Position numbers and translations under genes: made by a program. Below are positions 1 to 45,932 of a stretch of DNA of 45,932 nt, piece by piece (the first letter of the stretch is position 1; the number at the start of each line of letters is the position of its first letter). Source of the DNA: a virus; IMG/VR virus record IMGVR_UViG_2654587756_000002. One strand, written 5' to 3'. The notes beneath the pieces are model-generated. The model was not told where the DNA came from. It searched no databases and was given only the letters and a program-made list of their open reading frames with translations.

Positions 1-1251
1 TTATGTTCCTTCTTGCCAGTTTGCCATGTAAGCTTTTTGTTTGTCTGTTAATGAGTCGATTTCAATGTCCATTGCTTGTAGTTTTAAGCTTGCTACATTG
101 TAGTCGATTTCATCAGGTGCTTTGGTTACACCGACAGGTAAATCATTTTCAAGAATGTGTTTTGCGGATAGTGCTTGTACTGCAAAACTCATGTCCATGA
201 TTTCAGCAGGATGTCCTTGTCCACGTGCTGCAGATAAGTTTACTAAACGACCGTCTGCGAGCAAGTAGATTTTTCTTCCATCTTTAGTTGTAAACTCTTC
301 GATACTTTCTCTTACTTCTTTTACTTCGGTTGAGATTGCTTCGAGGTCTTGTCTGTTGATTTCTACATTGAAGTGTCCGGAGTTTGCAAGCATGCATCCG
401 TTTTTCATGTATTTAAAGTCATCACCAGAGATGATATCAGCGTTACCGGTTACAGTAATGATTAAGTCTGCTTGTTTTACTGCTTCTCTTATGGTCATTA
501 CTCTGTATCCGTCCATTCTTGCTTCTAATGCTCTGATTGGGTCGACTTCTGTTACGATTACGTCTGCTCCGAGTCCTGCTGCTCTGAGTGCGAGTCCTCT
601 TCCGCACCATCCGTATCCGCAGACTACGACGGTTTTTCCTGCAATTACCATGTTAGTGGTTCCCATTATTGCGTCAAAGCTTGATTGACCAGTTCCGTAA
701 CGGTTATCGAATAAGTATTTGGTGTATGCGTCGTTTACTGCGATTACTGGGAATTTTAATGCGCCGTCTGCATGCATTGCCTGTAATCTATGTACTCCAG
801 TTGTGGTTTCTTCACATGCTCCTTTGATGTGGCTTAGCAATTCTGTTCTTTCGTTGTGAAGTACCATAATCATGTCTGCTCCGTCATCGATGATTATGTC
901 CGGTTTGTGGTCTAATACCATGTTAATGGTTTGGTAGTATTCTTCATCATCTTGTTCTCTCCAACCGTAAACATTTAATCCTAAGTCTGCAGCTCCAGCT
1001 ACAGCATCATCATGAGTGGATAATGGGTTACAACCAGTCATTGCAACTTCAGCTCCACCAGCCATTAAAGTTAAACCTAAATTAATTGTCTTAGGTTCTA
1101 AGTGTAAACATGATCCAATAGTAATTCCTTTGAAAGGTCGAGTTTCCAAATATTCTTCTTTAATGTGTTCTAAAACAGGCATGTGTTTTTGAACCCATTC
1201 AATCTTTCTGACACCCTCAGGTGCAAGAGACATATCTTTAACTTTACTCAT
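1..1251 (-). CDS. ahcY: S-adenosyl-L-homocysteine hydrolase (adenosylhomocysteinase)
   Basis: 416 aa with HLEPKT, CNPLST, DDGAD, EETTTG, FDNRYGTGQS, GYGWCGRG and RLVNL...GHP motifs. SD GGAGGT upstream. Stop TAA is at 1-3. Confidence 0.97.
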   Translation of the reverse strand: MSKVKDMSLAPEGVRKIEWVQKHMPVLEHIKEEYLETRPFKGITIGSCLHLEPKTINLGLTLMAGGAEVAMTGCNPLSTHDDAVAGAADLGLNVYGWREQDDEEYYQTINMVLDHKPDIIIDDGADMIMVLHNERTELLSHIKGACEETTTGVHRLQAMHADGALKFPVIAVNDAYTKYLFDNRYGTGQSSFDAIMGTTNMVIAGKTVVVCGYGWCGRGLALRAAGLGADVIVTEVDPIRALEARMDGYRVMTIREAVKQADLIITVTGNADIISGDDFKYMKNGCMLANSGHFNVEINRQDLEAISTEVKEVRESIEEFTTKDGRKIYLLADGRLVNLSAARGQGHPAEIMDMSFAVQALSAKHILENDLPVGVTKAPDEIDYNVASLKLQAMDIEIDSLTDKQKAYMANWQEGT

Positions 1252-1428
1252 AAATAAATACCTCCAAAATAAAAAAATAGTTGTATATTTAATATATAAT
1301 CAACCTATGAATACATTAATTTTTAAATTAAATAAAAGTATGCATTAATTATTTTAAATATATTTTCAATAACTTTAAAAAAATGTGAGAATTATTAGGA
1401 ATATGAATCCCCCACTTATTGTAAACAA

Positions 1429-2733
1429 TTAGCAACCAATTTGGAAAAGTTCAAATCCTTCATCTTCAATACGCTTAGAATAAATATTTCTCCCATCAAA
1501 AATAATTTTTTGATTTAATCTTTTTGAAAGTTCATCTAAATCCAAACTTCTAAATTCTTTCCATTCAGTTATTAATATTAATGCATCAGCATTATCCAAC
1601 GCGTCATATTTTGATGAAGTAAAATCAATATTTTCATCATCAATTTCTCTTTTAAATGTTTCAATAGCCTTAGAATCATATGCTTTAATTTTTGCTCCCC
1701 TTTTTAAAAGTTCGCTGACAATAGTGATTGAAGGAGCACATCTAACATCATCAGTTTGGGGTTTGAATGCAAGTCCCCAAATAGCAAAGGTTAAATCACT
1801 CAAATCAGGACCAAATCTATTAATTATTTTATCAATAATAACCATTTTTTGAGTTTCGTTAACTTCATCGACCATAGACAATATCCTTGGAATATAACCT
1901 TTTTCAACTGAAGTATTAATTAAACCTTTAACATCTTTTGGAAAACAAGACCCCCCATAACCACAACCGGCATAAATAAACTTATATCCAATGCGCTTAT
2001 CAGAACCAATACCTAAACGAACAGATTGTACATTAGCCCCTGTTTTTTCACAAATATTAGCTATTTCATTCATGAAAGATATTTTAGTTGCAAGCATTGC
2101 ATTAGCAACATATTTAGTCATTTCGGCACTTTTTACATCCATAAAAATAAAACGGTCATGATTTGCAACAAAAGGTTCATATAATTCTTTTAAAACATTT
2201 GCCACTTTTTCATCTTCAGTCCCAATAATAACTCTATCAGGATGTAAACAGTCTTCAATTGCAACACCTTCCTTTAAAAATTCAGGATTTGAAGCAATAT
2301 CAATATTAACGTTATTTAATTTATTTTCATTAATAATCTTTTTAACTTCAAAACCCGTACCTACAGGAACAGTAGACTTAGTGACAATTAAAGAATCTTT
2401 AGAAATAACCTCCGCAATTTGATTTGCAACAACATAAACAAAATCTAAATTAACACTACCATCATCTGCTTGAGGAGTACCTACAGCAATAAAAATGATA
2501 TTTGAATTATCCAAAGCTTCTTTTAAATCTGTTGTAAAAAATAAATTATTTTTAGCTTGGTTATCAATAACCATTGTAGCTAAATGAGGTTCATAAATAG
2601 GAATAATGCCTTTTTTTAAGTTTTCAATTTTATCTTCATCAATATCCACACAATAAACTTTATTACCCATTTCAGCAAAACAAGTCCCAGTTACGAGTCC
2701 AACATAACCCGTTCCAATAACAGTCAAATTCAT
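1429..2733 (-). CDS. ugd: UDP-glucose/GDP-mannose 6-dehydrogenase
   Basis: N-terminal GTGYVG Rossmann motif, AVGTP, KSTVPVGT, SNPEFLKEG, KYVANAMLATKISF and catalytic GYGGSCFPKD. Confidence 0.93.
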   Translation of the reverse strand: MNLTVIGTGYVGLVTGTCFAEMGNKVYCVDIDEDKIENLKKGIIPIYEPHLATMVIDNQAKNNLFFTTDLKEALDNSNIIFIAVGTPQADDGSVNLDFVYVVANQIAEVISKDSLIVTKSTVPVGTGFEVKKIINENKLNNVNIDIASNPEFLKEGVAIEDCLHPDRVIIGTEDEKVANVLKELYEPFVANHDRFIFMDVKSAEMTKYVANAMLATKISFMNEIANICEKTGANVQSVRLGIGSDKRIGYKFIYAGCGYGGSCFPKDVKGLINTSVEKGYIPRILSMVDEVNETQKMVIIDKIINRFGPDLSDLTFAIWGLAFKPQTDDVRCAPSITIVSELLKRGAKIKAYDSKAIETFKREIDDENIDFTSSKYDALDNADALILITEWKEFRSLDLDELSKRLNQKIIFDGRNIYSKRIEDEGFELFQIGC

Positions 2734-2750
2734 AATAGTATTTATGTGTT

Positions 2751-2764
2751 TAAATTATAAATAA
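2751..2764. promoter_or_regulatory. Putative shared (bidirectional) archaeal TATA element between ugd and the acetyltransferase
   Basis: Palindromic TTATAA at 2755-2760 in a 68-bp divergent gap, about 24 nt from the ugd ATG. Positional inference only. Confidence 0.35.
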
Positions 2765-2801
2765 TTTTAGAAAATAATACTTGAAAAAATATGGTGATAA
2801 A

Positions 2802-3410
2802 ATGAATGAAAATGAAAATAAGGTATTCTTTGAATCAGAAATTGACGAACTAATTGAATTAAAAGAAAAATTACATGAAAAATTTGAAAATATTAGCGAA
2901 AATGTGACTATAGGAGATTATACTTATGGTAACTTCGAAATAAGGGAATGGGATGATAAAACAAAATTAAACATTGGAAAATTTTGTTCAATAGCAAATG
3001 GAGTTATTTTTTTATTAGGTGGAGAGCATAGAAGTGATTTTATAACAACATACCCATTTAATGCATTATTAAAAAATTTTGAGTATATAGAAGGACATCC
3101 ACATACAAAAGGAGATATAACTATTGGAAATGATGTATGGATTGGTAGTGAAGCAAAAATACTTTCAGGAGTTACAATTAATGATGGTTCTATAATTGGT
3201 GCTAATTCAATTGTGACAAAAGATGTCCCACCATATTCCATAGTTGCAGGAAATCCTGCAATTATAATAAAATACCGATTTGAAGAAGAAACAATTGAAA
3301 AATTACTTAAAATAAAGTGGTGGGATTTTGATGAAAAAGAAATTATAAATATAATACCATTATTACAATCAGAAGATATAAGCGAATTAATTAAAAGATA
3401 TGGAAAATAA
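2802..3410 (+). CDS. CatB/Vat-like hexapeptide-repeat (XAT family) O-acetyltransferase, probably acting on sugar
   Basis: [33 protein letters not shown] and KWWD motifs. ATG at 2802 follows SD GGTGA at 2793-2797 (the track start is TTG 2781). Confidence 0.85.
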
Positions 3411-3412
3411 TT

Positions 3413-4420
3413 TTATTTATTTCCATACATCTTTTCATAGTATTGTTGGTATTGGCCGCTTTTGACCTGATCCATCCAATCCTGATTATCAAGATACCAT
3501 TGAATTGTTTCTTTAATTCCAGTTTCAAAGGTATATTTTGGTTCCCAACCAAGTTCATTGCGGATTTTATCAGCATCAATAGCATAACGGCGGTCGTGAC
3601 CAAGACGGTCTGCAACAAACTCAATCAATGATTCATCTTTTCCTAATGCTTCAAGAATCAATTTTACAATTTGAATATTCTGTCTTTCGTTGTGCCCACC
3701 AATATTATAAACTTCACCAAGTTTTCCTTCATGCAAAACAAGATCTATAGCCTGGCAGTGGTCATATACATGCAACCAGTCACGAATGTTTTTACCGTCA
3801 CCATAAATCGGTAATTTCTTATCTTCAAGCGCATTGGAAATCATTAAAGGTATTAACTTTTCAGGGAACTGATAAGGACCATAATTATTAGAACAGCGTG
3901 TAATATTTACAGGTAAATCAAAAGTCTCAAAGTATGCTCTTGTAATCAAGTCTCCACCAGCTTTGGAAGCAGAATAAGGACTATTAGGTTGTAAAGGAGT
4001 AGTTTCACAAAAATAACCTGTTTCGCCTAATGTTCCGTAAACCTCATCTGTTGAAATTTGAATGTATTTTTCAACACCAAATTCTTTTGCAGCATTTAAC
4101 AAAACCTGAGTACCTAAAACATTTGACTTAATGAAAATCTCAGGATCAGTGATACTTCTGTCAACATGACTTTCAGCTGCAAAATTAATAACAAAATCAG
4201 ATTTAGAAACCAAATCATCAACAAGTTCCTTATCGCGAATATCACCTTTAACAAAAGAGTAATTATCCATATCTTCAATATCTTTCAAATTCTCCAGGTT
4301 ACCGCAATAAGTCAAAGCATCTAAATTAATAATATCATAATCGCAATACTTATCCAACATGTATTTGACAAAATTGCTTCCAATAAAACCTGCTCCACCA
4401 GTAATTAAAATAGTACTCAT
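3413..4420 (-). CDS. rfbB: dTDP-glucose 4,6-dehydratase
   Basis: ITGGAGFIG, AAESHVDRSI, STDEVYG, YSASK and DRLGHDRRYA. ATG at 4420 follows SD GGTGAG. Confidence 0.96.
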   Translation of the reverse strand: MSTILITGGAGFIGSNFVKYMLDKYCDYDIINLDALTYCGNLENLKDIEDMDNYSFVKGDIRDKELVDDLVSKSDFVINFAAESHVDRSITDPEIFIKSNVLGTQVLLNAAKEFGVEKYIQISTDEVYGTLGETGYFCETTPLQPNSPYSASKAGGDLITRAYFETFDLPVNITRCSNNYGPYQFPEKLIPLMISNALEDKKLPIYGDGKNIRDWLHVYDHCQAIDLVLHEGKLGEVYNIGGHNERQNIQIVKLILEALGKDESLIEFVADRLGHDRRYAIDADKIRNELGWEPKYTFETGIKETIQWYLDNQDWMDQVKSGQYQQYYEKMYGNK

Positions 4421-4433
4421 AAATATCTCACCA

Positions 4434-4991
4434 TTAGTATTTGATTTGTGATTCTGCAAATGTTGGCCATTTTTCATCCTTTTCAGAAAATATCAACTCA
4501 TCAATATCATCAATAGGCCAGTCAATACCAATATCAGGATCATTCCAAATAATTCCACCCTCATCATCACCATGATAAAATTCAGTACATTTGTATGCAA
4601 ACTCAGCCTCATCAGACAAAACTACAAAACCATGAGCAAAACAAGGAGGAATATACAACTGCTTCTTATTCTCATCAGACAAAATAGCACCAAACCACTT
4701 ACCATAAGTAGGAGAATCAGCTCTTAAATCAACACCAACATCAAACACTTCCCCTTTCAACACACGAACTAACTTACCCTGAGGATACTTTAACTGCAAA
4801 TGAAGACCTCTTAAAACTCCTTTTGATGAAGAAGACTGATTATCCTGAACAAAAGTCAAATCATAACCCGCATCCTTAAAATCATTCTCATTATAAGTCT
4901 CCATAAAATAACCACGATTATCACCAAAAACCGCAGGCTCCACCAAAAACATACCTTCAATATCACACTCAGTAAATTTAAATTGACCCAT
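4434..4991 (-). CDS. rfbC: dTDP-4-dehydrorhamnose 3,5-epimerase
   Basis: FGDNRGYFMETY, QDNQS, GVLRGLH, QGKLVRV and FAHGF cupin motifs. Confidence 0.96.
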   Translation of the reverse strand: MGQFKFTECDIEGMFLVEPAVFGDNRGYFMETYNENDFKDAGYDLTFVQDNQSSSSKGVLRGLHLQLKYPQGKLVRVLKGEVFDVGVDLRADSPTYGKWFGAILSDENKKQLYIPPCFAHGFVVLSDEAEFAYKCTEFYHGDDEGGIIWNDPDIGIDWPIDDIDELIFSEKDEKWPTFAESQIKY

Positions 4992-4997
4992 AAATAA

Positions 4998-5864
4998 TCA
5001 CCTTTCCGCTAAACCAAATAAATATTGTCCATAATCAGTTTTCTTAAGCTCTTCAGCGGTTTCAAGTAATTGTTCTTTTGAAATATATCCTTTAAGAAAA
5101 GCAATTTCCTCAAGACAAGCAATGTATAAACTTTGTCTTTTTTGAACCGTTTCAATAAAATTAGCAGCTTCCAAAAGACCAGCATGAGTTCCAGTATCCA
5201 GCCAAGCCATTCCACGACCCAAAAGCTCAACTTTAAGCTTTCCACGATTCAAATACTCCTCATTAACAGAAGTGATTTCAACTTCACCCCTATCAGAAGG
5301 TTTAACATTTTTCGCAATCTCAATTACATCATTATCATAAAAATACAAACCCGGCACAATATAATTAGACTTTGGTTTTTCAGGCTTTTCCTCAACAGAC
5401 AAAACATTCCAATCATCATCAAACTCAACAACACCAAAAGCTTCAGGATTATTAGTGTAATAACCAAAAATAACAGCACCCTCTTCAAGACTAGTTGCAT
5501 GCTCTAAAATCTCAGAAAACCTATGGCCATGGAAAATATTATCCCCAAGAATCAAAGCAACATTATCATCACCAATAAAGTCCTCACCAACAATAAAAGC
5601 CTCAGCAAGACCATTAGGATGCTTCTGAACAGCATACTCAAAACTAATACCCAAAGAAGACCCATCACCCAACAAATCCCTATACATAGGCAAATCACGA
5701 GGAGTGGAAATAATCAAAATCTCCTTAATTCCAGCAAGCATAAGGACAGAAACCGGGTAATAAATCATAGGCTTATCATATAATGGCAACAACTGCTTAG
5801 AAACGGCTTTAGTAATAGGATACAAACGAGTTCCAGAACCACCAGCAAGTACAATACCTTTCAT
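4998..5864 (-). CDS. rfbA: Glucose-1-phosphate thymidylyltransferase
   Basis: [39 protein letters not shown] and WLDTGT. ATG at 5864 follows SD GAGGTG. Confidence 0.97.
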
Positions 5865-6107
5865 GAAAATCCACCTCACATACAATAAATAATTTTAACA
5901 AAAAATATTTGCTAAGTACTCTTATGAACTACATCATAAATTAATGTTTTCATAATTGTTTTTGAATTTTCAATGCAAAGATTTTTTTGAATTATATCTC
6001 CATATATGATTAACTCATATAAAACTATGAATCAAAATTTTTATCCATCTTAAGAATCCCATATATCTCACCAAAAAAATATTAATAATCATAACTCAAA
6101 CCAATAT

Positions 6108-7052
6108 TTAAAATTTTTTTATATCATTTATTTTTTTCTTTAGTTGAATATTTTCATAAATAATATGTCTAGCATCAAACTCAAATCTGTTCTTTTGAAT
6201 GTTTTCACATATCTCATGAATATTATTAATTTGGATTTTTCTAAGTTCAATATCTTCTTTAATAAACTTATTCAATTCAAAAATTAAACCAAAAGTATTA
6301 TCAAAATGAGCAGTTGGATAAAAAGCACTGAGCGTAAATGGAATTAAATTAAATTTAAACAAATTTTCTATAATTTTTAAAAAGGATATATCTGTGAAAA
6401 CCCAAAGATGACCATCAAAAATATGATTATTAAAATCATTCACATAATTTGAATAATTATCTAAACAGGCTTTAACATTAGGATTTGGATATTGATCCAA
6501 CTCTTTATTCCAAAAAATTATGGGATTATTAACATTAACCGAATCAATCATACTATCCAATACCAATCGTGGAGTATTAATTTCATCACCTCTTAAATAC
6601 ATATCAAATAAATCTGCAAATGATGAATTTTCTCGAAAATGATCAAATGTAAATTCTTTATTTGGAAGCAATAAACAAAGTTTGCCATTATCAGATAGTA
6701 TTTTACTTATATCTATCAAATGTTGTATTGGATCTGGAACATGCTCTAAAACATGACTAGAAAATACATAATCAAATTTTTCGCCACTATCTTTAAATGT
6801 ATCCTCATAAGATTCTTTAATAACATAATCAATATCAACAATACTATTAATAAATTCTTCATTAGAATTATACGATGAATATATACTTTTAACATCCTCA
6901 GTACTATTTATATCAGCATAATATACATTAAAATCAGATTTATGAAAAAAAGGTTTATTTAATGGACCAATTTCTAAAATTTTTCCATCATTTTTAATTT
7001 CATTTTTCATCCGATCATGTGCACGAACATCTAATGATAAATTGTTGTTCAT
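6108..7052 (-). CDS. Class I SAM-dependent methyltransferase (family A; paralogue of 24808..25755), predicted glycan O-methyltransferase
   Basis: ILEIGP SAM motif, FDYVFSSHVLEHVPDP and short C-terminal heptad tail. SD GGTGA; ATGA overlap with the upstream gene. Confidence 0.85.
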   Translation of the reverse strand: MNNNLSLDVRAHDRMKNEIKNDGKILEIGPLNKPFFHKSDFNVYYADINSTEDVKSIYSSYNSNEEFINSIVDIDYVIKESYEDTFKDSGEKFDYVFSSHVLEHVPDPIQHLIDISKILSDNGKLCLLLPNKEFTFDHFRENSSFADLFDMYLRGDEINTPRLVLDSMIDSVNVNNPIIFWNKELDQYPNPNVKACLDNYSNYVNDFNNHIFDGHLWVFTDISFLKIIENLFKFNLIPFTLSAFYPTAHFDNTFGLIFELNKFIKEDIELRKIQINNIHEICENIQKNRFEFDARHIIYENIQLKKKINDIKKF

Positions 7053-8551
7053 AAACTATCACCAAAAATATTAATATTACTCCAAAAATATATTTTTTTG
7101 TTTTTTACCCAATCAGGAGTTGCTAAATTATCAATAAATCTTTCAACTCTTGCTTCTATAATAACATCAGGATTAATAAATTTTATTAAATTTTCATCAA
7201 CAGTTGCATGGTCCCAACATAAAAATATATCTCGATAATAAAATGAAAAATACCATTTTAATAAATCAAAAGTTGAATCCCTAAATATTAATACAGATTT
7301 ATCTGAGAAACTATATGGATTATACCAATGAAATGATTCTCGTTTATGATAAAATTTAAACTTATCGGGGATGGGAATGGAACTAAGAACAAGAGGTTTT
7401 AAAACTAAATTAAATTTCTCAGTAGGAATATTTTTAAGTTCCAATTGCTCTTTTTTTGAATATGACCAATTTTTATCCGAAAGTAAATCACTATCCCAAA
7501 ATTCATTAATTTCTTTAACATTTGTGTCTAAAAGATTATTCCATGCCCCCATAGTTAATTTTTTATCCATATGATTTAAAAATTTAAATGAAAGAACATG
7601 ACCTCCAAAATAATTAATATGAGTATCAAATTTAAAATAATGAAGATGATTTAAATAATCTTTAAAATCTATAATTTCTTTAACAGAATCCACATTACGT
7701 TTAATTTTATCAAAATGGAATGGAAGAAAATCTTTACATACTATACTTTTATCAGGAATGCAAAAAAAGAAGTACTCAATACCATTATCTTCAAATAATT
7801 CCTTTTTAAAATAATATTCCTCTAAAAAATGTGATTTATTAAATTTATTTTCATAAGTAAAATCAAAATGTTGTCTAATCTCATTATTTTCATCATTGAT
7901 TAAGAATAAATAATTATCTTTACCCTTTAAGCAAAGTTTAAGATTTTGAGATAAAATTTCATCTATTGAAAAATTTTTAGTTAATACATTAGAAGAATCA
8001 TATTTTAAATAAAAAATAAATGGATTAATATTAAAATTTTGTATATTAGGATTTTGACTTAAATAATAATTAGTATCAAAATTCGGATTAGGATTAAAAC
8101 CTTTATGAACACCAACCTCTAAAAAATGAATAATCGGATTAACATCACTATCCAAACCATATTTTTCACAATAATACTCAGAATCAAAAAGATTTGAATT
8201 TAATATAATTAAATAATCTTCAACATCTTGAATATTTGAAAAATTCATATTAAATATTTCCTCAATAGATAAAAATTTAGTTAATCTATGTTCATCTAAT
8301 CCATATTTAATATAATGAACAAAAGGATTAATGTTCTTCTCGTATATGTCAGGATATCTATTACAATAAAAATTAGTATCAAAATTCGGATTAGGATTAA
8401 AACCTTTATGAACACCAACCTCTAAAAAATGAATAATCGGATTAACATCACTATCCAAACCATATTTTTCACAATAATACTCAGAATCAAAAAGATTTGA
8501 TTCATTTATAATTTTATAATCCTCAGAAAAATTCATAAAAACACAACTCAT
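7049..8551 (-). CDS. N-terminal ~36-aa repeat module fused to an AlgX/AlgJ-like (SGNH-like) polysaccharide O-acetyltransferase domain
   Basis: Repeats FDSEYY...NPIIHF...G. C-terminal part has KGKDNYLFL, IPDKSIVCKDFLP, YFKFDTHINYFGG and VLIFRDS, matching AlgX/AlgJ signatures. Start may be 8536. Confidence 0.68.
   Translation of the reverse strand: MSCVFMNFSEDYKIINESNLFDSEYYCEKYGLDSDVNPIIHFLEVGVHKGFNPNPNFDTNFYCNRYPDIYEKNINPFVHYIKYGLDEHRLTKFLSIEEIFNMNFSNIQDVEDYLIILNSNLFDSEYYCEKYGLDSDVNPIIHFLEVGVHKGFNPNPNFDTNYYLSQNPNIQNFNINPFIFYLKYDSSNVLTKNFSIDEILSQNLKLCLKGKDNYLFLINDENNEIRQHFDFTYENKFNKSHFLEEYYFKKELFEDNGIEYFFFCIPDKSIVCKDFLPFHFDKIKRNVDSVKEIIDFKDYLNHLHYFKFDTHINYFGGHVLSFKFLNHMDKKLTMGAWNNLLDTNVKEINEFWDSDLLSDKNWSYSKKEQLELKNIPTEKFNLVLKPLVLSSIPIPDKFKFYHKRESFHWYNPYSFSDKSVLIFRDSTFDLLKWYFSFYYRDIFLCWDHATVDENLIKFINPDVIIEARVERFIDNLATPDWVKNKKIYFWSNINIFGDSL
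8068..8500. repeat. 130-bp identical direct repeat (8068-8197 and 8371-8500), 303-bp (101-codon) offset
   Basis: Base-by-base comparison; encodes the duplicated SNLFDSEYYCEKYGLDSDVNPIIHFLEVGVHKGFNPNPNFDTN. Confidence 0.95.
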
Positions 8552-8557
8552 TTAATA

Positions 8558-9160
8558 TTAATCAATATATTCATCCAAATTATTTAACTTATACTCTATA
8601 TTATTTACTTTTTTTTCTAAATAATCACTGTTAAAATTAAGAATGCCCTTCTTCTTACAAACTAAACAATTATCAAACCAAGGTTTCGCATTTTCATTAA
8701 TTGATATATGTAAAATGTCAAAATTTACATATTCAGCAATAGCTTTCATACCATTTTCATTAAATCTATAACCATCAAATCCAGAATCCCCATGTTTTGG
8801 ACCATTACTTGGAACAATAATACAACAAAATCCTCCCGGCTTTAAAATTCTATCAATTTCATCCATAATAATCCAAAAAAAAGCCAAATGCTCAAATAAT
8901 TGACCAGAAATTACTACATCATATGAACTATCAGGTATTTCATCCCAATGATAAATATTATTCACAAGAATATCAACATTATCCCCCGGATTAAAATCCA
9001 ATCCAACATAATTCCAATTAAGTTTATCAAATAAAAATCGATAATTATAATTATTTCCAGAATTATCTAATGATCCAACATCCAAAATATTAATATTATC
9101 AAAATCATTCAAAAACTTATTTTTAAACCAATTCATTTTATCCATAGAAGATTTATGCAT
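8558..9160 (-). CDS. Class I SAM-dependent methyltransferase (family B, MHKSS-type), predicted glycan O-methyltransferase
   Basis: ILDVGS motif, YDVVISGQLFEHLAFFW and RILKPGG, plus a short C-terminal coiled coil. One of four paralogues. Confidence 0.88.
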   Translation of the reverse strand: MHKSSMDKMNWFKNKFLNDFDNINILDVGSLDNSGNNYNYRFLFDKLNWNYVGLDFNPGDNVDILVNNIYHWDEIPDSSYDVVISGQLFEHLAFFWIIMDEIDRILKPGGFCCIIVPSNGPKHGDSGFDGYRFNENGMKAIAEYVNFDILHISINENAKPWFDNCLVCKKKGILNFNSDYLEKKVNNIEYKLNNLDEYID

Positions 9161-9188
9161 TTTAACACCACTATTAAAATAAACTAAA

Positions 9189-10595
9189 TTAATTCCACAA
9201 TTTACCTCTTACTTTAAATAAAAAACGTTTAATAGAAAATTTATCATTTACATTATCATTCTCTAGAGATAATTTATTAATATATTCTTTTTGATTATTA
9301 TTCTCAATCCTATATTGAGATATTGACGCTTTAAGAGAATTAATAGACTTAATTAACATATTATTTTGTTCAAGCAAGTTTAAATAATCGTTCAATAAAC
9401 TAACTTTTTCTCCATTTAATTTTTTATTTTCATTATATAAAATTACTTTAGTTTGAGTTAAAATATTATTCCTATTTAATAATTTTTCATTCTCCATAGA
9501 TAACCCATCACATTTATCTAGCAAAACACACTTAGATTTAACTAAATCAACATTACGATTAGCCAACTTCTCATTTTCATCAACTAAATCATTATATTTA
9601 TTTAACAAATCATTATTAGAATTAACTAAATCAACAATACGATTAGCCAACTTCTCATTTTCATCAACTAAATCATCACGTTGATTTAATACAATTTGCC
9701 TAGACTTAACCAAAGAAGAATTAATATTATTTAAAGTTTTATTAGTTTCCATAAGATTATTATTTTCATCAATAAATTTGATTTTTTCTTGAGTTAATTC
9801 TTTATTTAATAAAACAATAGAACTTTCTAATTCTGAAATTTTATCCATAGATAATATCATATTTCTCAAATAACTTTTTTCTAATAGAAAAGTAATATCA
9901 CTTTTTTCAATTATATTATTTATTTTAGATTTTAAACTTGATTCATTTGGATAAATAATTCCCAATCCATTAAAAGCCATAATAGTAGAAAAAGATAAAT
10001 CATTTTTAGATTCATGTAAAAAATCCTCAATGGCAGTCAAAACCCCATTTTTAGCACCATTTTCATAAATTGCATTATTTAAATTACAGTTTAATCCTCC
10101 TTTTTCTAATAATTCCGGTGTATCTGGTAACATGCCTTTTTTAGCATACTCATGCAAAAATTCTTTAGGAATTGTTTTGGGATTATAATAAAGATCACGC
10201 CTACCATATGGCCATCCCACATCATGTAAAATAATAATTGGAAATTTTTTCCCAATGAATTTTTTTTCAATTAATTTGAGTTCATTATATACAGTATACC
10301 AATTATGATCCCCATCAATTAATATTACATCATAATCATTAATTTCTTGAAGACAATTTAAACTTAAATCTTTAATTAATTTAAAATGGTCCCCATATTG
10401 ATTTGAAAATTTATTTTCATCAAAAAGAGGGTGGGGATCAATTGTAATTAAATAAGAATTATTTTTAATACAATAACTCAAAATTTTTTCAGTGTTGATT
10501 CCATCTTCAGAACCTATTTCAACAATATTTTTAGGTTTTAACTCTTTAAATAAAGGTAAAACAATAATTTCCCACATACGTCGCATAAATATCAC
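9189..10595 (-). CDS. Methyltransf_24-like SAM methyltransferase with long C-terminal coiled coil
   Basis: IVEIGS and LIDGDHNWYTVYNEL motifs, followed by ~200 aa of heptad-rich sequence and a basic/hydrophobic C-terminus. Start may be ATG 10586. Confidence 0.8.
   Translation of the reverse strand: MIFMRRMWEIIVLPLFKELKPKNIVEIGSEDGINTEKILSYCIKNNSYLITIDPHPLFDENKFSNQYGDHFKLIKDLSLNCLQEINDYDVILIDGDHNWYTVYNELKLIEKKFIGKKFPIIILHDVGWPYGRRDLYYNPKTIPKEFLHEYAKKGMLPDTPELLEKGGLNCNLNNAIYENGAKNGVLTAIEDFLHESKNDLSFSTIMAFNGLGIIYPNESSLKSKINNIIEKSDITFLLEKSYLRNMILSMDKISELESSIVLLNKELTQEKIKFIDENNNLMETNKTLNNINSSLVKSRQIVLNQRDDLVDENEKLANRIVDLVNSNNDLLNKYNDLVDENEKLANRNVDLVKSKCVLLDKCDGLSMENEKLLNRNNILTQTKVILYNENKKLNGEKVSLLNDYLNLLEQNNMLIKSINSLKASISQYRIENNNQKEYINKLSLENDNVNDKFSIKRFLFKVRGKLWN
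9538..9676. repeat. 55-bp direct repeat (9538-9592, 9622-9676; 1 mismatch), 84-bp period = 28 aa = four heptads
   Basis: Direct comparison; encodes DLVDENEKLANR(I/N)VDLV twice. Confidence 0.92.
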
Positions 10596-10670
10596 ATTTA
10601 ATCCTATTAAAACTATTAATCATAGGTTTTATCAAATAGAAATTATATAAAGTAAAAAAAATCTATTTAA

Positions 10671-13600
10671 TCAATCCCCCCAATCAAAAATATTCTTATC
10701 TGCAATGTTATAAACAAAGGCATCTGAAATATGATAAATCTTTAAACATTTAACATATCGAATATAATCAGATAAAATATTAGATAAAGACAAATCTTCA
10801 AAAGAATTATTAACATCAAATTGGAATGAATCCAATACTTCAGATTTTAAATAAACACAGAATAAAGGTGCCCAATTTAATTCTAAGATTTTTCCATCAT
10901 GATAATTTTCCATATTTATAATATTATCATAAAATATTGATGGCGTAATATCACATTTAAAATATGGATTAGCATATGGAACATGAGATTTAATATTTTT
11001 ATCACCATCAGGCAAAATTTGCTGAGAAACAATCATACCAGAATCTGAAAGTTCATAAGCATATTTTTGCATGAATTCAATAGCCCCTTCCGTTAAAACT
11101 GCGTTAACATCCAATATTAATAAATCGAAGTTAACATCATGCAACCCCTGAAGTTTAGTAAACAAAGATGATTCATCAAAATCATCATCAACCAAAGATA
11201 AAACTTCTATACTATTATTCAATTCAAGATAATCCAAATATTCTTTTATAGAAGTATTTAAATCATTATCAATAACAACAATATCCAACATATCATCCAA
11301 ATTTAATTTAAATAACCTATTAATTGCTTCATGAATATCGATTAAAGATTTAATATTATGAAGTATAACTTTAATTTTTTTATTTAATTGATAATAAGGC
11401 TTCTTAATAATCATGTTATTATTATGAATATTATGAGCATAATTTTTAAATAATTCCATCATTTTTTCATGATTTTTAGAAGAATAATCACTAATTCTAT
11501 TTTTTGCGGCATCAAAATAATATTTTGAAAGAATAAAAGGAACAGAATATATTTTAAAATAATTAGAAATTTTTAAAACAAAATCCCAATCAACTAAACG
11601 ATTTAAAGACTCGTTAAATCCACCCAACCTATTATACACTGTTTTCTTATGAGCAAGACAATTTAAATCTATATAATTTCCATTTAACAATAACGATTTA
11701 TTAAATGATCCAAATCTAACTGCAAAAGGAGAATCGCCAAGATTCCTATAAAGAAATTGTCCAGAATAAATAGCATCAGCATCAGGTAATTCTAAAAAAG
11801 CACCCATAACAGCATCAATATAATTATATTCCCACTCATTATCAGAATCCAAATATAATATATAATCTCCATTAGCTTTACTCAAACCAATATTACGAGC
11901 AGCAGAAGAGCCACCATTAATTTTACTACATATAACTTTTACACGATCATCAGAAATAGATTTTAATACATCAACAGTATCATCAGTACTTGCATCATCA
12001 ACGATAATTAATTCAAGATTTTTATATGATTGATTTAAAACTGTGCTGACAGCATTAAGAACAATATCCGCACGATTATAAACAGGCATGATAATAGAAA
12101 CCAATGGTTTAAACTCATTATTTTGAGATTTATTTTTTAAATAATTAGCAATATTATCCATGATTAAAAAACATCTATTTTCATATTCTGTAAAAGGAGC
12201 ATGAATTATTGGAGAAAGATATGAATTAACTAAAAATTGACTGAAATTTAGAATTGAATCATTTTTAATTTCAGAATTTAAAAACGGTTTATCATCAATA
12301 ATTTCTTTAGATGAATTATCACCAGAAATTGAATAAAGTTCTGAAAAACAACGAGTAATATTAATAATCATATTTTTTATATTTTCATCAGGATAATGAA
12401 GTTTTCTTATAATCTCATAATATTTTTCTGACGAAAACAAATTGAAAAGCCCAGAATAAGAATACTGATTAAAATACATAGGAATATCATATGTATGATA
12501 ATATTCATTAACTAAAGAACCAAAATTATTACTATCCAAAAGAACAGGAACACACATCTCCTTAGATTGGAAAATTACATCATAAAAACCTGAAAATTTA
12601 TTAATAAGCACAACAAAATCCGGATTAATATCATGAGAAATATTTGAAAAGCGATTAATATCAAATAATCCATGATAAACACCATACTCATCCAAATTTG
12701 AATTATCTGATAAGAAATGCAAATCCAAATAATTATTTAAATCTTCTTTTTTAAGATTATCGATTAATTTGATGCCTATTTCATCAATATCCCCAACAAA
12801 TAATAATGTTAAACTAATATTATCCTTATTAAATATATCAATAAGTTTATTATTTAATTTTGGAAAATCAATATATTTTACTACACCATTAGAATTATTT
12901 AAAAAGGGATTATAATCCATAGATTCATTTTTATCTATTATCAGATTAGAGTTACTTAATAATTCAGAAACATTAACCTGCCAATTACTCCAAATATTCC
13001 TAAAAATATTACTATTACACTTTTTGAAATCACAATGAATAAAACAAGAATTTCCATTAAAAGGACATATTAGATAATCATTATTACAATTTAATACCCG
13101 ATTAATATTAAGCAAGTTACTAATATCCAATAAATCAAAAGAGTTATTTTTAAAATTAATTATATGAATAATATTGATATTTAATAAAAATAATATATTA
13201 AAATAAAAATCTCTAAATAGTTCATTTCTCAATTCATTATTTTCAATATTTAATTTTAAATCCCATTTTTGAATTAAATTAAAGTTATCCCAAAGTTTAA
13301 AACCATCACCATTAGAAGTTAAGAAATAACAATCATAATATAACAAAGAATAATAACCCATGTAATCTTTAAAAGAACAAAATTCTTCCTCAGTCAATAT
13401 ATATAGTATTCTATTAGACAAAGTATAATCTCTTTTATCCAAAATTGCCAAATCCAAATCACGTTTGAAATCCTCATAAACAGAAGATTTTAAAAATTTA
13501 TTCAATTTTAATTCAGAACAAAAATCATTAACATGATTATCAAATAAATGATAGTTATCTTCAAAAAATACATTATCATGATAAATATAAGTAGAATCAT

Positions 13601-15983
13601 CAATAACATGAAGACCTTTATGAATTGGTAAATAACAAGAACTATTCTTTGAATCAAAAACAAAAAACTTTTTATTGAATAAGAATTCTTTAGAAAAATT
13701 AAACTTAACATAAATACAAAAAGCATCTGAAATTGAAGAATATATTAAATCATGATTTGAAGATTTTCTTAAAAAAGTATTAATTCCATTGGTCACCAGC
13801 ATATAATCATTATAATCAGATGCCTCTGAAAATGGAAAAATATCACTCATAAAATTAGAACATGGTGAAACAAAACCAATTTTTTGATTAGAATATGCTT
13901 TAACAATTAGTTTTGTTAACCAATTATAAGAAACTTCAGTATATGAATTTAACAAGACAAAATCACTATTTAAACCCAAAATGAATTCATCAATATCCTC
14001 AAATAAAATATCATCATTACTATAAATTATTTCTATATTTTCTTTAAATAATAACTCACAATCATTAAATTCTTTTTCAAACAAATTTTTATCTATAAAA
14101 ATTATTAAATTAAATGAATTAAAAGTATTATTAAAAATAGATTCAATACAATCAAAAATTTTATCAGAATAATTATGAATAGGCAATATAATATATACAT
14201 CATTATTTAAATTATCAATAATTCTGGAAATATCCTCATTTAAAAATTGATTATTTGAAAATGACCAGCAATTTGTCTTTAATCCCTTTTCTTTTCCAAT
14301 TAAAAAATAATGGGTCAGAGGATTCCACAATTTTGTATCAACTAAATATTTAGTAGTATAATATTTATTTGAAAAACTAATTGAAGGATTTCTATAGTCA
14401 GTATAATAACCATATTTAGAATAATGATAAATTGGATTTAAATTTGCATCACGAACATCTTGATTTGTAGATAAATAATATTCAGAATCCAATAAATCAG
14501 ATTTTTTAATAATGAATTCATTGATTTCGAAGTTATCCGCATCGATATTATCCTTAAAAAATGAAAATTCAATACCATATAATAAATAAAAAACAAAAGG
14601 ATTTAAACCAAATTTATTAATAAACTCATCTTTTGGGGAAATATAATCTTTAAAGTCATTAAATGGAATACAATTTTCATCAACACCAAAAGTAAGATAA
14701 TGATCAATAGGAGATAAACCACAATTTAAAACATCAGGATATGATCCTATATAAAATTCCTCATCAAAAAGTCCTGATTGCTCTACTATAGATTTACTTT
14801 GATTAACAAGAAAAGTGTTAAACGATGAAGAAATTTCATTATCATAATATTCCATCACTTTTTCATATAATAAATTAGATTTATTCCGTTTATTTGAATT
14901 TAATACATTTAACCAATTATCTATTAAATTTTTAATAGTATAATTCATTTTAACATCCTTTATCGCATTGTAAAGAATAGATTGTCTTAAATCAAAATTA
15001 TTTATTAATTTCAGTAAATTTTCCTCCCACTGCTCCGTAGTATTATTCTCTACCAACATACCATTTTTTTCATGAATAATTGCTTTTGAATAGGGACCAA
15101 CATCACTATAAATGGCTGGAACATTTAATGCCGTGTACTCCAAATATTTAAGTTCACTTTTACTTAAATTAATTTTATCCTCTTTGACTAAAGGCGCGAT
15201 TGCAATATCCCAATCGACCGCATCTTGTAACCATGGAACAAAATCCGGATAATATGATTTATCCGAAGGAACTCTAATAATATTAATACCCTCAATATCT
15301 TCAGTTGTACCTTCGATAATCTCAAATATTACTTTTTTATCAGATAGACTACTTTGAATATTTTTAATTGCATCAATAATTATTTTTAAATCTTTAGTAT
15401 GTGTTCTTGTACCCATATATCCAATTTTAATAATATGTGAATCATCATGCAATTTAGAATTAAAATCAAGTTCCCAATAATCAGATAATGCATTAGGAAT
15501 AACGACAACATTATCATTAAAAGCATCCATTTGAATCTTCAAAACATCTGTGGAAACAGTAATACAATCAGCATTCTGAGCCAAAAAACGCATAGCTGGA
15601 ATTTTATGAACAAATTTATGATAAATAGGAGATGATTTTTCCATATTAATAATATCATCATCAATTTCAAAAATTAATTTAACTCCAAATAATTTACATT
15701 TATCAACCAGTAATTTAGTAAACTCCCAATCAAGAACATCTCTTTGAACAATAACAATATCCAAAAGTAAAAAATCAGATTCTAAATCTTGTTTAAATTT
15801 AACAAAATCCCTTTCATCAATCACATAAGGTTCAAAATCTTTACAAATATTGCTAAATGGAGAAAAAATCCTAATATAATTACTAGCAATATAATTTCCT
15901 TGTGTAATTAATCCAACATTCTGCTTATAATCATTAACATATTCAAATTCAGAATATCTTTTTATTCTATTTTCATATCTCAT
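10671..15983 (-). CDS. 1770-aa multidomain glycosyltransferase (GT-B domain, repeat module, degenerate GT2-like and GT4-like domains, intact GT2, degenerate GT2-like tail)
   Basis: N-terminal EIDDD, IGYMGT, WDIAIAPL and KSELKYLEY. Intact GT2 VSIIMPVYNR...IIVDDAS...YLDSD. Uninterrupted 5.3-kb ORF with SD GGAG. Confidence 0.85.
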   Translation of the reverse strand: MRYENRIKRYSEFEYVNDYKQNVGLITQGNYIASNYIRIFSPFSNICKDFEPYVIDERDFVKFKQDLESDFLLLDIVIVQRDVLDWEFTKLLVDKCKLFGVKLIFEIDDDIINMEKSSPIYHKFVHKIPAMRFLAQNADCITVSTDVLKIQMDAFNDNVVVIPNALSDYWELDFNSKLHDDSHIIKIGYMGTRTHTKDLKIIIDAIKNIQSSLSDKKVIFEIIEGTTEDIEGINIIRVPSDKSYYPDFVPWLQDAVDWDIAIAPLVKEDKINLSKSELKYLEYTALNVPAIYSDVGPYSKAIIHEKNGMLVENNTTEQWEENLLKLINNFDLRQSILYNAIKDVKMNYTIKNLIDNWLNVLNSNKRNKSNLLYEKVMEYYDNEISSSFNTFLVNQSKSIVEQSGLFDEEFYIGSYPDVLNCGLSPIDHYLTFGVDENCIPFNDFKDYISPKDEFINKFGLNPFVFYLLYGIEFSFFKDNIDADNFEINEFIIKKSDLLDSEYYLSTNQDVRDANLNPIYHYSKYGYYTDYRNPSISFSNKYYTTKYLVDTKLWNPLTHYFLIGKEKGLKTNCWSFSNNQFLNEDISRIIDNLNNDVYIILPIHNYSDKIFDCIESIFNNTFNSFNLIIFIDKNLFEKEFNDCELLFKENIEIIYSNDDILFEDIDEFILGLNSDFVLLNSYTEVSYNWLTKLIVKAYSNQKIGFVSPCSNFMSDIFPFSEASDYNDYMLVTNGINTFLRKSSNHDLIYSSISDAFCIYVKFNFSKEFLFNKKFFVFDSKNSSCYLPIHKGLHVIDDSTYIYHDNVFFEDNYHLFDNHVNDFCSELKLNKFLKSSVYEDFKRDLDLAILDKRDYTLSNRILYILTEEEFCSFKDYMGYYSLLYYDCYFLTSNGDGFKLWDNFNLIQKWDLKLNIENNELRNELFRDFYFNILFLLNINIIHIINFKNNSFDLLDISNLLNINRVLNCNNDYLICPFNGNSCFIHCDFKKCNSNIFRNIWSNWQVNVSELLSNSNLIIDKNESMDYNPFLNNSNGVVKYIDFPKLNNKLIDIFNKDNISLTLLFVGDIDEIGIKLIDNLKKEDLNNYLDLHFLSDNSNLDEYGVYHGLFDINRFSNISHDINPDFVVLINKFSGFYDVIFQSKEMCVPVLLDSNNFGSLVNEYYHTYDIPMYFNQYSYSGLFNLFSSEKYYEIIRKLHYPDENIKNMIINITRCFSELYSISGDNSSKEIIDDKPFLNSEIKNDSILNFSQFLVNSYLSPIIHAPFTEYENRCFLIMDNIANYLKNKSQNNEFKPLVSIIMPVYNRADIVLNAVSTVLNQSYKNLELIIVDDASTDDTVDVLKSISDDRVKVICSKINGGSSAARNIGLSKANGDYILYLDSDNEWEYNYIDAVMGAFLELPDADAIYSGQFLYRNLGDSPFAVRFGSFNKSLLLNGNYIDLNCLAHKKTVYNRLGGFNESLNRLVDWDFVLKISNYFKIYSVPFILSKYYFDAAKNRISDYSSKNHEKMMELFKNYAHNIHNNNMIIKKPYYQLNKKIKVILHNIKSLIDIHEAINRLFKLNLDDMLDIVVIDNDLNTSIKEYLDYLELNNSIEVLSLVDDDFDESSLFTKLQGLHDVNFDLLILDVNAVLTEGAIEFMQKYAYELSDSGMIVSQQILPDGDKNIKSHVPYANPYFKCDITPSIFYDNIINMENYHDGKILELNWAPLFCVYLKSEVLDSFQFDVNNSFEDLSLSNILSDYIRYVKCLKIYHISDAFVYNIADKNIFDWGD

Positions 15984-16076
15984 AATAACTCCAATAATGA
16001 TAATTTTTATTGTATAAATGTTAAAAATCCTAATAAAAAATTAATTTTATTATTAATATATTTTTATAAATTAAAC

Positions 16077-16216
16077 TATAAATAGATATGTTAATATAAT
16101 GAAATAATATAATTATAATCAATACGGACGATATTAAATTTTAAGGTATAAATAGATATGTTAATATAATGAAATAATATGATTATAATCAATACGGACG
16201 ATATTAAATTTTAAGG
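16077..16216. repeat. 70-bp tandem duplication (16077-16146, 16147-16216; one a/g mismatch) spanning a TATA-like box and the leader of the GT4 gene
   Basis: Direct comparison. Each unit starts TATAAATAGATATG and ends TTAAGG; the second runs into the GGAGGA SD. Confidence 0.95.
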
Positions 16217-16225
16217 AGGATAAAA

Positions 16226-17881
16226 ATGAAAATAGGAAAACCCATTCAAAAAAAAATTCTGAAAAATAATAAAGAATATAATTTTTATAAAGAAGAATAT
16301 GAAAAATATATTTTAAAATATCAAAATTTAATTAAAAATCTTGATGAAAAAAACAACAAAAAAATAGTAATGTATGAAAATTCTTTGTCAAAAATTAATG
16401 AATTAATGATAAAAACCGATAATCTTCAAAAACAATTACCTCTTCTTGAAAAAGCATTGGAAGAAATAAAAAATGTTGATAAAATATACAAAGTTAATGA
16501 ATTAATTAATATTATTAACACACTAAAAATGAATGAAAAAATAGTAAAAGAAGAAAATAAATACCTAAAAAATACAATAAAAGAATTACGTGATACCAAT
16601 AAAAAATATGAAGATAAGTTAAATAACTCAGAAAATTTACTAAATAAAGAAAATAATTTTTATAAAAAAGAATATGAAAATATTCTTAAAAGAGAAGAAG
16701 AATACCATAATATAATAAATAAACTGTTAGAAAATAATTTAATTAGTATCCAAGAAAAACAAAAGTTATATGAGAATATTATAAAAGAATATAAATTGCA
16801 AAAATTAAATATTGCATATGTACTATCCGGATTTCCAACACTTTCAGAAACATTTGTTATTAATGAACTCAGATGGTTAGTAAAACATGGATATAATGTG
16901 AAAGTTTTATGTTATAATAATCCACCAAACCCCATCAAATTAGATTTTAATTTAGAAGTCATACGTTTTGATAAAAGTGGAAATCCCGCTGAAAATTTAG
17001 AAAAATTATTAATCGAACATGATATAAACTTAATTCATTCCCATTTTGTATTTCCTACAGGAACATTATACACATATCCTATTGCAACCAAACTTAAAAT
17101 TCCATTTACATTATTTGCACATGCATTTGATATTTTTGTTAAAGAAAATGATAAGAAAAATAATATTTCAGAAATTTCAAAATCAAAATATTGTAAAGGA
17201 ATATTCACATTAAGTAACTATCATAAAAATTATTTAATGAGTCGTGATGTTCCAGAAAATAAGATTATATTAACAAGACAAGCTACAGAATACCAAATCC
17301 ACCCATTAAAAGAAAAAAATAGAAAAATAAAAAAAATAGTGTCTATTTCAAGATTTGTTGAAAAAAAAGGAATAGATATTCTTATTGAAACTGCAAAAAT
17401 ACTTGAAAATGAAAATTATGAATTTTCTATATATGGATTTGGTATTTTAGAAGATGAACTAAAAAAACAAATTAAAAAATTAAAATTAAAAAATATTAAG
17501 GTTAAAGGAAGTTTAGAAAATCCTAAAGAAGTAAAAAAAGTATTTGATACATCAGATTTATTAGTATCTCCATGCAGAATTGCAAAAAATGGAGATCGAG
17601 ATGGAATTCCAACAGTAATGTTTGAATCAATGGCATATGGAGTTCCTGTTTTAACAACTAATGTTTCAGCGATACCTGAAGTAATAATTGATGGTAAAAA
17701 TGGATTCTTAGTAAAACCAAACAATCCTTATGAACTCGCTAGGAAAATTAGAGAAATAAACTCAAAAAGTCCAGAAGAAATTGTAAAAATAAGAAAAAAC
17801 GCACAATTTGATGTTCAGAATATTTCAAGTATTAAAAAAACAATGACGACATTATTAAATACATGGTCTACTACAAACTAA
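16226..17881 (+). CDS. GT4 family glycosyltransferase (WcaL-like) with ~190-aa N-terminal coiled coil
   Basis: YVLSGFPTLSETFV, AHAFDIF, SRFVEKKG and RDGIPTVMFESMAYGVPV. SD GGAGGA. Confidence 0.88.
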   Translation: MKIGKPIQKKILKNNKEYNFYKEEYEKYILKYQNLIKNLDEKNNKKIVMYENSLSKINELMIKTDNLQKQLPLLEKALEEIKNVDKIYKVNELINIINTLKMNEKIVKEENKYLKNTIKELRDTNKKYEDKLNNSENLLNKENNFYKKEYENILKREEEYHNIINKLLENNLISIQEKQKLYENIIKEYKLQKLNIAYVLSGFPTLSETFVINELRWLVKHGYNVKVLCYNNPPNPIKLDFNLEVIRFDKSGNPAENLEKLLIEHDINLIHSHFVFPTGTLYTYPIATKLKIPFTLFAHAFDIFVKENDKKNNISEISKSKYCKGIFTLSNYHKNYLMSRDVPENKIILTRQATEYQIHPLKEKNRKIKKIVSISRFVEKKGIDILIETAKILENENYEFSIYGFGILEDELKKQIKKLKLKNIKVKGSLENPKEVKKVFDTSDLLVSPCRIAKNGDRDGIPTVMFESMAYGVPVLTTNVSAIPEVIIDGKNGFLVKPNNPYELARKIREINSKSPEEIVKIRKNAQFDVQNISSIKKTMTTLLNTWSTTN

Positions 17882-17888
17882 ATAAATA

Positions 17889-19304
17889 GTGATTAATATG
17901 TTTAAATACTTAAATAAATATACAAACACCAAGACAGAATATGAATTAAATAGAATAGGAGTTTTTATTAAAGATTATAGTGTTTCTGCTGATATTAGAT
18001 TATTATATATTTTTAATGAAATTTCAAAAAAATATGGATACTCATTCAATATTATTGAAGGTAAAGATTTACTAGCTGTTGAAAAAGATTTATTGAATAA
18101 TGAATTTTTTTTTGATACAATCATTATACAGCGAAATGCACTTGATCAAAACACAGACGTTAAATCAAACTTATTTGATTTAATAGTTAAATATTCTAAA
18201 AAAAATAAAATTAAAATTGTTTATGAAATAGACGATGATTTATTAAATATAGATAAAAGTAACCCAGGATATCAGTATTATATGAGTATAAAAAGTAAAA
18301 TGGAATATTTAATTAAAAATTCAGATGTTGTTACAGTTTCGACAAAAACACTCCAAAAAACATTATATCCCCTTAACAAAAATATTATTGTCATACCAAA
18401 TAGATTAATTGATTCTTGGTTTGATTTTGTCCCATCTAAAAAATTTAAAAATAAAAATCAAATAATTATTGGATATATGGGAACAATTTACCATTCATGG
18501 GATTTACCATTATTAGAGACTGCAATAAATAATGTTAAAAAATATTTTTTAAAGAAAAATAAAGAAGTAGTTTTTGAACTAGTGGGAGGTACTGATCAAG
18601 AGTTAAAATGGGCTAAAAAAATTGATGTTCCCCCAAAAAATAATCGATACATCAAATTTGTACCTTGGCTTAAAAGTATTGTAAATTGGGATATTGCTGT
18701 TGCACCATTAGAAGAAAGTGCAATTAATTACAATAAAAGTGAGCTTAAATATTTAGAATATACTGGACTTAATGTTCCTGGAATATACAGTGCAATAGGA
18801 CCTTATAAAGAAAAAGTCGTTCATAAGAATACTGGATTATTAATCAAAAATAATACTCCTGAAGAATGGGAGAGAAATATTATACGACTTATTGAAGATA
18901 AAGAACTCCAAAAAAATATTTTAAAGAATTCTAAAAAAGATATTGAAGATAATTATTTAATAAATTTTTCTATAAACCAATGGATGGATATATTAACTGA
19001 AGATTATAATATTAAAAAGGATTCATCTAATAAATATCAAAGTACGATACAAAATATTAAAAATAAGTATTTGAATACTAATGAAAAATTAAAAATACTC
19101 GAAATAACCCATCAAAACAACCAAATTAATCCAAGTCAAATATTAACTAAAGAAAACTGGAAATATGAAAAAATTTTCTTTGAGAACGATATTGAAAATA
19201 ATCATATTATGTATTTAGATAAATTAAAAACAATTGAAAATAATAGTGTTGATATAATAATTTCTCTTGAATTTTTTAAAATAATTCCTTTTTTTGGTTA
19301 TTAA
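17889..19304 (+). CDS. GT-B fold glycosyltransferase (paralogous to the N-terminus of the 1770-aa protein) fused to the start of a degenerate family-B methyltransferase domain; ends early at a frameshift
   Basis: YEIDDDLL, IGYMGT, WDIAVAPL and KSELKYLEY. Tail KILEI...NSVDIIIS...IIPFF resembles family-B methyltransferases. Confidence 0.82.
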   Translation: MINMFKYLNKYTNTKTEYELNRIGVFIKDYSVSADIRLLYIFNEISKKYGYSFNIIEGKDLLAVEKDLLNNEFFFDTIIIQRNALDQNTDVKSNLFDLIVKYSKKNKIKIVYEIDDDLLNIDKSNPGYQYYMSIKSKMEYLIKNSDVVTVSTKTLQKTLYPLNKNIIVIPNRLIDSWFDFVPSKKFKNKNQIIIGYMGTIYHSWDLPLLETAINNVKKYFLKKNKEVVFELVGGTDQELKWAKKIDVPPKNNRYIKFVPWLKSIVNWDIAVAPLEESAINYNKSELKYLEYTGLNVPGIYSAIGPYKEKVVHKNTGLLIKNNTPEEWERNIIRLIEDKELQKNILKNSKKDIEDNYLINFSINQWMDILTEDYNIKKDSSNKYQSTIQNIKNKYLNTNEKLKILEITHQNNQINPSQILTKENWKYEKIFFENDIENNHIMYLDKLKTIENNSVDIIISLEFFKIIPFFGY

Positions 19305-19489
19305 TAACAGAATATGAAAGAATACTTAAAGATACTGGCCAGTTATTTATTACATTTTCAAATTCAAATCAACCAATTAAATTAACCCAAAATGGCATTG
19401 GAATCTTTGCAAAAAATAATAACTTAAAAATTATAAAATTAGAAGAAAAAAATGGAAAAACATTTATTATATTAAAAAAAATTAAATAA
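19295..19489 (+). pseudogene. Out-of-frame continuation of the methyltransferase-like domain of 17889..19304
   Basis: Adding one T to the T7 run at 19289-19295 gives FFWLLITEYERILKDTGQLFI..., matching FFW..M.EI.RILKPGG of the paralogues. The frame stays open to TAA at 19487-19489, 7 bp from the convergent gene. Confidence 0.8.
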
Positions 19490-19496
19490 TTATAAT

Positions 19497-20009
19497 TTAA
19501 TAATTAAACTTATAATTATGTCTCAAAGACTCAATGAGAAATATTACAGTATCAACAGTTTCATTATATGAAGAATAATCATATCCTGACACACTAATTG
19601 TGAAACGATGACCATATTGATCAAAAATAAAAGAAGAATCATTTATTATTGAATTGGAATCTTGACGTTGGAAAAAAACAGAATAAACAGTAGTATTTCC
19701 AATATTTAAAGTTCCATTACGCAAAATAGTCATATCAGAGTGATTTTCAAGATAATCCATCCGATGTTTATAGTCATTATCCTGACGTATATCGTCATAG
19801 GTAATTAGAACCCTACCAATTTCTGGATTATTTAATTTAACATATTGATCATCAGAACTTAATAAATCGAAATTTTTAGGAATTGAAAAAGTATAATCCT
19901 TAAAATTAACAGATGCACCACCAATAATATCTGAAGAATTTGAAATCAAAAATAAATTAACAGAACAGATTAAAATTATTACAATGATTAATAAATATCT
20001 TTTATCCAT
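19497..20009 (-). CDS. Hypothetical membrane-anchored/exported protein
   Basis: Basic N-terminus and hydrophobic helix (RYLLIIVIILICSVNLFLI); six N-X-S/T sequons; 9 bp downstream of a methyltransferase gene. Confidence 0.7.
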   Translation of the reverse strand: MDKRYLLIIVIILICSVNLFLISNSSDIIGGASVNFKDYTFSIPKNFDLLSSDDQYVKLNNPEIGRVLITYDDIRQDNDYKHRMDYLENHSDMTILRNGTLNIGNTTVYSVFFQRQDSNSIINDSSFIFDQYGHRFTISVSGYDYSSYNETVDTVIFLIESLRHNYKFNY

Positions 20010-20018
20010 AGTTTACCC

Positions 20019-20630
20019 TTATTTTTTGATTACATCAATTATTTCATCAATTTTATTCTCTAAATTAAATATTCTATCATCCAAATTAGTTGATGGAATA
20101 TCAAGAATTTCTTTTTTCTTAGCAACTAAACAAGTATCATGCCAAGGATTAGATTCTTCTGAATTATTTGTTGAAACATGAATAACTTCAAAATTAACAT
20201 AATATGCCAAAGCTTTCATACCATCTTCAAAAAACCTATAAGAATCACTATCAGATGAACCATGAATAGGACCTGAACTTGGAGCAATAATACAACAAAA
20301 ACCACCAGGTTTTAAAATCCTATCAATTTCGCTCATCGTTAACCAAAAAAATCCCAAATGTTCAAACAATTGACCTGAAATTACTACATCATAAGAATTA
20401 TTTTCAATTTCTGGAAAATTATAAATATCATCGACTAAAATATCAACATTATTACCATTTTTAAAGTCAAGCCCTTCATATACCCATTTATTAATATTAA
20501 AAATTGATTTATAATTATAATTATTACCACTTGTGTCAAGAGATCCAATATCTAAAATTTTCAAATAATTTTTTTCATTAAGAAAATTTTCTTTAAACCA
20601 TTTCATTTTTTCATAACTACTTTTATGCAT
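20019..20630 (-). CDS. Class I SAM-dependent methyltransferase (family B paralogue)
   Basis: MHKSS start, ILDIGS, SGQLFEHLGFFW, RILKPGG and C-terminal heptad tail. Confidence 0.88.
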   Translation of the reverse strand: MHKSSYEKMKWFKENFLNEKNYLKILDIGSLDTSGNNYNYKSIFNINKWVYEGLDFKNGNNVDILVDDIYNFPEIENNSYDVVISGQLFEHLGFFWLTMSEIDRILKPGGFCCIIAPSSGPIHGSSDSDSYRFFEDGMKALAYYVNFEVIHVSTNNSEESNPWHDTCLVAKKKEILDIPSTNLDDRIFNLENKIDEIIDVIKK

Positions 20631-20856
20631 AATATGAACCCAAACAAATATTTTAAAATAGCAACTTTCTCAATATATTTATTTAAGAAACATCATAAAA
20701 TTTAGCATTATAAATTTAAAATGAACATGAGATAATAATTTAATATGAAATTCAAAAAATAATTCATTAAATTTAAAGCAATGAAATTTAATAAATAAAT
20801 ATACCATTATAGTAATATATATAGTTAGGACATATTTAAAATTAACTAAAATTAGG

Positions 20857-22631
20857 CAACCCTGTTAATTTAAGAAACTCAATATTGAATTTTTAATTAT
20901 ATTGTCTTATTTCTTTATTTTTTCTATTTATAATTTTTTATTTGATGTTTAATTGCGTTAACATATTTATTTTTTATATTAAGACCATATTATTAATTTT
21001 TTATTTTTTTCTTATTTTTCATTTTCTGGTAATTTTTCCATGTATATTCTTTTAATTTACTTTAAATTAAGTGTAATTATTTTAATAGTTTAAATTATTA
21101 TTTTAAGTATTTTATATCTAATTTTAAGTATTTTTAATAGTTAATATTAAATATTATTAAATTATATTTTTATATATGATTATTCAATATTTTTTGTTTT
21201 GAATTTCGGGATTTGGGGGTTGTTTTTGATGATTAATTTCATGGAATATTGTGATGAAACTTGGGTAAACTTAAATAAATATGTTAATCGAAAATATAGA
21301 ATTGATGATGGAAAAAATCATTTTGTTCGAAATCGAAAAACTAATCTGGAAAGTATAATCAAGTATCCTTTCTATGATTGTGGCCGAACAACTGCAATTG
21401 AAGCTATAAATTTTATTAGAAAAGAAAAAAAGGATAAAAATATGACATTAAGCAAATCTAACATTTCTCAAAGAAGAAAATTACTCGACCATGTTTGTTA
21501 TGTGGATATGAATGAAGACTTTATTGATGGAATTTACAACGATTCAGAACGACCTGGCCTTTATAGGGGATATTCAATACTTGCAGGCGATACTAGCATT
21601 TGCGATGCACCAAATATTGGATACACAGAAAAACAACTAAAAGAATTAAATAATCCACATTTCAATAGATTGCGAAAGGAATTAATAAGATTTAGAGCAT
21701 CCTGCATTGCAGATACACAAACAGATTTCATATTAACGGCCACAATAACTAACAGCAAAAAAATAGGCGAAGTAGAACTCGCAATACAACATTTAGACAA
21801 CTTAAACCAAAGAATCGACATGACCAACACCATCACAACCTACGACAGAGGATACGACGCCCTTGAACTAATGCTCAAACATAAGAACATAAATTCATAT
21901 TTTCTAATAAGATTAAAAGCAGATGACTTTATAAACGAACGAAAATATATGAAAACAAATGATGAAATAATAAACATCACCATAAATAGAATACGAACAC
22001 AAAACTTTCACGATGAAGAATTAAAGAAACAAGCACGAGAAAAAAGAAGCACAGAAATAAGAATAACAGAAATAGAACTAACAACTAAAACAGGAAAAAA
22101 ATACACAGAAATACTAGCAAGCAATTTACCCTTCGATAAATTCACTACCTCCGATTTAAAAGAATTATATAACAAAAGATGGAAAATAGAAACCAATTTC
22201 GACAGATTAAAAAACATAATACACATAGAAAACTTCAGCGGATACAACGAAGAAATCATACAACAAGACTTCTACGCCAACATATTCATGTTTAATTACC
22301 TCATGGCAATGAAACTCGATGCAGACCAAAAAATACAAGAAAAACAAAAAAATAAAAACCTAAAACACGAATATAAAACAAATCTCAATGTCTTATTCGG
22401 ATTAATCAAATTAGACATGCCAGACTTATTATCGGATGACCCTAAGGAAAGAGAAAATGCTGTAAAACGAATATTGAATACCGCACAATCGAACTTAGTT
22501 GAAAAAAATAGAGTAAATGATAGGAATCCTGACAGAACAGCCAAAGATCCAAATAACAAATTCCCTCCAACTCAAAGAAGAGGTGAATAAAAAAATTAAT
22601 TTCACAAAAATTTCTTAAATTAACAGGGTTG
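20857..22631 (+). mobile_element. Complete IS4-family insertion sequence (1775 bp)
   Basis: Perfect 21-bp TIRs (CAACCCTGTTAATTTAAGAAA at 20857-20877, reverse complement at 22611-22631). 9-bp target duplication AAAATTAGG at 20848-20856 and 22632-22640. Confidence 0.95.
21229..22590 (+). CDS. IS4-family DDE transposase, intact
   Basis: LAGDTS, YDRGY and LYNKRWKIETNF (Y-2-R-3-E-6-K signature). Likely ATG at 21229 after GGGGGT (the track start is 21199). Confidence 0.9.
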   Translation: MINFMEYCDETWVNLNKYVNRKYRIDDGKNHFVRNRKTNLESIIKYPFYDCGRTTAIEAINFIRKEKKDKNMTLSKSNISQRRKLLDHVCYVDMNEDFIDGIYNDSERPGLYRGYSILAGDTSICDAPNIGYTEKQLKELNNPHFNRLRKELIRFRASCIADTQTDFILTATITNSKKIGEVELAIQHLDNLNQRIDMTNTITTYDRGYDALELMLKHKNINSYFLIRLKADDFINERKYMKTNDEIINITINRIRTQNFHDEELKKQAREKRSTEIRITEIELTTKTGKKYTEILASNLPFDKFTTSDLKELYNKRWKIETNFDRLKNIIHIENFSGYNEEIIQQDFYANIFMFNYLMAMKLDADQKIQEKQKNKNLKHEYKTNLNVLFGLIKLDMPDLLSDDPKERENAVKRILNTAQSNLVEKNRVNDRNPDRTAKDPNNKFPPTQRRGE

Positions 22632-22701
22632 AAAATTAGGGAATAATAGAAACTTAATAAATTCATTATTCAATGTTTTTACAGAAAAATAATTTATTAT
22701 C

Positions 22702-24643
22702 AGAGTTTGTCCAATAATTCAATTTTTTAAAATTTTGATTTGATTATGTTGGATTGATTGTTTGGGGTTCGAGGTGCATTTTTACACTTGAAATTGCACT
22801 TCGAAGTTATTTTTTTCAAAAAATGGGTGTTTTTTGATTGCTTTTTGGTGAAAAGGGTGATTGATTATTTAAGTTTTGAGATAGTGGGTGTTGTTTTTAA
22901 TTGTTTGTTTTTTTGTTTAAATGAGTGTTGCATTTAATTTTTCATGTATTTTTTGTATGTTATGTGATTGAGCGTAGTGTTAGTTCTTTTTCTGCATTTT
23001 TTATACCGTTTCGGTTTAGTTTTTGGAAATTACGTGCATTTCTGAGTAATCCGAAGTGTGCTTCGTTTAGATTTGCTCTTTTTTTGTAGTATGCTTTTCC
23101 TTCAGTTGTTTGGTAATCTGCTTTCATTTTCCATCTTAAGTCGTTTGCGTGTTCAAAAATTTCTTTTACTCTGCTTTTTGTGCATTGATTTTTTACAGGA
23201 CAAGTTTTACATTTGTTTGTAGAGTATACTCTCATTAATTCGCCGTTTAGTTTTCTATTATTTTTGTAGTGTAAGTGTTCACCCATGGGGCAGGTGAATG
23301 AGTCCGTTTTCCAATTATATGTAAAATTTACTTTGTGATATGGTTTTTCTCTATTCTTAGATCTGTTTTTGCTGCTTTCGTTTCGATCAGGAATTATTAA
23401 TCTTATATCATTGTCATATGCATATTTTATTATATTATCGTCCATATATCCGTTATCTGCAACTAATACTTTGGGATTAATCCCATTTGTATTTTTATTT
23501 CATATAACATTTCAAATAGTTCTTTGGAGTCTGTTGGATTCTGTGTTAGATATTGGCCTACGACCATTCCATTTTAGCTGTCGACTGCTACCTGATAATT
23601 GTAATTAAAACCAATATTTTCTTTTTTATCCATCATCCACCTTGATTCAGGGTCAGTTAAACTAATAGTATGTTTTCCATCATAATTAGCTTTTAAAACA
23701 TTCAATAAATCAATAACATAACACACATTATCAACACTAATTAAAGCAGTTTTAAGAAGAATCAAAGCATTTTTATTCAAATTATCATTTATTTCATTAA
23801 TTAAATGATGTATATCTTCTTGTTTTTTATTTTCATTAAATTTTTGTGTATTTTGTACCAAATACTGTTTTTACACCAGTTTCCACCATAATCCAAAATT
23901 AAATTTTGCAAAAATTCAATTTCTTCAATTTTGATTACACGAAAATTATTAGAATTCGCTTTTACAATGGTTCCATCAACTGCAACACACTCACCATCAA
24001 TTAAACCCAAATTAATACCTAAAATAATTGTATAATGGAAAAAAGCATTAATTAATAAACGATTATCTTGCAAAAACCTATGAATTGTTGATTTTTTAGG
24101 TTTCTTACATTTAGGATATAATTAACAGATTCATCATTGTTATTAATCCAATTAGCCAATTTTCTACTACTAAAACGATTATTATAAACACCATAAACAT
24201 AAAATCCCAATAATTCATCAGAATAATATTCTTTTGGCCTTCCTTCATCATTATAATCATTTTTAAATAATAATGGAAAATCACGTTTAAAATTACTGAC
24301 TAACTTTTTAACTGTAAATACAATATTATCATTATTCAAATTCTGTCCAGAGAAAGCATAAGTAAAAATTGCCTGTTCACAAGTTGCATTATCATAAACT
24401 AAACTCATAAATATCAAAACACCCAATCATTAAAAACAAAACCAAAACATTTAAGTGTCACAAAATACATAAAAGTAGAATGTGGGAATTGTTTTAGTTT
24501 TGTTGTGCTAATTAACTATCTATCTTCCCACATATTTATAATTAACTACTTTTTAAATAATTACAACTAAAATGAGTACTTAATCAAGCAAATATTTAAT
24601 AAAAAAATAAAAAATTAGAAAAAATATTTATTGGACAGTTTCT
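22702..24643 (-). mobile_element. Decayed IS1182-family element with multiply frameshifted transposase (fragments 22960-23445, 23574-23861, 23801-24073, 24052-24426)
   Basis: GRPKEY...YGVY...SSRKL, VAVDGTIVKAN, FNYNYQVAVD, VADNGY and F.CPMG motifs in different frames. Imperfect 16-bp TIRs (13/16) at 22702-22717 and 24628-24643. No TSD seen. Confidence 0.8.
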
Positions 24644-24646
24644 ACC

Positions 24647-24730
24647 AATGTATTTTTTTTCAATTATACAACAATTTTAGGGATTACTTTAAGTTTGATT
24701 GATGGTGAATGCATGCTGCTGATTGGAACT
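24647..24730 (+). pseudogene. Short inverted relic of a second IS1182-like transposase
   Basis: About 41 of 51 nt identical to the reverse complement of a segment within 23969-24049. Reads TTILGITLSLIDGEC versus TIILGINLGLIDGEC. Confidence 0.6.
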
Positions 24731-24807
24731 CTCATAATAAATTTTAAATATTAGTTTTAATAATGTATTAATGTTATTATTAATTATTGTTACTTTTGGT
24801 GAGTTAT

Positions 24808-25755
24808 ATGAAAAAAGATTTATCATTAGATAGTTCTTCTAGGGAAAAATTATTATCTGAAATTGATACAAATTCTAAAATTTTAGAAATTGGTCCTTTA
24901 AATAATCCTATGTTCAATAAAAAAGATGCTAATGTTAGTTATGCTGATATTAATAGTACTGAAGATATAAAAAAAGAATATTCTTTCCTTGGTCAACAAG
25001 ATTTAGTCGATTCAATTGTACCTATTGATTTTGTAATTGAAGATTCTTATGAAAATACTTTTAAAAATACAGATATTCGATTTGATTATGTAGTTTCATC
25101 TCATGTCTTAGAACATATTCCTAATCCAATAGATCATTTATTAGATGTTAGTAAAATATTGAATTCAGGAGGTAAAGTTTGTTTTTTACTTCCAGATAAA
25201 GAATTTACATTTGATTATTATAGGGAAACTTCCTCAGTTGCTGATTTGTATGATGTTTATGTGAGGGGTGAAGCTAATAATACTCCTAGATTTTTACTTG
25301 ATAATAAATTATTTCAAATTAATGAAAATTATGCTCCTGATTTTTGGGATAATGGTGCTAGTTCATATCCTAATCCAGATGTTGAGTCTATTTTGGATGA
25401 ATATTTCAGTTTTATTGATGATTTCGATAATAATTATTTTTCCGGTCATTATTGGGTATTTACAGACCAATCGTTTTTACGGATATTAGGAAGTTTGTAT
25501 ATGTTAAACTTAATTCCATATAAACTTTTTTCATTTTATCCTACATCATATAATAGTAATACTTTTGGTTTAATTCTTGAATTAGATTATTCTATTCAAA
25601 ATGACTCTGAACTTAGAAAAAATCAAATACATGAAATTTATGATATTCATAATCGCATAGGACAATTACGTTTTGAAAAAAAAGCAAATTCAATAATTCA
25701 AGAAAATATTCAATTAAAAGAAAAAATTAATAAAATTACTGATTTATTAAAATAA
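24808..25755 (+). CDS. Class I SAM-dependent methyltransferase (family A paralogue)
   Basis: ILEIGPLN, FDYVVSSHVLEHIPNP and LLPDKEFTFD; colinear with 6108..7052. ATG at 24808 follows GGTGAG. Confidence 0.86.
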   Translation: MKKDLSLDSSSREKLLSEIDTNSKILEIGPLNNPMFNKKDANVSYADINSTEDIKKEYSFLGQQDLVDSIVPIDFVIEDSYENTFKNTDIRFDYVVSSHVLEHIPNPIDHLLDVSKILNSGGKVCFLLPDKEFTFDYYRETSSVADLYDVYVRGEANNTPRFLLDNKLFQINENYAPDFWDNGASSYPNPDVESILDEYFSFIDDFDNNYFSGHYWVFTDQSFLRILGSLYMLNLIPYKLFSFYPTSYNSNTFGLILELDYSIQNDSELRKNQIHEIYDIHNRIGQLRFEKKANSIIQENIQLKEKINKITDLLK

Positions 25756-25919
25756 CTTTTGATAGTGGAGATACAATAAATAATTTTTTTATATTTCTTC
25801 ATTGTTATAAAGTTAAAACATTTTTCTGACTTTTCCATTTATTATTCTTTGAACATGAAGAAACCATGCCAAATTTAAGCAAATACCAAGTTATTTGTTT
25901 ATTTTTCATAAATAAAGAT

Positions 25920-27134
25920 TTTTAATCTTTATTTTTGATTTTGAAATATTATATTTCGTTTTAGTTCGAATTAAATCTCTTCTGCATATTTGTTTTTAAA
26001 CACCACGTTTACTCCTAAATATTCATTTTCTAGATTTTGGCATGGTTGAAAAGCATTTTCAATTTTATTGCTAGTTTTTTCTATTTTATTATATTTAAAT
26101 GAAAAATAAAGTTTTTATATCTTGAAGAGCTTGATTTTCTAATAATTTTATAAATAATTGGATGAAATTCTTTTTCACGATAAATTAAAGACTGAAATTC
26201 TTTATTTGAATCTTCATAATTTTCTAAATCAAATAAATATTTAATCATTTTTAATTGTCTGTAGTATTCTTCGTATTTTTCATCCGAAATATGGCATTTA
26301 TCTTTAAAATCATTCAATTGCTTATTTAAACTTTTTTAGTATGAAAAATACATAATTGATGTTTAAAACCTAATTTTGGAATAATTAAAGAATATTTTTT
26401 ATCTAAATCTGTGGTGATTGCAATTTTATTTTTATTTGCTGTTGATTCTTTTAAAAATTTTGTAATAGTCGTTTCATCTTCAGTATCATGAATAACATCG
26501 GCTACAATATAATTAAAAATCTAATCTAGAAGCATATGGCGATATTTCCAATTTCCATTGATTTTTATCCATTCAACATCAAAGACATAATATCCCGAGC
26601 AACGTCCCAAATCAAATTTTAAAATATTTTCATTAACAAAAAGCCAATTTTCTATAGTTTGGTGTGAAACACTGATTCCAAAAAACTTTTTAAATGATTT
26701 ACAAACATTTTTTTAAATTTTTAAGATAAACTGAATTAAAAGTTCCGATTCACTTTTCAATTCATTGGTAAAATTGCTATTTTTATCAACAAGACTTGTT
26801 AAATCAGTTTGAAAGGTTTTACCACAACGTTACAATTATAACACTGAACTTTAATATGAGTCCGAATAATTTCCTTAAAAACTAATTTTCTATCTGTAAA
26901 ACCATATTTAACAACATAATAACTTCCACAATGCAGACATCTAGCTAAACTCATTTTAAAATATAGAACATCTTTTTTAAAACTTAAATAAAATGATTTA
27001 AAAACTTTTTGACAAGAATTCATTAATTTCACAAAACGATAATCAGAAAGGACAAATCCATCATCAGAAACACAAAATATATATTGTTTAACATCCAAAA
27101 TACTATTTAGAGTAATTATTTTTTGATTAGACAT
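25920..27134 (-). pseudogene. ISM1/ISNCY-like transposase relic 1
   Basis: Zn-finger RCLHCGS, then out-of-frame FDVEW, IAITTDLD, HQLCIFH and TSNKIENAF. Several stops and frameshifts. Left boundary approximate. Confidence 0.75.
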
Positions 27135-27518
27135 AATAAAAACTTTTAATTCAACTTTTTATTAAATTTAACTATTTTTAAAAAGAATTAAAAAATCAAA
27201 ACATAATTCCATCAAAAATTTCTAATCAACAAAGTTTTTGAAAGAGTCTTAAAAACTTAAATAAATAAATATTTGTATTTAAAATCATATTTATACATAT
27301 GTTCTTAGATTAGACATTTCATTTATTTTAAATGAACTAGAATCTAAAAAAGAACTGCGAAACTACTTTAAATTTCTGAAATTTTAACAGCAGATTAAGT
27401 TTACAAAATTTTTTCACAACATCCCAAAAACCTTTAAAAGAATTAAATAGAATATTAAATAATCAAAATAGAATTAGAAGAAGAAAAAAAGATATTTATT
27501 GTTTATACAAGACCAATT

Positions 27519-29383
27519 GGGCAAAGTTGAAAATTTTATGGGTTGAGGTATTTTGTGAGTAGGTTCTGCCAGAGATTGTTTGTTTGGATTTCTATTTCCT
27601 GTTGAAATATAACTTCTTCGTACCATTTTATTTCATTTAAGTCTAAAAATATGTCAATGCCTTGTGAGGTTATGAATCTTCTTTTATAGTATTCTTCCAT
27701 TGTGTATTTGTAAAATCCTTCTATCAAATTGTTTGTTTTTGGAATTTTAGTATTTTCCATGTAATTAAATAGTTTGTCTTTGTCTTTTTCGAAATATTCT
27801 AAGTAATTGCTAATATCTTTGGGTAAATATTGTATTCTGTTGTATAATGTGTTGAATTTTCTATTTGACTGTGATATTGTGTCTGTTTAGAATATTTCTG
27901 AGATTTTTGTGCTGCATTTTTCATATAACTTATGTTGTTGTTTTAGTTTTTTGATGTCTTTTCTGTATTTTTTTGTTTTTGTTGTTAGATTCTTTTATTT
28001 TGTTTAAGGACGTGTTTCTTTTTTTATCCTTTTTTGAGGGCCTTTCGATTTGTCCTTTTCCTTTTAATTTTTCTTTGTTTATTCTTTTGGTATTTTTTGT
28101 TTTTAAATATTCTAAAGTGCCTTGTTTTCTTTTGATTTTGCGTTGTTGTTTCCAGGTGAATGTTTTTTGGTTCATTATTTTGTGGAAAACGCATAAGTGT
28201 TGTTCGACCCCTAATTCTTTTAATATATTGGGATATGCATTGACTCAGTCTGTTACAATTACTTCTTTTTTTAAATCAAGTAATATTAATGGATGTCTGG
28301 TATTGGGTGTTGTGGGGGTCGCTATAAACTGATACATCTTTTATTGAATATTTGATGAATATTTTTACAATATCTGAAGTGAATTCTTCATTTGGTATTT
28401 TTAAGTCATTGATTATAACCCGAGTATTTGCGTCTATTTAAGATAATTGTGTGTATTTTTGATTTTTATTTCCTATGAACTCTTCATCGAATCAACTCAC
28501 TCCAGAACATTCTAGTTTTGTTTAATTTAATAGATTTAGAATGCCTTTTCATTTTGCTTGTGAATACTGTGAATATTTATTCTTTTTGTGTAAATAAACA
28601 GTTGATCTGTGTATTTTTTAATTTCCCATTGTTTTTGTAAGAGTTTGGCCTTATTTTTATATGATGTGTGTTCTATTGAATCAATATTGAGTATTAAATC
28701 CATTATGTAGATAGTGTAGTTGCAATGTCTCTCAACAATGCCATTTAAAGGTGTTGTTAGTGTTTTTCAACATTCACAGCATTTGTATCTTTGTTTATAA
28801 ATTGGAAAGATCTTATTCATCTTCCAGAGCTTAATTTCATGTTTATGAAGCTTTCCACCACAAGGACAAGTCCTATCAGCCATATCATAGATAATTTTAA
28901 CTTCTCAGGGCATAATAAATAATAAAAATAGTGCAATGATTGAAGGAACTTCTTGTGACAAGTAAATTTTTTCATATTTAAACCAAACAAAAGAATTAAA
29001 TATCTTTTCGGCATAAACTTTATCTGTAGGAGTTTTATTTCGTTTCATAATATAATATATGCTCCTACAACCTATTTAAAACTTATTTAAGACCTAAAAT
29101 TACTCATTTTTAACTATGCCAGATTATTATATCGAGCAATTAATATATTTGCCTTCATAAAAAGCGTTGTTTTAAAATTAAAAGAGGCATTATTAAATTA
29201 AAGGTATCCAAAACTTTATTAATAAAATCTGCCAAATATTGCATCAAATGACCTATAAATTTACAATTATTTATTGTTTTTCATATAAACATATAAAATA
29301 ACTTAAATTGTTATAATATTAGTTTTAAATTAGTAATATCGTGTTTTAAAAAATATAAACACATAAAATTTTCAACTTTGCCC
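27519..29383 (-). mobile_element. ISM1/ISNCY-like element with intact ends and dead transposase
   Basis: Perfect 22-bp TIRs (GGGCAAAGTTGAAAATTTTATG at 27519-27540, reverse complement at 29362-29383). 5-bp duplication CAATT at 27514-27518 and 29384-29388. Confidence 0.85.
27536..29048 (-). pseudogene. ISM1/ISNCY-like transposase relic 2
   Basis: Starts MKRK at ATG 29048 (SD TAGGAG). Out-of-frame RTCPCGG, YKQRYKCCECG, QHLCVFH and IPKTNNLIEGF. Confidence 0.8.
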
Positions 29384-29963
29384 CAATTGACTTGTATTTT
29401 AATTTAACAGGAAAAAAACAAAAGAACATCCCAAAACATTAAATTTAAAATGGAGTTATTCATCATCTAAAGAATTTTATTGGATTTAACGCCACAGTTA
29501 TCATTAATTACAATAGTATGAACAATGTTTCTATTTTAATCCATTCTGGAACACCAAATGATGCGAAACTTTTTGATAGAATAAGAAAAAACGTACAAAA
29601 AAGACGAATCATGCAAAAAAAGATACCATAATTTTTGATAAAGAATATTGCAGTTATAAAACTACTAATTAAGAATAAGCATATTTTTATGAGCCTTAAT
29701 TATATCACAAGAATTTTGCTCAAAAACAGCCATACAACAATTATCGGAGAACTAAAAAATTCAGACACCTAACATTTTAATTAATAAATGTAAAAAAAAT
29801 TACAAAAACCATGACAGTAATAATTAAATAATATTTAATAATAATATATAAATTAATACAAAATTAAAGAATGAATATTAACAAATAATTTATGTCAACA
29901 CTCATTACATTAAAAAAAAATATTTGAAAATATTGAACATCAAAAGAAAATTTTTTCAATTTT

Positions 29964-30572
29964 TCATTTCACAATATTTTTTATTTTTTCTAATAAAGAA
30001 TTTACATTATTTTCTATAATTTTACTCTTATCCATTTTTACATCAAGAGTACCCTGTTTTTTTGCAACCAAACATGCATCACACCAAGGTTTAGAATAAT
30101 TTTCATTATTTATCGAAACATGAAGAATATCAAAATTTACATAATTAGCCAAACCCCTCATCCCATCTTCATAAAATCTATAGCAATCTACATCCTCAAT
30201 CCCATGTTTTGGCCCACCACTTGGAGCAATAATACAACAAAAACCACCCGGTTTTAAAATTCTACTTATTTCACCCATTGTTAACCAAAAAAAACCTAAA
30301 TGTTCAAACAATTGACCACAAATAACCACATCATAAGATTCATCAGCAATTTCCTGAATATTATATATATCGGCAGTAATAATATCAACATTTTTTCCTT
30401 TTCTAAAATCCAATCCATCATAAGACCAGTTAGGTTCATTAAAAATAGATTTATAGTTATAATTATTACCACTAGTATCTAATGAACCAATATCCAAAAT
30501 ATTTAAATAATTTCTTTTATCCAAAAAATTATTTTTAAACCAATTCATTTTATCATGACTACTTTTATGCAT
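29964..30572 (-). CDS. Class I SAM-dependent methyltransferase (family B paralogue)
   Basis: MHKSS, ILDIGS, GQLFEHLGFFW, RILKPGG and short C-terminal tail. Confidence 0.88.
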   Translation of the reverse strand: MHKSSHDKMNWFKNNFLDKRNYLNILDIGSLDTSGNNYNYKSIFNEPNWSYDGLDFRKGKNVDIITADIYNIQEIADESYDVVICGQLFEHLGFFWLTMGEISRILKPGGFCCIIAPSGGPKHGIEDVDCYRFYEDGMRGLANYVNFDILHVSINNENYSKPWCDACLVAKKQGTLDVKMDKSKIIENNVNSLLEKIKNIVK

Positions 30573-30587
30573 AATAACACCAAATAA

Positions 30588-31103
30588 TTATTTTTTTGCT
30601 ATCAAAATACTATCAAACCATGGTGAAGATTCTTCATTAACATTTGTATATACTTCCAAAATTGTTAAATCAACATACTTAGCTATTTCTTTCATACCAT
30701 CAGAGGTGAATCTAAAACAATCTAAAGGATTTTTATGTACTGGACCAGAACTTGGAGCTATAATACAACAGTACCCTTCATTTTTTAGTATTCTTGATAC
30801 TTCACCCATTGCTCTCCAAAAAAATTCCATATGTTCAAAAGCTTGTCCTGAAATAACAACATCAAAAGTTTCATTAGGTATTTCCTTCCAATTATATAAA
30901 TCTGAAACAATTAAATCAACATTAGGACCCTCTTTTAAATCCATTCCAATATACTCCCAATTATCATTATCAAATATACTTCGATAGTTGAATGATGTTC
31001 CGCTCGAATCATATGATCCAATATCCAAAATCTTTAATACATCATTATTATTCAGATAGTTATTTTTAAATTTTTTCATCGACAAAAAAGAACTTCTATG
31101 CAT
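30588..31103 (-). CDS. Class I SAM-dependent methyltransferase (family B paralogue, no C-terminal tail)
   Basis: MHRSS, ILDIGS, SGQAFEHMEFFW and DCFRF. SD GGTGA; tandem with 29964..30572. Confidence 0.88.
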   Translation of the reverse strand: MHRSSFLSMKKFKNNYLNNNDVLKILDIGSYDSSGTSFNYRSIFDNDNWEYIGMDLKEGPNVDLIVSDLYNWKEIPNETFDVVISGQAFEHMEFFWRAMGEVSRILKNEGYCCIIAPSSGPVHKNPLDCFRFTSDGMKEIAKYVDLTILEVYTNVNEESSPWFDSILIAKK

Positions 31104-31241
31104 TGATTCACCATTTAATATTTTATATATACATATATAATATTCGATGAATATAATATTTGCTTTTTAAGAGTCTGTAAAATTAGGCTTCTTTCAAATT
31201 ATTTTTTTACACTTGAAATTTCACATCACTAAAAATTCATT

Positions 31242-32686
31242 CTAATTTGTTAGTGTAAAAAATTTAACTGATAATTTCATTTTTACCTGTTTTTTGAGGA
31301 CATTTCTTTCAATCCATTTTAAGTCATCGAGTTTGATTTGTGTTACTGCTCCTGCGTATGTTCGGTAAATTCTTTTTATTTTTCCAGGAAATGTTACTTT
31401 GAACAGTAATTCAACAAGATTGTTTGTTTTTGGTATTTTTTTGTCTTTTGTGTATTTTAGTGCCTTATTTATTTTTTTAGAGAGTGTTTTGATGAAATTT
31501 TTTATAATTGGTGGTAATTCTTCTAATTTATCATATAATTGATTAAAGTATTTCATTGCTGTTTTAAAGGATTTTGCACGGAATATTTTCTTTATGGTTC
31601 CCTTATATTCTAGGTGTTCTTTGATTTTGGCTTTATATTCTCTTATTTTTTCTTTATTCTCACCTATTTCTCTTTTTAGTTTTTTTCTTTTTTCGAGGTT
31701 GTTTATTGCTTTTTTGTCAGATTTTTTAGGTCTTCCTCTTTTTAAGGGCATTTCGTTTTTTAATTCTTCTATTTTTGCTTCTTTTTTCTCATTTGCTTTT
31801 GTTAGTGATTCTATGCGTCTTTTTTTAGTGTTGATGTATGGATTTAGTTTTACCATTAGGTTTTGCATGATATGGAATGTGCAGAGTTGGTGTTTTGCAT
31901 CCAAACTTTCTATTATTTCTGGATATGAACGATAACCATCAGTAATGATAGTTTCTAATTTTATTCCTCCTGTAGATTCTTTTAAGAATTTTTCAATATA
32001 TTCTTTGCTGAATTGTTCTTTGCAAATTAAGTTCATCATTGATTATCATCTTAGTATGAATCTCAATTAAGGCTAATCTCACATAGATTTTCTTATTAAT
32101 CTTTATGAATTCTTCATCATAGAATAATAACCACTTGATTTTATATTTAGTTTTTTAATTTGTTTAGTATTTCTTGTTTTTTATTATGGATGTATTGTGG
32201 TGATAATTCTTTTTCATGAAGATATATGCTTTGTCCGGAGATATTGAGGTTAAACTGTTCGTTTACCATTTCAGTTTTTGATTCGTATGATGAGCATGTA
32301 ATTTTCGTACACATTAATCCCTGTTCTTTGATTTCCCCTGCATAATTACAGTATTTATCAATATAATCAGGCAACATTGTTGTCATGAATTTTTCCTTAT
32401 TTTTAGAGGGATATTTGTAAGTTTGCTTATAAATTATGAATTTTTTATTTAATTTATATTCAACTAATCCATTTTTAACGTGTGTTCGAGCAAAATCCGG
32501 ATCATACTCTCTATAATCAAAGTAAATGATAAATAATTTTGTATTCATTATTTCTGAGAATAAATCAACGATTTTGGGCGAAATGGTGTTGCAAATGTAG
32601 AGTAAATTTCCCTAACCAAATAAGTAATATTTAAATAAATCTTCAACACAATATATTTCTGTAGGCTGTTTATTTTTTGATTTCAT
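31242..32686 (-). pseudogene. ISM1/ISNCY-like transposase relic 3 (same subfamily as relic 2)
   Basis: MKSKNKQPTE start at 32686 resembles the start of relic 2. IYKQTY, YDEEF, IITDGYRSY, HQLCTFH and IPKTNNLVE are spread over several frames. Confidence 0.8.
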
Positions 32687-33043
32687 ATATAATAATTAGC
32701 CTACATTCAATTTAAATGTTCCTATAAACTTTAAATTAAAAAATAATACTTAGATAATTGTAGATAAATCAATAACTCGATATTCATAAAATATACATTG
32801 ATTTAATTAGTTATGATGGAATATAGTTAATTCTACGAATAATGAGCCATATTTTATGAGTTAATTAAAAATAGATGGTATTTTATTCAAGCAAGGATAT
32901 CATTTAATTGAAGTAAAATCAAATCATTTTGCCCTTATTTTTTATATAACAATTTAATATTAACTTAATAACATATTTAGTTTTAATAAATAGAATTAAG
33001 AAGAAATTAAATTAAATTCATCAGTTAAATTTTTTACACTAAC
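31249..33043 (-). mobile_element. ISM1/ISNCY-like element with intact ends and dead transposase
   Basis: Perfect 24-bp TIRs (GTTAGTGTAAAAAATTTAACTGAT at 31249-31272, reverse complement at 33020-33043). 7-bp duplication CTAATTT at 31242-31248 and 33044-33050. Confidence 0.88.
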
Positions 33044-33120
33044 CTAATTTTACTTTAATTTTAAAATTATTAGTTTAAAAATAGTTAAATACTTTAATAA
33101 GTGAGGACAAATAATATTTT

Positions 33121-34190
33121 ATGCCCAATATAAATAAATCTATCCTTAATAGTAATTTAGAATTCATACAACTTAAACTTTTTGATTTTTCTAGCGAGAA
33201 AATTAATCAAGAAAAAATCATTTCAGAAAGATTAAATAAAGTACCATATTTTGAAAATACTAATTTAAAACTATTTTTAGATAAAAATAACACTTTTAAA
33301 TAGGATAATTCAATTTATCCCAATTGTAGATCACATAAAATTATTAAAAAAAATACAATAACTAAAAATAAACAAAATATAAATGGAAAAACTACAGAAT
33401 TTAAAGAACAGCAGCAACGCAAAATGTGGAAAAAAATTTGGAATAAAAAATAATCCATTAATTGAAGAACATGAACAATTTTTACAAGAAATTATGATTA
33501 AAATTTCATTAATAATAAAAATCAGATATCAATCACTTCGTAAAATAAGTAAATACTTCGAAATATTCCTTGGAATTCGAATATCACACCAAACAATCAA
33601 TTGGTCAGACAAAAATCACGAAGAAAGAATCAACAACAAAGAATTCGAATATTCTGACTATTATTTATATGACGAGCAATTAAGGCTTAATGGAGTTAAA
33701 CACTACAAATTAACTATATATGATGCAATACTCAATATTCTAGTCTCAGAACAAATTGTACGCCACAGAATACCTGAAAATACTAAAAAATTTATTCTAG
33801 ATTCAACGACAAATAAACCATTTATTTGCTTAACAACCGATTTATTTCCAATGTACCGTAATGTGACATAGGAAATAAAAGTAAAACATCAATTATGCAA
33901 ATTTCATCTATTTCAAACAATAAATCATAAATTAAAAGTGTATTTTCGACGAAACCAAATAAATGAAAAATCAAAAGACCATATTTACGAAAATGCAAAT
34001 GAATTGAAAAATTGTTTCAGACAAAATTCAAAACAAGAAACAATCAATCAATTTAACAATATTTACAAAACTACAGAGCAATTCCCGTCGTATTAAAAGA
34101 TTTCATTAGAAAACACACAATTATGCACTTTCACAGATAAGTAAAACACTTAAATGATGAAAATATAGAAAAAACATCAAATAAAGTAAC
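33121..34190 (+). pseudogene. ISM1/ISNCY-like transposase relic 4 (same subfamily as relic 1)
   Basis: Fragments 33121-33303 and 33383-33871 (YDEQL, LTTDLFPMY), then HQLCKFH. Shares the upstream 17-mer TTTAAAAATAGTTAAAT with relic 1. Confidence 0.75.
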
Positions 34191-34199
34191 TTATTCTTA

Positions 34200-34640
34200 A
34201 TCTTTATTGCATGTTTAAAAGATTTAAACTTGAAGAACAAAAATTATTCTTGTTTCTATCATTTTAAAAGATTTTTATATTCTTTTACGATTTATTTGAA
34301 TTTTTATTTGGCATATATATTCAATACCTGTGGGTTTTTCTTCCAATTTCTCTTAAAGACAATCTTCAATCGAAACACACATCAAAATGAGCCCAAGCAA
34401 TAATTCACAAATATAGTGAAAAAGAGTCCACAAAATTCCCGGATTACTTTCGAACAAATAATTAAATAAACAACATGTTTAATAAAAATAACACAAATAA
34501 ACTTAGGAATCAAATTCATAAGTTCAATGGATAACATACTCCAATTTATATTATAATCTTTTAAACCAAGAATAAACCCCACAAATATTAATATCAATGC
34601 TGAAAAATTATACTTCATAGTATTTAAGATTAAAGAAAAA
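34200..34640 (-). pseudogene. Possible highly eroded N-terminal transposase fragment
   Basis: ORF 34382-34618 has no SD and broken frames, with weak resemblance (NWSMLS...FDS...KH...KVIRE...FF...NY) to IS5-type N-termini. Uncertain. Confidence 0.3.
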
Positions 34641-34703
34641 AAATGACCAAATAAAATTAAAAAATTGTGACTTCATGCCGCATCCTCAAAAAATAAAAAA
34701 AAG

Positions 34704-36902
34704 TCATTTTTTAAATATATTATTAAAAAATCTTTTATTTAAAAGTTCATTATATTTTTTAAGAAGATACTTATTTCTATCTTCCAAAACCATAATTTTA
34801 TTTGATTCATTTGAACTATTGAATTGATTGTATTTAAATGATACATTTAAATTATTATCTTTTTTTGCTAAAATTTTAACAGAATTATACAATTCTTTAT
34901 TCAAATTAATATTATTATCAATTTTTTCAAAGTTTTTTTCTAAATCTTTTGAAAACAAAGCCAAATTACTAATTTCATTTTGGATTCTATCAATTTCTTT
35001 TAAATAAATATTATTTTCCAAAAATCCCAAATCAACTGAATCATTGCTTAAATTCAATTTATACTCCATTATAGAATTTGAATTCATAATTGCATTAAAA
35101 CGTTTCAATGCATTATTTCTTTTTATAATACCAACATATGCATCAGTATTTAAAAAATTCATATCCTCAATTGCTAACTTAACCATTTTAAAATAATCTT
35201 CAGAATGAGAAGAACTAATATACATTGATAATTGAGTTATTTTAAAAATTGAAAAATCCTCCCTGAATTCATCAAAACAACCCTCATTTTCAAGAAAATT
35301 TTCAACATAATCGATAATTTTGAATATATCTGGAGCATTAGATGCAGTGTTATTAACAGAATTTGGATTAGATAACCTGTAATGATAAAAAAATTCTGGA
35401 ACATAAGAAATTCTTTCTGCCCGAATCATTGATTGAACATGGAATGGTACATCATCAAAAGCAACATTCGTATGAAATCTAAAGTCATTATATTTATCCA
35501 AAAATTCTTTTTTATAAAATTTAGTCCAAGGTGCAAATGAACTCAAAAGAACATGCCTTTTTATAGCCCGATAATTAAATGTAAAATTATCAAAATCAAC
35601 ATCATTAAAAATTTTTTCAAATTCAAACCCTGGTTCATCATAATTTATAGGTTCACCATCCCTAAAACTAGCTATTTTAAATATTACAAAATCGGAATTA
35701 TTTGAAATTGCATTATCATATAATTTTTCTAATGCATTTGGAGTTAAATAATCATCGGGATCAAAAAAGTAAATATAATCCCCTTTAGCATTATCCAATG
35801 CTTTATTTCTAGCAGCACCACAACCTTGATTTTCTTGATTGATGATTTTAATTCTATCATCATTCTTTGCAAAATCTTCCAACATTTTTAAAGAGTTATC
35901 CTTAGAACCATCATTAACACAAACTAGTTCAATATCTTTTAATGTTTGATTTAATAAACTATTAATTGATTCATCAAGGAATTCTTCTGCGTTATATACT
36001 GGAATAATTAAGGAAACTTTAATTTTATTGAAAAAAGAATCACAAGCATTTATAATTAATTCATCATCTTTAAAAACATCATGAACAATATTTTTAATTT
36101 CATTTTTATCTTCAGATGAATTCTCAGGAGATTTAAGATAATAAAATAATTGATTTTTATATTGATTAGATAAATTATCAAAACCTGAATTTTGTAATAT
36201 TTCAAAAACTAACTTAAAGTGTTCAATATAATCATGTTTCTTTCGATGTGTATTTATTTTACCGAAATTATTGCCTGCAGAACGTAATGCATAAAAATCA
36301 ACAGGAACCGTAGAAAAATTGTCTAATTTAGATAAAATTTCAGCAAAAAATACTGGATCCTGACCTCTAAGTAAATCAGGAAATTTAAAATTATTATCAA
36401 TTATAAATTCTCTCTTGAAAATATTTTTATAAAAAGAGTAGGGTATACCATAATCTTCAGGTTTTAAAATTTCATGTTTGGAAAATCGCCTAAGATTTTT
36501 ATTAATTATCAATTCACCATTTAAATCTATAACTTTAAGATTAGCAGAAATCATAGAAGTATCATCTTTAATAGCTACATCATACATTTGTTCTAATGCG
36601 GTTTTATCAATAAACATATCATCAGAATCTAAAAATGCAATATACTCACCATTAGTATGTATCATAGCATTATTTCTTGCAATGCCTGAACCTTGATTTT
36701 CTTGATTAAAAATTTTAATTTTTTCACCATATTTTGATTTATAATTTTTTAAAATTTTTAAAGAATTATCAGTTGATCCATCATTAATACATATGACCTC
36801 CAAATCTGTTAAAGTTTGATTAAATACACTATCTAATGACTCCCGAATCACTTTTTCATCATTATAAACTGGCATTATAACTGAAATTTTAATTTGATTC
36901 AT
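34704..36902 (-). CDS. Tandem GT2-GT2 glycosyltransferase with C-terminal coiled coil
   Basis: Two domains, ISVIMPVYN...NDGS...FLDSDD and VSLIIPVYN...NDGS...FFDPDD. SD GGAGGA. Confidence 0.92.
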   Translation of the reverse strand: MNQIKISVIMPVYNDEKVIRESLDSVFNQTLTDLEVICINDGSTDNSLKILKNYKSKYGEKIKIFNQENQGSGIARNNAMIHTNGEYIAFLDSDDMFIDKTALEQMYDVAIKDDTSMISANLKVIDLNGELIINKNLRRFSKHEILKPEDYGIPYSFYKNIFKREFIIDNNFKFPDLLRGQDPVFFAEILSKLDNFSTVPVDFYALRSAGNNFGKINTHRKKHDYIEHFKLVFEILQNSGFDNLSNQYKNQLFYYLKSPENSSEDKNEIKNIVHDVFKDDELIINACDSFFNKIKVSLIIPVYNAEEFLDESINSLLNQTLKDIELVCVNDGSKDNSLKMLEDFAKNDDRIKIINQENQGCGAARNKALDNAKGDYIYFFDPDDYLTPNALEKLYDNAISNNSDFVIFKIASFRDGEPINYDEPGFEFEKIFNDVDFDNFTFNYRAIKRHVLLSSFAPWTKFYKKEFLDKYNDFRFHTNVAFDDVPFHVQSMIRAERISYVPEFFYHYRLSNPNSVNNTASNAPDIFKIIDYVENFLENEGCFDEFREDFSIFKITQLSMYISSSHSEDYFKMVKLAIEDMNFLNTDAYVGIIKRNNALKRFNAIMNSNSIMEYKLNLSNDSVDLGFLENNIYLKEIDRIQNEISNLALFSKDLEKNFEKIDNNINLNKELYNSVKILAKKDNNLNVSFKYNQFNSSNESNKIMVLEDRNKYLLKKYNELLNKRFFNNIFKK

Positions 36903-39141
36903 AATAATCCTCCTTTACAGATTTTAAAACATCAGGATAATAATCAATAACCTGTTTAAGTTGTAAATCATTTCCACCATCAAAATTTGATGAATATAAA
37001 GTTTTTTCATTAATAATATTTAATTCTCTCGCCAAGTTAATATAAGTTAATTGAAACATATTATTTTTCACACATTTTATTTTAGTTTTATTTAAAATAG
37101 CCATAGCCCATACCCAAATATCATCAGCAGTAGGACATAATTTTTCAAATAATTCATTATTACAAACATCCTCATGTAAAGAATTCGGTGGAAATAATGA
37201 TCCCGCACCATTTGTAGAAAGATTAATGAAAGAAGGTTTAGTTTCACCAACATTTAATTCCCAATCATTATAACTTTCAAAAGAGCCCTCCGTATTTAAA
37301 GAAACATTTCTTGATCTCTGGCAAATAATATACTTGGGATTTTTTTTATGCTCATCATACAATAATTCTAACCAATTTTTAGGATAAAATAAATCATCAT
37401 CAGCAGTGACAATCAAATCATTTGGATATTCAGATAATGCTGGAATTAACTTTTTATAGGATTTAACATCTTTACACCACTTAATCTTTAAACCAAACTT
37501 TTTAAGATTTAAAACATTCGGAGGAATATCATTTTCACCATTAGGAAATTGATCAGAAGCTAACCACAAAACAACTTCATCAGGTTTAATACTTTGATTA
37601 AAAATTGAGAATATGCAATAATGAATATCATATAACCTTTCAGGAAACGAAGTTAATGAAACAATTAATTTTTTATCTCTTTTATGAGTTGTAACACCAA
37701 ATTCATTAAAATTTTTAATTTTAGCATCCAATAACCGTTTATTAATCGATTTATGATAAGGATATACATCTTTATTTATTAAAACATTACCTTCATCAAT
37801 ACCATATAAAACAAAATAAAGTAATGGATTTAATTTAGAATTAATAATATTAATGTTAGAACTTTCATAAAATTTCCCATCGAATGAAACACTAGGATTT
37901 TTACCTTGATTATGGCCTATAGAAAGATAATGTAATAATGGATTAAAATTAAGAGTATAATTATATTTTGACCGATAATATTCATAATCAAATAAATCCC
38001 ATTTTTCAATTAAATCAATACCTTTAAATAATTCATCAATCGAACAATTTTCAAATAATAATCTCAACATAATCAATTGAGAATTAATATTTATTAAAGC
38101 TTTATTAAAATTGTTTAAATTATCATACAATATTGACAAATTATCAAGAGTTTGTTTTTCATTCTTAATAGATATTGCAATTTTACTTGCTTCATGAAAA
38201 TTTTTATTAGAGATTTCTTTAAATAATGAATTATACTCTTTATGAGGGCGAAGATTATCATTTTTTTCAAATTCAATAAATAAAAAATTGCAATCCTTTA
38301 AAAGATTGACACGATCTTCAAATACCAAATCACTATCAATAAATTGACTAATCCAATAATTTAAACGAGAAAGGCCAACATAAGTTAATTCCTCACCAAC
38401 AGACAATAATAAATCATATAATTCAAAATAAGAATCATATAATCCTTTCAAATATGTTTTATTTCTTTCATAACTAACCGATTTTTCAATAGATGAATTT
38501 CGAATAACATACTCAAAAACTGGAAAATCAATGAAAGAAATCCCATGGGCATGTAAAAAATAGTTTGTAGAAAAAACCAAATCTTCACCAGGCACACCAA
38601 TAGGAAATTGAATATTATTTTCTAATATTACTGATTTTTTATAAATTTTAGACATTATGGCCGGAGGATATATCAAAATTTTAAAATCTTCAAAAACATT
38701 ATTAAGTTTAAAATCCTTTTCAAAGAAAATATGATTATTCTTTATACCATCATCATTTGTAACATAATAACCAGATACCAAATCCAAATCATTATTATAA
38801 ATTTCTTGATACAATTTTTCACAAGCATCATGATAAAAAATATCATCCGAATCTAAAAACATTATATAATCAGATGTTGCATTTTGAATACCCACATTAC
38901 GGGGTTGACCTCCAAATCCACTATTATCATTTAATAAAATACATTTAACATTATCATACTCAAGAGAATATTGTTTTATAATTTGTCTGGAGTTATCAGT
39001 CGAATAATCATCAACAAATATCAATTCAATATTTTCAAAACCAATAGATTGTTCTTTAATTGAATTAAATGAATCATGAATATAATTTTCAGAGTTATAA
39101 ACTGGAATAATTATGGAAATTAAATATTTTTCACCATACAT
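36889..39141 (-). CDS. GT2 glycosyltransferase + ~36-aa repeat module + second GT-A-like domain
   Basis: ISIIIPVYN...FLDSDD; FDYEYY...NPLLHY...G repeats; C-terminal IVSLTSFPER...KSYKKLIP...TADDDLFYP. Confidence 0.88.
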   Translation of the reverse strand: MYGEKYLISIIIPVYNSENYIHDSFNSIKEQSIGFENIELIFVDDYSTDNSRQIIKQYSLEYDNVKCILLNDNSGFGGQPRNVGIQNATSDYIMFLDSDDIFYHDACEKLYQEIYNNDLDLVSGYYVTNDDGIKNNHIFFEKDFKLNNVFEDFKILIYPPAIMSKIYKKSVILENNIQFPIGVPGEDLVFSTNYFLHAHGISFIDFPVFEYVIRNSSIEKSVSYERNKTYLKGLYDSYFELYDLLLSVGEELTYVGLSRLNYWISQFIDSDLVFEDRVNLLKDCNFLFIEFEKNDNLRPHKEYNSLFKEISNKNFHEASKIAISIKNEKQTLDNLSILYDNLNNFNKALININSQLIMLRLLFENCSIDELFKGIDLIEKWDLFDYEYYRSKYNYTLNFNPLLHYLSIGHNQGKNPSVSFDGKFYESSNINIINSKLNPLLYFVLYGIDEGNVLINKDVYPYHKSINKRLLDAKIKNFNEFGVTTHKRDKKLIVSLTSFPERLYDIHYCIFSIFNQSIKPDEVVLWLASDQFPNGENDIPPNVLNLKKFGLKIKWCKDVKSYKKLIPALSEYPNDLIVTADDDLFYPKNWLELLYDEHKKNPKYIICQRSRNVSLNTEGSFESYNDWELNVGETKPSFINLSTNGAGSLFPPNSLHEDVCNNELFEKLCPTADDIWVWAMAILNKTKIKCVKNNMFQLTYINLARELNIINEKTLYSSNFDGGNDLQLKQVIDYYPDVLKSVKEDYYESN

Positions 39142-39147
39142 AAAACA

Positions 39148-40476
39148 TCACCTCAATCCACTAATTTTTTTAATGATTTTAGAAATAATACTTTCATTTA
39201 GTTGATTTTTTAATTCCAAATTTTCATCCATTAAATAATCATTTTGTTGATTAAGATATTTAATCATGTCATTAAGATGCATCACCTCATCAGACGAATA
39301 ATGATTAATTAATTTTTTGTTTGATAAACTTTTTTGTTTATAAAAATTCAAATAATATTCCAATTCTTCTGAATAATTGACTAACTGTGAAAAATTATTC
39401 TCTAAAATGAACAAATAATCTTTAATTAAATATTTTTCTGAATAAGAAATATCATCCAAATCATCTAATGACACATCACCATTATAATTATCTTGCATTA
39501 ATTTAAATTCTGCATAATTTTCTGAAATCATAGAATGAATATAAAAAACAAGATAATAAAATGAAATTTTATTCAAGTCATGTGCTGAGATATTTAATGA
39601 TTTTAAAAATAGTTTAATCTTTTCAAAATATTGTAGTTTAAATTCATCATCTATTTCATTTAATTTACGTTCAAATTCTTTAAAAGTAAATTCTATAAAT
39701 TCTAATTTAAATTCATCAAAAAAGTTATTCTCCAATAAAAATTCTTTTATACCACACATCACATCATAAAAAACAATAGCTTCACTCGATGATACATATA
39801 AAGTTTGAAGTGAATCTTGACCTATCCTATTATAATGATAAAAAATTTTAGGAAAATAGGATATTCTTTTAGCCAACAACATGGATTTAACATGAAATTC
39901 AACATCATTATACAATTTATGATAAGGAAATTTAATGTTATTTTCAAAAATAAAAGAACTTTTATAAAATTTAGACCATATAACCCCAAAATATGCATTT
40001 AATACTTTATTTTTGACTAATTTATAATCAAATGATAATGATGAAAAATCTTTATTAGAATCCACACCTAAAAAATGAATTAAATCCATTGATTGATTAT
40101 CTGGTAAATGTCTTACTGCATCAAATAAAACCAAATCAGAATGCAGATTAATGGCTTGATTATATAATTTTTCACAAGTATCCTTTTCAATCCAATCATC
40201 AGAATCTAAAAATAAAACAAAATCTCCAGTAACCTTTTCTAACGCCACATTCCTACTGAAACCTGCACCAGAATTTTCTTGATGAAAAATTTTAAATCTT
40301 TTATCACCATTCGAAAAATCTTTAAGAATTTTAAAAGAATTATCTGTTGACCCATCATCAATACAGATTATCTCTATATCTGACAATGTTTGGTTTTTAA
40401 CAGACATTAAGCAATCAGTTAATAAACTCTCAGAATTATAAACTGGAATAATTATTGAAACTTTAGGATTGTTCAT
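39148..40476 (-). CDS. GT2 glycosyltransferase with C-terminal coiled coil
   Basis: VSIIIPVYN, IDDGSTD and FLDSDD. Confidence 0.92.
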   Translation of the reverse strand: MNNPKVSIIIPVYNSESLLTDCLMSVKNQTLSDIEIICIDDGSTDNSFKILKDFSNGDKRFKIFHQENSGAGFSRNVALEKVTGDFVLFLDSDDWIEKDTCEKLYNQAINLHSDLVLFDAVRHLPDNQSMDLIHFLGVDSNKDFSSLSFDYKLVKNKVLNAYFGVIWSKFYKSSFIFENNIKFPYHKLYNDVEFHVKSMLLAKRISYFPKIFYHYNRIGQDSLQTLYVSSSEAIVFYDVMCGIKEFLLENNFFDEFKLEFIEFTFKEFERKLNEIDDEFKLQYFEKIKLFLKSLNISAHDLNKISFYYLVFYIHSMISENYAEFKLMQDNYNGDVSLDDLDDISYSEKYLIKDYLFILENNFSQLVNYSEELEYYLNFYKQKSLSNKKLINHYSSDEVMHLNDMIKYLNQQNDYLMDENLELKNQLNESIISKIIKKISGLR

Positions 40477-40486
40477 TCAAATCACA

Positions 40487-41302
40487 TTAAATAGAGAACC
40501 TATCATGTTTTTTATTTCGTATAAATAATTTTTCAATAAAATCTAATTTTTCTTCAACTTTAAAGTTAGATAATAATGAAGAAACTTTATTAAAGTCCAA
40601 TGTTTCACCAGGTTTTTGAGAATACACATATATTCCACTCACATACTCATCGACATTTTCGGAGTATTCATTTTCAAAGTTACCTACATAATCCTTTGTA
40701 AAAAATACTTCTTTTTTTAACAAATTAATTGGATTTCCACCATATAAATTATTAGACTCTAACTTAACATAAGATGGCACATAAGAATAATTATCAATAA
40801 TAGATCCAGATCCAATATTTACTCCTTTACTCACATAAGACAAATGTCCCAGCCATACATGGTCCCCAATTAAAACACTGCCACTATGATTAACTCTTTT
40901 TTTAGTATTTATATCATAAACAATATGTGCATCAGAGGTTCTAATATTTGTACCACTACCGATTATACCTTCATCACCAATAATTAAATTTTGATGCTCT
41001 TGAACATTAATATTAATTGGAGGAGTCAAATTGTTATCCCTACCTATAAAAACAACAGAATTTTGAAAAATATGTAAATTAAAAGAGTAATTACTATTAG
41101 TACTTGATAAATAGATTAAAGAGTTGCTGCCCCCAAATAATATTGAGCAATCAACTAAATTCACATTATTTTCACAATATAATACATTTCCAGAACCGTG
41201 AAATGTAATTTTTGAACTAGACATATTAGGGTTTCCAGTAATCCTATTCTCTTTTAAAGATGAAAAATCATCAATACTTCTTACAATTTCCATAATAAAC
41301 AC
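40487..41302 (-). CDS. Left-handed beta-helix (hexapeptide) acyltransferase
   Basis: LIIGDEGIIG, IRTSDAH, VLIGDHVWLG and IGSGSII. Start may be ATG 41293. Confidence 0.82.
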   Translation of the reverse strand: MFIMEIVRSIDDFSSLKENRITGNPNMSSSKITFHGSGNVLYCENNVNLVDCSILFGGSNSLIYLSSTNSNYSFNLHIFQNSVVFIGRDNNLTPPININVQEHQNLIIGDEGIIGSGTNIRTSDAHIVYDINTKKRVNHSGSVLIGDHVWLGHLSYVSKGVNIGSGSIIDNYSYVPSYVKLESNNLYGGNPINLLKKEVFFTKDYVGNFENEYSENVDEYVSGIYVYSQKPGETLDFNKVSSLLSNFKVEEKLDFIEKLFIRNKKHDRFSI

Positions 41303-41307
41303 TTCTT

Positions 41308-42336
41308 TTAATCATAAGCTCGACATTCCAATATTGTATCTGCAATAAATGTCCAAGGTTGTTCTTTAGATAAAATAAATTTATATCCCAAATCCAAATG
41401 ATCAATCCAAGGTTTTATATCAAAAAAATCATCAACACTATGATAAATACTCAAAAATAAAATTGGCTTTTGAGTTTTTAATGTATTAATTGCTCCTTTA
41501 AGGAGATTTTTTTCTTCACCTTCAACATCTACCTTAATAAGACCAACATTTAAATTATTTTCTTCAACATAAGAATCAATCGTCATTGATTGAATTGAAA
41601 AAGAATTATCAAATTTTCGCCTATTTGAATCAGACGTTATTCCCTGATAATTATCTCCAGAGACATATAACTCCATTTCACCATTCTTATCACTTAATGA
41701 AGCTTGAACCGGTACAATATTAGTTATATTATTCAGTTTAATATTTTGAACCAGTTTTTCATAAGATTCTTGAAATGGTTCAAAAGCATAAACATTACTT
41801 GAAGTTAAATTTGATAAAGATATTGAGGAATCTCCAGTATAAGCACCAGCATCAATTATATCCTTATCTTTTAAGAATTCTTTATCTTTATCATTAAACG
41901 GGTCATTAGCAAAACAATGAATATTGAAATTATTATCAACAAATTCATAATCCAATATCTTATTTTCTGACATGCATTCTAATTCAAATTGAGAAAATCT
42001 ATTTTGTTCTTCAACTTCAAAATTATTGAATAAAGTATCCCTTTTCATAAAATTAACAGCGATAGCACGTAAATATGCAAATCTAAAATAATTTTGTGAT
42101 TCTTTAGGTAAATCTTTTATCATTTCAGATAATTTATCCCCAAAATCTTCTCGATAAAAATAATCTATATAATCCCAATCACAAAAACTTCCGGCATTTT
42201 TCTTAATCCTATTCTGATAAGAAATAAATTTAATTCTTTCTTTAAGTTCTTTATTTTCTTCTAGAAGCTTTTCATAATTTTCTTTATAAAAATTATATTG
42301 ATTACTTTTAGATAATAATTTATTTTTAAAATTCAT
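41308..42336 (-). CDS. FkbM-family SAM methyltransferase
   Basis: IIDAGAYTGD, VYAFEP, TIDSY and IKVDVEGEE. ATGA overlap with the upstream gene. Confidence 0.9.
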   Translation of the reverse strand: MNFKNKLLSKSNQYNFYKENYEKLLEENKELKERIKFISYQNRIKKNAGSFCDWDYIDYFYREDFGDKLSEMIKDLPKESQNYFRFAYLRAIAVNFMKRDTLFNNFEVEEQNRFSQFELECMSENKILDYEFVDNNFNIHCFANDPFNDKDKEFLKDKDIIDAGAYTGDSSISLSNLTSSNVYAFEPFQESYEKLVQNIKLNNITNIVPVQASLSDKNGEMELYVSGDNYQGITSDSNRRKFDNSFSIQSMTIDSYVEENNLNVGLIKVDVEGEEKNLLKGAINTLKTQKPILFLSIYHSVDDFFDIKPWIDHLDLGYKFILSKEQPWTFIADTILECRAYD

Positions 42337-45300
42337 AATTTTATAATAGCCTCATAAACTCGCTTACAATTATTTTTATCATTAAACATATAAAAATTAT
42401 CCACTCTTTTATTATATATCTCTTTCATATTACAATCAGTTTTCAAATATTCTTCAATTATATCAATTAATTCATCTTCATCTTTTGTAACTTCACCAAA
42501 CCCCATTGTTTCATAGTTAAAATACCTGTTTTTAAAATTATAATCATCCCCATATTGATAGTAAACAATAGGCTTCTTATTATATGAAAAATCAAATGCT
42601 ACACTTGAATAGTCTGTGATTAGTATAGAAGAATTATTGAATAATTCTTGATAGCGTGTTGATTCATCAAAAATAACTTCTTCTTTTTTATTAAATAAAT
42701 CAATGAATTCATAAACTTTAGGATGAGGTTTGAAAATAATTTTATATCCATATTCTTTAGCTAAATTAACTAACTTTTCATTATTAATTAACGAATTAAT
42801 TTTTTTAAAATACTCTGATTTATTAATTTGACTTTTATAAGTATATGATAAATTTTCTCTCCAAGAAGGCATTATTAAAATTTGTTTCTTATCTGAAATA
42901 TTCTCCAAACCATCAAATCTTGGAAAGCCCAATACTTGAACAACACCATCATTATAATTATACTTATATTGATAGAATGAATTTCGTTCTATCTCCGAAA
43001 CAGTTACTAAAAGTTCAATGTTTTTATCATATTTTTTTAGCCACATAGATATATCATCTTTAGTAACTCCATGCTGTAAGAATATTTTACCTGAATTTAT
43101 CAACCCAGAATAATATTTAATATTTTTACCCCAAAATGGATTTAAAATATTTTCATCAGGATGGGATGAAATAATTTTATCTGCAAATAAATATATTAAA
43201 CGTTGTTTAATAGAATAAAACGGAACAATATTATCCAAATTTTTTAATCTATTAAAATCATTTGAATCCTCACAAATAGTATAATACTTTTTAATTCGAT
43301 CATTTTGTTTAATAGAATATTTATAAAGATGTTCTGCATTATCATCAGCCTGATGGCGTCTATCCATAAATAACCAAATTTTTTTATTTCTATAAAATGG
43401 GAACAATAACAGATATAAAAATCTAAAAATCAATGCAGAAGTCCAATAAGGACCTTTTTTAATGAAAATATTTTTTAAAACAGGAATTTCTGATTTAATC
43501 ATGTTAAAATAATGATATCTTTTAATCACAAATCCTTTTCCATAGTATTTAATTAAATAATTATCCCAAATTGAATAGTTACTTACTTTAGACATTCTAG
43601 CATGACTTAAGAAATCCATTTCTAAATTGACAAAAACATCTTCTGATGAAGAATACTTAACATATAACCCAATAACAGATTGTTTATCTTCGGACAAGGG
43701 TACTTCAAAATCGAAATTAATAATTGATTCGGAAAATTCATCGGAAATACGATCTGAATACTCAATACATTTAGATGAATATTCAAAAATCTCATCATTA
43801 ATTTCTTTAGTTAATACTATCTCAATTTTATTTTTATCAAAAAATGATTTGAACATTCCTGAAATATACAGAGTATTTCTTTTTATTTCAATTATATCTA
43901 ACCAGAATTTATGTATAGATAAACGGTCAAGCAATATATCTCCAACATATATTACAACATCCCCATCTTCAATTTTTGTTGAAGTTTCAGAATCATATTT
44001 TGATTTTAAAAGATAGTTTTTAACATTTAATGTAACATTGCGATGTTTAAGAATTATTTCATCATCCAGAAACTTGGCAATATATTTAAGATTATTATAA
44101 AATTCCTCAGATTCATTATTCTTAGCTAATAACAATTGAACATTATTAGAATAAAATATCCACTGAATATCATAAATAATCATGTATTGAATAAACTTTG
44201 GGACAAGAGAATATTTTTCAAGAGAATAATTTATTAAATTAATAAAATAATTTTTTAGGCGATTATTATAAAAGTTTATACTCTTATTTGAAGTATCAAT
44301 TGTAGAAGATTCATCGAAACGTTTTCTATAATTATATGCTCCTTTTTTAACAACACCATAAGCCATTTTTTCTAAAAGAATTTTATTTACCATTATTGAA
44401 TCTTCAGAACTAACTAGATTAGTATCAAATTCAAACTTGTCAAAAAGTTCTGATTTAAAAAAGGCAGAAGATGCTGAAAGTTGAGGATAACACCAAAATT
44501 TATTCAAATCAACTACTTTATCTGTTTTATATTTATAATTTAACTTGTGATCTCCTTTTTGCCTTTCAAAAAATCTAATTGGAATAGAAACCAAATCTAT
44601 ATCATCAAAATGTTTTTCAAAAAAAGGAAAAACATATTCTAATGTATCTGCCCTCAATGTATCATCAGAATCTAAAAAATTTACGTATTTACCATTTATG
44701 TGTTTTAATCCTAAATTACGTGCACTGGCTTGGCCTTGATTTTCTTGATAGAAATATTTGATATTATCGGGATAATTATTCACATAATTAAGACAGATTT
44801 CAGAGGTTTTATCAGTGCTTCCATCATCGACTAAAATAAGTTCAACATTACTTTCAAAACCAAAACTTTGATTGATTACGGATTCGATAGCATCAGAAAT
44901 ATAATTTTCAACATTGTAACAGGCCATTACAATAGAAAACAATTTATATTTATCATTAATCACAAAATCGTCATAGTCAACTGAATTAATTAATAAATTT
45001 ACACGATGCTTTATTTTTAAACTTAAATTATCTTTAATTTCATTATCTTGCAATAATTGAATTAACAATTCTTTAAGAGAATAAAAAAAAGATTTTCTAT
45101 ATTTATTTGAAGTTTGTGAATAACGCCACAACATTAAATGTATAAACCTGTTAGATACATTAACTTTATAGTCATGCCAATTGTTTGTTTCAATGAATTT
45201 TTCTATGATTAACTTAAAAATAGGCACTATATCAGAATAATCTTTATATTCTGTTTTTTCAACGGTAGAACCTTCACGATTGATTCTATAATAATATAAT

Positions 45301-45932
45301 GTTTCATCAACAATAGAAACTTTATTTGCTTTAAGATATACATCATAAAAAAAAACTTCATCCTCAAAAATTAGATTTTCAGCAAATTTAATATTATGCT
45401 TTTTAATAAAAGAATTTTTATATAGTTTATTATATGGAGTTACTGAAATTTCACAGGTAAACTCCATTGTATCTTTATGGGAAAAAACATCTCTTTCAAA
45501 ATCTTTGAAAATTCCTAAAGAATAATACCATAAACTATCATTAATTTCATTTGTTAATTCATCATATGATGCTACTTTACACATCACCAAATCAAGATTA
45601 GACTTTTTAGAAGAATTATATAATTTTTCAAGCATATCCTCTTTGATAAAATCATCACTATCAACAAAAGCAATATACTCACCAATTGCCTTATCAATAC
45701 CAATATTTCGAGCAATACCCTGTCCTTCATTATCTTTATCAATAATTTTAATACGATTATCAATTTTTTGATAATTTTTAAGAATTTCTAATGAATTATC
45801 TGCAGACCCATCATTAATACATATAATTTCAATATTGCTTAATGTTTGATTAAGAACACTATCTAAACATTTTGGTAAAAATAATTCTGTATTATAAACA
45901 GGAATAATAACAGAAACTGCAATTGAATTCAT
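42333..45932 (-). CDS. GT2-GT2-TagF-like (CDP-glycerol/ribitol glycerophosphotransferase) fusion
   Basis: Two GT2 domains (FVDSDD, FLDSDD), then IFLQHG, GFPRFD, LIMPSWR, FKPHP and LITDYSSVAFDF. ATG is at the last three bases of the window. Confidence 0.9.
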   Translation of the reverse strand: MNSIAVSVIIPVYNTELFLPKCLDSVLNQTLSNIEIICINDGSADNSLEILKNYQKIDNRIKIIDKDNEGQGIARNIGIDKAIGEYIAFVDSDDFIKEDMLEKLYNSSKKSNLDLVMCKVASYDELTNEINDSLWYYSLGIFKDFERDVFSHKDTMEFTCEISVTPYNKLYKNSFIKKHNIKFAENLIFEDEVFFYDVYLKANKVSIVDETLYYYRINREGSTVEKTEYKDYSDIVPIFKLIIEKFIETNNWHDYKVNVSNRFIHLMLWRYSQTSNKYRKSFFYSLKELLIQLLQDNEIKDNLSLKIKHRVNLLINSVDYDDFVINDKYKLFSIVMACYNVENYISDAIESVINQSFGFESNVELILVDDGSTDKTSEICLNYVNNYPDNIKYFYQENQGQASARNLGLKHINGKYVNFLDSDDTLRADTLEYVFPFFEKHFDDIDLVSIPIRFFERQKGDHKLNYKYKTDKVVDLNKFWCYPQLSASSAFFKSELFDKFEFDTNLVSSEDSIMVNKILLEKMAYGVVKKGAYNYRKRFDESSTIDTSNKSINFYNNRLKNYFINLINYSLEKYSLVPKFIQYMIIYDIQWIFYSNNVQLLLAKNNESEEFYNNLKYIAKFLDDEIILKHRNVTLNVKNYLLKSKYDSETSTKIEDGDVVIYVGDILLDRLSIHKFWLDIIEIKRNTLYISGMFKSFFDKNKIEIVLTKEINDEIFEYSSKCIEYSDRISDEFSESIINFDFEVPLSEDKQSVIGLYVKYSSSEDVFVNLEMDFLSHARMSKVSNYSIWDNYLIKYYGKGFVIKRYHYFNMIKSEIPVLKNIFIKKGPYWTSALIFRFLYLLLFPFYRNKKIWLFMDRRHQADDNAEHLYKYSIKQNDRIKKYYTICEDSNDFNRLKNLDNIVPFYSIKQRLIYLFADKIISSHPDENILNPFWGKNIKYYSGLINSGKIFLQHGVTKDDISMWLKKYDKNIELLVTVSEIERNSFYQYKYNYNDGVVQVLGFPRFDGLENISDKKQILIMPSWRENLSYTYKSQINKSEYFKKINSLINNEKLVNLAKEYGYKIIFKPHPKVYEFIDLFNKKEEVIFDESTRYQELFNNSSILITDYSSVAFDFSYNKKPIVYYQYGDDYNFKNRYFNYETMGFGEVTKDEDELIDIIEEYLKTDCNMKEIYNKRVDNFYMFNDKNNCKRVYEAIIKL

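Follow-up and report, generated by a model that had tools for sequence, protein, structure and literature searches.

WbdD provides a precedent for the capping and decoration of an exported polymer, and methyl caps are read by the C-terminal carbohydrate-binding module of Wzt proteins. In WsaE, the N-terminal methyltransferase domain adds a 2-O-methyl cap that halts chain growth before ABC export (PMC2943079), and the CPA cluster of P. aeruginosa combines two methyltransferases with one acetyltransferase (PMC3560663). The walls of M. ruminantium contain rhamnose, galactose, glucose and mannose, together with teichoic-acid-like phosphate levels (PMC2812497).

The window analysed here (the whole stretch of 45,932 nucleotides, i.e., 46 kb) forms the central part of a low-GC region of about 50 kb in the 2.54-Mb genome of Methanobrevibacter millerae SM9, which was sequenced by 454 only. 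With ABC genes upstream, low-GC glycosyltransferase genes in the centre and rml genes downstream, the SM9 layout resembles that of bacterial S-layer glycan clusters (PMC2943079). We consider, with a probability of roughly 0.6, that the window is the core of an ABC-transporter-dependent wall-glycopolymer region composed of at least three modules, the polymers of which are finished, capped and decorated in the cytoplasm.

Gene content and organization of the locus

The first-pass annotation had reported eight intact SAM-methyltransferases, and Pfam searches assigned all eight ORFs to the families it had named: two of family A, four of family B, one Methyltransf_24 and one FkbM (Table 1). The window harbours all copies of family A, family B and the Methyltransf_24 plus coiled-coil protein present in the SM9 genome, as well as 6 of its 18 Methyltransf_11-type matches. 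Mutual identities among B1 to B4 are 52-71% (Methyltransf_11 E 1e-8 to 1e-10), in line with the 55-70% estimated earlier by eye, and A1 and A2 are 54% identical. The B2 model (pLDDT 88) exhibits a class I methyltransferase fold (Z 18.1, rmsd 2.4 Å over 154 residues), as does the AF2 model of A1 (pLDDT 95; Z 11.4), in which the fold is supplemented by an inserted helical segment and a C-terminal helix of 46 aa. Sequence and fold matches corresponded to generic class I enzymes only and singled out neither WbdD, WsaE nor any sugar O-methyltransferase, which speaks against our main reading. Inspection of the Methyltransf_24 protein revealed a tail composed of a heptad coiled coil of about 200 aa followed by a basic amphipathic C-terminus, an architecture that is WbdD-like.

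Table 1. Features of the SM9 window (positions from the first nucleotide of the window;., no strand assigned).
Feature	Position	Strand	Evidence or remark
UDP-glucose/GDP-mannose dehydrogenase (precursor supply)	1429-2733	-	UDPG_MGDP_dh N, central and C domains, E 2e-65
XAT-type hexapeptide acetyltransferase	2781-3410	+	Hexapep E 7e-12; NCBIfam Vat/CatB-type E 4e-47
rmlB	3413-4477	-	Pfam GDP_Man_Dehyd/Epimerase; dTDP-6-deoxyhexose precursor
rmlC	4434-4991	-	Pfam dTDP_sugar_isom
rmlA	4998-5885	-	Pfam NTP_transferase
Family A methyltransferase A1	6108-7052	-	Methyltransf_23 E 5.5e-9 (Pfam)
500-aa protein: N-terminal ~36-aa repeats, possible AlgX/SGNH-like O-acetyltransferase domain	7049-8551	-
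Family B methyltransferase B1	8558-9160	-	Methyltransf_11 E 1.9e-9 (Pfam)
Methyltransf_24 methyltransferase + coiled coil	9189-10595	-	PF13578 E 9.4e-11
1770-aa multidomain glycosyltransferase (GT4-type, repeats, GT2), module-1 head	10671-15983	-	Pfam
GT4 glycosyltransferase	16226-17881	+	Glycos_transf_1 E 9e-33
GT4 glycosyltransferase + degenerate family-B-like tail (19032-19489)	17889-19489	+	Glycos_transf_1 E 2e-10; tblastn
170-aa protein with N-terminal hydrophobic anchor, directly downstream of B2	19497-20009	-	Kyte-Doolittle peak 2.8, residues 1-29
Family B methyltransferase B2	20019-20630	-	Methyltransf_11 E 1.3e-8 (Pfam); stand-alone, IS adjoining
Intact IS4-type transposase	21199-22590	+	DDE_Tnp_1 E 4e-19; 96-98% copies elsewhere in genome (tblastn)
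Transposase fragment	22960-23445	-	DDE_Tnp_1_6 E 4e-16
Family A methyltransferase A2	24787-25755 (probable start 24808)	+	Methyltransf_23 E 2.2e-8 (Pfam)
Decayed IS66-like debris, left copy of 3.4-kb inverted duplication	25969-29380	.	Transposase remnants
Family B methyltransferase B3 (B-alpha type)	29964-30572	-	Methyltransf_11 E 1e-9; second gene of tandem
Family B methyltransferase B4 (short subfamily, 171 aa)	30588-31103	-	Methyltransf_11 E 2.9e-9; first gene of tandem
IS66-like transposase fragment	31242-32039	-	DDE_Tnp_IS66 E 2e-7
GT2-GT2 glycosyltransferase (732 aa), module-3 final gene	34704-36902	-	Glycos_transf_2 E 5e-74, two stretches
GT2 glycosyltransferase + shared repeat module (750 aa)	36889-39141	-	Glycos_transf_2 E 2e-40
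GT2 glycosyltransferase (442 aa)	39148-40476	-	Glycos_transf_2 E 6e-35
LbH (WbbJ/WcaF-like) acetyltransferase	40487-41302	-	Hexapep E 4e-8
FkbM-family methyltransferase	41308-42336	-	PF05050 E 4e-17; TIGR01444 E 1e-29
GT2-GT2-TagF giant (1199 aa; CDP-glycerol glycerophosphotransferase), module-3 head	42333-45932	-	Glycos_transf_2 x2 E 1e-73, Glyphos_transf E 3e-47

The degenerate fifth family-B copy fused to a glycosyltransferase, also reported at first pass, is genuine, although its identity to family B is no more than 31-35% (tblastn), and nearly all family-invariant residues are substituted (D27, G29, G53, D55, G86, Q87, E90 and H91). Translations show that a frameshift splits this tail at a T7 run (19289-19295), which may be a homopolymer error because the genome is 454-only; in whichever frame, the tail is a pseudo-methyltransferase.

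Module 1 (15983 to 6108) is a single tight operon encoding the 1770-aa glycosyltransferase, the Methyltransf_24 protein, B1, the putative AlgX-like acetyltransferase and, as final gene, A1, which overlaps the upstream gene by 4 bp; rmlA, rmlC and rmlB follow. Module 2 corresponds to the two GT4 genes, one with the dead methyltransferase-like tail. Module 3 (45932 to 34704), again a single tight operon, consists of the GT2-GT2-TagF giant gene, the FkbM gene overlapping its stop by 4 bp, the LbH acetyltransferase gene and three GT2 genes. According to these coordinates, four of the eight methyltransferases (Methyltransf_24, B1, A1 and FkbM) are translationally packed behind giant glycosyltransferases, and the gene set recurs in relatives, which bears out the proposal that the methyltransferases are part of a surface-glycan locus. 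The remaining four (B2, A2 and the tandem B4 then B3) stand alone amid IS debris, in a 14-kb IS-ridden stretch between modules; their lack of linkage to glycosyltransferases is a point against our main reading. A2 has IS debris on both sides.

Three acetyltransferases had been proposed within 6108-42336. The LbH protein stands, and so does XAT, which lies outside this interval; their respective NCBIfam matches, to WbbJ/WcaF-type and Vat/CatB-type proteins, fall below cut-off (equivalog cut-offs in the case of XAT). The 'AlgJ-like' protein had no match in Pfam, NCBIfam or PDB sequences, and its one lead is the similarity of residues 203-500 to AlgX/SGNH (PF16822) clusters of the ESM Atlas (score 0.83-0.84, TM 0.47-0.50). 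Its repeats of about 36 aa are found again at 14349-14792 and 37780-38013. The 170-aa protein downstream of B2 had no Pfam match.

A pair of genes with ABC2_membrane and ABC_tran domains is located on the same strand, 3.3 kb past the window end and upstream of module 3. The only extension of this ATPase is acidic, of low complexity and N-terminal; no C-terminal carbohydrate-binding module was found, a further point against our main reading. Among locus ORFs of at least 100 aa, none is Wzx, Wzy or flippase-like, in keeping with our main reading. Counting against it, the locus has no initiating phosphoglycosyl transferase, and both PF00953 genes of SM9 are far off; rmlD is likewise encoded elsewhere (genome 2488980-2489810). 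Kyte-Doolittle analysis (threshold 1.6) detected transmembrane-like segments in none of the eight methyltransferases, the acetyltransferases or the glycosyltransferases, bar one borderline peak (1.64) in the 1770-aa giant.

The locus has a GC content of 22-25%, versus 31.8%, and IS elements are abundant. An inverted duplication was detected by blastn between 27520-29380 and 48174-46316 (98.2% identity over 1861 bp, flanks 81-83%), its right partner being just beyond the window end, so that a 16.6-kb module is flanked by 98%-identical inverted repeats of 1.86 kb.

Conservation in relatives and age of the paralogues

The genomes of five related species, G066, G111, G147, G140 and G033, all encode a GT2-GT2-TagF giant of about 1200 aa (52-54% identical), FkbM and family-B proteins. 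The gene order is giant, FkbM, B4-type, B-alpha-type and LbH in G066, G111 and G147; one B gene and the LbH gene are upstream of the giant gene in G140, and B-alpha is fused to FkbM in G033. The tandem order B4 then B-alpha is kept in G066, G111, G147 and G033. FkbM orthologues (48-52%) lie behind the giant gene in relatives, and B4, with orthologues at 65-67%, forms a separate clade (starred in the tree). An ABC-2 permease gene adjoins the giant gene in G066, G111, G147 and G033, accompanied by an ATPase gene in G066, G111 and G033; there is no ATPase ORF in the stretch examined in G147 and no ABC match within the 20 kb examined in G140. Orthologues of LbH (43-55%) are present in G066, G111, G147, G140 and G092, alongside B genes in four of them, and none was found in G033. 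In G092, an orthologue of the module-1 giant (1778 aa, 44% identical) lies close to a B gene and to the gene of a repeat protein, and an ABC-2 pair is also present; the LbH orthologue is 70 bp from this B-flanking repeat protein.

Copy counts ranged from 0 to 4 per species for family B across 14 species of the genus, and family A was found in none of 150 other Methanobacteriaceae genomes. FkbM genes are present in 57 and Methyltransf_24 genes in 117 of these 150, often within ORFs of 1000-2500 aa. Multiple methyltransferases are routine in related loci at three per 20 kb, a number that SM9 exceeds (8 versus 3). In bacterial fusions, the family B domain is N-terminal to GT2+TPR, FkbM, Methyltransf_24 or CmcI; the GT2+TPR fusions (about 1400 aa) are named 'O-antigen biosynthesis protein' or 'glycosyltransferase'.

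In the phylogenetic tree, every family-B copy of the window is nearer to sequences from other genomes or metagenomes than to its window paralogues, and B1 forms its own subclade, with relatives 91-100% identical in metagenomes. The dN/dS values among paralogues are 0.26-0.55. The family-B paralogues are old, not recent redundant copies, as had been claimed.

Possible roles of the methyltransferases

Since the methyltransferases and most other locus proteins have no membrane segment, decoration would be cytoplasmic and precede export. The soluble giant glycosyltransferases would assemble and finish polymers on a lipid carrier in the cytoplasm, where the soluble methyltransferases and acetyltransferases would act on them. 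The non-reducing end of the chain is probably capped by one or more methylations, which would stop its growth ahead of export; the Methyltransf_24 protein, whose coiled-coil tail could be ruler-like, is the strongest candidate for this step. The remaining methyltransferases, including the stand-alone ones, presumably expressed, would decorate repeat units. By analogy with WbdD and WsaE, the most likely role is the capping and decoration of wall polymers, which are probably teichoic-acid-like or rhamnose-containing. The high methyltransferase count would be due mainly to the accumulation of adjacent modules, three or more in number, that IS elements have rearranged, and there is no need to invoke a dedicated combinatorial device.

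Such a device had been the central proposal of the first-pass annotation: each paralogue would methylate a different sugar or position, giving a variable methylation code. Under this model, the presence/absence or on/off state of the paralogues would produce a variable pattern that serves to vary phage or host recognition. The surface-glycan context, the age of the paralogues, with dN/dS values indicating constraint along with divergence, and the variable family-B copy number all stood, and the absence of family A from the 150 other Methanobacteriaceae genomes, the low GC content and the IS richness are consistent with the proposal, as are the inverted repeats, which could permit inversion of the 16.6-kb module. 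However, the fixed B4/B-alpha pair and the B-alpha-FkbM fusion in one genome suggest a set acting jointly rather than in free combination, half of the methyltransferases are detached, and the count stems mainly from adjoining modules. The sole candidate slippage switch is in a domain without the SAM-binding residues of the family, and 454 sequencing may have created it as a homopolymer error. Neither an invertible promoter nor a recombinase was observed, and the variation is between species, not within a strain. We therefore regard a combinatorial code as unlikely. A decaying locus, in which B2, A2, B3 and B4 are silent remnants of dismantled modules or passengers carried by IS elements, only Methyltransf_24, B1, A1 and FkbM act and the functional count is ordinary, appears equally doubtful. 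It would account for the stretch 20630-34704, which contains transposase debris and no glycosyltransferase remnants, and for the position of the B4/B-alpha pair, located between FkbM and LbH in relatives and 10 kb away in SM9, where the FkbM-LbH gap is 5 bp; in G066, too, the pair adjoins the IS family seen in SM9, and recent rearrangement is evident from the inverted duplication. Nevertheless, all four ORFs, with 23% GC, have remained intact next to shattered transposases, they retain every family-invariant residue, their dN/dS is below 1, and intact relatives (91-96% identical) occur in metagenomes; detached genes may still work in trans on polymers.

It is still more improbable that some of the methyltransferases, notably family A, act on nucleotide-sugar precursors (e.g., dTDP-4-keto-6-deoxyhexose, the RmlA/RmlB product) or on lipids or proteins. 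A1 adjoins rmlA, rmlC and rmlB, in a locus devoid of rmlD, and Foldseek matches of family A include the dTDP-sugar C-methyltransferases KijD1, MtmC and TcaB9 (TM about 0.38), while those of family B include phosphoethanolamine and lipid N-methyltransferases; yet such matches are no better than those to dozens of unrelated class I methyltransferases. Family A also probably lacks the zinc-binding N-terminal domain typical of TcaB9-type enzymes, and the fusions of family B to GT2/TPR proteins suggest action at the polymer level.

Methyltransferases and acetyltransferases of the locus

The window corresponds to positions 2141917-2187848 of the single-contig genome (2,543,538 bp; 31.8% G+C) of Methanobrevibacter millerae SM9, for which 454 was the sole sequencing platform (PMC4987999). 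The G+C content is 21-27% in the locus and 30-35% at its left border. Pfam searches confirmed the eight intact methyltransferases counted in the first-pass annotation, i.e., two of family A, four of family B, one Methyltransf_24 and one FkbM protein, and the placement of these four families in a glycan-related locus was also correct. Every copy of families A and B in the genome, and its Methyltransf_24 gene with a coiled coil, falls within the window, as do 6 of the genome's 18 Methyltransf_11-type matches. The locus is bordered, possibly by coincidence, by a gene for S-adenosylhomocysteine hydrolase, which is responsible for removing the product generated in every SAM-dependent methyl transfer.

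Features of the glycan locus and of the adjacent ABC-2 transporter (positions in the window unless marked as genome)
Feature	Position	Strand	Profile
S-adenosylhomocysteine hydrolase	1-1251
XAT acetyltransferase	2781-3410
A1, family A methyltransferase	6108-7052	-	Methyltransf_23
500-aa 'AlgJ-like' protein	7049-8551
B1, family B methyltransferase	8558	-	Methyltransf_11
Methyltransf_24 protein	9189-10595	-	Methyltransf_24 (Pfam)
1770-aa glycosyltransferase	10671-15983	-
170-aa protein	19497-20009
B2, family B methyltransferase	20019	-	Methyltransf_11
A2, family A methyltransferase	24787-25755	+	Methyltransf_23
B3, family B methyltransferase (B-alpha type)	29964	-	Methyltransf_11
B4, family B methyltransferase	30588	-	Methyltransf_11
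LbH acetyltransferase	40487-41302
FkbM methyltransferase	41308-42336	-	FkbM (Pfam)
1199-aa GT2-GT2-TagF giant	42333-45932	-	PF04464 (TagF-type), E 3.2e-47, residues 846-1197
ABC-2 permease (255 aa) and ABC ATPase (455 aa)	genome 2191112-2193248 (L021:4110-6249)	-	ABC2_membrane, E 8e-17; ABC_tran, E 3e-20

The four family B proteins share 52-71% identity and score 35.8-39.4 bits against Methyltransf_11 (cut-off 21.2). The AF2 model (pLDDT 87.9) presents the seven-stranded, Rossmann-like fold of class I methyltransferases, which VIA aligns with 1vl5 (Z 18.1, rmsd 2.4 A, 154 residues) and with many other methyltransferases (Z 15-18). The SAM-binding elements expected after strand 1 (motif I loop) and at the close of strand 2 (acidic residue) are both present: residues D27, G29, D32 and D55 are invariant in a 43-sequence alignment of the family, and the motif I loop, DIGSLDTSG, is an atypical variant of DxGxGxG. 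Profile, modelled fold and SAM-binding residues all point to class I SAM-dependent methyltransferases. Named homologues come from Methanobrevibacter and Methanosphaera. In bacteria, the B domain is N-terminal in proteins of ~1400 aa with TPR and GT2 domains, named 'O-antigen biosynthesis protein' or 'glycosyltransferase', and is also found fused to FkbM, Methyltransf_24 and CmcI domains. These fusions mirror two gene adjacencies, Methyltransf_24-B1 in the window and FkbM-B in its relatives, and provide the best functional clue for the family.

The two family A proteins are 54% identical and score 36.4 and 34.5 bits against Methyltransf_23 (cut-off 27). Their model (pLDDT 95.2) adds a helical insert and a C-terminal helix of 46 residues to a class I core, and matches 3cc8 with a Z of 11.4 over 164 residues; from profile and fold, they are also predicted to be class I SAM-dependent methyltransferases. 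No family A match was found in 150 other Methanobacteriaceae genomes. The strongest matches are about 24 unnamed protein clusters, and the named relatives are bacterial (Treponema, Fibromonadales, Ruminococcus and Desulfitobacterium; 36-40% identity).

Searches of PDB sequences with the A and B profiles and the Methyltransf_24 protein returned marginal matches to generic methyltransferases or none, and Foldseek and VIA retrieved only generic class I methyltransferases, without distinguishing a sugar O-methyltransferase, WbdD or a TylF-type enzyme. Family B, the Methyltransf_24 protein and the 500-aa and 170-aa proteins are not covered by any NCBIfam model. The 170-aa protein, encoded 9 bp 3' of B2 and without family assignment, has a strongly hydrophobic N-terminus, the one clear hydrophobic anchor among the proteins of the region; TM-like segments are absent from all eight methyltransferases and from the acetyltransferases.

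A degenerate fifth B copy had been described as fused to a glycosyltransferase. Such a tail is indeed present and broken at the end of the GT4 gene at 17889 (19032-19489, with a frameshift at a T7 run, 19289-19295), but it is only 31-35% identical to family B and has lost the SAM-binding and catalytic residues of the family (D27E, G29T, G53K, D55F, G86L, Q87E, E90K and H91I relative to the 43-sequence alignment). The frameshift itself could be a homopolymer error, as the genome was sequenced by 454 only; with family-invariant residues gone, however, the domain is dead in whichever frame, and we rejected the idea of a ninth, switchable functional methyltransferase. The T7 run, in a dead domain of a 454-only assembly, is the sole slippage tract. 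No intact GT4+B-like fusion was found in the 150 related genomes, in which only ordinary B genes were matched (E about 1e-6).

Among the three acetyltransferases that had been proposed, LbH and XAT stand, the latter outside the range originally assigned to the system. The 'AlgJ-like' 500-aa protein has no profile or PDB match, and its sole lead is to AlgX/SGNH clusters of the ESM Atlas. A repeat module of ~36 aa is common to this protein (7953-8525), the 1770-aa glycosyltransferase (14349-14792) and a 750-aa glycosyltransferase (37780-38013), and is also present in a 180-aa protein adjoining a B gene in the related genome G092 (L015:10471-11013).

Modular organization and ABC-2 transporter

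Four of the methyltransferases are encoded in two tightly packed minus-strand operons. In module 1, the gene for the 1770-aa glycosyltransferase is followed by those for the Methyltransf_24 protein, B1, the 500-aa repeat/AlgX-like protein and A1, with gaps or overlaps of at most 75 bp, and then by rmlA, rmlC and rmlB. Module 2 is a plus-strand GT4 pair. Module 3 starts with the giant, whose C-terminal part is a TagF-type domain, and continues with FkbM, LbH, two GT2 genes and a GT2-GT2 gene, all overlapping or with gaps of at most 10 bp. Among the glycosyltransferases, the only TM-like signal is a peak of borderline height (1.64) in the 1770-aa protein. The other four methyltransferases form separate units in or at the edge of a stretch rich in insertion sequences (20630-34704): B2 followed by the 170-aa membrane-anchored protein, A2 alone, and B4 followed in tandem by B3. 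Remnants of glycosyltransferases were not detected in this stretch, and the activity of these methyltransferases, half of the total, is uncertain.

The ABC-2 permease and ATPase genes lie 3.3 kb past the window end, co-directional with the giant, and the intervening gap consists entirely of IS debris. The ATPase domain is C-terminal and preceded by an acidic low-complexity extension of ~200 aa that varies between relatives; this is the only extension of the protein, which has no C-terminal cap-reading carbohydrate-binding module. No Wzx or Wzy was found among the window ORFs of at least 100 aa. Combined with the ABC-2 pair, their absence gives the locus the signature of an ABC-transporter-dependent pathway, where export follows completion of the polymer in the cytoplasm.

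Conservation in related Methanobacteriaceae

Among 150 other Methanobacteriaceae genomes, family B is matched strongly (E <1e-60) in 5 of the 13 remaining species of the genus and in two species outside it; matches in four additional genomes are weak only (E about 1e-13). Carriers have one or two copies versus four in SM9. In the 20-kb contexts compared, three relatives (G066, G111 and G147) share the order ABC-2 gene(s), giant of ~1200 aa (GT2-GT2-TagF), FkbM, B4-type gene, B-alpha-type gene and LbH, the giants of relatives being 52-54% identical to that of SM9. The gene set recurs in G033 with B-alpha fused to FkbM and no LbH found; in G140, the giant has a B gene and LbH upstream, with no ABC match in the 20 kb covered; and G092 encodes a homologue of the 1770-aa glycosyltransferase (44% identical), accompanied by a B gene and by a repeat protein. 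The ABC-2 pair is kept beside the giant in G066, G111 and G033, where it is divergent from it, whereas it adjoins a different glycosyltransferase in G092; the stretch from G147 contains the permease alone. In SM9, FkbM directly adjoins LbH, and the B4/B3 pair is found 10 kb from them amid IS debris; this pair has been displaced or is part of a dismantled second copy of the module.

FkbM domains are present in 57 and Methyltransf_24 domains in 117 of the 150 genomes, many within ORFs of 1000-2500 aa, which indicates that glycan-type methyltransferases are routine in the family. In the related loci, three methyltransferases are encoded per 20 kb; scanning the unassigned ORFs of these loci against Pfam revealed no additional ones.

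Age of the family B paralogues and probable IS-mediated rearrangement

In a family B tree of 143 rows, B4 belongs to a separate (starred) subfamily, grouped with the upstream member of the tandem of each relative, and B1, B2 and B3 fall into different subclades, each with a metagenome relative at 91-96% identity. As foreign relatives are closer than the paralogues of the window, the B copies are old or separately acquired. The tree thus agrees with the initial view that they are not recent redundant copies, and recent duplication of the four genes within this genome was rejected. Their dN/dS ratios (NG86, 0.26-0.55) are compatible with constraint, but constitute weak evidence because the AT bias compresses dS.

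The 20630-34704 stretch contains one intact IS4-type transposase with 96-98% identical copies elsewhere in the genome, transposase fragments and decayed IS66-like debris. Part of this debris belongs to a 3.4-kb inverted duplication (25969-29380 and, in coordinates continued past the window end, 45973-49135, the latter at genome 2187889-2191051) whose core is 98.2% identical over 1861 bp (27520-29380 versus 48174-46316) and whose flanks are 81-83% identical. The right copy spans the entire gap from the stop codon of the ABC ATPase to the ATG of the giant. The two copies bracket a 16.6-kb segment with B3, B4, three GT2 genes, LbH, FkbM and the giant, and the 1.86-kb repeats, at 98% identity, could serve as a substrate for inversion or for gene conversion.

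In G066, FkbM and the B4-type gene are separated by an intact transposase gene (L011:7261-8466). The 401-aa product shares 81% identity with ORF 33383-33871 of the window over its residues 103-253, and 33% over 113 aa with the IS66-like fragment 31242-32039, so that the same IS family abuts the B tandem in two species.

Comparison with known polysaccharide systems

In Escherichia coli O8/O9a, WbdD adds a methyl or phosphomethyl terminator to the chain of an O-antigen exported by the ABC transporter Wzm/Wzt. The SM9 system would resemble it in its soluble multidomain glycosyltransferases, cytoplasmic assembly and neighbouring ABC-2 exporter. Like WbdD, the Methyltransf_24 protein, encoded directly after a giant glycosyltransferase, has a long coiled coil and a basic C-terminus: by inspection, residues ~245-455 are heptad-like with a duplicated LVDENEKLANR block, and the C-terminal end, KRFLFKVRGKLWN, is basic and amphipathic. 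These features suggest an extended coiled coil followed by a C-terminal membrane-binding helix, as in WbdD-type proteins. By contrast, neither a kinase domain nor a sequence relationship to WbdD was detected in the SM9 proteins, and seven further methyltransferases are present; WbdD is absent from the PDB sequence matches of A, B and the Methyltransf_24 protein, as well as from the listed fold matches. The ATPase differs from Wzt in lacking a cap-binding module, and the host, an archaeon, has a pseudomurein wall and lacks an outer membrane.

WsaE of Geobacillus stearothermophilus NRS 2004/3a carries an N-terminal O-methyltransferase and two rhamnosyltransferase domains. The bacterial family B homologues resemble it by domain position, with the methyltransferase N-terminal to GT2, whereas the SM9 methyltransferases are separate genes, the dead GT4 tail excepted. 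The 2-O-methyl cap added by WsaE ends rhamnan growth before ABC export (PMC2943079). As in the S-layer cluster of this strain, SM9 has rhamnose precursor genes, and its low-GC glycosyltransferase genes occupy the centre of the locus, between ABC genes on the upstream side and rml genes on the downstream side. The CPA accessory cluster of Pseudomonas aeruginosa (pa5455-pa5459) may also be compared with the SM9 locus in combining several methyltransferases and an acetyltransferase with an ABC-exported polymer. It encodes two glycosyltransferases, two partly redundant methyltransferases and one acetyltransferase acting on a rhamnan, and overexpression of its methyltransferases and acetyltransferase shifts chain length (PMC3560663). 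This bacterial LPS cluster has two methyltransferases versus eight in SM9, and no IS scrambling.

The PF04464 domain of the giant and the ABC-2 permease/ATPase pair recall the Gram-positive teichoic acid pathway (TagF, TagGH), as does the high wall phosphate reported in the genus. Here, however, the TagF domain shares a polypeptide with two GT2 domains, no TagO, TagA, TagB or TagD set is seen in the locus, methylation and acetylation are predicted instead of D-alanylation or simple glycosylation, and the polymer is not known to have been isolated. [quoted passage not shown]

Proposed role and significance

From the precedents of WsaE, WbdD (PMC3482155) and the CPA cluster, we propose that lipid-linked wall polymers are capped and decorated in the cytoplasm by these soluble enzymes, with the Methyltransf_24 protein as the best candidate for a WbdD-like terminator; the absence of a cap-binding module in the ATPase counts against a strict WbdD/Wzt analogy. 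The combinatorial surface-glycan code originally put forward goes beyond the evidence. The high number of methyltransferases is best explained by several modules that lie next to one another following IS-mediated rearrangement, and in itself indicates no new mechanism. We consider it unlikely (a probability of about 15%) that the eight methyltransferases have distinct regiospecificities on at least two ABC-exported wall polymers, with an IS-reshuffled repertoire producing methylation patterns that differ between M. millerae strains. Part of the reshuffling could be inversion of the 16.6-kb TagF/FkbM/B4-B3 segment at its flanking inverted repeats, which would cut it off from the ABC operon. If true, it would represent methylation-based surface variation in a pseudomurein-walled archaeon.

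What is new is the archaeal member, as the kind of system is already known. Methanobrevibacter are the main methanogens of the rumen and human gut, and their wall glycopolymers, to our knowledge never chemically defined, are the surface met by phages, host immunity and anti-methanogen vaccines. The value of the locus mainly lies in a defined, testable gene set for these polymers (ABC-2 exporter, giant, FkbM, B4/B-alpha pair and LbH), conserved in five related species, which predicts O-methylated, O-acetylated and phosphate-containing products. It also defines two uncharacterised methyltransferase families, A and B, the latter widespread in gut methanogens.

Other regions of the SM9 genome

A second ABC-2 pair (49-61% identical) lies beside the only clear rmlD (genome 2485649-2489810), indicating that the rml pathway is split between two wall-polymer loci. 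Two PF00953 genes, candidates for the transferase that initiates synthesis on a lipid carrier, are located outside the locus, at 0.78 and 1.12 Mb. For the supply of CDP-glycerol, small cytidylyltransferase genes exist elsewhere in the genome but are not assignable as TagD. More copies of the ~36-aa repeat module occur at 2470033-2480414. Finally, a further IS-rich region (1684823-1720491) contains two FkbM-type genes (1686932-1687378 and 1720048-1720491) and copies of both IS families found in the window.
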